Shown piece after piece: positions 1-64,000 of a DNA stretch of 64,000 nucleotides. Source of the DNA: Haplodiscus bocki (lineage: Eukaryota); the NCBI GenBank assembly GCA_965655095.1, contig OZ296649.1, forward strand, positions 806,001-870,000, read 5' to 3'. Under the pieces are notes generated by a model that was not told where the DNA came from, searched no databases, and saw only the letters and a program-made list of their open reading frames with translations. Position 1 is the first letter of the stretch. Each line of letters starts with the position of its first letter. Position numbers and translations under genes: made by a program.

Positions 1-59
1 TCTGTTATAGTATTGAAACGTCGGTCACATCTCCAGGAGTTTTTTAAGGAAGCTAGCCA

Positions 60-1290
60 ACTACAATCAGAAAAATTATTAAATACCAAGAAAATGTAAT
101 GGAGACCTTTTGTGTTCTGTAAACCATAATCAATGAGATTTATTCTATCAAAGCATCCTGTACCCACAAAACCCTTTACCGTTGTTTTGTTTGTTGGATT
201 ATTCATTTTGGAACGGTTAGCTATACTTTCATGTGGAAATTTTTTCTCTTTTAGCTGTAGATTTCACCAGTTGGGGTGACTAGAAACAAATTGCAAAACG
301 CATGAAACAGTGACCTATAATTTTTTGTGGTAGATGAAATTGATTTTTTAAATCATTTTTGTTGGTTGTTTTTCGTGAAGTTTTCTCTTTGCTAGCGTCT
401 GGTTCAAAATCATCCGATTAAAACATTATCTTACCTCGCTCTCATCTAAAAGACTAGATTGAATGCGGTGCTCTTTTTTGTGATCAACATAGGTTTTAGT
501 GGCTGACTTGAAAATAACTTTTCCATGAACGGTATTGAATAGTACTGAATTTATGTGTGAATCCTGAAATATCTTTGGATCCTTTCTTGTCTCACTACAA
601 TACTGTGATGAATTTGATCCTCTACAGAACCGTTTATTGCGGAGAATACCTGTTAGAAGTGTTCAGAACAGAATGGTATTCCAACGCCGGCCAAAGCAGT
701 CTAAAGGTGTTTTGACACCGGTCGGTTTTTAAATATACCTACGTATTGTTTTGTTTTCAATTGCATATTTGATGCGAAATTGAGAATTTGAGAAGTTGTA
801 AATGTGTTATCATTCAAGTTTTTGTTTTCGTTGTTCCAAACTGAAGTTACAACGTCTTAGTCATTGACAGAAACGTACCCAAAATCAACAAATTGTTTGT
901 GTCATCATTTGCATATTTGATGTAAGATCAAAATCAATACAATTACCATCGAAATTATGTTACCTTTGGATTTATTATTTTTGTTGGTTTTCACTGAATT
1001 TGAGCAATCCGGATCAGAAGTAGAAACAAAGTTTTTTTCAACATAATCCTTTGTAGTTTTGTCTGTGAGGTCATTTGATAGGAGTAGATTTGTTACCGTC
1101 CCTTAATAGCTCCGTCTTCTCCGAGTTTACTCTCAAGGTAAATTGCTCTGAGATAGGTTCGTGGTACTTGTCTTTTGAACTCTCTTACATCAGTTTATGT
1201 TTGGTTGATATCTCTACCAAAACATCAGTCGTTTGTCCTGAGTCAAAATTGTATATTCGGAACAACTTTCTGGAAATCTAAACAGTAAAG
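60..1290 (-). pseudogene. Possible highly degenerate Gypsy-type integrase/pol C-terminal relic
   Basis: Minus-strand translation near 670-770 gives KPTGVKTPLDCFGRRWNT, resembling the TGxTPxExxFGR motif after the integrase core; many stops and frameshifts. Confidence 0.25.
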
Positions 1291-2519
1291 GTGTATAGGA
1301 GTATTGGGAGAGTTAGTTGGGTGGAGGGATGGTGGGCAGGGTTGGAAAACCCTCCATTTTTTTAAGATTGAGATAGATCTTCTAATCCCAAGTTGAGTCG
1401 TGAACCTAGGTTTTAAGATTGTGTCGCAGTATAACCGCGAAGCCTACGTACATTAAGAAAGAAAAGGACATTCCCAGATTGTCTGAAATTTTGAAGAAAC
1501 TTTATCAATACTTTAGACTTTTCTATTTCCATTCACATAACAATATTGCAGTAATTTCATTGCTTTTACATGTAGTGGATACGTATCAAACACATACCAC
1601 TCCCCAGTATATTTTCATACAAATTCTACGTATTTATACGTAGCACTCCGTAACCAGATTGGCACGTAACGAGCACGTGCCTACCTAGCAGCTTTTTGTT
1701 ACGTGCGCGGTACGTGGCCACCGATCTGGTGACGTCACTAAACTCTCAGCCAATCCGCTGTGCTTTTGCACTGTTTCACTTTGGTCGGCCACGTGCGTCT
1801 ACGTGCCCACCAGATTCATTCTCCTCAGTAGTACTGCGGAAGGCAGTGCTACAAGCGGCACGTAGCCGCCACGTGCCACCACGGCCAAAGTGTGCCGTAA
1901 GCTAGTAAAAACGTGGAACGGGCTAGGAAAACGCCTAGTTTCGTTCCGAAAGTGGATTAAATCGATGCAGTAGTATTATGAAGCATGTAATTATGATTTC
2001 CCCTGATTATTTTAGTGTATTTTATTTAATTTTGGTGCATTTTTCAATACTTTCCTCTTATGGGAAATCTTTTTGATTACTTGTTTATGTTATTATTTAT
2101 TTTATCGGCGCGGGAATAATCACTTTGATATCCATTTCCGACTGATCAGACACGTATATTTTCCGTCGAAAGATGGAAAAGACGCGGTTTGTAAAGGAAG
2201 AAATGGAGGGAAAGTTGTTTATTTCCCGCCAGAGTCGGCATATTTCCTTTGTAATTATTATGATCAAAGTACTTTTCCCTACTTTGTACCTTTACTTGGC
2301 GTGTAAACAATTATGTTTCCCGCCAAGGAAAACGTATAAATAGGAGAAACGAAAGTACTAAAGGGGGAGAACCTAAATATAACTTTGATTATCAGTTGAC
2401 TGTACTGATTGCAACTAGTTGTTTATTTTAAAGAATAACATTTTTGTTATAAACTCAACTTGACTAACAAATAAAAACTAATTCAGTCTTCATAACTGCG
2501 TGGCATTTTCTCTTCAAAA

Positions 2520-3103
2520 ATGGCAGCGTTGAGAAACAAACGAAAGTTGGCAGCCGTTACAAGAGAAACACAAGAACAAGTTTGTTCCACGTAGCGCGCA
2601 CGTAGACGCTCCCTACAAGTGTGTTCCACGTAGCGCGCACATAGACGCTCCCTACAAGTGTGTTCACGTAGTGCGCACGTAGACGCTTCCTACAAGTGTG
2701 TTCACGTAGCGCGCATGTAGACGCTCCCTAAAATTCAAAGAAACGCTGTACGTGGAGGAACATCCTAGGAACGGCCAGTCACGAAACACGTCCGTTCCTA
2801 GAATTAAGGAGGAATATATCACACAAGTTTCTGAGGAGATTGAAGGCAGAGTCACTAAAAAACTGTCCCAGGAGTTCAGCAGGACAAAGTCCCACATTTT
2901 GGGTGCTCTGTCCAAATTAGAAGAATTTCTCTTGAACCCACAGATAACGACGCATTCCAAAACCGTTCCGGGAACATTCCGGAACACAAACGTGGAAAAC
3001 CAGGGAACGAATGAGGACGACTCCCAGAGTGACCCTCATCCTGAAGCAGGCATCTTCCGCGGCCAGACTACACAAAACTCTGGCCCAAAAGATTGTCGTG
3101 ACA
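2520..3103 (+). pseudogene. ORF inside the LTR, probably the Gag N-terminus (MAALRNKRKLAAVTRETQE...EEHPRNGQSRNT...EEIEGRVTKKLSQEFSRTKSHILGALSKLEEFLLNP)
   Basis: ATG at 2520, interrupted by a minisatellite insert; ORF 2752-3108 is homologous to the minus-strand ORF 58483-58842; homology stops at the LTR-terminal CA in both copies. Confidence 0.55.
2583..2730 (+). repeat. 38-39-bp minisatellite, ~3.8 copies (TGTTCCACGTAGCGCGCACGTAGACGCTCCCTACAAGTG)
   Basis: Units start at 2583, 2622, 2661 and 2699; absent from the second LTR. Confidence 0.95.
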
Positions 3104-3599
3104 GATAGGCTGTAGTTCGGCAATGTTTTCAGATAAGGTATGGGTTCGTGTGTCGGCGAAAAGCGAAATAATGTTTTAAGACATGGGGTCAGACTCAATT
3201 TAATAGGAGAGGGGGCCCGAGCCAAAGAGTTAGGGTATGCAATGTGCTAACGTAGGTAATCAAATTTTGTCCGAATTAGGTAACGTTTTAAAATAGGGAG
3301 CCGATTCAATATTCAACGATGCTGTTTAAAAAAACTGTGGAAGTTTTTCGTGAAAAAAATTTTGAACTTGTTTTCAGGTGCACGTCGTTACTTCATGACG
3401 TAGGTGGAGGAGTAGTGACTTCGGCGGAATATTTTAGATGCCAGCAGTTAAATATTACGACTGCGGATAGTTCTGTGACTTGATGCTCTCTAAAACGTTT
3501 GCAAAAAAGTTCAAAGAAAACGATTAGAGAGTAAATATGGAAACAAAACCTTTAGTTTATGTTACTCACGAATACTGAAGCATTAAAATAAAATGAGTT

Positions 3600-4232
3600 T
3601 TTTAATTTTGACAGGAGGAGTGTGTATTGCATCTTGTTGAAGTTTTCTTTTGGGATAAACGCACAACAAATCCTAATTTGTCTGTTCGCATGTGACAAGA
3701 GTATGTGGTATTGGGCTAAAATCTCTTTTTATTGACGTTACAATAACATGCTTTTTCGAACTTTTGAGATACTTGGTCATCGGACCATCACCACAGTCAG
3801 CAAGCTTTTGTTTTTGTTCAATCATTTGCTGCGATTTCTGAATATTTCTGATTGGGTGTCATGGCAACATTATGTTTTTAGACAGACAAGGTATTTTTGT
3901 GCAGCGGAAACTTTCTTTGAGGAGGTTAGGTTCCCCCTTATTGTGTTTCCTATGCCTTGTGCAGAAAGTAGGAGGCAACAATTTTGTTGTTGAGTTGGCT
4001 TAAAAATCATTCGTACAGTCATCGCATCGCAAAAAAAATCCGTTCTTTATTGATTGCTGGTCGGATGCAACGATATAAGTATTAATCGGATAATGCTAAA
4101 TAGAGCGAGTCTCTGCCCATCTTCAGCTCTTTAAACTTTGCAACATCGGCAAGTTTGTCTAAAAAATTGTGAAAAAGCTCTAACATTCTGTAGTTTGCGC
4201 AATATGCGGTGCACAATCCCACAATTTTTATT
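3600..4232 (-). pseudogene. Maverick/Polinton protein-primed DNA polymerase B, C-terminal fragment (copy A)
   Basis: Frameshifted minus-strand translation: KFKELKMGRDSLYLALS (motif C, DTDS-like), LLKESFRCTKIPCLSKT, and terminal YPKRKLQQDAIHTPP; collinear with the end of copy B at 34090-34700. Confidence 0.8.
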
Positions 4233-4234
4233 TT

Positions 4235-6955
4235 CCTTCCAGAAAGTTGTCGTCGAGGGGAAATTATTCAATTCAGTAGTCGATATCGGACTTCTCTTCT
4301 TTGTACTGAAAATGCCTATGAGGAGCAGAATTTATTGCAGAGCCGTAAGTTCCTTGATTATTACAATTGAGGGGCGTCAACACGGTTAAGAAGCCAAAGA
4401 TAGCCTGTTCGGATCGCGTTATCCACCACATTGTTTACCTTTTTATAAGGTACTCGTTCAAGCATTCTCAGTTTTTAATGCAAAAAACAGTGTTTTTCCG
4501 ACAAATGTTAGGTTTTTTTCTAAGTGGGCTCATTTTTCTGGAATTTTGTACATTTTTCAAATTAAATGAATCAAATCAGCGGTTCTCAACATTTTTAAGG
4601 AAACTGGGAAAAAACATCTTGATTTTCCACAAAAGACAAAAAACTCGAAAGTCAATGAATCGGTCGAAAAATTCGACTAAAGTTGTAAACATTTGAACGT
4701 TCTTTTTCAGTTGCTAGGGATAAGTTCTTTCTCACCAGCCTATTTTCTCCAGGTTCAAACGATAATTCGTTATTTCGAAAAGATTTCCTCTAGAACATAT
4801 CGTTCTGTGATCCCCAGACTGAGAGAATGCCGAAAAGCGCAATTAAAATTGAATTTTCTCACTTTTAGTTAAAAATACAAAGCTGATTTTTCAAAATTAG
4901 GTCTCAATCGGAATCGTTCTACTTGTGGAAAAAAACTGTTTAGAAGAGTCGGTGGTTTTTTGTCATGAGTCACAACCCGCATAGTCCAAAACTCAAACGC
5001 GCAATCATTATTGATTTAATTCGTTCTTCAAACTGACTTTTCGGAGCAACCACATGTTTGATTTCAACAGTCAAAATCTCACTTAGAAGCTTTACTCCTT
5101 TGGAGGAGGATTCAAATGAGAAACCATTGCGATTAAACCATGCATCAAAAAATTGATAGTCCTAACTTTCCTGTAAATTGTTTTTGAAAACAATTCATCT
5201 CGATTAATGAAATGGTGTTTCTCCAAGACAACCGGTATGATCTACTTCATGAGAGTCACAATCAGTAACATTACTTTTGGAAAAAAACGATTCGATTCAA
5301 TTTTCAATCAACTGGTTTTTTCCATCAAAGTACGGTCAATCCCAAGAATCGAAAGATGTTTTTTTTAAATAAGTCGAATTTCAGACTTATAATTCTGAGT
5401 GACTACATGTTTAGTTTCTTCCAGCAAGTTCTGAATCGAAAACTTGAAACATGTTAAGTAGTGTTCAATTAGAAAAGAGTTCATGCTTAATCTTCTCTCA
5501 GAATTTTGATAGTCCGAATGTTCAATTTTTGCTAATGATTTTGATTCATGTCCATGTTCAATGTTAATTTTCTCTGTAACAGCAGGCGTTTTTTCCGTGA
5601 AGGTCTCAAACGAACTTTTTTCACTTGTGGCGGAGATTTAGATTGAAAACTTGGGTGCTCCTTGAAATAGAAATCTGATAATTTCAAAAAGTCCATAAAG
5701 CGCGAATAGTTTTGATTCAACAAGAGCTACAAACTGTTTTTTCTCTGTAGCTACCAGTGTAATTTCGTTCATGGAAATCTAAATTGGCAGACCTTCAGTT
5801 GCAGAGGTTATTTGACCCTTAAAAGCAATTTTTTTCTTGTTTCTTTTGGAAGTTGTTCAGATCAGGTATGCCAAACAACTGATAACTATTTTGACAGTTT
5901 TAAATCAGTTCCAACACTTTGTTCTTCATAATCACTGAGTCAAATTTTAGCTGCATGATTTCATTTTTTTGTTCTTTTGTAGCAAACGAGGTTTGATCAT
6001 TATTGAATTCGTTCCTTCCGTTGCAAACCTAATGGTTCGAGAATGCGAGAAAAGCTCCCAATATTGAAAGATATCTTCATTCAAACTCGTGTACCTCCAC
6101 AATTACACGCTTGAGTTATTCAACCAAAGCAGAAAAGTCTCTATTCTTGAAGGAAAACTTCGTTAAAACACTATCAACTGTGATCCTGCATTGAATTCGC
6201 GGAACTCAAATCGCCAGAAGTTCTTATATTCTGATAAATTGGACTCACCCTGATTTTCATACTCGTTTTTTGTCCAAAAACGCTGACTTAAAATCTTTGT
6301 TCATGGTCTCCATTCTTAGTTTTCTACTTGTGCCGGGGTATTTCATTAACAAGTCTTACTTTTGATCCATTCAGTGGAATTTTGAGTCATCAGAAATGAC
6401 ATGTGTTGCTGTCAGTCTTGGCATGACTCGATAATCTATCTCATTTTTGATCAATTCCGCCTCCCTCTTTTTTCTTTCAAAGTGTCAATCGATAACTTTT
6501 CTTTGGAACAGACTTTTCATTGCTAAAAATCATAAAATTTGATTTTTACATCGGACGTGGAGACCTGATTGACCAAAATTAACAAAATTTCTATTAGTGT
6601 TGCATTATCTTGACATTCCAACTCGACATTCTCAAGAACAACATTTTTCATTTCGTCTATCAAAGTCTGAAATGAAAGACATCTTTTTGATTATTTCTTA
6701 CGTTGAAAAACTTCTAACTATGTCACTTTATGTGGAGCGTTGACACGCTGAATACAAAAAGGTTCAACTCTTGTTCATAGTATGTCGATTCTCAAGCTGA
6801 TTAATCTCTGAAGCAATCAACCTAAGTTATCCTAGGGAGATCCCCATCGAAATGCTTCCGGTCAATTCTGGCTCCTTTATAAAAACGCTTTGTTGTTTGT
6901 TGAACCAAGTTTTTATCATCCACATTGACGGAACATTTCGCAGTGCGACTGGGCC
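4235..6955. other. ~2.7-kb unassigned degenerate insert splitting pPolB copy A
   Basis: The pPolB reading stops after ...EVEFVKSELGHKE (~6960) and resumes at ..IVG.. (~4228); in copy B these two segments are adjacent (EPIIAGF, ~34690-34720). Confidence 0.5.
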
Positions 6956-6957
6956 TC

Positions 6958-7955
6958 TTGTTCGTTCTTTGTGACCAAGTTCTGACTTCACAAATTCTAC
7001 TTCTTACAGTTTATCGCTTATGCGACCCACGTTCCTAAATTTTGTAATTGATTGATTAATCTGTTTTTTCATCACTGAGATACTTCATGACTGTATGTCG
7101 ACCCCGGTCCGTAACCTGGTAACTATAAAAACTGTTAACTAATAATTTTTGTCTCAGCCACAATACTAGAGATTGGACTTTTGTCGCTTGCCCTCGCTTC
7201 TAGCGTTCACTGCAGAGTCAGCAAAGTTGTTCAAACATTTCATTGGACTACACTGCTCAAACCGATAAAAGCTTCTTGCGAACAAACCCCAAATTCAAAT
7301 GAGAAACCAACAACGGTGTAATGATTGTTCTCTTTTCCAAGGAAGAGCTTGAAATTAGCTTTCTTCGTTTTTGAGTCAAATGTTGTTCCTGCTTGAGATA
7401 TTCTTTCATAAGCTGTCTATCATCGTCTCTGACAACATTAAAGTTTATGAATACTAAGGAACAATTGCAAAATTTACCCGGAATTTCTCTGGTACTTCAC
7501 TTTGGCATAGATCATAACGAAAGAGACTTCCACTTTTTATATTTTCCGGTTGTCTATCTTCACTGGGTGACATTACGTATGGGAGAGAGTCACGCAGATG
7601 CCTCTTAACAATACTATTTGTCTTGTCTTTTTTTCCACTAAACATATTTGCACAACTTCATGACGTTAAATACCTTTTTTCCTATAAAGTGATTTCCCAG
7701 TTAGTGAAACTCTCTCTTTTTACAGCTCCCTCTCAGTTTTTTTGTCAGCGAGGAAAAGATGATCTTCTTGAGAAGGAAAAATGGGAAATTAGCATCCCAT
7801 TGCTTAACACATTGTTTTGCAGGGTCCAGAAAAGCCTTCAAAACCATCAACATCATTTTTTTTGGGTAAGCTTTTCGTGTAGACACTTTCCACTTTACAA
7901 TGAGGTCTGACTCTTTGAAAGTATGACATGACCATTTTCCATCCATTCATCTCGA
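6958..7955 (-). pseudogene. pPolB copy A, middle fragment (nuclease-like insert domain through motif B)
   Basis: Reads MVMSYFQRVRP, KRHLRDSLPY..NIKSGSLFRY, then after frameshifts IVAET/KLLVNSFYSYQVTDRGRHT (motif B, K-x3-NS-x-YG-like). Confidence 0.8.
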
Positions 7956-7959
7956 AAGT

Positions 7960-8928
7960 TTGCAAGATCACTCCCGCCAATTTAATTCAAAAACAGATTG
8001 AATGTTCTAGAAGTCTCTCTTCTTTAGTCTCTCATTTCTAAGCAAATGCAAAGGCAGAGCTCTAAAGAGACATAAATTATAAGTTTATGGTTTTTGGGCA
8101 TTCTTCCTGAAATTTAGGCATTTGGAAGGATGACTGTTTACTTGGAGATCTGGTAGTACAGCGCTTTTGCAACCCATGGGAGCTTCTTTGAATAATACTG
8201 CATGAAACAGAAGACTGGTTAGCTTGTAGATCTTCTACTATGTATTTGCTTGTTCTCTTGAGCGCGGTTCAATGGCATCGGTGTTACTCAGTAGACTATT
8301 GTTTTCTATTAAAGCCCTGAGTGTACATCGTTTCAACGGTGTAATATTTTTTTGTGCATGATATAACTGGAAACTCCTCTTTTCTACGTTTGCAGGAACA
8401 ACCTCGAATCTTACATTCATCTAATCTGCACCTCTGAGGTTTTCTCAAACAGTATTTAGCTTTGCAACAAAAGTTTCGGGCCTAGAGTGTCCATAGCCGA
8501 GGTAATGTCTCTGTGTCGCCCATTCTTTTTCTCCTGTTCCAACAAGAAGTGCCTGGAACTTTGTAGTTCCCCTCTTCAGCTATTGCCATTAGTGGTTTCC
8601 ATTAGTGGTGTGACATTGACATTTTGTGCTCCCGATACTATCTGTGCTCAATGTTCCTTCCGCTTAAGTTTTTGCAATGAGTAAAAGCTGTGACAGCCTC
8701 AACCGCAACCGTTGCATAAAAAAAACAAACTCTAGCAGTTGTTGCAGAGTGGTTTTTGATAATGTAAAACTTCGTCTCGGCTCGGGAATTTGTTGAAACA
8801 TTGGCACCAGGAGGATATGTGATAGTTGCAGCAAAAAATCTTGTTTTGTGATTTCCAAGAATTTGGCGTGTAGTTTGGGTACCACAATTCTGACAAAACA
8901 CCTTTTCGTTGCGATTGAAGGAAGGCAT
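7960..8928 (-). pseudogene. pPolB N-terminal region with Cys/His zinc-finger-like start
   Basis: ORF 8638-8928 MPSFNRNEKVFCQNCGTQTT..., then FQLYHAQKN and LCLFRALPLHL; the start is homologous to 36800-36960, at the 5' end of the copy B polymerase. Confidence 0.65.
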
Positions 8929-8999
8929 TTTAGTACCAACAAACGTTCAAATTGAAGCAACTTGACTGTAATTATGTAAAAAAATTGTTGGTTAAAAGT

Positions 9000-11600
9000 A
9001 TGTAGCAGGCGTTGCTCATCAAGTCACGCCTTATTTGGGAAGAGCATGATAGGGGAAACTAGTCCCAAAACCAAAAAATAATCTTTCAAGCAACGTTTGA
9101 ATTCAAAAATCAAAAGATCCTGTTGGTAATTTTAACACGAACTACGTCAGGTTTTTCTCGATCAGTCGTTAGAGCCATTTCTTGGTTTGCTTTTCTTCGT
9201 CCACAAATATTTTCGTTGAATCAAGGATTTACTCCTTTTACCTACTATGATACATGGAAAGACAAAAACGTTGAAGCGACCCGGTTGGTACCCCAAAATT
9301 GAAACACAACTGAGAATATGAAACAAACAACGTGGGATTGTTCTGTATGAATCGAAAGAGCCCCCATTTTTGTCTTCATTTTCTGCCTGACGAAATCAAT
9401 GAAATTGAATCTGAAACAAGATATGCTCCATCTGACAAAATCAATCAACTGGAACATTAATCTTGGGTTACGGTGACAGATTGTCTATGATGATCACGCA
9501 AGTGGACCAATTTGCTTTGATAAGCGGAAAGGTTGTCTGGGAAACTTTTTTGGTTATCATTTTTATTTGGTTTCAACTGTCAGTAAAAAAAACTCTCAGA
9601 ATGAAAACAAAAAGTGACGTTTGCACAAAATTGGGCCCTGTAGGTGTTAGAAGATTCCGATTCATGGAATTGTCGCTATGGGGTATAAGTTCTTCTGATG
9701 ACCTGGTGAACATTTTCAAATACAAAACCACAGTCTCACAATTTACTCTAAAAAGTGAGATGTTCAAAAGTGACTGGTCAAAAAAACTCTGTAATTGGTG
9801 AGAAATGAAGTCTTTGACGAACCGCATCGCCTTTACCGCTACGCCGCTGATAGAAACGTTATAGCCGAGTTAAAACAGTTGATGTCTGTCAAAAGGTAAA
9901 TTCCCCGTTTTTGCAGTATGTAATCCTTCTTTAAAGAAAAACCATAAAACTTTTTAGACGTTGCAGACGTGGGTAATTATTTTTACCACAACATGTTTGA
10001 CTTTTCCCAGTCCCAGAATCGAGTTGCACGAGTTAGCAAAGTCTCTAGAAAAAGTCTTTTGCGAGAAATAAATTTCTTTTTTCCGATTTGAAGAAAAAGC
10101 AACGTTATATTCTCGAAGAGGATGTGAAAATTTCCAAGATAGAACTGGGTTCTTTGGTCAACAGTTTGTGCGGTTTTCTCAGAAGTTTTGATGAAGCGAG
10201 CAAGTGTTTACACATTCCATTACCGTTAGCCTAAAATTAAGATCGTATCATCGACGTCAAATGGCACTCTCTTCAATTTTTACTCTAAAGGCGTCATTGA
10301 ACATACAAATAGACAAAATCATTCATCGTTTCGATTAGGAAACAACAAATCTTGCATCTTCCAGATCAAAAATTCCAACTTTACAAAACTCAGTTCTTAC
10401 TTCTAGAAAATACTGACCTTAACCACTTCGAAATTTGCCATGTCCACAGGAACCGATATCAAGTTTGAAATATTTGAGAGCAATTGCGATGTGTAGCACA
10501 ATCAGCCCGGTTTGTAGGTAAAATAAAAGCGATAATAGCAATTTTTATATAGTCCGGAAAAAGGTGTTTTGAGAAACTTTGTGAGCACGAAAAGACATTT
10601 CAATCATTCGAGAGAACTGATTATCAAAGTCCTCAATGCACGTCATTATGTCAGGTTCGCAAATAGTTTTTCAAAGAATAAACAAATTTGTTTTTCCTGC
10701 GGTGTAACCAGGGGTTTACATCTTTGGAGAGGTGGGAAAATGAAAACAAGAGGTCACTGCAGGTGTCTTTTGTCCTGGCAGAAATTGGTGCAGAAAAAAT
10801 CCTTAACGGTCAAGTAACTACTCTCATTTGTGTTTGTGGAAATTGTGGATCCTAGTCGCTTGTTCACAAAAGTGCTTTGACTTTACAAGAAAACGTAAAA
10901 ATGACAAAAACGAAAACACGTTTTTTAACCAAAAAGTTGAAATTAATACCTGGAAAGCAAAAGTTTACCATTGTATCACTGTATCACAAAAAACCGTTAA
11001 AAATGTGTGTGGACATCATAGTACAAGAGATTATTGGAGATTTGTGTTGTGCTATATGGTAAAGCGAAAAATGTACTTACCTTTCAACCGCAAGTACTTC
11101 TAATTTCTACGACTGTAAAAAATGCGAAGCCTGCGGTCAGGTGTCTAATGTTCCATTCAAGGAACAAAAGCTGATACTGACTTTTTTGGTGGAGATGGTA
11201 CCCATGGCTTTGCAAAAAAGATGAGTGGTGTCTATGAAGCAGCATAATCGTGAGTTTTGCTACAATAGTGTGTGTGCCGATTATATTCAGCCACCTCTGA
11301 ACCTGCATTAAAGAAGGCCAAAATTGTTCGATTTGTGGCATAATCGTGTCGACTTTTCATTGACTGATAAATGCAAACGAACTTTCATTACCAACTCAAA
11401 ACAATTTCAAGCTAGAAAAAACTACTATGACTTTCTCAATCTCTAACAACAGAAACCAACATCCTCTTGGTTTTGGAGCAGATTCTGTGACATTGAACGT
11501 GCAAGATTTTGTCCAAATCATGACAATCAACTCACATGAAAAGACCCATGCTGCGTGGCAATTGCATTTTTAGCAGATACAAGAATTTTTAGAGAGCCTC
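9000..11600. mobile_element. Maverick small-ORF cluster upstream of pPolB (copy A), degenerate
   Basis: Collinear nucleotide homology to 37000-39530, e.g. ggttctttggtcaacagtttg at ~10148 and ~38035. Confidence 0.7.
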
Positions 11601-11689
11601 TTAGCTAGGGATCCAATAATCCCAATCAGCAAGAGACTATGGATATGCGGGTTGAATTACTTTCAAGTGTAGGCGCACAGAAAACAAAA

Positions 11690-12810
11690 TGGAGTAGTAG
11701 AAGAGTGAGCTCCATTTTTGTGTTCAGAGCCACAGTCATCGCTCGAAAATTAGAGTAAGGATAAAGCTGACTAGCATCAATTTCAACACTTGTTTCGCAC
11801 AAGTTGGTTGAATCACGAAAATGTGTCTCCTTCATAATAGCTTTTGTTGAGAATACAATGGATGGTCCTCCAATCACGTCCCGTGTACTTGCTCAAAGGA
11901 ATCCTTGTCGCCCGCTGGGAAGGGATAAAACTTTGCAGAAGTTGACTTGTAAAGACAAAAAATTGCAAGAACTGGCAAAATGCATCGAAATTTTTAATTG
12001 TTGAGTCCTTCAAAGCGGTGAAAATCAACAATTTTTTGCGTAACTTCTAACGCTGGAACAATCCTCAAGATAATATGCCAGCGGAGAAAGTCTTCGAACG
12101 TACACATTTCTTCTTGATCACACACCTTACCTTGAGCAGGTGTTGAAAAATTCCTTGTCCAGTTGAAGGTGAATGATTCAATTTAAATTTCGATGATTCT
12201 TCTTTAGATGTCGTACCGCCATTTTTCAAGCCTTCAAAGTCTGAATCATCATTTAGAAGGGGATTATTGTCGCGCAGTTTGCCAAGGATGGCATCATAAG
12301 GAGGAAAATGGAAGAAGCGCGATTTTTGCTTTATCGAACCTTTCATATGGAAAAACACTTTCCGCCTTTGACGTCTTGTAGGCTTTCAGGAAAAATTCAG
12401 CAATCTTGGCTGCTCGGAGGAAGTTCAATTTATAATTAAACTCAACGTCTTCAAAGTTGAAACATACAAATTGATTAGCCTTCTGGTAACTTTTGGTTCA
12501 ATCTCTCGTACATTAACATGGAGAAGCAGCAAAAAACACTTCATTGTGATATTGTCCTGTTTTGCGATGTTAAAGCCAAACACTGGAAGAACATCGCGAA
12601 ATCTTTCCCAGACATTCTGCAAGTCAAGAGTTTGTTTCTTTTGTGTCTGTGAAAATTGCGTCACTGCATCTTGCTCTTCTTTTTCTATACACTTTTTTCA
12701 AATTCTGAAAAGGTTCGTTGCAACCAAAATAAAGATTGCGATCGGAGAAGATTTTGATTATGTTTACTCTTTGGACTTGTTTCAAGCTGAAAAAACTTAT
12801 TTTTCATGAC
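11690..12810 (-). pseudogene. pPolB copy A, exonuclease to motif A fragment
   Basis: ORFs give DVLPVFGFNIAKQD (ExoII-like FNxxxYD), FPPYDAILGKLRDNNPL, and GGPSIVF...IDASQLYPYS (motif A DxxSLYP). Confidence 0.9.
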
Positions 12811-12824
12811 GAGAGTCAGCTGAG

Positions 12825-13228
12825 GTGACGGAGGTTCAAAGAACCTAATGTATTAGGATAAGCTATAGCGATTCAACTGGAGCCGATAGCTGAGAAAGAC
12901 TTTTGGCCCTAGCTGACAATTTTTGGGTGGTGTCACACTCGATTCTGATTGCTTGACGAAAAATTTACAATTTTCGTGGTCCATTCTGATTAGCCGCTGA
13001 CGTTTTTTGACGACGATAAAGTGTTAAGATAGCGTATACCTCGACATTGTAAGAAACGCGATATAGTTCGGGAGCTCATTAAGTGAGGTTGCGCTCGACT
13101 CTTTTTTGAAAAAGGCAAACGTTCAACAACGTTTTGAGACAGGGTATAGTTGTTCAAAGTGCAAAGACAAGGTGTAGTGACGCAATGTCTTAAAATGGGG
13201 TCTGGTTCGACAATGTATTAACACAGGG
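12825..13228 (+). repeat. Conserved head of satellite sub-array A
   Basis: Close paralog at 23830-24209; contains ACTCGATTCTGATTG (12937-12951), also present at 23919, 46098 (one mismatch) and 50241. Confidence 0.85.
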
Positions 13229-16200
13229 TTTAGTTCGGCAATGTTTCGAGATAGGGCACAGATTGTCAAGGTACCAAAACATGGTATAATTAAGCAAAGT
13301 GTTAAAATGGGGCGTGTTTCGTCAATTTACTAAAACATGGTAAAGTTGGGCAATGGGTTAGCAGAGGGTATGACTGGTCAATGTTTTAATACAGTGTATA
13401 GTTCGCATTTGAATTGAGATAAGGAATATTCCGGCAATGTAAACGAAAAGGGTTCAGTTCAGCAGTTTATAAGATAGAGTTGAGTTCGACAAAAACATGA
13501 GATAGACTATGAATCATCATGTAACTCAGACAGGGTATAGTTGTGCACTGTACCGACACAATGTGTAGCGAGGCAATGTGTTAAGTTAGGTTGTAGTTCG
13601 GAATTCTATCAAGATAGGTTATAGTACGGCAATGTTTAAAACAGAATACAATTCGGCAAAGTTTTCAGATAGGATTAAATTCAGACTTCTATGACGATGG
13701 TGTGTAGTTCGATACTGTTTTAGGAGAGGGTAAATTTGGGCAATATTTCAAAATAGGGTATAATTCTACAATGTTTTGGGACAGGGTAAGTTTCGGAAAT
13801 GTATTCAGATCGTGCTGAATTTGACAATATACTGAATTATTCTATAGTTCAGCAATTTAATAAGAAACGATATAGTTTTGCAAAAGGTTGCGACAGGATA
13901 TAGTTCGGATTTGTATTAGGATAGGGTAAAGATCGGCAAAGTTTTATAATGTATACAGTTCGGCATTGTATTGAAATAGATTGTACTGCGGTATTGTATT
14001 AAAAAAACGGTTTAAATAGGCAATGTTTGAAGATAGAGTAGAATTCGGCAATGTTTTAAGGCAGGATTTAGTTCGGAAATGTATCAAGATAGGGATGAGT
14101 TTGTAATTATGAGCAGATATGCTATAGTTCAGCAAGGTACTAAGACGGAGTATAGTTGTGCAATATATTAGGATGAAGTATAGTTCGGAATTGTATTAGG
14201 ATGGGGTGTAGTTCGGCATTTTATTGAAATCGGGCACCGTTCGTCAATATACTAATACATGGTGAAATTAGGCAATGTGTTAGGAGGGATAAAGTTCCTC
14301 AATCTAAAAAAAGACGGTATAGTTCTCCAGTTTAATAAAATAGGGTTGAGTTAGACAATATTTTAAGATGGGGTGTAGTTCAGCAAGGTACTAAGACAAG
14401 GTAGAGTTGTGCAATGTTCAGAAACAAGATGACCAGGTAAAGCCAGGCAATGTGTTAAGTTAGGGTATGTTTCAGCAAAGTTTTAGGATAGCGTACATTT
14501 CGGAATCGTAATAAGATAGGGTATAATACGGCAAAGTTTATATACAGTGTAGAGTTCGGCAAGGTTTAAAGATAGGATGTATTTCAAAATTTGATCAAGA
14601 TATGTTGTGGTTCGACATTCCATTGGGACAGGATATAGTTAGCCATTATTTCAGATAAGGGTTTAATTCGGCATTAAATTAAGACAGGATATTTTTTCGG
14701 AAATTTATCGAGGACGTTTGAATTGGACACTAAACTAAGATTTGCTACAGTTCGGCAATGTACTAAGAGAGGGTATAATTTTGCAAATTGTTTAGGCCAG
14801 GGTTTAGTTCGGATTTGTATTATGATAGGGTAAAGTTCGGCGAAAATTTGTGATGGGAAAAAGTTCGGGATTGTAAAAAGATAGGGCATAATAGGCAAAG
14901 TGTTAAATCACGATTTAGTAAAGCAATGTTTCAAGATAGGATATAAGTCTGCAATGATTCAAGACAGGGTGCAGTTGGGAAATGTAATAAAATCGGGTTG
15001 AGTTTGACATTATCTTAAGATACGTTTTATATTTCAGCAATGTATTAAGACAGGGTAATGATGTTCAAGAATTTAAGACAGGTTATAGTTCGAAATTGTA
15101 ATAAGATAGGGGATAGTTCGGCCATGTATCAGGATGAAGCATTGTCCGTCAACCTACAAAGACGGCGATATAGATCGGCAGTGTTTTCAGATAAGGTATA
15201 GTTCGCATTTGCATTAAGATAGAGTAAATTTCGGCAAATTTTTACGATAAAAAATGAAGTTCGGAACGGCCTTGAGATAGGGTGTAGTTCGGCAACGTAT
15301 TAAGACGGGATTTATTTAGGCTATTTTGTAAGAAAGGGTATGTTTTACCATTGTTATAGGACAGAGTATAGTTTGCAAATATAATAGCATAGAGTTGAAT
15401 TTGACATTATATTAAAATATGCTATAGGTCAGCATTGTACCAAGAAAGAGCATGGTTGTACAAAGTTTTAGAATAAGGTACAGTTTGGATTTGTATTAAG
15501 ATAGGGTAAAGTTCGGCAAAGTATTAACTAGGGATGTAGTTCGGAATTGTGTTTAGATATGGTGGAGTTCGGCAATTTATTGAGAGGATGCAAAATTTGG
15601 CGATGTTTTAAAGTAGGGTATTGTTCGGCAATGTTTTGAGACAGGGTATTTCCTGGAAATGTATTAAGATTGGGCTGATTTTGACAATATACTAACTTAT
15701 CCTATAGTTCTTCAAAGTACTAAGACAGAATATAGTTTGGCAAAAGGTTACGTCGGGGTATAGTTCGGATTTGTTTTAAGAGAGGGCAATGTTCGGCAAA
15801 AATTTAGGATTGGATACTGTTCAAAATTGTATAAGGATGCGGCATAGCTCGTCAATGTACTAAAACATGGTATAGTTTAGCAAAGTGTTAAGATGGGGCG
15901 TGTTTCGTCAATTTACTAAAACATGGTAAAGTTGGGCAATGGGTTAGCAGAGGGTATGAATGGTCAATGTTTTAATATGGGGTATAGTTCGCAATTGAAT
16001 TGAGGTAAGGTATATTCCGGCAATGTAAACGAGAAGGGTTCAGTTCAGCAGTTTATAAGATAGGGTTGAGTTCGACAAAAACATGAGATAGACTATGAAT
16101 CATCATGTTACTCAGACAGGGTATAGTTGTGCACTGTACCGACACAATGTATAGCGAGGCAATGTGTTAAGTTAGGTTGCAGTTCGGAATTCTATCAAGA

Positions 16201-19200
16201 TAGGGTATAGTACGGCAATGTTTAAAACAGAATACAATTCGGCAAAGTTTTCAGATAGGATTAAATTCAGACTTCTATGACGATGGTGTGTAGTTCGGTA
16301 CTGTTTTAGGAGAGGGTAAAGTTGGGCAATATTTCAAAATAGGGTATAATTCTACAATATTTTGGGACAGGGTAAGTTTCGGAAATGTATTCAGATCGTG
16401 CTGAATTTGACAATATACTGAATTATTCTATAGTTCAGCAATTTAATAAGAAACGATATAGTTTTGCAAAAGGTTGCGACAGGATATAGTTCGGATTTGT
16501 ATTAGGATAGGGTAAAGATCGGCAAAGTTTTATAATGTATACAGTTCGGCATTGTATTGAAATAGATTGTACTGCGGTATTGTATTAAAAAAACGGTTTA
16601 AATAGGCAATGTTTGAAGATAGAGTAGAATTCGGCAATGTTTTAAGGCAGGATTTAGTTCGGAAATGTATCAAGATAGGGATGAGTTTGTAATTATGAGC
16701 AGATATGCTATAGTTCAGCAAGGTACTAAGACGGAGTATAGTTGTGCAATATATTAGGATGAAGTATAGTTCGGAATTGTATTAGGATGGGGTGTAGTTC
16801 GGCATTTTATTGAAATCGGGCACCGTTCGTCAATATACTAATACATGGTGAAATTAGGCAATGTGTTAGGAGGGATAAAGTTCCTCAATCTAAAAAAAGA
16901 CGGTATAGTTCTCCAGTTTAATAAAATAGGGTTGAGTTAGACAATATTTTAAGATGGGGTGTAGTTCAGCAAGGTACTAAGACAAGGTAGAGTTGTGCAA
17001 TGTTCAGAAACAAGATGACCAGGTAAAGCCAGGCAATGTGTTAAGTTAGGGTATGTTTCAGCAAAGTTTTAGGATAGCGTACATTTCGGAATCGTAATAA
17101 GATAGGGTATAATACGGCAAAGTTTATATACAGTGTAGAGTTCGGCAAGGTTTAAAGATAGGATGTATTTCAAAATTTGATCAAGATATGTTGTGGTTCG
17201 ACATTCCATTGGGACAGGATATAGTTAGCCATTATTTCAGATAAGGGTTTAATTCGGCATTAAATTAAGACAGGATATTTTTTCGGAAATTTATCGAGGA
17301 CGTTTGAATTGGACACTAAACTAAGATTTGCTACAGTTCGGCAATGTACTAAGAGAGGGTATAATTTTGCAAATTGTTTAGGCCAGGGTTTAGTTCGGAT
17401 TTGTATTATGATAGGGTAAAGTTCGGCGAAAATTTGTGATGGGAAAAAGTTCGGGATTGTAAAAAGATAGGGCATAATAGGCAAAGTGTTAAATCACGAT
17501 TTAGTAAAGCAATGTTTCAAGATAGGATATAAGTCGGCAATGATTCAAGACAGGGTGCAGTTGGGAAATGTAATAAAATCGGGTTGAGTTTGACATTATC
17601 TTAAGATACGTTTTATATTTCAGCAATGTATTAAGACAGGGTAATGATGTTCAAGAATTTAAGACAGGTTATAGTTCGAAATTGTAATAAGATAGGGGAT
17701 AGTTCGGCCATGTATCAGGATGAAGCATTGTCCGTCAACCTACAAAGACGGCGATATAGATCGGCAGTGTTTTCAGATAAGGTATAGTTCGCATTTGCAT
17801 TAAGATAGAGTAAATTTCGGCAAATTTTTACGATAAAAAATGAAGTTCGGAACGGCCTTGAGATAGGGTGTAGTTCGGCAACGTATTAAGACGGGATTTA
17901 TTTAGGCTATTTTGTAAGAAAGGGTATGTTTTACCATTGTTATAGGACAGAGTATAGTTTGCAAATATAATAGCATAGAGTTGAATTTGACATTATATTA
18001 AAATATGCTATAGGTCAGCATTGTACCAAGAAAGAGCATGGTTGTACAAAGTTTTAGAATAAGGTACAGTTTGGATTTGTATTAAGATAGGGTAAAGTTC
18101 GGCAAAGTATTAACTAGGGATGTAGTTCGGAATTGTGTTTAGATATGGTGGAGTTCGGCAATTTATTGAGAGGATGCAAAATTTGGCGATGTTTTAAAGT
18201 AGGGTATTGTTCGGCAATGTTTTGAGACAGGGTATTTCCTGGAAATGTATTAAGATTGGGCTGATTTTGACAATATACTAACTTATCCTATAGTTCTTCA
18301 AAGTACTAAGACAGAATATAGTTTGGCAAAAGGTTACGTCGGGGTATAGTTCGGATTTGTTTTAAGAGAGGGCAATGTTCGGCAAAAATTTAGGATTGGA
18401 TACTGTTCAAAATTGTATAAGGATGCGGCATAGCTCGTCAATGTACTAAAACATGGTATAGTTTAGCAAAGTGTTAAGATGGGGCGTGTTTCGTCAATTT
18501 ACTAAAACATGGTAAAGTTGGGCAATGGGTTAGCAGAGGGTATGAATGGTCAATGTTTTAATATGGGGTATAGTTCGCAATTGAATTGAGGTAAGGTATA
18601 TTCCGGCAATGTAAACGAGAAGGGTTCAGTTCAGCAGTTTATAAGATAGGGTTGAGTTCGACAAAAACATGAGATAGACTATGAATCATCATGTTACTCA
18701 GACAGGGTATAGTTGTGCACTGTACCGACACAATGTATAGCGAGGCAATGTGTTAAGTTAGGTTGCAGTTCGGAATTCTATCAAGATAGGGTATAGTACG
18801 GCAATGTTTAAAACAGAATACAATTCGGCAAAGTTTTCAGATAGGATTAAATTCAGACTTCTATGACGATGGTGTGTAGTTCGGTACTGTTTTAGGAGAG
18901 GGTAAAGTTGGGCAATATTTCAAAATAGGGTATAATTCTACAATATTTTGGGACAGGGTAAGTTTCGGAAATGTATTCAGATCGTGCTGAATTTGACAAT
19001 ATACTGAATTATTCTATAGTTCAGCAATTTAATAAGAAACGATATAGTTTTGCAAAAGGTTGCGACAGGATATAGTTCGGATTTGTATTAGGATAGGGTA
19101 AAGATCGGCAAAGTTTTATAATGTATACAGTTCGGCATTGTATTGAAATAGATTGTACTGCGGTATTGTATTAAAAAAACGGTTTAAATAGGCAATGTTT

Positions 19201-22200
19201 GAAGATAGAGTAGAATTCGGCAATGTTTTAAGGCAGGATTTAGTTCGGAAATGTATCAAGATAGGGATGAGTTTGTAATTATGAGCAGATATGCTATAGT
19301 TCAGCAAGGTACTAAGACGGAGTATAGTTGTGCAATATATTAGGATGAAGTATAGTTCGGAATTGTATTAGGATGGGGTGTAGTTCGGCATTTTATTGAA
19401 ATCGGGCACCGTTCGTCAATATACTAATACATGGTGAAATTAGGCAATGTGTTAGGAGGGATAAAGTTCCTCAATCTAAAAAAAGACGGTATAGTTCTCC
19501 AGTTTAATAAAATAGGGTTGAGTTAGACAATATTTTAAGATGGGGTGTAGTTCAGCAAGGTACTAAGACAAGGTAGAGTTGTGCAATGTTCAGAAACAAG
19601 ATGACCAGGTAAAGCCAGGCAATGTGTTAAGTTAGGGTATGTTTCAGCAAAGTTTTAGGATAGCGTACATTTCGGAATCGTAATAAGATAGGGTATAATA
19701 CGGCAAAGTTTATATACAGTGTAGAGTTCGGCAAGGTTTAAAGATAGGATGTATTTCAAAATTTGATCAAGATATGTTGTGGTTCGACATTCCATTGGGA
19801 CAGGATATAGTTAGCCATTATTTCAGATAAGGGTTTAATTCGGCATTAAATTAAGACAGGATATTTTTTCGGAAATTTATCGAGGACGTTTGAATTGGAC
19901 ACTAAACTAAGATTTGCTACAGTTCGGCAATGTACTAAGACAGGGTATAATTTTGCAAATTGTTTAGGCCAGGGTTTAGTTCGGATTTGTATTATGATAG
20001 GGTAAAGTTCGGCGAAAATTTGTGATGGGAAAAAGTTCGGGATTGTAAAAAGATAGGGCATAATAGGCAAAGTGTTAAATCACGATTTAGTAAAGCAATG
20101 TTTCAAGATAGGATATAAGTCGGCAATGATTCAAGACAGGGTGCAGTTGGGAAATGTAATAAAATCGGGTTGAGTTTGACATTATCTTAAGATACGTTTT
20201 ATATTTCAGCAATGTATTAAGACAGGGTAATGATGTTCAAAAATTTAAGACAGGTTATAGTTCGAAATTGTAATAAGATAGGGGATAGTTCGGCCATGTA
20301 TCAGGATGAAGCATTGTCCGTCAACCTACAAAGACGGCGATATAGATCGGCAGTGTTTTCAGATAAGGTATAGTTCGCATTTGCATTAAGATAGAGTAAA
20401 TTTCGGCAAATTTTTACGATAAAAAATGAAGTTCGGAACGGCCTTGAGATAGGGTGTAGTTCGGCAACGTATTAAGACGGGATTTATTTAGGCTATTTTG
20501 TAAGAAAGGGTATGTTTTACCATTGTTATAGGACAGAGTATAGTTTGCAAATATAATAGCATAGAGTTGAATTTGACATTATATTAAAATATGCTATAGG
20601 TCAGCATTGTACCAAGAAAGAGCATGGTTGTACAAAGTTTTAGAATAAGGTACAGTTTGGATTTGTATTAAGATAGGGTAAAGTTCGGCAAAGTATTAAC
20701 TAGGGATGTAGTTCGGAATTGTGTTTAGATATGGTGGAGTTCGGCAATTTATTGAGAGGATGCAAAATTTGGCGATGTTTTAAAGTAGGGTATTGTTCGG
20801 CAATGTTTTGAGACAGGGTATTTCCTGGAAATGTATTAAGATTGGGCTGATTTTGACAATATACTAACTTATCCTATAGTTCTTCAAAGTACTAAGACAG
20901 AATATAGTTTGGCAAAAGGTTACGTCGGGGTATAGTTCGGATTTGTTTTAAGAGAGGGCAATGTTCGGCAAAAATTTAGGATTGGATACTGTTCAAAATT
21001 GTATAAGGATGCGGCATAGCTCGTCAATGTACTAAAACATGGTATAGTTTAGCAAAGTGTTAAGATGGGGCGTGTTTCGTCAATTTACTAAAACATGGTA
21101 AAGTTGGGCAATGGGTTAGCAGAGGGTATGAATGGTCAATGTTTTAATATGGGGTATAGTTCGCAATTGAATTGAGGTAAGGTATATTCCGGCAATGTAA
21201 ACGAGAAGGGTTCAGTTCAGCAGTTTATAAGATAGGGTTGAGTTCGACAAAAACATGAGATAGACTATGAATCATCATGTTACTCAGACAGGGTATAGTT
21301 GTGCACTGTACCGACACAATGTATAGCGAGGCAATGTGTTAAGTTAGGTTGCAGTTCGGAATTCTATCAAGATAGGGTATAGTACGGCAATGTTTAAAAC
21401 AGAATACAATTCGGCAAAGTTTTCAGATAGGATTAAATTCAGACTTCTATGACGATGGTGTGTAGTTCGGTACTGTTTTAGGAGAGGGTAAAGTTGGGCA
21501 ATATTTCAAAATAGGGTATAATTCTACAATATTTTGGGACAGGGTAAGTTTCGGAAATGTATTCAGATCGTGCTGAATTTGACAATATACTGAATTATTC
21601 TATAGTTCAGCAATTTAATAAGAAACGATATAGTTTTGCAAAAGGTTGCGACAGGATATAGTTCGGATTTGTATTAGGATAGGGTAAAGATCGGCAAAGT
21701 TTTATAATGTATACAGTTCGGCATTGTATTGAAATAGCTTGTACTCCGGTATTGTATGAAAAAACGGTTTAAATAGGCAATGTTTCAAGATAGAGTAAAA
21801 TTCGGCAATGTTTTAATGCAGGGTTTAGTTCGGAAATGTATCAAGATAGGGATGAGTTTGTAATTATGAGCAGATATGCTATAGTTCAACAAGGTACTAA
21901 GACAGAGATAGTTGTGCAATATATTAGGATGAAGTGTAGTTCGGAATTGTATTAACATGGGGTGTAGTTCGGGTTTTTATTAAAATCGGGCACCGTTCGT
22001 CAATAAACTAATACATGGTAAATTTAGGCAATGTGCTAGGAGAGATAAAGTTCCTCAACTTAATAAAAAAGGGTATAGTTCTCCAGTTTAATAAAATAGG
22101 TTTGAGTTAGACAATATTTTAAGATGGGGTGTAGCTCAGCAAGATACTAAGACAAAGTAGAGTTGTGCAATGTTCAAAGACAAGATGACCAGGTAAAGCC

Positions 22201-23830
22201 AGGCAATGTGTTAAGTTAGGGTATGTTTCAGCAAAGTTTTAGGATAGCGTACATTTCGGAATCGTAATAAGATAGGGTATAGTACGGCAAAGTTTAAATA
22301 CAGTGTAAAGTTCGGCAAGGTTTAAAGATAGGATGTAGTTCAAAATTTGATCAAGATATGTTGTAGTTCGGCATTGCATTGGGACAGGATATAGTTAGCC
22401 ATGATTCCAGATGAGTGTTTACTTCGGCATTAAATTGAGACAGGGTATTTTTCGGAAATTTATTGAGGAGGGTTGAGTTGGACACTAAACTAAGATTTGC
22501 TACAGTTCGGCAACGTACTAAGACAGGGTAAAATTTTGCAATTTTTCTAGGACAGGGTTTAATTCGGATTTGTATTATGATAGGGTAAAGTTCGGCAAAA
22601 ATTTGTGATGGGAGAAAGTTCGGGAATGTAAAAAGATAGGGCATAGTTAGGCAAAGTGTTAAATCACGATTCAGTAAAGCAATGTTCGAAGATAGGATAC
22701 AAATCGGCAATGTTTCAAGACAGGGTGCAGTTCGGAATTTTATTAAGATCGGGTTGAGTTTGACATTATCTTAAGATACGTTTTAGATTTCAGCATTGTA
22801 CTAAGACAGGTTAATGATGTGCAAGAATTTGAGACAGGTTATAGTTCGGAATTATAATAAGATAGGGGATAGTTCGACCATGTATCAGGATGAAGCATTG
22901 TCCGTCAATGTACAAAGACGGCAATATAGATCGGCAGTGTTTTCAGATAAGGTATAGTTCGCATTTGCATTAAGATAGAGTAAAGTTCGGCAAATTTTTA
23001 CGTTTTTTAAAATGGGGCATATTTGATCAGTATACTGAGACTTAGTAAAGTTAGGCATTGTGTTAGGAGACGGTATAGCTCGTCAGTGATACAAGAAAGG
23101 TTATGGTTCGGAATATATAGAGATAGGGTGCAGTTCGGCAATGTAATAAAAAAAGTTTTAGTTCGGCAGGTTGTTACGATAGGGTTGAAAGCGACAAAAA
23201 TTCAAAACCAGCTATATTTTAGCAATGTAAGAAGGCAAGGTACACTTGTGCAATGTACTAAGTCAATTTATAGCGAAACAAGGTGTCAAGTTGCGTTATA
23301 GTTCGGCAAAGTTTTAGCATAGGGTTTAGTTGGGAACTCTATCAAAATAGTGTATAGTACTAAGACGGGATAAATTTGTGCAATTTACCAAGACAATGTA
23401 TAGCGAGGCAATGTGTTTAGTTAGGGTACAGTTCAGCTAAATTTTGGGATAGGGTATAGGTCAGAAATCTTTGAAGATAAAGTATAGTCGGAAATGTATA
23501 AAGATAGGTTATAGTTCAGAAATTTTTCAAGATAAGATACATTTCGGATTTCGATTAGGACAAGGTGTGATTTGGCATTGTATTGGGAAAAAATTCAGCT
23601 AGGCAATGTTTCGAAAAAAGGTAATATTTTGCAATGTTTTGGGACAGTGTAAACTTTGGAATTGTGCAAAGATGGGGTCGAAACAGGCAATATAGTAAGA
23701 TATGCTATATTTCAGATATGTACTAAGACAGGGTGTAATTTTGCAAAGTGTTAGGAAAGTGTTTAGTTCGGACTTGTGTTAAGATAGGGTAAAGAGCGGC
23801 AAGGTCTTAGCATTGCAATTATTTCAGAAA
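13020..23830 (+). repeat. 28-bp satellite sub-array A with 2586-bp higher-order repeat (~3.8 copies, 13270-23001)
   Basis: Identical spurious ORFs recur at 13944/16530/19116 and 14674/17260/19846 (spacing 2586); individual monomers are divergent while HOR copies are nearly identical. Confidence 0.97.
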
Positions 23831-24209
23831 TGTATCAGGATGGACTATAGCTATTCAATTCCAGCCGATAGCTGAAAAGGATATTTGGCCCCAGCCGAGG
23901 ACTTTTAGTTGGTGTCACACTCGATTCTGATTGCCTGACGAAAAATAAAGGTGTTTTGAGAACCATTCTGATTAGCTGCTGACACTTTTTGACGACAGTA
24001 AGGTTTTAAGATAGGGTATATCTCGACATTGTAAAAAAAATATATAGTTCGGGAACTCACCAAGATGAGCTTGCGCTCGACAATTTTTTGAAAAAGGCAA
24101 AAGTTCAACAACGTTTTGAGACAGGGTATAGTTGTTCAAAGTGCAAAGACAAGGTGTAGTGACGCAATGTCTTAAGATGGGGTCTAGTTCGACAATGTAT
24201 TAACACAGG
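23830..24209 (+). repeat. Conserved head of satellite sub-array B
   Basis: Paralog of 12850-13228 (ggtgtcacactcgattctgattg...ccattctgattag...gcgctcgac...ttgaaaaaggcaaa). Confidence 0.9.
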
Positions 24210-27200
24210 CTTAAAATTAACACACAAGTTTAAAATAGGCTATTGTTCAGCAATGTACTAAGACGCGGTATAGCTGTGCAAGGTCTTAAGACAAGGTATT
24301 GCGAAGCAAGCTGTTAAGTTTAGTTCGGCAAAGTTTTACGAAAGGGTTAAGATTGGAATTCTTTTAGGAGAGAGTCTACTCGGCAGTGTATAAAGACAGC
24401 GTATGTTTCGGCAAAGTTTCAAGATAGAAAATAGTTCCGAATTCCATCAAGATAGGATGTAGATCGGCATTGTACTAATAGCGGGTATAAAGTGGCAATG
24501 TTTCAAAAAAGGGTATACTTTGGCATTGTTTCGGGACAGGGTATGTTTTAGAAATATATTACGATAGGATTGAAATTGGCAAATTACTAACATATGCTAT
24601 AGGTCAGCAACGTCTTAAGACAAGGTATAGTTTTGAAAAGGTTAGGACATGTTATAGCTCGGAATGGTACTAAGATAGAGTGTAATCCGGAATTATATAA
24701 AGACAAGATTTAATTAGGCAACGTTTTAATTCAGGGTTTATTTCGGAAAAGTTTTAAGATAGGGTTAAGATCCAACTTATATCAAGATATGCCATAGTTC
24801 AGCAAATTATTAGGGCTGGGTATTGTTGTGCACTTTTTTAAGGATAGGCTACATTTCGGAATTGTGTTAAGATAGGGTAGGTATAGTCCGTCAAGGTACT
24901 AAAACTGCAATTTAGTTAGGCAGTGTTTTAAGACAGGGTATAGTTTGGGTTTAGTTTAAGATAAGTTTTAGTTCCTGCTTATACCAAGACACGGTATAGT
25001 TAAGCAATGTGTTAAGATGGAGCGTAACTAGTCAACGTGCAGACACTTGGTAACGTTAGACAGTGCGTTAGGAGAGAGTCTAGTTCGTGAATATTTTAAT
25101 ATAGGGTATAGTTCGGATTTGTGTCAAGATAAGTTAAAGCTCGGCAAATTTTTAGGATTGCATATAGTTCAGATTTGTATTAGGATGGGGCATAGTTCGT
25201 CAAGGTACTAAGACATGGTATACTCAGCAATGTCTTAAGTTGGGGTGTAGTTCCTAAATGAAATAAAACTTAGTAAAGGTAGGCATTGTGTTAGTTCGTC
25301 AAAATTAGAAGATAGGATATATTTCCTAATTGTAATGAGATAGGGTCTAGTTCGGCAAAGTATTAAAAAAGGGTAGAGTTCGGCAGTTTATTAAGATAGG
25401 GCTGAGTTCGATAATATGTTGAAATAGCCTATAGTTGAGCAATGTATTAAAACAGGATATAGCGAGGCAAGCCGCTGAGTTAGGGCATAGTTCGGCAAAA
25501 TTTTAGGATAGGGTTTAGTTTAAACTTCTATTAAAAGAGAGTGTAGTCGGTAATGTATAAAGACAGGGTATATTCCGGCAAAGTTTCTAGATAGAAAATA
25601 TTTCCGAATTCCATCAAGATAGGATGTAGATCGGCAATGTATTAAGACCGGGTATAGTTAAGCAAGGTTTTAAAGTAGGATATACTTCGGCATTGTTTTG
25701 GGACGGGGTCTGTTTTTGGAAATGTATTGGGATAGGATTGAAATTGGCAAGTTACTAAGATAGGCTACAGTTCAGCAACGTATTAAGACAGGGTATAGTT
25801 TTGAAAAGTGTTAGGACAGGTTAGAGTTCGGATTTGTACTAAGATGGGGTGATGTTCGGCAAAGTTTTACGATGGGATGTAGTTCGGAATTGTATTAATT
25901 AGGATAGGGTTGAGTTTGACATTATATCAAGCCATGCCATAGTTCAGCATTGTACTAAGACAGAGCTTAGTTGTGCAATATTTTTGGATATTGTATAGTT
26001 CGATTTTGTATCAAGATAGGGTGGAATTCGGCAATGTATTAAGACAGGGTTTACTTAGGCAATTTTGTAAGATAGGGAATACTTCGGCGATGTTTTAGCA
26101 CAGGGTATAGTTCGGAAAGGCATTAAAATTGGTTTGAGGTTGACATTATATAAAGATTTGCTATAGCTCTGCAATATACTAAGACATGGTATTGTTGTGC
26201 ATTTTCTTAAGATAGGCTATGTTTCGATGTTTCGGAAATGTATTGAGAAAGGGTATAGTTTGGCAATGTAAAAAGAAGAGGTATAGTCCGTCAACGTACT
26301 AAGACAGCAAAATAGTTCGGCAGTGTTTTAAAATAGGGTTTAGTTTGGCAATGTAAAAAGATGGGGCATAGTTCGTCAATACACCAAAACAATGTATACT
26401 TAAGCATTGTGTTAAGATGGGGTGTAGTTCGTCAATTAAAAGAAACATGGAAACGTAGAGCATAATGTTAGGAGAGGGTGTAGTTCGTAAATGTTTTAAA
26501 ATTGGGTATAGTTCGGATTTGTCTTAAGATAGGGTAAAGTTCGGCAAAATTTTACGATTGAAAATAGTTCAGATTTGTATGAGGAATTGGGCATAGTTCG
26601 TTAAGGTACTATGACATGGTATATTGAGCATTTTGTTAGGATGGGGTGTAGTTCTTAAATGTAATAAAACTAGTACAGTTAGGCATTGTGTTAAGCGAGG
26701 TTATAGCTCGTCATTTTTACAAGATTGGGTATAGTTCGTAATTGTTTTGGGATAGGTTATACTTCGGCAACAGAATAAAAAAGGGTATAGTCCGGCAGTT
26801 TATGAAGATACGGTTTAGTTCGTCGATAAATCTAAATAGGCTATAGTTGAGCAATGTATTAAGACAGGGTACAGTTTCGAAAAGTTTAGCACAGGTTATA
26901 GTTCGGATTTGTATTAAGATGGGGTAAAGTTGGGCAAACTTTTACAAAAGGTTATAGCTTGGAATTGTATTAAGATAGAGTGTAGTCCGGAAATATATGA
27001 CGACAGGATTTAAATAGGAAATGTTTTAAGACGGTAAAATTGGGAAATGTTTCAAGACAGGGTGTAGTTCGGAAAAATTTCACGGTAGGGTTGAGTAGGA
27101 CATTATATCAAGATCTGCTTTAGCTCAGCAATGTATTAAGACAAGGTTTTGTTGTGCATATTTTAGTGACAGGCTATAGTTTGGAATTGTTTAAAGATAA

Positions 27201-30200
27201 TGTTAAGTTCGGCAATGTAATAGGATGAGGCATAGACCGTCAATGTACTAAGATGGCAATTTAGTTCAGCAGTGATTCAAGATAGGGTATAGTTTTGATT
27301 TGTCTCAAGATAGGGTAAAGTTCGTTAAAGTTTTACGATAGGGCATAGTTCGGAATTGTTTTAAGATAGGGCTGAGTTTGACATTATATCGATTTTTCCT
27401 ATATCTTAGCTTTGTCCTACGACCGAGGATAGTAGTGCAATTTTTTTGGATAATGTATAGTTCGAATTTGTATTAAGAGAGGGTTTCGTTCGGCAATGTA
27501 TTAAGATGGAGCATAGCTCCACAATGTACCAAGACGTGGTACAGCTAAGCAATGTGTTAGGAGAGTGTAGTTCGTGAGTCTTTTAATATAGGGTATGGTT
27601 CGGATTTGTATTAAGGTAGGGTAAAGCTCCGCAAAATTTTAGGATTGCATAAAGTTAGGATTTGTATTAGGATGGGGCATTGTTCGTCAAGGTACTAAGA
27701 CATGGTATTTTAAGCAATGTCTTAAGTTGGGGTGTAGCTCCTAAATGAAATAAATTTTTTTAAAGTTAGGCATTGTGTTAGGAGAGGGTATAGTTCGTCA
27801 ATGTTAGAAGATAGGTTATATTTCTTAATTGTTTTGAGGTAGGGTATAGTTCGGCAAAATATTAAAAAAGGGTAGAGTTCGGCAGTTTAATAAGATAGGG
27901 CTGAGTTCGACAATATGTTGAAATGGGCTATAGTTGAGCAATGTATTACGACAGGATATAGCGAGGCAAGCCGCTGAGTTAGGGCAAAGTTCGGCAAAAT
28001 TTTAGGATAGGGTTTATTTTAAACTTCTATTAAAAGAGAGTGTAGTCGGTAATGTATAAAGACAGGGTATATTTCGGCAAAGTTTCTAGATTGAAAATAA
28101 TTCCGAATTCCATCAAGATAGGATGTAGATCGGCAATGTATTAAGACCGGGTATAGTAAAGCAAGGTTTTAAAGTAGGGTATACTTCGGCATTGTTTTGG
28201 GACGGGGTCTGTTTTTGGAAATGTATTGGGATAGAATTGAAATTGGAAAGTTACCAAGATAGGCTACAGTTCAGCAATGTATATTAAGACAGGGTATAGT
28301 TTTGAAAAATGTTAGGACAGGTTAGAGTTCGGATTTGTATTAAGATGGGGTATTGTTCGGCAAAGTTTCACGATGGGATGTAGTTTGGAATTGTATTAAT
28401 TAAGATAGGGTTGAGTTTGACATTGTATCAAGCCATGCTATAGTTCAGCATTGTACTAAGACAGGGCTTAGTTGTGCAATATTTTTGGATATTGTATAGT
28501 TCGATTTTGTATCAAGATAGGGTGGAATTCCGCAATGTATTAAAACAGTGTTTTCCTAGGCAAATTTGTAAGATAGGGTGTACTTGGCCGATGATTTAGG
28601 ACCAGGTATAGTTCGGAAAGGCATTAAAGTAGGTTTGTGTTTGACATTATAAAATGATATGCTATAGCTCTGCAATATATTAAGACAGGGTATTGTTGTG
28701 CATTTTTTAAAGATAGGCTATATTTCGGGAATGTATTGAGAAAGGGTATAGTTTGGCAATGTAAAAAGATGAGGTATAGTCCGTCAACGTACTAAGACAG
28801 CAAAATAGTTCGGCAGTGTTTTAAAATAGGGTTTAGTTTGGCAATGTAAAAAGATAGGACATAGTTCGTCAATACACCAAACATTGTATAGTTAGGCATT
28901 GTGTTAAGATGGGGTGTAGTTCGTCAAGGAACAGAGGCATGGAAACGTAGAGCATAATGTTAGGAGAGAGTGTAGTTCGTAAATGTTTTAAAAATGGGTA
29001 TAGTTCGGATTTGCTTTAAGATAGGGTAAAGTTCGGCAAAATATTACGATTGCAAATAGTTCAGATTTGTATAAGGAATTGGGCATAGTTCGTCAAGGTA
29101 CTATGACATGGTATATTAAGCATTTTGTTAAGATGGGGTGTAGTTCTTAAATGTAATAAAACTTAGTACAGTTAGGCATTGTGTTAAGAGAGGTTATAGC
29201 TCGTAATTTTTACAAGATTGGGTATAGTTCGTAATTGTTTTGGGATAGGTTATACTTCGGCAACAGAATAAAAAATGGTATAGTCCGGCAGTTTATGAAG
29301 ATACGGTTTAGTTCGTCGATAAATCTAAATAGGCTATAGTTGAGCAATGTATTAAGACAGGGTACAGTTTCGAAAAGTTTAGCACAGGTTATAGTTCGGA
29401 TTTGTATTAAGATGGGGTAAAGTTGGGCAAACTTTTACAAAAGGTTATAGCTTGGAATTGTATTAAGATAGAGTGTAGTCCGGAAATATATGACGACAGG
29501 ATTTAAATAGGAAATGTTTTAAGACAGGGTAAAATTGGGAAATGTTTCAAGACAGGGTGTAGTTCGGAAAAATTTCACGGTAGGGTTGAGTAGGACATTA
29601 TATCAAGATCTGCTTTAGCTCAGCAATGTATTAAGACAAGGTTTTGTTGTGCATATTTTAGTGACAGGCTATAGTTTGGAATTGTTTAAAGATAATGTTA
29701 AGTTCGGCAATGTAATAGGATGAGGCATAGACCGTCAATGTACTAAGATGGCAATTTAGTTCAGCAGTGATTCAAGATAGGGTATAGTTTTGATTTGTCT
29801 CAAGATAGGGTAAAGTTCGTTAAAGTTTTACGATAGGGCATAGTTCGGAATTGTTTTAAGATAGGGCTGAGTTTGACATTATATCGATTTTTCCTATATC
29901 TTAGCTTTGTCCTACGACCGAGGATAGTAGTGCAATTTTTTTGGATAATGTATAGTTCGAATTTGTATTAAGAGAGGGTTTCGTTCGGCAATGTATTAAG
30001 ATGGAGCATAGCTCCACAATGTACCAAGACGTGGTACAGCTAAGCAATGTGTTAGGAGAGTGTAGTTCGTGAGTCTTTTAATATAGGGTATGGTTCGGAT
30101 TTGTATTAAGGTAGGGTAAAGCTCCGCAAAATTTTAGGATTGCATAAAGTTAGGATTTGTATTAGGATGGGGCATTGTTCGTCAAGGTACTAAGACATGG

Positions 30201-33200
30201 TATTTTAAGCAATGTCTTAAGTTGGGGTGTAGCTCCTAAATGAAATAAATTTTTTTAAAGTTAGGCATTGTGTTAGGAGAGGGTATAGTTCGTCAATGTT
30301 AGAAGATAGGTTATATTTCTTAATTGTTTTGAGGTAGGGTATAGTTCGACAAAATATTAAAAAAGGGTAGAGTTCGGCAGTTTAATAAGATAGGGCTGAG
30401 TTCGACAATATGTTGAAATGGGCTATAGTTGAGCAATGTATTACGACAGGATATAGCGAGGCAAGCCGCTGAGTTAGGGCAAAGTTCGGCAAAATTTTAG
30501 GATAGGGTTTATTTTAAACTTCTATTAAAAGAGAGTGTAGTCGGTAATGTATAAAGACAGGGTATATTTCGGCAAAGTTTCTAGATTGAAAATAATTCCG
30601 AATTCCATCAAGATAGGATGTAGATCGGCAATGTATTAAGACCGGGTATAGTAAAGCAAGGTTTTAAAGTAGGGTATACTTCGGCATTGTTTTGGGACGG
30701 GGTCTGTTTTTGGAAATGTATTGGGATAGAATTGAAATTGGAAAGTTACCAAGATAGGCTACAGTTCAGCAATGTATATTAAGACAGGGTATAGTTTTGA
30801 AAAATGTTAGGACAGGTTAGAGTTCGGATTTGTATTAAGATGGGGTATTGTTCGGCAAAGTTTCACGATGGGATGTAGTTTGGAATTGTATTAATTAAGA
30901 TAGGGTTGAGTTTGACATTGTATCAAGCCATGCTATAGTTCAGCATTGTACTAAGACAGGGCTTAGTTGTGCAATATTTTTGGATATTGTATAGTTCGAT
31001 TTTGTATCAAGATAGGGTGGAATTCCGCAATGTATTAAAACAGTGTTTTCCTAGGCAAATTTGTAAGATAGGGTATACTTGGCCGATGATTTAGGACCAG
31101 GTATAGTTCGGAAAGGCATTAAAGTAGGTTTGTGTTTGACATTATAAAATGATATGCTATAGCTCTGCAATATATTAAGACAGGGTATTGTTGTGCATTT
31201 TTTAAAGATAGGCTATATTTCGGGAATGTATTGAGAAAGGGTATAGTTTGGCAATGTAAAAAGATGAGGTATAGTCCGTCAACGTACTAAGACAGCAAAA
31301 TAGTTCGGCAGTGTTTTAAAATAGGGTTTAGTTTGGCAATGTAAAAAGATAGGACATAGTTCGTCAATACACCAAACATTGTATAGTTAGGCATTGTGTT
31401 AAGATGGGGTGTAGTTCGTCAAGGAACAGAGACATGGAAACGTAGAGCATAATGTTAGGAGAGAGTGTAGTTCGTAAATGTTTTAAAAATGGGTATAGTT
31501 CGGATTTGCTTTAAGATAGGGTAAAGTTCGGCAAAATATTACGATTGCAAATAGTTCAGATTTGTATAAGGAATTGGGCATAGTTCGTCAAGGTACTATG
31601 ACATGGTATATTAAGCATTTTGTTAAGATGGGGTGTAGTTCTTAAATGTAATAAAACTTAGTACAGTTAGGCATTGTGTTAAGAGAGGTTATAGCTCGTA
31701 ATTTTTACAAGATTGGGTATAGTTCGTAATTGTTTTGGGATAGGTTATACTCCGGCAACAGAATAAAAAAGGGTATAGTCCGGCAGTTTATGAAGATACG
31801 GTTTAGTTCGTCGATAAATCTAAATAGGCTATAGTTGAGCGTTGTATTAAGACAGGGTACAGTTTCGAAAAGTTTAACACAGGTTATAGTTCGGATTTGT
31901 ATTAAGATGGGGTAAAGTTGGGCAAACTCTTACAAAAAGTTTTTAGCTTGGAATTGTATTAAGATAGAGTGTAGTCCGGAAATATATGACGACAGGATTT
32001 AAATAGGAAATGTTTTAAGACAGGGTAAAATTGGGAAATGTTTCAAGACAGGGTGTAGTTCGGAAAACTTTTACGGTAGGGTTGAGTAGGACATTATATC
32101 AAGATCTGCTTTAGCTCAGCAATGTATTAAGACATTGTTTTGTTGTGCATTTTTTAGTGGCAGGCTATAGTTTGCAATTTTTTAAGACAATTTTAAGTTC
32201 GGCAATGTAATAAGATGAGGCATAGACCGTCACTGTACTAAGATTGCAATATAGTTCGGCAGTGATTCAAGATAGGGTATAGTTCTGATTTGTCTCAAGA
32301 TAAGGTAAAGTTCGTTAAAGTTTTACGATAGGATATAGTTCGCAATTGTTTTAAGATAGGATTTAGTTTGACAATATTTCGAGAATTGCTATATATTAGC
32401 CTTGTACTAAGACCGAGGATAGTAGTGCAATTTTTTAGGATAATATAAAGCTCGAAATTGTATTAGGATAGGGTTTCGTTGGGCAATGTATTAAGGTTGG
32501 GCATAGCCCGACAATGTACCAAATCATTGTATAGTTAAGCAATGTGTTAAGATGGAGCGTAGTTAGTCAACGTACAGAGACTTGGTAACGTTAGGCAATG
32601 CGTTAGGAGAGCGTGTAGTTCGTGAGTGTTTCAAGATAGGGTGTATTTCGGATTTGTGTTAAGATAGGGTAAAGCTGGGCAATGTATTAGGATGGGGTAT
32701 ATTTCGTCAATTCGCTAAGACATGGTAAAGTTAGGCAGTGGCGAAGCAATGTGGTAGGTTATGATATAGTTCGGCGAAGTTTTAGGATAGGATATAGTTC
32801 GGATTTCTATCAGGATGGGGTGTAGTTCGGCATTGTATTGGGACAGGGTATAGTAAAGCAAAGTTTCAATATACTGCATAAGTCGGCAATGTTTTGAAAC
32901 AGGGTATGAATTTTAAAAGTACTAAGAGAGGATTGAGCTCGACATTATTATAAGATATGCTGTAGTTCAGAACTGTATTAAGATAGGGTATTGTTTTGCA
33001 GTTTTTTAGGATAGGCTGCAGTTCGGAACGGTATTAAGATGGGGTTTAGTTCGGTACTGTATTAAGATGGGGCATAGTCCCTCAATGTACGAAGACGGCA
33101 AGTTATTTTGGCAGCGTTTCAAGATATGGTATGGTTCTGAATTGTATTAGGATGTGGTTTTGTTGAGCATTGTATTGAGAGAGGGTATAGTTAGTCAATG

Positions 33201-33527
33201 CTTTGAGATGGGGTAAAAATCGGCAATGCTTTATGACAGAGTATAGTCCGGAAACGTAGTAACTGAAGTTTGATTTTGTTATTTTAATAAGCATATTTGT
33301 TAAGATATGCTATAAATAGGCAATGTGCTAAGACAGGGTGTGGTTCTACAATATTTTAGGATAGGGTATAGTTTGTCATTGTACTTGGACATGGTATAGC
33401 TAGGCATTGTGTCAAGAAAAGTATATTTCGGCAATGTAGTAAGATGGGGTATAGTTCGGCCATGTGTTAACATAGGCTATAGTTACTCAATGTAACCAGA
33501 TAGGGTTGAGTTTGACAAAATTTTAAG
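24000..33527 (+). repeat. 28-bp satellite sub-array B with ~2495-bp higher-order repeat (~3 copies, ~25050-32680)
   Basis: Marker gcgaggcaagccgctgagtt at 25462, 27961 and 30456; marker cgtcgataaatctaaatagg at 26821, 29314 and 31809. Confidence 0.95.
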
Positions 33528-34089
33528 TTTAGTAGTATAAGTAATAACATGGTTTTGCGCGGGTCAATCCAGGATTCAGCAGAAGATGTCTTGCTGGTTA
33601 ATGCTGGGATTCTGGAGTTAGGTTTTAGGCATCAATTTTTCATCCACGGTCGGGGACAAACGTGCACTGAAGGGAGCCGTAGCGTTACGGTGTGTGATCG
33701 TACGGCAGAGAGGCAGGTACCTGTTACAACACGGACATTTCTTGACGACTGCAGTTTAACGGAAAAATCTTCAAAAAAAATAAAGTATGATGAAACTTGA
33801 CTGTAGCAATGCGAAAGAATTTCTGTCCAAAACATTGTAGCAAGTGTTACCCATTTCAAAATAACATACATGGAACAACCAAAAAAAGAAAGACCAGTCA
33901 GAAGCAGAAATACCCACATTAAAAGGGAATGTAGATCGCTTTTTCCACCCCAACGAATGTTTTATGATGTTTGCAGAGACTGTTGTGACCTAATGCTATG
34001 TCAAAGGAGTGTGATGAACTTTGAAAATAATATTTATAGAGTATAAATAATAACAAATAAACAACGAACGGAAATTGGAGTTGATAAAT

Positions 34090-36960
34090 TCACAAAATGA
34101 GAGATTGAGTATCGATTCCATTACTTTTTACAACCGTTTCAGAATGAAAACACAATAATTCTTTTTTATTTTGTTCTTACGGTGTGATGACGTAATCTTT
34201 GGTCCCAATACCTCAGTTTGTTGATGTAAGATACAAAGCATGATCAAGATGTCTGTAGTAATTTTCCACCAGCCATCACTGGTTTGCTCTGGTATTCGCT
34301 TTTTGAGACCTTTGCTGCTGAGCTTTATTTTGTTAGAGACAGTGTTGTTGCAGCAGTTCTAGGTTTTATTACAATAACACAGCATTATCGACCACCTGAA
34401 CTCCTCTTTGAAAAAACCAGGTTCTCGCTTGTTATTTTTTTTGTGCTCGTCAAACTACACTTCCGACAATATCAGCTGTGAACCTATGATTTTAATCTTT
34501 TGAACGCAGTCGCTCCCACTCTGATTTCGTCTCAGGTTGGATGCAGTCTTCCAGCTCTTCCTCCGCAAGAGCAAAATACAGTGAATATATGTCCATTTCC
34601 AACTCTTCGAATTTCTTTACGTCGCAAAACTTGTTGTAAAAATTTGTTGTAGAGATCCCACAAATTTTTGTACTGAAGAATCAAGAAGCCGGCAATAATT
34701 GGTTATTTTTGTTCAACCTGTGCTTGGGCGAGTTAAACTTCATGTGACGAATTGTTCAAATGATCAATTTTCTTGAGCAATTTTTTATCAATAGCTTCAT
34801 GTGTGTTTCCGTCGCTGTGATACTTCGTCATAGTGTGTCGGCTGCAGTCTTTAATCTGGTAAAAATAAGAGCTTTTGGCAAGCGCATTGCCTCTGTGACG
34901 GCACTTGAGTCAAGAATCTTGTCACCTTTTCTTCTGAGATTCACTACTGACTGTACAAAAGTGTCAAAACTGTTCTCTGGAAAGTACTCAACAAAGCGGT
35001 GCATTTTCAACAAACTAGCCTCAATTGTAGGTGGAACATCATCAGAAGAGTAAAGTGAAACACATTTTAATTTGTGAAGCTTAATATCAACGTTTTCCAA
35101 AGTATAGACAATTATCCATCTTCTTCGGCATAGTTTATTCAGGGTTCTTATATCATTTTTGCTAACTAAAATGTTTTGAGTATTATCAAGGGACATAATA
35201 TTTGACAGGAACAAAAATGACAAGAGCAACACTTTGCCTTGAACGCAGTGCTACAATGAGAAAAAAATCCATCAACACTAAAATAGTCAGTTTTTTGTCA
35301 ATCTCTAGTATAGAAGGTTCCGAATTTACTTTCCAGTTGAAAAAAAGGCCGTAGTTTGAGAGCTACGGGTCTAGCTCTGTCGAAACGTGAATCTACCAGT
35401 CTCTGAATCCAGATCCCGAAAATTATAAGGACCGGTCCTCCTTGGTGGACACATCGAGTAGAGTTATCGGTAGGTAGCATCAAGCGCAACAATTGATTTG
35501 CATTTATTTGTAGGTTTTCGGACAGAAGTTTATCATCCATTGCTTTTCTGGTGATAACGATGGATGGAAAAGTAACAGCATCTTCCCGATGTTCTTCAAA
35601 AGGTCTCTATGTCCCTTCATGATGGGATAAATTTTTGCATCTTTAGGTTTGTGTGGACAAATGTAGGACAGGTTTTGTAATGCACAACTGAGTTTCAATA
35701 TATCGATATCTTTGTCGCGGTAAAAAGTAACCTTTTTTGGCATTGCCTCCGAAGTTGGAACAAAAATTTTGTTTGTATACCAGCGCAAAAAAAATCTTTG
35801 AAGCAGCTCATTTGTTCCTCCTCCATATTTGTTGCAGTTATTGATAATTCTCAATTACAGTAGGGGGGTGGCTTTGATAGTTCCAAGTTGATAACGTCTT
35901 GTCCTGGGTTCAATCCACTCTTCAATAGGTTTACATAGTCTTTGTATTCAGCCTCATGAGTGTTACAGCTTTGAAAATTTTTGTAAAATGCGTCATACGG
36001 GGGAAACTCTGTGCTTTTTATATTGTCAGGGTGATCAAACCATTCGTAGGGGAAAAAGTCTCCACTTTCTCAAGCTTTGTCTGCTTTAAAGAAGCAATCC
36101 AGACTGGCTGTTCCGCAAAGAAAAGTGAACATATCCAAAATCTTCACAACACCGATTTCAAATAGGAACAGTAGGTTTAAATTCACGTTCGTTAATGAGA
36201 ATGGGTAACGATTATGATTTAATGACATCGAGATCATAAGTTTCACTACTGAAACAAAACACAGATAAAACATTTCAATAAGATTCCAAAGACTTCTGAA
36301 GTTCAATTAATTGTTTTCCTTGTATCTGTAAGAACTTAGTGGAAGCACATTTTTGATTCTCACTATCGATCTAGCTGGGTTTTGTTTTCATGTGCGAAAA
36401 AATATTTCAATCCTCCATCTTCCATAGTTTTCAATATGAACCCAAAAGCTAGATTCACTTCCGCTGAACATTTTAAGTTGTTGAAAAAATTATCCCCATT
36501 TATCATCGAGTATTTTTGTGCTGAGGTTTTCTGTTGCATAATTGTATACTTTGTGTCTCACGCTTTCAAGTTTTCGGGTAAAGAATGTACGGGGACATGT
36601 TGATTTGAACACAACTCCTCCTTTATTTTCGTATCATTAACTTGGTTGATGATATATTAAGGATCAAGATTTACCGCCTTGATAGGAATGCCATTTTGAG
36701 TATTTTTTTGTTAACGATAAGAGTAAAGGCCTGGAAACTCTTCGTAACAAAGTTTACACTTGAAAGTAACATTAGGTTGTGGTATGCTCTGCTTCCTAAC
36801 ATTGTGATATTTCCGACATTTTTCTGATTTTGCGAAGAAAACGAGACACCTGGTACAATACGCTGTCCCGGTAAAACAACTGTTTTTATGTCGAGCGAGA
36901 TTGATTTGTTTAATTTGGTTACCACAAAAATCGCAAGAAGTTGCGATTGAAAGAAGGCGT
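34090..36960 (-). pseudogene. Maverick pPolB copy B, collinear but internally deleted and frameshifted
   Basis: N-terminal Cys/His region near 36900; FLCGTASLDCFFKA; FVPTSEAMPKKVTFYRDKDIDILKL; HRFVEYFPENSFDTFVQSVVNLRRKGD; KFEELEMDIYSLYFALAEEEL (motif C); EPGFFKEEFR. Confidence 0.9.
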
Positions 36961-36999
36961 TTTAGTACTTACACATGTAAAGATTGAAGTAACTTGACG

Positions 37000-39900
37000 G
37001 TAACAATGCTAGGAAAATGTTGGCTTAAGATATATAGCAGGCGTTACTCACTACATCATACAATATATGGAAGAGCATGAAAAACAATATCGGCCATAAA
37101 AGCATAAACAAGTTTTTCCAGCGAAGTTTCAACCCAAAAATTGAAATGACTCTGTTGGTACCGCAGCAATGATGCACAAGTGAAAATGAAAACACAAACT
37201 ATTCGGGTTACTCTCTATCAATTGTTAGGGCCGCTCTTTTGAGTTGGTTTTGTGTGCCAGAAAATCAATCGAGTGAAATCTGGAAAAGATCGTCCGTATG
37301 AAAAAAGCAATCAAGTGGAACATTGATCCTGGGATGCGGAGACGGGTTGTCTGTAGAAAATACCCAAGTGGAACAAGTTCTCCAATTAAGTAAACAGCTC
37401 GCCCCAAAAAAGATGATTTATTCATAATTTTTAATGTCATCTCAACTTTCAATCAAAATCACTTCCAGAAAAGAACAAAGTTTTAAATATTCCACAGTCG
37501 CAGTGTTGTGGAAGTTAGAAGAAGTGGAAGGACAACTTATAGGACAACATTCATCAGAAATTTGTGTCCTGATCCGAAGCTTTTAACCGCTAAATAACAG
37601 CTTCGTTTCTAGTTTTCCGTAAAGAATTATTCAGATCTGGCCCGTTGAAAAAAAGCGTTGCCAGTGCTGCCATCGCTGAGAATTTGAATTCCTAGCTAAT
37701 TTGCATGACTTCCAGTACTATACCACCGATGACATTGTTTTGTAGAAAAAACTGACTAAAAGCAGTTGTTGTCTGTAAAATTGCAAAAGCCCAGTTTTTG
37801 CAACGTTCAAATTTTTTACGAACAAATGCGAGAAGAATATCTAGGCTAAGTTGACGTCGATATTTGTTTTTATCAAAACATTTTTGACATTTCTCAGTCC
37901 CAGCGTCGACTTGCACGAGGTAGGAAACATTCTAACGAAGGTCTCTTGCGATAAAGTTGATCCATTTTTGCGATTTGAAGACATAGCAACGTTATATACT
38001 GCAAGAAGAAGTGAAAATATCCAGAAGAGATCTTGGTTCTTTGGTCAACAGTTTGCGCGATTTTCTCAAAGCTTTTTTTACAGCGAGCAAGTGTTTACAC
38101 ATCCTACTAACGAATCAAAAAACTGAGATTGGATCAACAATGTCAAAAAACAATCTCTTCAATCTTTACTCTGAAGACATCATTGAAAATCCAAACAGAC
38201 AAAATCATTCATGGTTCCGAGTGGAAATCAGAAAGACTTGCATCTCTTACATCAAAAAGTTTCAACCTTACAAAATTCAGTTTATACTTACAAAAGTTGT
38301 CTACCTTGACCATCGCGGAGTTCACCATGTCTACAAGAACCGATATTACGTTGCAAATAAGTGTGGAAAAAAAGAGAGCAAATTTGATGTGTAACACAAT
38401 CAACCCTGTTTGTTGGTATGACAGAAAGCGTTAAAAACCCTATTGTGAAGGGGTGTAGTGCCTTGAAAAAGTGTAATTTGAGAGACTTTGAGAGCACAAA
38501 AAGTCTTTTCAATCATTCATCAGAAGTGATTATCATGCTTCTCAATGCGCGTCAATAAGTCTTGTTCGAAAAATTCTTTTCAAAGAATAAACAAACTTGT
38601 TTGTCCCGATGTGTAACTTGAGATTTTACATTTTTTGGAGAGACGGGGAAATAAAATCAAGAGGTTACTCTTGATGACTTTTTTCCTGGCAGAAATGGAC
38701 AGAGAAGAACGAAACCTTTAACAACCATGTAACTACTTCGAGGCTCATTTCTGCTTTTGGAAATTGTAGAGCCCGCTCTTTTGTTTACAATAATCCTTTT
38801 ACGTCACAGGAACACGTCAGAACGACAAAAATGAATGAAAAGCGCTTTTCCTTTACCAGAGAAGATGAAGTTTTCACAAGACAAGCAGAGGTGTATCAGT
38901 GTATCAACAGAATAGACAAGGAGAGAATTGTTCAATTTGTGTGTGGACAAAGAAATACAAGAGACCATTGGAGGTCTTCACTGTCCAACATAAAAAAACC
39001 AAAGTCCTTCACATTTCAACCAAAAAACTTCCAGTTTCTACGACTGTAGAAAGTTCAAAGCCTGCTGCCAGGTTCTTAATATTCAATTTAGGAAACAAAA
39101 CCCGACACAGACTTTTTTGCTTGAGTTGGTACGCAAGGCTTTGCAAAGAAGACAAGTCGTGATTACGTAGGAGAAAAACTGTCCCCGTTGGTAGAAAAAT
39201 ATCTCCGGCAATCATAATCAACCACAACTGAAGCTGAACCGAAGAAGGTCAAACCTATTTCATCTCTCGCATAATCGTTTTGACTTACCATTGGTTGATG
39301 AAAGCAAACAAAATCTCCCGTTGGGTATCATCGTTCACGTTTTCAGTCTAAATTAAAGCTGGATGATTTTCTGTTTCTCCAACGATGGTATGCAGCGGTC
39401 TGTTGATTCTGGTCCAGATTCTGTCATTCTTACCGGATAAAATCACGCCGAGGAATTAACAATCAGCTCGCACTAAGTTCTCTTTGCTGTGTAGAACTAG
39501 TTTCTACAGCACAGACAAGATTTTCTAGAAATCGTTTGGCTGGACTCCGAAGTACCCCGAATTAGCATGGAGCTCCTGAAGTGACAGATGGAATACTCTC
39601 AAGTGTATGTGCCCAAGAAACGAACACAAGCAATTATAAAGTGTCTGACTCGAAAAACATTGAGTTTCACTGGGGGATCCTGATTTGATTAAGGATGCAG
39701 TCCTTCGACTAAGCATAGACATTCCATCTCCCCTTTCAGTTCCAGCGACTTTGAGACGGGTTCAATGGACGAAAACCCCATTCTATTGGATGACGATGAG
39801 GAAAAGGAGAACTCTCCTCCTCCAACAAAAACTCCATTTTCTGAGAGACAAACCAGATCCCTTGAGTTGATGTGAAATCGTCCAATTTCAACAAGATTGG

Positions 39901-40200
39901 AAAATTTTCCTGATTATGTTAACTGAATTTTGTTTCAATAATTTTTGTATGCTTTCTGATAAAAAATTAATTTTTTTTCAGTTTACCATAATCTTTTTTC
40001 GGAAATTTTTCAGACATGTGAGACACGAAAACATTTCTAGTTTCGCCACAAAACAATTACCAGTGGCAACTAGTTTCTGCATACGGCAAGTTCATACAGA
40101 GAAACAATAGCGCAGCTGGACGAAATCAGAAGTCAAAGTCCTCGCGAAAATGAGTACGAGAACTATTGTTTGATTGGCAAATGATTTTATCCAGTCGACG
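37000..40200. mobile_element. Maverick small-ORF cluster (copy B), including ORF 38011-38394
   Basis: Same order as, and homologous to, 9000-11600; ORF 38011-38394 (127 aa) remains open; function unknown. Confidence 0.7.
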
Positions 40201-40309
40201 GGGATATTGTAGGCTGTCAATATTCATGGTGATATTGTTGAGAGCGTTTTGAAAAGTACTTGTGGCGGAGATAGGTAAACATTAAACCTTAGCAGAGGTT
40301 ACAAACTTT

Positions 40310-40670
40310 AAATCAAAATCAGACACATTGTAGAAAAATCAATTCCAAAACTGACACTTTGTAGAAAACTTTTATTCAAAATGTGACTTTGTAGCAAAAC
40401 ATCAGTTCAAAAACTGAAATTCCCTGAGAAACATGTGCTTCAGAATCAAGTTTGTTGAACGACATGAAAATGAAAAACTTGTTGTTTTTACGGATTACAT
40501 TGAGTCAAAAACATGATTTTTAAGAAGTAAGTTTTACACTCGAATTCTGATTTCCAAAGGATACTTCTTCTTTAAAATCTGATCAAAAAATAATTCGAAT
40601 TCTCACAGGTCAAAAAACAATCAAAATCTGACGATTTGTAAAAATTTTGATCCTAAATCTGTGTTTCAAA
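40310..40670 (+). repeat. Degenerate ~30-bp tandem repeat (ATTCAAAATCTGACACGTTGTAAAA-like)
   Basis: Recurrent caaaatc(a/t)gac units; unrelated to the 28-bp satellite; reverse-oriented array at 47750-48012. Confidence 0.7.
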
Positions 40671-41748
40671 ATGTTTTTTAGGTTCCAGCATAAAAATGTC
40701 TACTTTGAAAAAAATGTAAGGTGTGATGAAGTTTTGTTTCTCTGATAATCAGTCGAGCTTGTTTAAATGCTGCTTTTTTTAAGCAGGCCTGATAATGGAT
40801 GTGATGGTTATTTAAATTGCAATACCAAATGACATTCACAAGTTCCTTTGGAATTCAAAAAATGAATACTTCAGAATAATTTTGTTTCAAAAGTTACTAA
40901 ATTACTAGTATAAATACCAAAACCAAGTAGCAAACAATCTAATTTTTTTTTGACTCTAGTCATAACTTAGTCGTTTTACTTTGTTCATTTCCTTTTGCAA
41001 ACACTGAACCACTCGTTTGTTTTGATATTTTATTTTAAAAGGAGTTAAATAGGTGCTCCTTGTACTTTCTGCTGGAAAGTCTCTTCTTTGCAAAGCTTGG
41101 CACCTTGTCCAATGCTCTGTTTTATCGGTGGAAGCAAACTGCTTTCAGCAAACTAATAAACGTTCGCCCACTCTTGACAACAAATTTGTCACTTATTCGA
41201 TACTTGAAAAACGTATACAAAGAGTCCACGTGTTGATAAGTGAAGTGGAATGCATCCACTTTTAGGAGCAGCTCTCCAACATCACTCAGCAGCTAAACGT
41301 GATATCTGCAGTTGGGTAGAACGCACATCTTGTCGTTGTAGTGAGCACGGTAGTACTCTTCTTTCACAATTTCATTTACTTATGGGTTTGCAGAAACAGA
41401 AGAACTGTTTTCCGAATATTATGCATGAAAACAGGGTATCATTTGTAATATTGCAGCTGCCATCTGATTGATGAGGAGGTTTTGTGAATCAGCAAATCTG
41501 GAGAACGAAATGTTACCGTTCTTTGTGCAAGTAATATAAAATAGAACGGAGCTCCATACATGGCATTATCACATGACATTGAGCAAAGATGGAACGAATC
41601 TGCCTCTATGGAAAAACACTTGACAAGGACTAAATATTAGGCTTGAATGAGCAACAACTTGCAACACCGAAGTCTTTCTTTGAAAATAATTCTCAAAAAA
41701 GAAAAACTTCTTTCAGCTACCAGCATGGTAATTTAAGGACCAAAACCC

Positions 41749-43100
41749 ATGGCTTACAACACTACTGCTTCTTTGGAAAAAAATAACTTATACCAACATT
41801 GTGGATATTTTTATTTTTTGAGATAGATTTGGACAATTTGAACAATTGATTGCAACCACTTGGATGTAACACTCAAAACTTTCAAGAGAGACGACAAGAA
41901 ATATTTCCGATTGTTAGAATGTTTCACTTTGGGAGAAGTCAACCTCTTTATGAGACTACCGCGTCAACTAATTTTTGCAGCAGAAACCTTCACAGGAGAA
42001 AAAAACTTGTCTCTAGTTCAGAATCCATCAATATCTAAGCATATGGATTGAAAACTCAAAACGGCTCACAAAGTAGTTGAGGTTGTGGTTTAAAAAAACA
42101 AAAACAGTTGTGTGATTCTGCTGCGGTTCAGTGCAAACAAGCTAGAGAGTTCATTTCCTCAGGTCTGAAAAGTTGCAAAAAAGAAAGTATGGGAACTTCC
42201 GGTAAAATTACTGCGTGAACTGTAAACCTAAACTTATTATCTATCTTCTTGATAATAAGAATTCTTTATATGATCAAATCTTTCCAAATAAACCGTTTTA
42301 AGTAGTCCTACAATCTGTAAAGGCATTTTTTTGTTCTTTAAAAAACTTATTTTTTTTTGGAATAAAATTAAGTTAGATCTTTTGAATCAGTGGAAACCCA
42401 TTTTTCAAGCTAATGTCAATTTTGAGGCTTTATAATGTTATCCGTACAACTCCAAAAACTTCTGCTCAAAAACTTACACTAAGTGTAGTTGAAGTGCAAC
42501 AATTACTAAACATTGAGAAGACTGCTCCCAAGAAAGATTTTTCTTGCCTAAAATGAGCAGTTTTTGATGGTAGGAAGAGAGTTTGTGAAAACTTCAAAAC
42601 TGATACACACAAATTAAAGTGTGCCGGGTTCTGTTACGGAAACAATTTATACTTCAAAGATGAAAATTGATAGAAAATAACAGATAACAAAACGATCTTT
42701 GCAATGCCAATATATCCATTGAGTTACATTGAAAACTTTCTCATGCGGGGTGTTTTGTACTCTATGGCAGAACTGTTCATAAGGAAAACATTTTTTGTCA
42801 AGAATGAACGTTCTCTTTCTAATGAGTATTTGCCCACACTACTCAGGAATAAAAGTGTCATTTGGTTACATTAGTGCTCGCAAAAACCTTCTTCTAAGTG
42901 CATGTAGCTGTTGGGATGGTAGACTTTTTTCAAAAAAAGAAAACCGAAAGCTTGAATTTGCTGGAAATTTTGGCGGTGGGGACATTTACTTGGAATTTCT
43001 TTTTTGTTAATCCAAAGTATTCAAAATACATAAAATATTACATGATGCTATTGGAGCAGTGCGATCACTTAGTGGTAAAGGCCATGGTGACTTCTAATTA
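41749..43100 (+). pseudogene. Degenerate Maverick-associated ORFs of unknown function
   Basis: Coding-like fragments (MAYNTTASLEK.., LDVTLKTFKRDDKKYFRL..) lying between the small-ORF cluster and the DEDD-like/ATPase genes on the same strand. Confidence 0.4.
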
Positions 43101-43222
43101 ATTAGACGAGATTATTTAAATCAATCTCTTGTAAGCTTGGTCAAGTGACTGGACTATTCTTTTGCCTTTACGTAAAACCCTTTCTGCCGACCACTTTCAA
43201 TTTTGTCGAAATTTGAAGCAGT

Positions 43223-43680
43223 ATGTTTTTCATTGTACCAGATATTGATTTTGCAGATACGAAAGTTTTCAAGAAGTTGAGATTTTCCAAGAATGGGAAT
43301 GTTCAGGGATGCTCATCTTGTCCTTCGAACAAATACAAACCCATGAACACAAGCATTTTTGGGGTCAAAAAATATGTGCGGAAGTTTCTGGAAAAGTGGA
43401 AGTTTGGATGACAGTTAGTTTCCAAACATTTCGCCGAGAGATGTAGAGAAAGAACGTTTTCAAGAGAAATTTTAAAACAGCAGGATTCTTAGAAAAATAA
43501 TCGCCAAAAACTTTGGAAACTTGGATGATCAAGGCTGCCCCAAATTTCGAGATCTTGTTGATTCTGAAGCAGAAGAAGAAATTTGGGTTTGCTCGAGTTG
43601 CCTTTCAGAAACAAGACCACAATTCACTGTGCAGAGTGCAAGGCAAATTTGCCTGAAAACTAGACAAGGCAGCCTCTAAA
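43223..43680 (+). pseudogene. DEDD/DnaQ-like exonuclease-fold gene relic of a Maverick
   Basis: FIVPDIDFADTKVFKKL (hhhDxE...KEL-like), later NLDDQGCPK and a Cys/His tail WVCSSCL..K.TIHCA. Confidence 0.5.
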
Positions 43681-44052
43681 GTTGTAAAAATTGTATTGTG
43701 GAGTGTATTGTCATAATCTGCGTAATTAGGTCTTGTAAAAAGATTCAATCATTTTTTTAGAAAATCGTTTTTGAGTGATTGAGCGAACAAACTAGATGAC
43801 TGATGCAGATAGCAATAATAATCTGGGCAAGATTGATTTCGACGGCAACAATCAAGAGCAAAAATTGTGGTCCTCTACAGGATGAACCTGTTCCAGATCC
43901 CTGATAGTCTTTTTCTCCCCACTTTTTGTCAATCTGTTGTTTGTCTCTGCTTGCCTCTGAAGAATTCATCTTTCAAAAAAATGTGACCAAACAATTGTCT
44001 GGGTGAGCAACTTTTTTAGTGTAGCAAGATGAGCTGAACTCTCACCAAAACT

Positions 44053-44760
44053 ATGAAAAAAATTGTTGCTTCAAAAAAGAGCGTTTTTGTACTTTTGGTT
44101 CATCCCTCTGACACAAGAAAGTCACGTAATTTTTTTACATTGAGTCAAAGTTAGAACCTCTCAACAAAGAATTGGTGAAAACGCTTTTCTATCAACACTC
44201 CTAGCCACTTTACGATGCTTTGCAAAGAGAGAGTTAAAATCTTGAGCGTGCATAGGATGTAAACTTCGAATTTATATATTGGTTGAAAAACAGCGGTACA
44301 AAGTACTTGTTATTCTTCAATAAACTATCTTAGGATCTTTGCAATCCGAAAGCCTTTTTGATATTGCAACCGCTGATTGGCATAGTGGTTTTGAGTACTA
44401 TTTACTTTAAGCCCAACTTGTTTCTTCAAAGCAAACTTGGGCGAGAGTTCGAGCTCTCAAATACGTATATTTTTCTCTCAAAACTCACTTTGAGGTGATG
44501 CAAATCAGTGCGCCTAGCGCACAAATGGGTCCCGGATCAGGGCTTCTTCACCGGTATTGAGACGCAACATCCGTTCTCTACGGTCATTTATTGATAGAAA
44601 AGTTGCTATGAACAGAAGATCGATTTAGTTACTGTAAAAAAAACACTCGATCCGTTGCTCAAAGTTTATATCCCCGACAAGTTGAAACAAATTAAGTCTT
44701 TGGGCGATGAACAAACAAAACATCAATTTTCTCCAAGTGATCCCATCAGTTTTTGTCCAC
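44053..44760 (+). pseudogene. A32-like (FtsK/HerA) packaging ATPase of a Maverick, degenerate
   Basis: MKKIVASKKSVFVLLVHPSDTRKS (decayed Walker A GPSxTGKS), TKYLLFFN (Walker B hhhhDD), DIATADWHSG (A32 GRH motif), YGHLLI. Confidence 0.8.
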
Positions 44761-44989
44761 TCAAAAAGTTTTTTTTTCCTTCAGCCTTGCCGAACATAGT
44801 TTAACAGGTAAATCTGCAATTGCTTAGTAACTCTTCTAAAAAAACACCTGTAAAGCGTAAAAAGAAGTCACTTGAGATAGTTGCAGAAACATAGTTGATT
44901 TTTATTTTAAAAAACAATCACTTGGCAGCAATTAGAGGTTGTGGAATCTAAGGAAAGGTGACTGCTGAGGCAAATCTTGACTTATAACA

Positions 44990-46018
44990 GTGTTGAGCTG
45001 TTCCCAGTCTTAATACACTGCTGATTAATACCTTGTTTCATTAGATTGCTGAGATGTTCCCAATCTTGAAAAAACGCTGACCTATACCCTTTATTGTTAC
45101 TTTGCTGTGCTTTTCCCAATCCTAAAACTTTGCTGATGTATACAATCTCTCATTACATTGCTGAGAAATTCCTAATCTTAAAACATTGCTGATGCATACC
45201 TTGTCTTATTATATTGCTGAGACGTTCCCGATCGTGGAAAAAAGCTGACTTATACCCTTTCTTCTTTTATTGCTGTGCTTTTCCCAATCTTAAAACTTTG
45301 CTGATGTATACACTGTCCCATTACATTGCTGGGAAATTCGCAATCTTGAAACATTGCTGATGCATATCCTGTCTTATTATATTGCTGAGATGTTCCCAAC
45401 CTTGAAACAATGCTGACGTATACCTTGAGATTTTACATTGCTGAACTGTTTCTAATCTTATAACATCCCTGAGGCTTATCTTGTTTTGTTACATTGCTGA
45501 GACGTTCCCGATCGTGGAAAAAAGCTGACTTATACCCTTTCTTCTTTTATTGCTGTGCTTTTCCCAATCTTAAAACTTTGCTGATGTATACACTGTCCCA
45601 TTACATTGCTGGGAAATTCGCAATCTTGAAACATTGCTGATGCATATCCTGTCTTATTATATTGCTGAGATGTTCCCAACCTTGAAACAATGCTGACGTA
45701 TACCTTGAGATTTTACATTGCTGAACTGTTTCTAATCTTATAACATCCCTGAGGCTTATCTTGTCTTGTTACATTGCTGAGCTGTTCCACTTCTTTTAAC
45801 ATTGCTGAGGCATATCTTATTTTACTACACTGCTGAGGAGTTCCCAATCTTGAAGATTGCTCACGTATACATTGTGATATTACATGGCAGAGCTATACCC
45901 TATATTAGCACATTGACGGACTATGGTTTATGTTAATACATTGCTGACGGTTTCCACGAAACTATGTCGGCAGCACATCAGAATCATTTATTTTGTCACC
46001 CAAAATGCCCGAGAGCTG
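44990..46018 (-). repeat. Satellite element, minus strand: CAGCAATG-variant 28-bp array (56-bp dimer, 280-bp duplication) plus head
   Basis: acattgctga recurs at ~28-bp spacing; gacgttcccgatcgtgg at 45221 and 45501; the head 45910-46018 is the reverse complement of 46069-46177. Confidence 0.9.
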
Positions 46019-46068
46019 CCGACTTGGTATAACCTAATATAGAACATAGGAACCTACACCTTATCCTT

Positions 46069-47215
46069 CAGCTCTGGGGTCTTTTAGGTGATGTAATACT
46101 CGATTATGATTGGCTGCCGACAACGTTTCGTGAAAACCGACAGCAAGACATTAAGATAAACCATAGTTCGACAATGTACTGAGATGGGTTAAAGCTCAGC
46201 AATGCAATAGCACAAAGTATACGTCAGCAATGTTTTGATATTGGATATAGCTCAGCAGTGTAATGAGATAAGATACGCCCGAGGAAAGTTATAAGATTAG
46301 AAAGAGCTCAGTGATGTAAAATAACAAAGTATACGTCAGCAATGTTTCGAGTTTGGGAATAGCACAGCAACGTAACCAGAAAGGGTATACGTCAGCATTG
46401 TTTCAAGATTGGGAAAATCTCAGCATTATTATGGGACTGAGTATACATCAGCAATGTTTAAAGTTTGGGATTTTCTCAGCAATGCAATGAGACAGGGAAT
46501 ACATCAGCAAAGTTTTAGGATTGGGAATAGCACAGCAATGTAACAAGAAAGGCTATGCATCAGCATTGTTTCAAGTTTGGGGACATATCAGCAATGCAAT
46601 AAGTCAAGGTATACACCAGCAGTGTTTTAGGACTGGCAGTAGCACAGCAATGTCAAAAGTCAAGTTTTGCCGCAGGAAATATTTGAGATTGGGAACAACT
46701 CAACAATATAATAAGAAAGAGTAAGCATCAGCAATGTTTTGAGAGCGGCAAATCTCAGCAATGTAATAGCATGGATTCACCTCAACATTGTTATAAGATT
46801 AGGAGCATCCCTACAATGCAATAAGACCGGGTCTAACTCAACAATGTGTTATATTTGGGTATGGCTCATCAATGCAATAAAATTGGGAATTACTCAGCTA
46901 CGTAAAATGATTGGTGTTACTTAGGCAATGTGTTAATGTTGGGTATAGCTCAACAGAGTGTTAGGGCAGCGTATACATCAGCAAAGAAATAAGAAAGCGT
47001 ACACTCCCCACCAATGTCCTTAGACAGGGTATTTTTCCGCAAAAAAAATGTGTTGTATGGATTTGGGTTCCCGAGTCTTTGACCCTGGATAAGTTTAGGC
47101 TTTCGGCAAAAACCGAGTGCATAGAGTCCTTAAGACCGTCACAGTTTTATGATATGCAATCCGAGCTAATTTTGTTCGATAATGTATTATGATAGTGTGT
47201 ACAGGCAGACCTTGC
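46069..47215 (+). mobile_element. Satellite element, plus strand: head + CAGCAATG-variant array + tail
   Basis: Head motif at 46098, array ~46150-47030, tail (gcgtacactccccaccaat...atttgggt...aatgtattatgatag) homologous to 50720-50945. Confidence 0.85.
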
Positions 47216-47749
47216 AGACATTGAAAAACGGTGAAATTGCCTGGAAGCTGAGAAGGATGTACACTTACGAATCAAGTATGCTTTAATTCTGCAATATTTG
47301 AAGATGAGTTCAGAGTTTGGTAAAATATGGGACCACCTAAGGTATGCTCTGAGACACACATGTGTTGGAAATTGATTTTCGATTTAGTATTGTCAGTTTT
47401 GATGAGTTTCAAGAATGTGATGGGTAGCGTCCCGCAACCAATGTTGGGTAAATGCTGTGTATTTGTCAGCTTCATTCCATTGCTCTTTTTCTTGTTACTC
47501 ACACAAAACATTGGAGAAAACGGATGGAGTTCTGACTAAAGTGCGTTTTCTTTTCCTTTCGTTCAGGTTCAATTTGAGAAACACTGCTGATCTGCTAGAT
47601 TTTATGCTCCAGAGAGTTCTGTCCATAACTTCTGTGAAAATGGTGTGTTGTGATAATACTATTCCTCACACATTGAGACACATTTCAAATAAATTGAAAT
47701 TTACGTTGACAGAAGATATCATCATTCAGTCAGATCCTGGAAATTACGT

Positions 47750-48012
47750 GAAAATCAGATTTCGAAGAAAAAATTTGAAAACTTGCCAGGTGTTCAATCA
47801 AATTTTTTAACGCGTCGCTATTTTGAAAAAAAATTTTACAAAGCTTCAGATTTTGAATTAAAAAGAAAATATAACGGGTCATGTTTTGAGTTTGAAAATG
47901 CAACGCTTCAATTTTTAAGTTTAAAAAACTAGAACGTGTCAGATTTTAGATCAACTTTTTAAACACGCGTCAGATTTTGAAATGAATATTTTACAACGTG
48001 TCAGATTTTGAG
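47750..48012 (-). repeat. ~30-bp tandem repeat (ACAACGTGTCAGATTTTGAA on the plus strand)
   Basis: Reverse complement of the unit at 40310-40670. Confidence 0.75.
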
Positions 48013-48619
48013 TGTACTTTTTTTGCAGCTCGCCAGGTTTTCATGTGTTCCTCGAAACAGGGCCGTTTCGGTAATGTTTCAATGTCTAGTGTGGGTTCGG
48101 TTAAACAATTTATTCTGTTAGGATAGGTTTTTTGTACCTCAAGTGTGATCAACGTAACGAGGCATATTAAGACATCCAATCCGATCCGAGTTTGTTCATC
48201 AATATACTCAGATAGGGAATGGTATTTAACAAGGTTGTACAGGAGACTATGAGGTTTGCAACGTACAGAGCTAAGTAGTCTGAATTCAATGACTTATTTG
48301 TGATAACGTCATGTCTTCTGATAAGGCAGAGGACCGACCTGATCAAGCATTGAAGTAGGTTATAAAGAGTGGTGGGTGAGAAGGGTGTGAACCTATGTAT
48401 TACGCTAGGATGAACAGCTGCAATGTACTAAGATAGGTTGCGGTTTCGGCTGCCTAAGGGAGTGTTACCTTACAAAGAAGTTGAAGATGAACTTTTACTT
48501 CTCACTCAAAGTCAACAAAGAAAGGGAACAAAAAATAAATTTTCGAAAAAAAACAACAAACATTGCTCCAGCAAACAAAAAAATCAAACACCTGAAGCAA
48601 ATAGCTACACTTAAATACA

Positions 48620-49400
48620 ATTACAGTTAATCACAAACGGCGGAATTCCATCCGTTGCTCCGTTGTACCAGAGATTTACTCAACTCTTCAACTGTAGCAA
48701 CTGTTTCATTCACTCGTCCGTCTGGTTGGTAATTTCTCTGAAAGAATGCAAAGCTGACGCAAAATCCCTTCTTTTTACTGTCCATCGTTCGCAATGAAGA
48801 AAACATTTGATTAGAGTCTGTTCTAGGTTCGTGAGTTGATGTTTGAGGGTACTGATTGGACATAGAGCATCTCTCATTAGTGTGTTTGGGTGACAAAAGA
48901 GCTGCTGAAACCATGGCCCATAAGGTATATGTGTTCAGAAAGATATTAGAGTTATACTGCTCATCAACAAACTAATAATGTTGATCGTTACTGTGAATGC
49001 ATTTGGGTTTTAATCACAATTTGGAAAGGTAATTCCGTTCTCGGTTGATCTGTCTGATTTTGACAGGAGTTTCAGGGTAGAAGGTAGTAGCACAAACAAA
49101 ATCTACATAGTCCACGATATTCTCCTCATCAAGGAAGTGCACAATGTCATCGAAAGAAACGGTCCTTTTGAAAATCTGGCCACAATTTGACAAAAGATCT
49201 TTTTCTGGACGCAAAAAAAGAATGAATTGCAAGCTCTGTAGGATCACAAGGAGAGACTTGGGTTTTATTGTAGCTGCCCCTGGATTCCTGCAAAAGGCAA
49301 AAATAATCAATTTCGACAACGTCGAGCACTAAATTCTGATCGTAAGCAGAAATTGATGAGAAATTTCAGCAGTGGTTGAATACATTGGTAGCTGGAAGAA
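48620..49400 (-). pseudogene. Degenerate non-LTR retrotransposon reverse transcriptase fragment
   Basis: ORF 49014-49319 KPKSLLVILQSL...CGQIF...VDYVDF..TFY..YLSKL resembles the RPISLL...QxGF...DxxYxDFxKAFD...LLxKL order of LINE RTs. Confidence 0.45.
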
Positions 49401-50234
49401 GCGTTATTGAGAACGGTTCTTAAAGAATGAATTTTTAGAGTAGCAAGTTGCTGATTTTATAAGATTTTAACCGGTTCATACATGCTTTATAATGATAACT
49501 TTTCCTTTTTGGTCGAAGCTACAATGACTCCCATATATGGGAGATGTTTCCTTTTTTTGGGACTTGGTGCAAATTTTAACACTAATTTGTTTCTCAGTAA
49601 TTTGTTCAGCGTAATTTTTCCAGACAACCTGTTGTCTTATCAGGGCAGTTTGTTCCTCTTAATTTGTTCCTCTTTTCTCAGACACGCTGTCTGGTGATAT
49701 ATGTCCCCGTGATAAATTTTTCCCAGACAGCCTGTCACCATAAAAGGGGAACTTGTTCCACTTGAGTTGTTTTCACAGAAAAGCATTTTTATCCAAATAA
49801 CTAGTTTTTAAAAGTATAAAGTTGATTTTTAGGACAAAAGAAATTAATTGACAGCTCCTCTTATGGTTAGTCTGTCCTTTTTTTGCACATTCCATATCTG
49901 GTACAAAGTAATGATTATCACTCGCTACATATTTTCGCCGGAAGCGGGTTCCATTCACAGGTCATGTCCAGTTTATTTGAATAAAAAAACGATGTAGTCA
50001 CTCCACGGTTTTGTCACTGTATGTTGGTCGTTCCTCGCTTCCAACCACTTCCGGAACCATCTTTTTTTCACACTTGATACGCGTGAATGAGCTCGTCGAA
50101 ACTTTTGCATGATGGCCTAGAGGATTTCCTTTTATGTCAATGGTTTTAACTTTGTGCTCATATAAGTACATGTAGGTCTTAGGCTGTCTGCTCGTGATTT
50201 ATTCAGATTTGATTTTGATTGCGTTATCGCGTGA

Positions 50235-50948
50235 CTAAATACTCGATTCTGATTGCTGTCGACAACTTTTCGGGTAAGTTGACAGCAGTGTTTTAACATC
50301 GGCCATAGTTCGACAATGTACCAAGATAGGGTATGGCCCAGTAAAGTATTAATGTTTGGTATACCTCAGCAATGTGTTAGGATTGGGCATAACTCAGCAA
50401 TAATTTAGTATTTGGGCGTTGCTTAGCAATGTAATGAAACAGGGTGTACCTCATCAATGTGTTAGGATTGGGCATAACTCAACAATGCATTAGTCTTTGG
50501 GAAATGGTTAGCATTGTAATAAGATAAAGTACACCTGTACAATGTGTTAGGATTGGGCATAGCTCAGCAATGTATTAGTTTTTGGCAATTGCTTAGTAAT
50601 GTAATAAGATAGGGTATACCTCAACAATGCGCTCGGATTGGGCATAGCTCAGCAATGTAAAAATGTTGGGTTGAGCTCAACAGTAGAATAAAACAGGCTG
50701 TAGTTCAGCAAAGTAAAAAGATAGCGTACACTACCCACCAATTTATTGAGACAGGTTATACTTCGGTAATGCATTATTATATGGTTTGAATTTGGGTGTC
50801 CTAGTCAATGAATTGAGAATTAAAAAGGGTTGCGTTTTTGGCACAAACCAGAAACTGAGTGTATGAGTCCGTCAGTGTTTTAGGAGTTGCGATCCGAACC
50901 GATTTTGTCCCACAATGTAATATGATAGCGTCTAGAGCCAGTCGCCTC
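50235..50948 (+). mobile_element. Satellite element: head + 85-bp trimer array + tail
   Basis: Head motif at 50241; aatg(t/c)g..ggattgggcata at 50371, 50456, 50541 and 50626; tail homologous to 46995-47210 and ending in GTCGCCT. Confidence 0.85.
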
Positions 50949-51149
50949 AACTTTAACTTTCACCTACCTTCCTCCATAAGATGTAGGCATCATTTAGCAT
51001 TCAAATTAAGAGAAGCAGTTAGACACAAGAGATAATCGTTTACCTATGAGCATAATGCTACCAATTTTGAAAAATGGTTGATATGATTCCATGTTTTTTG
51101 ATTTTCAAAAAAAGACTCCTGTCTCAAACATTTTACATGCTTGCTTGTC

Positions 51150-51950
51150 CTCAAACTCCATGATTTGAGTAGACAGACCCAAAGGAATCCTGAAAACACA
51201 GCTTGTTTATCAAATTTTACAAATTTGTTGTGGTATCTTACAGTAATGCAGACTCCGTTGCTGAAAATTCAAACCCCTTTTTGTTTTTTGAGTGACACTT
51301 CGACGCAAAAGTACTGCTTAATGGTTATTTTGTAACGCAAAACTATGTTTTTGTAGTTTTTCAATCAGAAGGAACTAAAAACAATTACCTTGACAACTTC
51401 ATCAGACATGTTAAAGAGACAATAAGTATAAAAATCCTTAAGCAATTTAAAAAAAAATTTAAACTACGAGGCATATATGTCTGGCTTTCTGATTGAGATC
51501 TCTAACATTCACACAATCACTTTTGGTTAACAAAGACATTTTTTGTCTCACAAATCACCTGCAGGTTACATTTGGGATGAAATGTCTTTGATTGTTTACT
51601 GAAATTATGAGGACCAGGATCGACAATGATAAACATCGGAACAAGAGTTGCGACGGTGACCATTGTTTTTTCTACTTCAGGAAATGCGGCTTCGATTGAA
51701 AGTAAAATGTTGCAGTACACAACAATATTTATAAAACTCCATCAATGTACATTGAGCGAATCAAAAACCCAAGTTTTCATTTTGTCAAACGTCCTTGCTG
51801 GTCTCTCAATACATTGCGTGGATCAGAAACAGCACTCAAACCCGTACTTTTTAACAAAATCTGTAATTATTGGTTTTGTTGACATAGCAAATGAGTACAT
51901 GCCGGCGTACAATATAGGCGCAGGCTTGCAAAATCATCTTTTTTAGAGTT
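51150..51950 (-). pseudogene. Probable PIF/Harbinger (DDE_Tnp_4) transposase relic
   Basis: AFPEV..VATLVPMFIIVDPG...CNLQVICETKNVF resembles GFPxVxGxIDxTHxxI...SxNxQxxCD; downstream PQQICKI..SCVF resembles the ACxxLHN region. Confidence 0.5.
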
Positions 51951-52273
51951 TGCATCAATGTAAATGTGCAGATTACAAGTTTTTCTTGTTAGCATTTGTT
52001 CTATCTAACTAAATTTTTTGAATTAAAATCAATCTTTTAACATAGCATTAGGTCGAAACAGTTTCAACAAGGGTAACAGAAAGTGATTGACAACTCTTGC
52101 GGTTTTTCTGTTTTTTTGTGGTTATTCTTTCCTTTTATGGTCTTTCCATAAAATGTTTTTTGTGAGAGACAACACAGGATACAGATTTTTCGCCATTTTT
52201 CTTTTTGTCGTTGCCTCATTCGAGTTGCTACAATCTTTTCGTTTGTTGCGATTTTCCTGTAAAATTACTGTTC

Positions 52274-53035
52274 CACAGGCGTCAGAGAGCTATCTTCTAT
52301 CCTACTACAGTGCGGAACTAAACCCTATGTTATTACAATTTCGAACTATACCCTAGCTTAATACATTACGGAACTTTACCCCATCTTAATAGAATACCGA
52401 ACTATACACGATCCTAATACATTACCGAACTAAACCCCATCTTAATACATTTTCGGAGTACATCCTATTTTATTTCATTACCGAACTATACACTATCTCA
52501 ATACAATACAGGACTATACCCTACCTTATTACTTTGCCGAACTCTACAATACCTTCATACATTAGCGATCCATACCCTATCTTAAAAGACTGAGCAGAAC
52601 TTTACGCCTTCTTAAAACATTACCGAAACATACCCTATCTTTATACATTATCGAACTAAACCCTATATTGATACATTACCGAGCTCTAGCGAATATTAAT
52701 ACATTACCGATCTATACCTATGTCAATACATTACCGAACTAAACCATATCTTATTACATTTTCGAACTACACCCTATCTTATTACATTACCGAACTATAC
52801 CATATCATAGTACAATAGGGAACTATATCCTACCTTATTAAATTGCCGAACTCTACCCTATCTTCATACATTAGCGAACTATACCCTATCTTAATACATT
52901 ACCGAACTAAACCATATCTTTATACGTTACCGAACTACACCATATCTTATTACATTACAAAATTATACCCTATCTTTAAACATTGTCGAATCATACCTTA
53001 GTTTAGTACATTGCCGAAGTATCCTTCCACATTGC
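52274..53035 (-). mobile_element. Satellite element, minus strand, with CACAGGCGT terminus and 28-bp array (plus-strand unit TACATTACCGAACTATACCCTATCTTAA)
   Basis: CACAGGCGT at 52274 leads directly into ~25 monomers. Confidence 0.85.
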
Positions 53036-53053
53036 ATAAGTCAAAACAGTATC

Positions 53054-53582
53054 CACAGGCGTAAAAATTAACCGCAGGCATCTTAATTAGTCCTCCCAGT
53101 AATATTTATGCGCGCGGCCTCTGGAAAAAAATCAATAAAACTTCTCGAAGAAGTCACGCGGTGCCGAAAATTGTCGCACAGTGCCGAAAATATCATATCC
53201 CGTACCTTAATACCTTGCGAGACCATTCAATAGCCTTATACATTACCATAAACACCATCCTAATACATTGCCGTCTTATCATAATACATTGAAGAACCTA
53301 TACCCTATTTTATTACATCTCCGAAACTATACCCTATCTCAATACATTATTACCCTATCCCATATCTTAATACATTGCCGAAACTATGCACTATCTTGAT
53401 ACATTGACGAAACTATACCCTATCTCAATACATTGCCGAAACTATACCCTATCTTAATACATTGCCGAAACTATATCCTATCTTAATACATGGCCATGAC
53501 CCTTTGACCCTTCTCGGCCCTGGGCACGAGTCGGCTGCTATAGCCTATCTTAATACATGGAGGGTATACCGCCCCCCGTCTG
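53054..53582 (-). mobile_element. Compact, apparently complete satellite element (~530 bp) with 29-bp monomers
   Basis: Starts CACAGGCGT, ends CCGCCCCCCGTCTG; ATC on both flanks (53051-53053, 53583-53585); monomers ACATTGCCGAAACTATACCCTATCTTAAT; right end homologous to the heads at 1338 and 12827. Confidence 0.7.
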
Positions 53583-53699
53583 ATCAGTTCCACCATCTAC
53601 TACTGCAGAGAGTTAACAGTGAAAAAACTTAGAAAATGAACTAATTGCTGTCCAGAACTGATCAAACAGTTAACTAATCACTGCTTGTGGGAAAACCAG

Positions 53700-54100
53700 A
53701 CGGTAAGACGCAAAGACACGGGGAATAAAGTCGCACTGCAATGCTAGATGTCCAAAAATGATATTAGAGGAACCTATGGCAAAAAATTACAGGCATATTT
53801 TAAAAACTGACCAACATAGCCCTAGAACTAAGTATCCAAAAGATTCGTTGTCATCAAGAGACAGTCTTACTTGAGATATTCTTGCAATTTTCAGTCCACG
53901 CAGATATGAAGTTGACAAAAGGGGGCCGGTTACAACCAAAAAATTGCAGAATCAAGCCAATGGAGGTCAAATCACTTTTGGAATCCAATTGCAAAGGTTT
54001 CAGTAACATTGCAATATGAGTAACCTTGAACTCAAGACGTGACTCACAGATGAAAACAACAATTCAAAAAACAAGGCAGTTACAAAGACAAAGAAGATTA
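53700..54100 (+). repeat. Degenerate coding-like segment duplicated at 57990-58400
   Basis: gcagatatgaagttgac / gcagagatgaagttgac and atcacttttggaatcca..cattgcaatatga are shared. Confidence 0.7.
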
Positions 54101-54999
54101 AGTAGAGAAGTGTGAAAATGTACTAGTGTACTAGTGTAGAAAATGGAGACTTTTGAGCCTCGCTCTGAAAGCAGGTATTTTCTAGTACTACTACCGACCG
54201 CTGACAAAATCATGCAAAAAACAACACTGAAAAAAAGACCCACATAAAACAAAACATGCTGTTCCTCAGTCACATTACGTTTCATCACAGTATTCGGTCA
54301 AAGCAAGTTTTTTCACCTATTTTAAGGCTCTGTTTATTTTTGAAGGATTTTTTCTTCATGCTGAAATATTGGCTTTTTTTCAACCATAAAACCATGCACA
54401 TACTTTACAGTGGCTTACAGACGATATTTCTGCTGTGCTTTATGGTGGAGTGTTTTCGCATAAAAATTATTATTGGCCCACTTTATTGAGCATTCCTGGT
54501 AAAGACGTATAATCATACATTCTGTACAGGTTCACCGGTGGACCATCTTTCCCCCTCCCGCTCGGATTTTCTGCAGAATCTGTGCTAATGCACCATAACT
54601 ATATCCTAGTGAAACGGATGATAGGCTGACTAAACCTATAAAGTGAAAATAACTAGTGGGTATACCGTATTTTGTCCCAAACTAGTATCGATCGAATGAT
54701 TCAAGGTAATATCAGTTTTCTAGGTTTTTTTCATCGGTTCGGTTTTGGCAAAAACATGTGTTCGCGCCACATTTCAACCGCCTAAAACTTATTTACAAAA
54801 CGAATGGAAAAAATTCACTTTTTTCACCTTTTGGATGTGAAATTATTGAATTGTACAGATAATTAAAATGTGAAAAAAGTCATTGCAAGTAAACTTTATT
54901 CAGCAGAAATCCAATTTTGGCAACTTTTACCCTTTTTTCAAATATACTTTTTGATGTAACTTTTTTCCACCTACTCGCAAAATATCATTTAAATGAATT

Positions 55000-57660
55000 T
55001 TTGTGTTTAGCAGTACAAATGTCAAATTAAAAAAAGTTGATGATGAATTAAATAACTGAACCCGTTATTAACAATTGACCACCAGAGCAGGGGAAATCTA
55101 TTTCTGTGATATTTGCAACGCAAAGGCACTAGAAAGTGTTTTTACAAACATAGTAAATGAAGTATTTGTCTGATCAAGAACGGCGATGAAACTAAAAATG
55201 AGACATGTAGAAAAAAATATGAAAAGATTCACAATTGTCAAGCAAAGTGTTTTTTGTCGAGTTAATTTTACTATATTAGAATGGAAGGATCATAGAAGTT
55301 GGAATTTTCATTTGAGAAACGAACATCCAGTGTGATTTTTTGATATGAATAAAAAATCTCCCTAAAAATGGAAAAGAAACGCCCTATAGCAAGGGAAGGT
55401 TCATTTGAATACAGGTTGAATAAAAAAAATTAATTTTCACAGAAGAAGAACAAACCAAATAAATATAGCACGTTTCTAGACAAGCAGGAAAAAAGAAAAA
55501 CTTTTGAAAAACAGAACATGAGAAAAAATGAAAATAGTTTCGAATTTGTAACTAATGAAGCTATTGAAAATATCGATGAAATGAATGAAAAAAGAGATAT
55601 ATTGAGAGTCTGAATGTTTTTCAAGTAAGGCAGTTAAAAAAACCTAAAAGTATATCTTTCCTTTTGACAGGTACAATTAAAATGAGAACAGTAGTAAAAA
55701 AATTCTTTGCCTTTTAAGCACATAGAAGCCTACGAAACCTACAAATACCAAAGCCAATTAAAGTATGACGGTGCTGATGTAGTTTTTAATGAATGTTTGA
55801 TTGAATTTACTCGTCTTCTGTTTGAAAATTTCAATCGTGGTGAATACGGTAAAGAGAGTGTTTTTCTTTGTGAAAAAACAGAATACGGAAGAAACTAAAT
55901 ATTTCGTTCCCACAAAATACAAATGTTTTCCAAAATGCAATCGTGTTTCAACCGAAAAACTTTCATTGGAAGATATTATCAATTTCATTGAGGGTTTTAG
56001 CAGGAGAGGAATAGTTATGAATGAAGCTAGAGTTGAAGCAATTACTAAGAAAGTTGGCATAGATATTGAATAAATTATTGAGGAACAGATTTAACCTAGA
56101 TCATGCGAAGAAAGAAATAAATGTCTTTATCTGCATAAATCTTTTTTCTGTGTAATATGGAAAAATGAAGGTGTAACTCAACTAAAAACTACTGACAAGG
56201 AAAAAAAAGCTTTGAAGTGCAAGCAGCTTTTCTTAATTACGTTATTTTTATTGCATAATAAAAGTTTTTTGAATTCCCTACAAAAATAGAACAGCAATTA
56301 ACTGACGAAGTATTTACAAATCCTAAACTTTTAACGGAGATGAGGCCGAACCTTATGGAGTTAGTGTTTATTTCATTTCAAGAATACTGGGAAAATATGA
56401 TCGAGATTTGAAAAATGAAGGGACTGGCAAATGTAAAAAAGTACAGTTGTAATGGAAGATGAAGATTGTGTTAGGCAAATTCTTGAATACCTGAAAAAAA
56501 CATGAAGGTGAGCCTAAATGGATAAAATTCAAGTCTAAGCTTCTACTTGGTGAATATGAACTAATGTTTGATGCTCATAATGGATCAGGTTTTCACAATA
56601 GGATAATTTTGAATATTTTACCTACTTGGTGTAGAATAAAAAACCTGATTAAGCCTGCTAGAGGTTTGAATACTGTGAAAAGTTTTGATGGTTTCTGTGG
56701 TTAGAAAGAAAATTATAAAAGAAATTGACAATTTATTGATATACTTTGCGGTATGATAGACTTAATAGGATCTTCAAAGAAATCAGGGAAAAAAATGGCT
56801 CACAACAAGAAATATTTTAGAAAGCAAGGGATCATGGAAAAATATTTGAAAACATTTGGGAAGATCTACGAGTATAATGGTTACCAGATATGAAGAAGGA
56901 TGTTCTATCGTTCACTTTTGTTTGAGCAAAATACAAAATGCTTACATCGATAACTACTGGGTTGGGAAAAAAAGATTGCTAAGCTCTCCCTTCTTTAGGT
57001 TGGAAATTTTTAAATTCGTTGAGATTAAAAGAAGATGAACCCATATATACATACACAGCCAAAATTAGGAGATATACTGTCAAACAGAGCATAGAAAGAG
57101 GAAAACTAGGAGCTTTAAACAACAACCAATATTATCACAGTGAAAACTTGGATCTTATATATATTATCAATGAAAAATTAAACATTTTCGGAAAGATTCC
57201 CATCTTTGATATACTAGAACAATAAATAAAATGCATTGAGGACTTTGAAAAAAAAATAATTGAAAATTGTGGAATTAAATTTGTTCATTAAACAAAAACC
57301 GATAAAAAAGAGCAAAGAAAAACTCATCAACAGAGAACTTTCAGAGTTAACAATTTCTTAGAAATTACAGCGAGTGAAACTTGACGATTTAAAATTTGAT
57401 TTTGATCCTAATCCATCGTATACTTCAGCAATGGCACAAATAGATTCAATTTATCAAAAACTGAGACAAGTTTCGTTTTCACTAAAGATATGAATGATGA
57501 ACTTGTTGATAGTTTTAGAAGAAAAAAGTTTGGAATTTAAAATACAGAAGGTTTAACAACTAATGAAGGAAACTTAAAAATCTTTTTTCTTAACCCAGAA
57601 AACATATTCGTACAAAACGTGCCTGTTAAAGAAAAAATCCAGAAACAAGAAGTACACAAA
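55000..57660 (+). pseudogene. Second-family protein-primed PolB relic (Polinton/adintovirus-like), AT-rich
   Basis: YFCDIC zinc finger (~55100), AHNGSGF (ExoII, 56573), EDEPIYTYT..VKQSIERGKLGA, DFDPNPSYTSAM (motif A, 57398-57433); truncated before motifs B and C. Confidence 0.8.
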
Positions 57661-57699
57661 TGAGGGGGAAGTAAACGCTGGGCTGCATCCAGTACACCT

Positions 57700-58400
57700 C
57701 AGTTATGTCTGAACAACTTGTATGCATCTGAAAAAGTTCAAGTATTTCATGGTCTCCGCTGCCAAGAAATTCAATTCCGGCACCAGCAGGGCCATCAAGG
57801 AGAAAGTGCTATATCAAACTTCGTTAATATCATTCAAAACAATCTTTTCACAATGAAGGGTGTAGAACATCATCAGAGAGTTAACAAAAAACGAAACTTG
57901 GAAAACGGACTTACTTTTTTCCGGAAAAAATCAAACAATTTTTTCTTTACTACATGCGGGAATACTAGACGGGAAGATGCGAAAACATAGGATGTACAAA
58001 GATGTAAAGTTCCATGGAAGTGCTAGGGCTGAGAAATCGTTATTAGAAAAAGCTATGGCTAAGAAGTGCAGGCACATTGGAAGAACACACCGGATTACCC
58101 CTCAGACTAACTGTCAAAAAGACCTAATGGCGTGAGAAGAGAATCATACCTGAACAATTTTTGCAGATTTCAGTTTCTGCAGAGATGAAGTTGACGAAAT
58201 GGGGCATATCACAACCAAAACTGGGGAATCAGTCCATATTTGGTCGGATCACTTTTGGAATCCATTTGCGAACGTTTCCCTTCCCTAGCATTGCAATATG
58301 AAAAGACCTCAACTGACAACAAGACCTATAGATGGAAAGAAATTATTGAACTAAACGACGCAGCTACAACCTCAAGTACGAGGAAAGAAAAAGAGCAACT
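57700..58400 (+). pseudogene. Unassigned retroelement-like coding relic (possible gag fragment followed by the duplicated segment)
   Basis: SEKVQVF.. weakly gag-like; 57990-58400 is paralogous to 53700-54100. Confidence 0.3.
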
Positions 58401-58601
58401 GCAGCCAATTTGCTTCTTTTATGTCTGAACAACCTTTGAGCACCAGGTCCAATACATGTATGCAATTCAAAAAGCTCAAATTTTAAAGAGTTTTCGCTGA
58501 CAAGAAACATAATTCTGACAACAGCTGGGCCACCAACGAGCCGCTGCAATAATAGACTCCGTTAAAAGTTTTCAAAACGCAAACATCACAAGGAACGGAG
58601 T

Positions 58602-60516
58602 TGTGGTGGCCTTCTTCTGGGCCAGAGTTTCGCGTCGTCTGGTTGTGGAAGATGCCTGCTTCAGGATGAGGATTACTCTGGGAGTTATCCTCATTTGTTC
58701 CCCGGTTTGTGCTGATTGCGTTCCGGGACATCTCCGGAGCAGTTCCGGAGTGGCCCCGAAATAGCCGGTTCATGAGAAAGTCGTCAAGACGTGATAACGC
58801 GCCTAATACGCGGTTTTTTGTCTCACTGAACTCCTGAGACAACTTTTCTGTGACTCTTACTTCATTTTCCTCAGAAACTTGAGTTCAGTAGTCTTCTTGT
58901 GATCTGGGAACAATCGAGTTTTGTGCCATATTGCTCCTCTTCACATTATTCATTTCTTATTGGTGCAGTTTCCTCATGTTTCTAAGAGATGCCATTTCTA
59001 CGGGAAAACTGTTTGTCAGTGATAAATATTTGATTGTGTTTTTTAAAGACAAATCAGATTATTGTTTACAGAGTTCTAGTAACGGAAAATAATAATACTG
59101 GTTAATGTAGTCAGTACCACAGAGTGCTAGTCGAAATTATAAGGTTCTAGAAGGCTCTAAATCTGTGTTCTCATTCTTCCTATTTTCACCTTTTCCTGGT
59201 GGGAAACACAATCGTTTACACCCCAAGTCAAGTTACAAATAGGGAAAGTACGTTATAGATTAAAACATCAAAGTTAAAATGCCGAATCTGGCGGAAAATA
59301 GACATTTTTTCCATCCTACTCTTACCTCATAGGACACGCCTTTTCCATCTTTCGACAGAAAATGGACGGACATAATCCGTCAGCGAGGGATATCAAAGTG
59401 TATATTCCCGCGCCGATGTATTGTACAGTTTGGTAAAAGCCCTCCATAAAACTGAAAAGATTACATATTTCCTCTAGTCAGGAAAAAAAACAAAATACAA
59501 GATGCAGCACTTTAAACATGAAAGTATTAAATTTGTATACGGAAATAATTGGAAAAAATGAATTATTATCACCCTCGTGCTCAATTTATCATTGCTCATA
59601 ACAGCTCTTCAGTGTTTGATGTTTAAAATTGAGGAGAAACCAGTAGCACTACCATTTTACTCCTCATTCATACGAGGAGCGACTAGTGGTTTCCGGATAA
59701 ATCCGTACCCACTAGCAGTGTTAGTAGTGTGCTCAAACGAAGAGTGAACTCGGAGTCGCTCCGTATTCACCACAGCACTGCAGCATGGCATAGTAACGTC
59801 ACCATACTGGTAGCGACGGAACACGTACGGAACAAATATTCACTCCGAGAGTCAATCCACATGAAATCAGTTGCTGTGCTTACAGCATCAATTTATTCAG
59901 AATTTCTAAGAAATCTGCAATTCTTGCAATCAATCGAAACATCAAATTTTTCTGAAAAGGCTGGATTTTTGTTTAATAATCAAATTTTTATAATATTACT
60001 AATGTAGCACCCTTTAGGTTAATAATGCTTCATGAATATTTCTTTGTCCGGTAACGGTTCCGCCCTAGTCCGGAAGCGTTTGTATGGTTCGTATAAAAAT
60101 GTACCAAAACTTATGTACGTTTATATCATAATTTATACTTAAACTGCTCTTCTTGCAATCAATCGAACCGTCAGATGTCATTGAAAAACGTGGATTTTTC
60201 TTCAGTAATTGAATAATTAAATTATTATAAAAATAGCACCTTTTAGGTTAATAATGCTCTATGAAAATTTGTTCGTCCGGTAACGGTTCCGTCCGGATCA
60301 GTTTGGTTTCGTATAAATGCGTACCAATAGATATGTACATTGTTAAGGATACGTATTGGAAACGTATCCATATATCTGCACAAAACTTTAAAAAAGTCTG
60401 ATAGTACATAGTCAAGAGTTTGAATAATACTGTTAGTGTTTGAGTTTTTCCTGAGCATCAGGGTGTCTTTTTGGCTGGTAGGGGCTGGCCGCATGCCTCG
60501 CAGGTGTGCTGCGACA
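58602..60516 (-). mobile_element. 3' LTR of a Gypsy-like retrotransposon (1915 bp)
   Basis: Minus strand reads TGTCGCAGC...GGCCACCACA, preceded by a PPT; homologous to 1422-3103 (e.g. atcggcgcgggaata..cactttgatatcc, gtcgaaagatggaaaa); contains a ~230-bp internal duplication. Confidence 0.85.
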
Positions 60517-60529
60517 ATCCCCCCATTTT
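60517..60529 (-). promoter_or_regulatory. Polypurine tract (AAAATGGGGGGAT) abutting the LTR
   Basis: Plus strand atccccccatttt immediately follows gctgcgaca. Confidence 0.75.
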
Positions 60530-61150
60530 GTGAAAAAACATCCCCATGCTCAGCTTTCTTTTTGTCCTCGTGGAGGCGGCGGTGTGGAGGACGGGCTTGA
60601 AGCAAAAAACACTTGTCTGGGCTCATTGGAGCCAAGAGTTTCACTAGAAGAATCATCCCAATAGACCCGTCTCGGCTCATCCTCGGAATAAATTGTATTG
60701 TCAACGGTGGTTGTGTAAGTTGTCTCCCAGCCTTCAATGGCACTCAAATTCCTTGGGGCATAGAGATTGGAACGAGATAGATGGCTCCGGTCATTGGGCG
60801 CTGTACTCTTCGTCTGGTTGGATCACGGCCTTATTAGCCAACACATTGAATGGGTTGGGTGGCAGATTGAGATCATTGAGGCTGAGTGGCACAATTGGAT
60901 GTTGACTGCCGAACCCGTATGGAATCGTGGGTTGATTAGAATCCGAATCATTTGTGACAATTTGTGGCTCCAGCGAGGCGACGGAGGAGGTGGTAATTGT
61001 CTGTCGTGCCATTGCTCCTGATAGTTGTGTCCAATTGAGGACTGCCGGAGTATTCGTCCGAGCCGGACTGCGTTCCGTTGATGAGCCCTCCACATAAAAT
61101 CATCCGATTCTGTGGATGAAGAATCCAAAGAAAGAAGTGGGTTCATCGCA
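60530..61150 (-). pseudogene. Ser/Pro-rich ORF in the 3' internal region of the LTR element
   Basis: ORFs 60791-61093 and 60550-60747 are in the same frame, separated by a stop; sense to the LTR element and ending just before the PPT. Confidence 0.45.
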
Positions 61151-62787
61151 ATAATTGATTAGAGGCAAAGAAGTTTAAAACAAGTATGAGCTGCTAAAAT
61201 TGGTGAAATGACGGCAAGAAGAGATGTTATAAGTAAAAATTAGTCGGCATCCGTCGCCAGGCGGGAGATGGTTTGAAGTTCTCGCGGTAGCATTAAAACT
61301 GCTGAAGTCGAGTAGTTGGCGCTATGACTGAAGTTAATGATTGGTTAACAAATCAAGGAATGAAGTTTAGAAATGAGGAAGTTTGAGTTTTTTTCCTCAA
61401 CGTATCCTTGAAAGTATCATGATGACGTCATTGCTGGCAGACAAATCGGTCATAGTAAAAATTAAAATAATAATGATTTTCATGAATTAAATTATAAATT
61501 CACCACGTAAAAGTCTGTTAGCCACGTTCTTCGATTTGAATTTCGAAGCATTTCCGAAAAGAGCGTCATCCTACTTGAAGACATTTTTTCATCCCAAGCG
61601 GACACTGAGTCAGTTGCTCGAGCTGCTGTTTCCCTTCCCCTTTTGATGTCCCTGGAGAGAGAGTTGCTTTAGAGGGAGGCAAAGAGAGTCCTGTGGGAGG
61701 TCCAGAGGGACCAATTGAAGTAAGCGGTGTGTGCGAGACGGAGGCTGGTACGGAGGCAGATGTGGAGGACAAGGACGTTGATGTTGTTGGCGGCGTTGAT
61801 GAGGTTGGGGTCTCTGGGTACGACTCTGAGAGTTTCACGCTCTCAGAAATCCTTCGTCAAAAGAGACTTGCCAAGAATGTATCCAAGGGTGTCGTTGACA
61901 CCGCTCACCTTTCACAATAAGCGTTTTCAAATCTTCAACATTTACCATTAACCTTCCTAGTACAAATTCTTTGCCGGCCAGTCATTGACTTCTATTAGGC
62001 TAGTTGTGCTGCGCGCGCTGAAACATGCAGATGACTCCGTGAGGCTTTTGTGTTCTAGTGTATGATTGCTCAGGAAAACCAGTGGTTCGTTCAAATGAGC
62101 CTGGATTGCCTAGGACAGATATGTTTGGTTCCCAGTTTGGGGTTGGCGCGCCAACTCAAGAAGAAGAAGTCGAGAAGAAAAAGAGTCAATCAAAGCGCGC
62201 TCCAGAGAGTCCCCTCACGGCTGTACTTGAGAGTTAGTTGCTCTCTTTTTTACATTGCAGGTTTTCAGACAGATCAGTGGCTCATTTTTTGTCCGTTTGC
62301 AGGTGATGCCGAAACGATTCCGGGGGTTTCCAGAAAGAGAGATGTCTCGACTGGCGTGGAAACTGATGGACATTGGGGGGGGGGCAAGGGGTTGTCACAT
62401 AGTTGTTACCAGAAGCCTGGCACCGTTGGCTGAGGGCCCCAGCATGATGTCCCCGAGGCTGTACGTAGTCGAGGTCAGAGCCGGTAGTTGTTGGAGCAGG
62501 TGTTTGATGATGGTAATGTTTGTGTTCAATTGAGGATTTTATTAGTGTTGTTTCATGATGACTTCAAACTTTTACCACATTTGTGCCTTTTATTTCAGTT
62601 AGTCACCGACCCTGCTGCCACTGTGATTCGTGCCACTGGTCTTCAGATGATGTCCTTGTGTCGATCCGTTTGCGAGGAAGAGAAAGCACACTTGTGGTCT
62701 CCAATGATGAATATTTTGTTTTTCTTGCCTCGATTTGGTTCAACAGTTTTCGTATTCGCTGTACAATGTACGTCTCTATGTTGACAG

Positions 62788-63966
62788 AACTGAATGGAGT
62801 GCTAGACAGGGTGACGCAAAGGCCCTCACAAAGCTCACAGAGAGTGGAGGCATCAAATATTAGCGGAGAAGAGAGAGACACCAGCAAAGGGCGCTGCAAG
62901 ATTCTGTCAAAGGAAACTTTCCGCATGAAAAAAGTGTACGGGGCAACTGAGCTTGGTAGGTTCGTCGTGACAGGACCATCAGACGCTGCCAATATGCCAA
63001 ACCATTTTTACTGTCGGGTGTGTCGGAAAAATGTCTCTGTGCTAGCACATGCTAACACATGGGCATCATGAAGTGTTGCGGAATTTGCAAGGGAGTCTTC
63101 ATTTTGCCCGTAATCAGCGCCTGCGTCTCGAAACACTTGGTTGGTGCGTGCTAGATTTTCACGGAAATCAGTTGAGCCAAGATGAGCTGGAGCGACAGAA
63201 GAGGAAATCAAGAAGGGTCCCCTTGTGGTGCGTGACCGTGAGCATCCGTTTGCGGAGGATTTGATCACTGATGGGGCTGGTGTTGTTGACCCGCAGTTAC
63301 CAGTTCTCACAAAAGTGTCTTGCTTGGTGGATGCGTTGAGGATGGAAGCAGCTATGAACTCGCTGAGAAGCTGTGGGCGCAGTTTGTGCTAGCCGCCGAG
63401 CAAGTCAACACTGAAGTAGCCTGGACTCGTGACGAAATTCTGGTAGGTTTTCGGAAGTAAATTTCCAGAGTCACTTCGCCTCATTCCAGATTAACATTGC
63501 TGTTTTGCTTTCAGTCAATCATTTTAACCGGAATGCCACCCCAAATTCTGTCACACATGGTTGGTTGGGCTAAGGCTCACCATTTGTACAGTTTTGAATT
63601 CCAGGAGCGTGGTGTGACATTGTGGGTTTTCATTCGGACGTGGGAGAAGGACACCTTCCGTCGAGTTGCCGTGACTGTGTCAGAACGTTTCTCCAGCGAA
63701 TCGATTCCACGCACAACTTGTCAGTGCTCGGGTCAGTTGTGGCTGCTGTGAGTGGTTCCGTGTCCCTTGTTGCTGTTTCTGGTGGCTCGCATAGGTTGGC
63801 TGACACTCACGGCGAGTATTTGGGAAGTGCGTACAATCGCAAGCTGGTTGAGTACCCAAAATTCAATTTGGTCCCGAAGCGATGCCTGCAAAAGGTATCT
63901 TCTTCCGTCTTAGGATCTTTGGGTCCGTTCTTCTCGATGACGGAGTTTTTTGTCACGCTCCGGTAG
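62788..63966 (+). pseudogene. Frameshifted, intron-containing gene with a C2H2/BED-like zinc finger (FYCRVCRKNVSVL.HGHHEVLRNLQGSLH); probably transposon-derived; runs off the window
   Basis: Consecutive ORF pieces 62583-63071, 63049-63264, 63497-63751 and 63622-63966; GT-AG intron 63443-63514 joins DEIL|SIILTGM in phase 0. Confidence 0.55.
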
Positions 63967-64000
63967 GGGGCTGAATGATGTCAGGTTCCGCTCTTGGTCG

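What the first reader, a model, noticed from the sequence alone, without database searches (positions are those of the whole stretch)
1335..53582. A satellite-seeding mobile element: conserved head + 28-bp array + conserved tail, from a few to hundreds of monomers
Seen: at least eight 28-bp arrays in both orientations (1335-3325, 12825-23830, 23830-33527, 44990-46018, 46069-47215, 50235-50948, 52274-53035, 53054-53582). They attach to shared non-repetitive ends, always in the same polarity relative to the monomer. The head has GACGG...ACCCTCCATGTATTAAGATAGGCTATAGC-like sequence and/or ACTCGATTCTGATTG; the tail ends ...CGCCTGTG (CACAGGCGT at 52274 and 53054). Known: CAC termini and subterminal repeats typify CMC/Transib-type DNA transposons, and TE-internal repeats can found satellites. 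Inference: one non-autonomous family whose internal array expands from a ~0.5-kb element to ~10-kb satellites, with the whole size series visible in one window.
Basis: partly seen in the sequence, partly recalled or inferred. Interest (0 to 1): 0.85.

Follow-up and report, generated by a model that had tools for sequence, protein, structure and literature searches.

The report
Maverick transposon ends carrying expandable repeats
The scattered 28-base repeat arrays are not a small new transposon: they sit inside the roughly 1-kb inverted end repeats of giant virus-like Maverick/Polinton transposons, and in one dead copy the array has grown from a few dozen units to about 20 kb.

Summary
The 28-bp arrays are real at seven of the eight places given; 1335-3325 is not an array. 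The shared head and its fixed polarity are real. The proposed CGCCTGTG/CAC terminus is not: homology runs through it.

Well-preserved relatives fetched from public assemblies (L008, L009) show what the unit is. Head + array + tail occurs as an inverted pair at the two ends of a ~19-kb element. That element has ends 5'-AGTAGTAG...CTACTACT-3' and perfect 6-bp target duplications. It carries a protein-primed DNA polymerase B, an A32-like ATPase and an rve-like integrase.

The window holds decayed copies:
- G+F are one TIR.
- A+B are one TIR with an internal duplication and near-identical 2.6-kb and 2.5-kb higher-order repeats.
- 34.3-45.0 kb is the collinear, broken gene interior.

Array size runs from 1-23 units in the relatives to about 730 in A+B. 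A transposon repeat seeding a satellite-like array is therefore supported, but it is a known principle in a new carrier.

Earlier notes of this scan on this window described the two modules, the higher-order repeat and the palindrome. None that I saw named a Maverick.

The parts
1285..3547 (+). Copy H: decayed TIR. Probable head is at about 1285-1400, foreign repeat insert at about 1400-3100, 2-3 monomers at 3103-3303, and the inner tail with the conserved block at 3419-3547.
   Evidence: nhmmer with the L006 tail hits 3419-3547 (E 7e-5); block alignment; sequence read. The head is seen by eye only and falls below the nhmmer threshold.
3604..12485 (-). Decayed, rearranged Maverick interior next to H. 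Remnant of the 272-aa ORF is at 3604-4255, polymerase B pieces at 7457-7938 and 11707-12485, and the zinc-finger ORF remnant at 8019-8722.
   Evidence: tblastn of L008 gene products against the window.
12806..13012 (+). Outer end and head of the left TIR (A): diverged AGT-type terminus, stem-loop region, and two copies of the CTCGATTCTGATTGG-like motif.
   Evidence: nhmmer 12811-12959 (E 3e-15); alignments.
13012..23828 (+). Array A, about 386 monomers. It includes a 2586-bp higher-order repeat, about 3.3 copies at 99.8-100% identity (about 13.3-21.8 kb).
23829..23994 (+). Internal duplicate of the head island (B). It starts at 'monomer 0', so it lacks the outer 40 nt of the head, and is 85.7% identical to 12847-13230.
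   Evidence: self-BLAST; nhmmer model positions 56-160 only.
23994..33527 (+). Array B, about 340 monomers. It includes a 2495-bp higher-order repeat, just over 2 copies at about 100% identity (about 26.9-32 kb).
33527..34057 (+). Inner part (tail) of the left TIR: tail start, A-rich module, second conserved block, inner end.
   Evidence: nhmmer 33743-34056 (E 1e-19) and 33531-33605; pairwise homology between copies ends at 34056-34065.
34259..44969 (-). Maverick interior, collinear with L008 18871->6491. Broken remnants: the 272-aa ORF (34272-34882), protein-primed polymerase B (35190-36177), the zinc-finger ORF (36366-36860), several small ORFs, and the A32-like ATPase (44187-44969, + strand). 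The integrase-side 4.3 kb of L008 has no counterpart here.
   Evidence: blastn 67-72% identity; tblastn 37-57% identity; no Pfam hit in window ORFs of 75 aa or more.
44998..46079 (-). Copy C: TIR head (lacking about 15 nt of the terminus) plus about 35 monomers of the CTCAG variant, with a 280-bp higher-order repeat. No tail; the array abuts the ATPase remnant.
46074..47208 (+). Copy D: 5'-cut head (from about model position 114), about 32 monomers, spacer, first conserved block and one monomer. It meets C head to head.
50231..50950 (+). Copy E: the same cut head and the same stop as D, with about 15 monomers.
   Evidence: D/E tail alignment 46978-47208 against 50705-50941; other genomic copies stop at 50950-50960 (records 1, 9, 25).
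51986..53604 (-). Right TIR (G+F as one unit). Outer end ...CTACTACT is at 53604, head at 53506-53604, array 1 at 53277-53495 (29-bp units), spacer plus conserved block 1 at 53022-53172, array 2 at 52297-53022 (26 units), then A-rich module and block 2 at 51987-52313.
   Evidence: nhmmer; collinear with the L007/L008 left TIR; summed contig depth falls from about 150,000 to about 170 just outside the end.

Best explanation
The head + 28-bp array + tail unit is the long terminal inverted repeat (about 1.0-1.6 kb without expansion) of a family of Maverick/Polinton virus-like DNA transposons.

A preserved copy reads, from the outside inwards:
- terminus 5'-AGTAGTAGA;
- a G run;
- a 13-bp stem whose ~50-nt loop holds the first monomer;
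- one or two CCAAT-like CTCGATTCTGATTGG motifs;
- array 1;
- a ~170-200-bp spacer ending in a 45-bp block;
- in some TIRs, array 2, an A-rich module copied from the element's interior and a second block;
- then the genes.

Integration by the element's rve-type integrase makes 6-bp target duplications (shown in L008 and L009). The number of 28-bp units changes by slippage or unequal exchange (inferred).

In the window all copies are dead. In the left TIR of the large copy the array first grew to several kb: its monomers are now about 25% from consensus, so that growth is old. The island-plus-array module was then duplicated. Recently, 2.6-kb and 2.5-kb blocks were amplified at about 100% identity, giving about 20 kb.
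For: Two outside copies show the inverted pair at both ends (L008 1159-20017, L009 972-20112). Their ends read AGTAGTAG...CTACTACT, with target duplications AGTCGC/AGTCGC and GTCTTA/GTCTTA. A third near end is seen in L010.

Genes: DNA_pol_B_2 at E 6e-8, above Pfam's cut-off; Pox_A32 at E 3e-4. An rve-like ORF in L012 (E 3e-5) has 47% identical homologues at L008 5234-5839 and L009 5233-5846. About 2,458 related polymerase fragments were found in public assemblies.

The (AGT)2//(ACT)2 end motif, 6-bp duplications and TIRs of up to 1,447 bp are the published marks of vertebrate Mavericks (PMC8097293).

Window: interior 34259-44969 is collinear with L008 at DNA and protein level. The TIR parts were mapped by nhmmer. 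H and B are each followed by the same 272-aa ORF remnant.

The stem-loop is 81% paired, with 8 of 13 pairs changed on both sides; 0 of 500 shuffles reach this. The monomer consensus is identical in the window and the outside copies.
Against: No window copy keeps a 6-bp target duplication (TTTTTC against GCAGAG at the big copy), and its left terminus is diverged.

Which TIRs pair in the window is unsettled: A/B with GF, or A/B with C and D or E with GF.

The integrase hit is below Pfam's cut-off. No capsid or protease was identified. The ORFs called in L008/L009 are short for Maverick genes.

D and E share cut ends that a Maverick integrase could not use, so some copies may spread another way.

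The outside copies come from unnamed assemblies, and the window's organism is not verified.
Confidence: 0.85

Rival explanations
1. One reading: a small non-autonomous cut-and-paste element (CMC/Transib-like, CAC...GTG ends) whose own internal array expands.
For: Head, array and tail recur with fixed polarity. CACAGGCG stands at two array edges.
Against: No inverted repeats bound a unit. Homology runs through the CGCCTGTG motif in six copies. The true outer end is AGTAGTAG with 6-bp duplications at the ends of a 19-kb element.
Confidence: 0.03
2. A Helitron/Helentron-type non-autonomous element (HINE-like) with central tandem repeats. This kind is known to scatter satellite-like arrays, and Helitron-like trains are reported elsewhere in this genome by earlier notes.
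For: It has left flank + central repeats + right flank with fixed polarity, as in Cg_HINE (PMC7492417). Single units show no target duplication and no TIR. There is a hairpin in the left flank.
Against: No 5'/3' subterminal inverted repeats and no 3' palindrome. No Helitron Rep or helicase in the window. The unit is found as an inverted pair with 6-bp duplications around polymerase B, ATPase and integrase genes.
Confidence: 0.04
3. Besides the Maverick TIRs there is a secondary family (D/E type). It would be a 5'-cut, 3'-cut TIR fragment with its own monomer variant that multiplies as part of some other repeat (capture or segmental copying). This would be the closest thing to the reader's small 'satellite-seeding element'. 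It can hold alongside the main explanation.
For: D and E share both cut points, a CTCAG monomer variant and 56-bp dimers, yet have unrelated flanks. E's flanks are themselves high-copy. One genomic copy runs through E's 3' stop into the flank, while others stop at 50950-50960.
Against: Only two copies were seen. No ends or duplications are defined. D abuts C, so its 5' cut may be local. Contig data give no true copy numbers.
Confidence: 0.25

Closest known systems
Maverick/Polinton self-synthesizing virus-like transposons (Kapitonov and Jurka 2006; Pritham et al. 2007, both from my own knowledge; vertebrate survey PMC8097293)
   Same: Size about 19 kb, long TIRs, (AGT)n/(ACT)n end motif, 6-bp target duplications, protein-primed polymerase B, A32-like packaging ATPase, rve-like integrase.
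   Different: The TIRs carry a conserved 28-bp tandem array (1 to 23 units in preserved copies, about 730 in one dead copy), a covarying stem-loop and CCAAT-like motifs. The element also encodes two C2H2 zinc-finger ORFs. I found no paper describing tandem arrays in Maverick TIRs. A locust satellite matching a Polinton coding region is on record (PMC4935994).
Foldback-type transposons whose TIR-internal repeats became satellites (Tetris of Drosophila virilis, PMC4079207; Drosophila FB and Galileo, from my own knowledge)
   Same: Tandem repeats inside long TIRs, variable in number, that expand into satellite arrays outside or beyond the element.
   Different: A different superfamily with different ends. 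Here the carrier is a virus-like element with its own polymerase.
HINE/DINE-1 Helentron derivatives and tandem-repeat-bearing MITEs (Cg_HINE PMC7492417; DTC84 PMC3879986)
   Same: Short satellite-like arrays between conserved flanks, fixed polarity, dispersed through the genome, seeds of satellites.
   Different: The defining subTIRs, 3' palindrome and TT target are not found. The unit here is an end of a larger TIR element.
Tandem repeat blocks in the inverted terminal repeats of linear dsDNA viruses (poxviruses, asfarviruses; from my own knowledge)
   Same: Variable-number short tandem repeats lying a short way inside the inverted terminal repeat of a protein- or hairpin-ended linear DNA genome.
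   Different: No sequence relation was tested. The function of such repeats is not established here.

Membership tests
Maverick/Polinton | [quoted passage not shown] | tested here: met
   L008:16560-17939 hits PF03175 at E 6e-8, 32.4 bits against a cut-off of 25.8. The window remnant at 35190-36177 is 39% identical at E 3e-42, in several frames.
Maverick/Polinton | Retroviral-type (rve) integrase | tested here: inconclusive
   L012:1135-1767 hits rve at E 3e-5 but 24.6 bits, under the cut-off of 32.6. Homologues lie at L008 5234-5839 and L009 5233-5846 (47% identity). There is none in the window.
Maverick/Polinton | Long terminal inverted repeats | tested here: met
   L008 TIRs are 91% identical over the first 442 bp. 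L009 TIRs are 82% identical over about 1,040 bp. nhmmer finds head and tail in inverted orientation at both ends.
Maverick/Polinton | 6-bp target site duplication | tested here: met
   AGTCGC/AGTCGC in L008 and GTCTTA/GTCTTA in L009. Not preserved at the window copy.
Maverick/Polinton | 5'-AG...CT-3' ends, (AGT)2//(ACT)2 motif | tested here: met
   AGTAGTAG...CTACTACT is seen in L008, L009, L010 and at window 53604. The motif is as listed in PMC8097293.
Maverick/Polinton | FtsK/A32-type packaging ATPase, capsid proteins, adenain-like protease | tested here: inconclusive
   Pox_A32 hits at E 3e-4 (L008) and 2e-4 (L011), just under the cut-off. No Pfam or PDB-sequence hit for capsid or protease among the other ORFs. 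No structure prediction was run.
HINE (non-autonomous Helentron) | 5' and 3' subterminal inverted repeats with a 3' palindrome; TT target; no duplication | tested here: not met
   No head-to-tail inverted repeat of 9 nt or more in L006, L007 or window E. No conserved 3' structure. 6-bp duplications flank the pair.
   The CACAGGCG motif is internal to a conserved block. No TIRs were found around units.
SINE or other small-RNA-derived retroposon | tRNA/5S/7SL-like head | tested here: not met
   No tRNA. No Rfam hit in the window at gathering scores, and none up to E = 1 on the L007 unit.

The most novel reading that the evidence does not exclude
The 28-bp units are not passive. Their consensus is identical in decayed window copies and in younger copies from other assemblies, while the unique TIR parts differ by about 30%. 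They lie just inside the replication and integration end, next to a covarying stem-loop. They could be iterated binding sites (iteron-like) for an element protein, for instance one of the two C2H2 zinc-finger ORFs this lineage carries, acting in replication, packaging or silencing. A 5'-cut TIR with a very homogeneous array also sits beside a gene of a 25% GC giant-virus-like genome in two independent assemblies. This leaves open a virophage-like link between this Maverick lineage and a large DNA virus of the same animal host.
Probability: 0.12. Interest if true: 0.8.

Novelty: new variant of a known kind. Interest (0 to 1): 0.45.

Why it matters
It replaces a supposed new transposon class with a clear reading. 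A large family of Mavericks in this animal-like genome (earlier notes: probably a stony coral; not verified here) has end repeats that contain a conserved minisatellite.

The copies seen here show a full series, from one unit to a 20-kb array with higher-order repeats. That adds Maverick TIRs to the short list of transposon parts that seed satellite DNA.

It also matters for annotation. Such TIR arrays break assemblies and hide Mavericks from repeat finders, and solitary arrays can be mistaken for small elements. The conserved unit, the stem-loop and the element's own zinc-finger ORFs give a concrete binding test.

Tried and rejected
1. TIRs around single units: none.

2. Helitron/HINE reading, prompted by earlier notes on this genome. 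No subTIRs, no 3' hairpin and no Rep or helicase domains in 98 window ORFs of 75 aa or more.

3. tRNA or Rfam-derived head: none.

4. Copy number and exact ends from reads. Only Logan contigs were on offer, so depth is a sum over look-alikes. They were useful only for the sharp outer boundary near 53.6 kb and for stops at 50950-60.

5. More copies by DNA pattern. There was 1 hit in JGI metagenomes (L001). There were none in three scans of viral contigs (two monomer patterns, one head motif) and none in prokaryotic genomes scanned with a monomer pattern.

6. Orthology of L006/L007 with the window. I rejected it because both are paralogous copies within one assembly (87% alike) and the outer flanks do not match.

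7. A tail block I thought I saw left of C at about 44.8 kb is really ATPase-coding remnant.

8. A 4-bp duplication reading was replaced by 6 bp once the first base was assigned to the flank.

9. Earlier-findings look-up by sequence gave a blank.
Full report
**The observation.** TRF, lag-28 autocorrelation and a position matrix built from the large array all find a diverged 28-bp repeat.
- On the + strand it lies at about 13.0-23.8, 24.0-33.5, 46.1-47.0 and 50.3-50.8 kb.
- On the - strand it lies at 45.0-46.0, 52.3-53.0 and 53.3-53.5 kb. The last array has 29-bp units.
- Hits number about 750 above the 99.99th percentile of shuffled sequence.
- The stretch 1335-3325 is not an array. It has two or three monomer-like units near 3.1-3.3 kb and an unrelated repeat between.
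- The head motif ACTCGATTCTGATTG stands before the arrays at 12937, 23919 and 50241, with a one-mismatch copy at 46099. It always lies on the same side of the monomer.
- CGCCTGTG occurs only at 52274 and 53054.

**Why the small-element reading fails.**
- Local alignments showed that similarity between copies runs straight through the supposed CGCCTGTG terminus. A 45-bp block containing it is shared by 53064-53021, 3455-3490, 52076-52032 and 33965-34008, with homology on both sides.
- No inverted repeats bound any unit.
- No tRNA or Rfam family matches.
- 98 window ORFs of 75 aa or more have no significant Pfam domain.
- Logan contigs laid at 80% likeness show that all of 50050-53645 is repeated in the genome, with a sharp fall just outside 53.6 kb. 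Contigs give no true copy number.

**Copies from elsewhere.**
- One exact-pattern scan of JGI metagenomes gave L001: head, about 11 very uniform monomers and the start of the B-type tail.
- An antisense ORF across its tail and array led to two long host-like contigs of one ENA assembly.
- These hold clean copies (L006, L007). All share a sharp outer end (...AGTAGTAGA), a G run, a stem-loop, the CCAAT-like motif once or twice, and array 1. A spacer follows, ending in the 45-bp block.
- In L007 there follow array 2, an A-rich module and a second block.
- L007 is collinear with the window's G + F + 290 bp, so G and F are one unit.
- nhmmer with these natural sequences maps every part in the window.

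**The turn.**
- The DNA downstream of the L006 unit is collinear with the window downstream of B for 8 kb. L007 matches 39.9-44.9 kb.
- Extending both loci (L008, L009) showed two ~19-kb copies, 87% alike. Each has the unit at the left end and its inverse at the right end.
- The ends read AGTAGTAG...CTACTACT and are flanked by perfect 6-bp duplications, AGTCGC in one copy and GTCTTA in the other.
- Inside lie a protein-primed DNA polymerase B (PF03175, above cut-off), an A32-like ATPase (just under cut-off) and two C2H2 zinc-finger ORFs.
- There is also a homologue of an rve-like ORF seen in L012.
- The (AGT)2//(ACT)2 end motif, 6-bp duplications and TIRs up to 1.4 kb are the published marks of Mavericks (PMC8097293).
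- The polymerase has about 2,458 relatives in the protein collection. The 120 listed are all from unnamed ENA assemblies.
- The unit is therefore a Maverick/Polinton TIR.

**Reading the window with this key.**
- Left TIR, about 12806-34057: head A, array A, an internal duplicate of the head island that begins at the first monomer (B; 85.7% identical to A over 385 bp), array B and the tail.
- Interior, 34259-44969: collinear with L008 at 67-72% DNA and 37-57% protein identity. It holds broken remnants of the 272-aa ORF, polymerase, zinc-finger ORF and ATPase. The integrase-side 4.3 kb of L008 is absent.
- Right of it lie C (-), D (+), E (+) and the two-array TIR G+F (-, 53604->51986).
- G+F shares the A/B monomer type and about 30 bp of inner flank with L008's left TIR. 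C, D and E share a CTCAG variant.
- Pairing is therefore open: A/B with G+F and later insertions between them, or A/B with C and a gutted second copy ending in G+F.
- H (1285-3547) is a further decayed TIR. It is followed, like B, by the 272-aa remnant and by scrambled polymerase pieces up to 12.5 kb.
- No window copy keeps its target duplication.

**The arrays.**
- The consensus unit is the same in A, B and the outside copies.
- Mean identity to the consensus is 0.75 in A/B, 0.82 in F/G and 0.71-0.72 in C/D/E. It is 0.89-0.96 in the outside copies, so the window copies are old.
- Units per TIR: 1 in L012, 3 in L011, 8 in L010, 9+4 and 16 in L008, and 21-23 in L009.
- In the window: 2-3 in H, 8+26 in G+F, about 15 in E, about 32-35 in D and C, and about 730 in A+B.
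- In A+B much of the bulk is recent. A 2586-bp block occurs about 3.3 times and a 2495-bp block just over twice, both at 99.8-100% identity. Such identity could also be an assembly effect, which I could not check.

**A conserved stem-loop.** Thirteen base pairs, about 38-113 nt from the end, enclose the first monomer. Across eight TIRs 81% of cells pair and 8 of 13 pairs show changes on both sides. No shuffle of 500 reaches this, and slid controls fall away. RNAalifold on its own chose other small hairpins, so this is a named, tested structure and not a blind prediction.

**Comparison with the known.**
- A transposon repeat seeding a satellite is well documented. Examples are Helentron HINEs (PMC7492417), repeat-bearing MITEs (PMC3879986) and the foldback element Tetris (PMC4079207).
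- HINE membership fails on subTIRs and the 3' palindrome.
- I found no paper on tandem arrays within Maverick TIRs. A locust satellite matching a Polinton coding region exists (PMC4935994).
- This is therefore a new variant of a known kind.

**Limits.**
- The organism is not verified.
- Outside copies come from unnamed assemblies.
- Capsid and protease genes were not identified.
- The census that would settle pairing and the D/E question needs the whole genome.
- In keeping with the rules for provirus-like elements of animals, I only compared natural copies. I built no consensus and mended no frame, and I do not say which copy is best preserved.

Noticed in passing
L001 1-480 and L002 667-887, with L003, L004 and L005 for comparison: A 5'-cut TIR (no AGTAGTAG end, AT-enriched head, very uniform array) lies beside a 144-aa ORF in 25% GC DNA in two independent assemblies. 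Relatives of that ORF lack it (L003, L004). A 44% identical relative sits among double-jelly-roll capsid, A32 ATPase and pox-type RNA polymerase subunit genes on a 180-kb contig. There the AT-rich block abuts 38% GC DNA at host-like coverage, so the virus-like DNA is probably endogenous.
   Followed up: partly
window 12788-12799 and 53620-53631: The exact 12-mer TGAAAAAACTTA stands in direct orientation just outside both outer ends of the big copy. It is not the expected 6-bp duplication and I cannot explain it.
   Followed up: partly
window 46074-46079: C and D meet head to head with both termini cut. This could be two neighbouring copies after a deletion, or an end-to-end junction of the kind linear TIR genomes form.
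   Followed up: partly
L011 (contig ctg14944c, 16,140 bp): A contig whose name suggests a circle holds polymerase B, an A32-like ATPase and two 3-unit arrays in the same orientation, 13.3 kb apart. It may be an episomal or tandem form, or an assembly collapse.
   Followed up: no
window 8936-9094, 36974-37124, 49837-49937; L008 14510-14722: The A-rich module of the two-array TIR is also present once in the element's interior, so part of the TIR was copied from inside the element.
   Followed up: partly
window 51042-51957: A different high-copy repeat lies between E and the right TIR. Summed contig depths are 20,000-100,000, with common break points at 51331, 51386 and 51862-51877.
   Followed up: no
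window 2104-3092 and 58613-59417: An unrelated repeat family (73-76% alike, inverted) includes a 38-bp x4 tandem repeat at 2576-2730. It is the insert that splits copy H.
   Followed up: no
L008 14814-16466; window 36366-36860 and 8019-8722: This Maverick lineage carries two C2H2 zinc-finger ORFs next to the polymerase. To my knowledge these are not among the usual Maverick genes.
   Followed up: partly

Follow-up and report, generated by a model that had tools for sequence, protein, structure and literature searches.

A ~2-kb imperfect palindrome, described by an earlier note in a 64,000-nt stretch of the Haplodiscus bocki genome (positions 806,001 to 870,000 of contig OZ296649.1; hereafter the window), probably marks the hinge of a palindromic mobile element that is dispersed in the genome and has ends of the Maverick type. 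Positions 44963-53604 of the window are one old copy of a high-copy, palindromic (foldback-like), non-autonomous family with Maverick/Polinton-type ends, and the ~2-kb palindrome consists of the two inner arrays and the two heads of this larger element. The left arm ends at ~44963 and nothing family-derived was found further left, which sets the limits of the window copy. It comprises a 1.05-kb stump of the left arm and a full 7.6-kb right arm (Table 1); no inverted counterpart of 47000-53600 was found anywhere on the left side of the hinge. This copy is an old, truncated and probably inert relic.

Table 1. Parts of the element copy in the window (positions are those of the window)
Feature	Position	Strand	Basis
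Left arm, inverted 28/56-bp tandem array, outer side truncated	44963-45852	-	TRF, inverted pairs, alignment
Left ("short") head, non-satellite, reverse complement of 46069-46234	45853-46018	-	Inverted pair; 20-hinge alignment
"Spacer"	46019-46068	+	Comparison with the L027 perfect hinge and 13 other junctions
Fused GTCGAC/GTCAAC repeat within the spacer	46019-46023		
End of the right ("long") head (45 nt), partner lost by 53-bp central deletion	46024-46068		
Right-head portion, with first array units, pairing with the left head	46069-46234	+	Inverted pair, genome search, hinge alignment
Right arm, inner 28/56-bp array	46190-47001	+	TRF; colinear with other copies
Right arm, unique "tail1", 0.68 kb	47000-47681	+	Alignments to other copies
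Variable zone, 31-bp tandem repeats	47683-48041	+	TRF, alignment
Right arm, unique "tail2", ~2 kb	47930-49940	+	79-84% identical to other copies
Broken remnant of the 222-aa ORF, directed at the hinge	48615-49257	-	ORF intact in other copies
Second head-like piece, then 85/28-bp array	50231-50941	+	TRF, alignments
Right arm, outer unique segment, 1.3 kb	50958-52290	+	Alignments to other copies
Subterminal 28/29-bp arrays, in opposite orientation to the inner array	52297-53495	-	TRF, alignments
Outer terminus, 109 nt, ending ...CTACTACT	53496-53604	+	Alignments; motif census

A palindromic junction that recurs across the genome

The palindrome itself was borne out by an inverted-repeat search, by gapped local alignment and by read contigs. 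The inverted-repeat search identified a 166-nt pair, 45853-46018 and 46069-46234, that is 78% complementary with 50 nt between its members and within which the shorter pair of the earlier note (45910-46018 and 46069-46177) is located; many register-shifted pairings between the arrays, 300-570 nt in length and 71-76% alike, were also found. Gapped local alignment of 45085-46018 with the reverse complement of 46069-47001 matched 684 of 918 aligned positions (74.5%). Two 28/56-bp arrays of opposite orientation were placed by TRF at 44976-45875 and 46193-46769, and their outer limits were refined to ~44963 on the left and ~47001 on the right. Beyond the right array, positions 47001-47215 represent a non-satellite "tail" of the same element.

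A structure of this kind could also result from a chimeric long read that folds back on itself or from mis-joining at an inverted repeat, and at 12 of the 31 related loci the hinge has a 200-N scaffold gap ~0-850 bp away, indicating that these regions are hard to assemble and that hinges mark fragile places of the assembly. However, the arms of a fold-back artefact would be expected to be near-identical, while those in the window are 75-78% alike, which argues that the palindrome is real. Moreover, the window (37% G+C) contains zero Ns. Logan short-read contigs of 328-334 nt, from four runs representing two samples of one study, span 45795-46122/46128 with 0 differences and at the same depth as unique flanking DNA (single-copy). 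The left truncation point is likewise spanned by a 653-nt Logan contig, with 44600-45069 covered at single-copy depth and 0 differences, although the best-matching read sample is possibly the assembled one and the read support is therefore only partly independent. Taken together, an assembly artefact is hardly credible as the source of the palindrome.

When 45900-46190 was used as a query against the organism's own 1.5-Gb genome, matches of 75-80% that include the two heads as well as the spacer were found at no fewer than 25 other loci, and many loci matched one head only, at 85-88%. The spacer was conserved across 20 aligned hinges. These findings bear on the proposal that the junction is a local accident, in which two independent satellite carriers were joined head to head by chance or a local inverted duplication took place. 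The limited likeness of the two window arms and the different higher-order periods of their arrays (280 bp in the left arm and 168 bp in the right one, by TRF) would fit such an accident, and one ENA contig discussed below (contig M) indicates that inverted duplication including flanking DNA is possible in this family. Nevertheless, an identical junction with an identical spacer is found at dispersed loci whose flanks differ, which argues against these loci being segmental duplicates of a single locus, and graded hinge states lead back to a perfect palindrome; a local accident is thus considered very unlikely. The suggestion of the earlier note that the palindrome might record an end-to-end junction is not supported in this local sense. 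The note had also stated that a unique junction with arms from different subfamilies, or an absence of read support, would speak against its interpretation; instead, the junction recurs and short-read contigs cross it. Its description of two units joined head to head is correct in that array-bearing units are joined in this way, but these are neither independent satellite elements nor parts of a 2-kb object. Similarly, its idea of foldback transposition pointed in the right direction, except that the palindrome is probably the hinge of a ~15-kb palindromic mobile element.

Homology at the junction loci extends ~7.6 kb per arm and is colinear out to 53604, with the alignment of most copies reaching 47681 and stopping there. 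Complete copies are palindromes of 13-16 kb, in which two ~7.6-kb mirror-image arms are arranged head to head. Each arm, followed from its outer end, begins with the terminus AGTAGTAG and the subterminal 28/29-bp repeats; unique DNA and a second array come next, then a 222-aa ORF facing the hinge, 31-bp repeats and 0.68 kb of unique DNA, and lastly the inner 28/56-bp array with a head of 175 bp. The arms of these giant palindromes are overall 92-96% identical over 4.8-7 kb; identity was 94% over 6.2 kb in a copy on C4 (copy A), 92.5% over 4.8 kb in a copy on C1 (copy B) and 95-97% in contig M. A probe from the outer arm yielded inverted match pairs 7.8-16 kb apart on seven chromosomes. The unit of the subterminal array at 52297-53495 is also the unit of the 20-kb satellite located at 13-33 kb in the window.

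Termini, coding content and class of the family

Complete copies end 5'-AGTAGTAG...CTACTACT-3'. A sharp ...CTACTACT end followed by unrelated flanking DNA was found in 13 arms (the window and 12 others), and homology between the window and every other copy ends precisely at 53604. Target site duplications (TSDs) at the three complete end pairs examined are CACATG/CACATG (6/6), CATGCC/CATGCA (5/6) and ATCAAC/ATCATC (4/6), so that 15 of 18 positions match, compared to ~4-5 by chance, with one perfect pair. As the window copy has a single end, it is without a TSD of its own; a Maverick-type left terminus at 11693 was considered as a partner of 53604 and was rejected because the two have no TSD in common. 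Across the genome, a 21-nt degenerate terminal motif gave 5,116 matches, compared to 49 for the reversed control, and many of these matches form +/- pairs 14-20 kb apart; the census corresponds to ~2,500 pairs of termini, and several on C1 are ~18 kb apart (for example 1,419,591/1,437,862).

Barreat and Katzourakis recognised vertebrate Mavericks by 5'-(AGT)2//(ACT)2-3' ends and perfect 6-bp TSDs (PMC8097293). The family described here has 6-bp TSDs, on three end pairs, and ends of the Maverick form 5'-(AGT)2 ... (ACT)2-3' (the alternative being (AG)3...(CT)3), as well as terminal inverted repeats, which are far longer than the few hundred bp commonly seen. ORF and Pfam searches of the arms found neither a protein-primed DNA polymerase B nor a retroviral-type integrase; the family can therefore be no more than a non-autonomous dependant and, strictly defined, is not a Polinton. 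The host genome has 98 scored matches to the protein-primed polymerase B family PF03175, all above the family cut-off, with ~11,000 first-look candidates. On C4, a copy of the 222-aa ORF (C4:88375254-88375919) is located, judging by coordinates only, between two inverted intact pPolB frames at C4:88368991 and C4:88381124, and this arrangement is the sole link of the family to an autonomous element.

Further analysis of the coding content of the arms revealed no ORF longer than 234 aa and no significant Pfam match; the best match of an arm ORF was sub-threshold (Ion_trans, E 0.008). The 222-aa ORF is conserved in each arm, at the position and on the strand of the broken remnant in the window, and is open on both sides of copy A; in copy B and contig M, one arm or more has it open. 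Comparison of copies A and B gave a dN/dS of 0.42. Over 1,000 near-identical proteins of 222 aa have been recorded, and clustering at 50% identity gives 475 clusters, with full-length relatives at 35-50% among them. In the genome, 6,259 first-look candidates were identified, and most of the 150 that were scored are open. The ORF had no Pfam match and no usable protein-atlas match, its AlphaFold model was poor (mean pLDDT 44), and a metagenome scan for it gave one match, to a 1-kb contig.

An unlikely alternative classification is that of a classical Foldback-type transposon (FB, Galileo, Tetris or the sea-urchin TU), which would be mobilised by a P or Mutator cut-and-paste transposase and be unrelated to Mavericks. 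TSDs are 9 bp in FB and 7 bp in Galileo. In Tetris, TSDs are 8-10 bp, the arms reach up to 1.7 kb, and arm repeats have become satellite DNA (PMC4079207). The architecture is indeed the same, with very long modular inverted arms that bear internal tandem repeats around a middle that is tiny or absent, and both groups comprise non-autonomous, highly rearranged copies with arm arrays that expand into satellites, as in Tetris (PMC4079207). However, the 6-bp TSDs of the three end pairs fall outside the 7-10 bp of Foldback elements, the AGTAGT...ACTACT ends correspond to the reported Maverick motif (PMC8097293), and ORF and Pfam searches found no transposase fragments in the arms. Since its TSDs differ from those of Foldback elements, and both its ends and its TSDs agree with those of Mavericks, the family was filed as Maverick-type. 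Helentron or HINE elements, which have no terminal inverted repeats, no TSD and asymmetric ends with a 3' hairpin, do not fit, as the ends here are mutual inverted repeats flanked by TSDs. A Penelope-like element with inverted truncated copies was also considered; the absence of a hammerhead in an Rfam search of the whole window, which found nothing at all, speaks against it. On sequence grounds, the family would thus be a palindromic, non-autonomous Maverick-type element, a variant that as far as could be found has not been described previously; a literature search of partial coverage found no published palindromic Maverick/Polinton derivative.

Apparent hinge decay and concerted arms

Locus L027 (C9:37.42 Mb) has a perfect palindrome in which one head runs straight into the other, with GTTGAC-N-GTCAAC at the centre. 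A degenerate 27-nt pattern detected such a perfect hinge at 19 loci with no control match, and several hinge variants are altered symmetrically, on both sides at once. Compared to the L027 form, the window-type hinge is without 53 bp. The missing stretch begins directly behind the GTCGAC of one arm and includes the GTCAAC with which the other head ends; the deletion is therefore bounded by near-identical 6-bp direct repeats. As this deletion takes out the centre of symmetry, 45 nt of one head are left unpaired and appear as the "50-bp spacer", which the earlier note had treated as a separate part and which instead represents the outermost 45 nt of one head. A pattern search matched the junction type of the window at 13 loci. 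Smaller central deletions were found in five further copies (L005, L011, L013, L015 and L017). In still others the loss is one-sided: it begins 3-6 nt beyond the centre and takes away one arm as far as the array, or as far as positions equivalent to 47131, 47246, 47272 or 49957 of the window. Long palindromes are known to decay in other organisms, and this graded series reads most simply as the decay of an originally perfect long palindrome.

The centre of the window palindrome, folded as single-stranded DNA, has a predicted energy of -100.6 kcal/mol, compared to -36.3 +/- 4.1 for shuffled sequences (z = -15.7), and 0 of 100 shuffles were equally good. Even so, the window copy is predicted to be a poor candidate for the cruciform envisaged by the earlier note, as its heads are 78% paired around a 50-nt loop. 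The note had also raised the possibility that the palindrome gives rise to a long hairpin RNA. A hinge kept by the host as a hairpin-RNA source of siRNA or piRNA against the element or the satellite would agree with the prediction that 45300-46790, if transcribed, folds into one long imperfect hairpin (-719 kcal/mol). By contrast, the Rfam search gave no match, and none of the 18 two-headed hinges compared is more decayed than that of the window copy, whose diverging arms argue against selection for pairing at this locus; a host-kept hairpin source is accordingly regarded as highly improbable.

Comparison of arms within and between copies indicated that the arms of a given copy resemble each other. 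With a 0.43-kb unique probe, the two arms within a copy were 0.84-1.00 identical in nine copies, with three at >=0.998, compared to a mean of 0.868 for arms of different copies. Head-to-head identity within a copy has a mean of 0.894, compared to 0.84-0.865 between copies. Judged by sequence identity, arms are thus more alike within a copy than across copies, which would mean that each round of copying renders the two arms identical or that they are converted later. The window copy has the lowest head-to-head identity among the 18 two-headed copies (0.775), and its left array holds a private and recent local duplication of 280 bp (45153-45788, 95% identity) without a mirror-image counterpart in the right arm; taking both into consideration, this copy has been left to itself for a long time. 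In contig M, the inverted repeat extends beyond both termini by 665 bp, with 99.4% identity and no TSD, a structure that is unexplained by the simple insertion of a palindrome.

Possible origin and comparison with known systems

By analogy with snap-back derivatives of other linear replicons, the founder of the family may have arisen through back-copying of one end of a linear, protein-primed Maverick genome, by way of a hairpin-capped or snap-back intermediate. The product would be a dimer in which both termini are the same functional end. This origin is tentative. The polymerase and integrase of autonomous Mavericks would then replicate and insert the palindromic dimer in trans, and the arms would be re-copied from each other by gene conversion or by a fork U-turn at the hinge. 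Such re-copying, for example by a fork U-turn, would account for both the concerted arms and contig M. Perfect hinges would be unstable and decay via central deletions, and the arrays could grow into satellites.

The family is present in hundreds to thousands of copies. A broader and more doubtful possibility is that it represents a self-perpetuating "snap-back" Maverick parasite, made up of an end dimer and one small gene, whose arms are re-copied, whose hinge decays and whose 28-bp repeats seed satellites. Such a parasite would number roughly a thousand or more copies, and its genome-end dimer would retain the signals for replication and integration. Its 28-bp repeats, as putative binding sites of a terminal protein or an integrase, could be the seed of the 28-bp satellites of the genome. 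If true, this would represent a genomic counterpart of defective-interfering viral genomes, and would indicate that a virus-like, protein-primed transposon can yield palindromic dependants that outnumber it. These dependants would evolve like the large palindromes of sex chromosomes, through arm-to-arm copying and central decay, and kilobase-scale satellite arrays of an animal genome would be tied to the subterminal repeats of an element.

Among known systems, Mavericks/Polintons share with the family the 5'-AGTAGT...ACTACT-3' ends and 6-bp TSDs (PMC8097293), terminal inverted repeats and a host genome rich in protein-primed polymerase B genes. They differ in that the inverted repeat here makes up the entire element, whose two 7.6-kb arms are joined at the hinge, in that the copies examined are without polymerase, integrase and capsid genes and have just the 222-aa ORF in each arm, and in that the arms are packed with 28-, 31- and 85-bp tandem arrays. 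Foldback elements, for all their similarity in architecture, differ not only in TSD length and end motif; the arms here are at least four times longer (7.6 kb, compared to up to 1.7 kb in Tetris), and the machinery presumed to mobilise them is of the Maverick type rather than of the P or MULE type.

Other protein-primed linear replicons with snap-back derivatives are adenovirus, with its incomplete genomes, and the yeast killer plasmid pGKL1, with its hairpin and inverted-dimer deletion plasmids. In these derivatives, as proposed for the family described here, one genome end is mirrored, both termini are one functional end, and a helper is needed. By comparison, the adenovirus and pGKL1 derivatives are extrachromosomal laboratory or virion molecules, whereas the family in H. 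bocki is integrated and evolving in the genome.

A second left terminus and the 28-bp satellite

Besides the right terminus of the palindromic copy at 53604, the window contains a second left terminus of the Maverick type, and a 20-kb satellite of 28-bp units begins approximately 1.15 kb past it. In unit and orientation this satellite agrees with the subterminal repeats as they appear going inward from such a terminus, which suggests that the satellite may be an overgrown arm of another copy of the family. Comparison of the flanks of the two termini at 11693 and 53604 in the window revealed no common target-site duplication (TSD). A G+C-rich tandem repeat of 38 bp, with 4 copies and 92% matches, is also found in the window and has no relation to the palindromic element.

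Coordinates of features in the window and at other loci
Feature	Sequence	Positions	Remarks
Second Maverick-type left terminus	window	11693	starts AGTAGTAGAAGAGTGAGC...; region 11693-33484
38-bp tandem repeat	window	2576-2730	
31-bp repeat run	window	40307-40417	similar arm repeats at 47683-48041
1.8-kb sequence	window	43127-44931	counterpart L032:3368-5108
Contig M (L056/L057)	ENA contig ctg82319 of ERZ26859043	4669-21148	merged coordinates
Complete element in contig M	ctg82319	5333-20481	merged coordinates
Tandem repeat around copy B	C1:32,596,000-32,625,999	4490-8053 and 21915-23781	
Polymerase B pair	C4 (G000)	88368991-88382563	

Sequence left of the truncated arm

At a distance of 5.7 kb to the left of the window's hinge there is a short stretch of 31-bp repeats, similar to the arm repeats but oriented the other way. 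It may be a stray piece left behind by the lost left arm, or a copy with no relation to it. The 1.8 kb immediately left of the truncated arm is 66% identical to a sequence that adjoins another hinge (locus L032) across an assembly gap, and is probably another dispersed repeat.

Hinges, flanks and related loci

A 200-N scaffold gap was found 0-850 bp from the hinge in 12 of the 31 hinge loci (L002-L032), indicating that these palindromes are places where contigs of the assembly are prone to break. In contig M, which carries a complete element of 15,149 bp, the inverted repeat runs on for 665 bp past both termini at 99.4% identity and a TSD around the element is absent; this palindrome seems to have grown, or to have been built anew, at its site, taking in flanking DNA. 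The insertion site of copy B, on chromosome C1, lies in tandemly repeated DNA whose period is approximately 1.72 kb.

The 222-aa ORF of the arms is also encoded, at 81% identity, on a 1-kb JGI metagenome contig (L058, Ga0126343_10328511), and the sample from which this contig came, environmental or host-associated, therefore contains the family or a relative. On chromosome C4, two intact 1208-aa polymerase B frames, inverted and convergent, lie 12 kb apart and enclose one copy of the 222-aa ORF; the locus may represent a palindromic element that has retained its polymerase.
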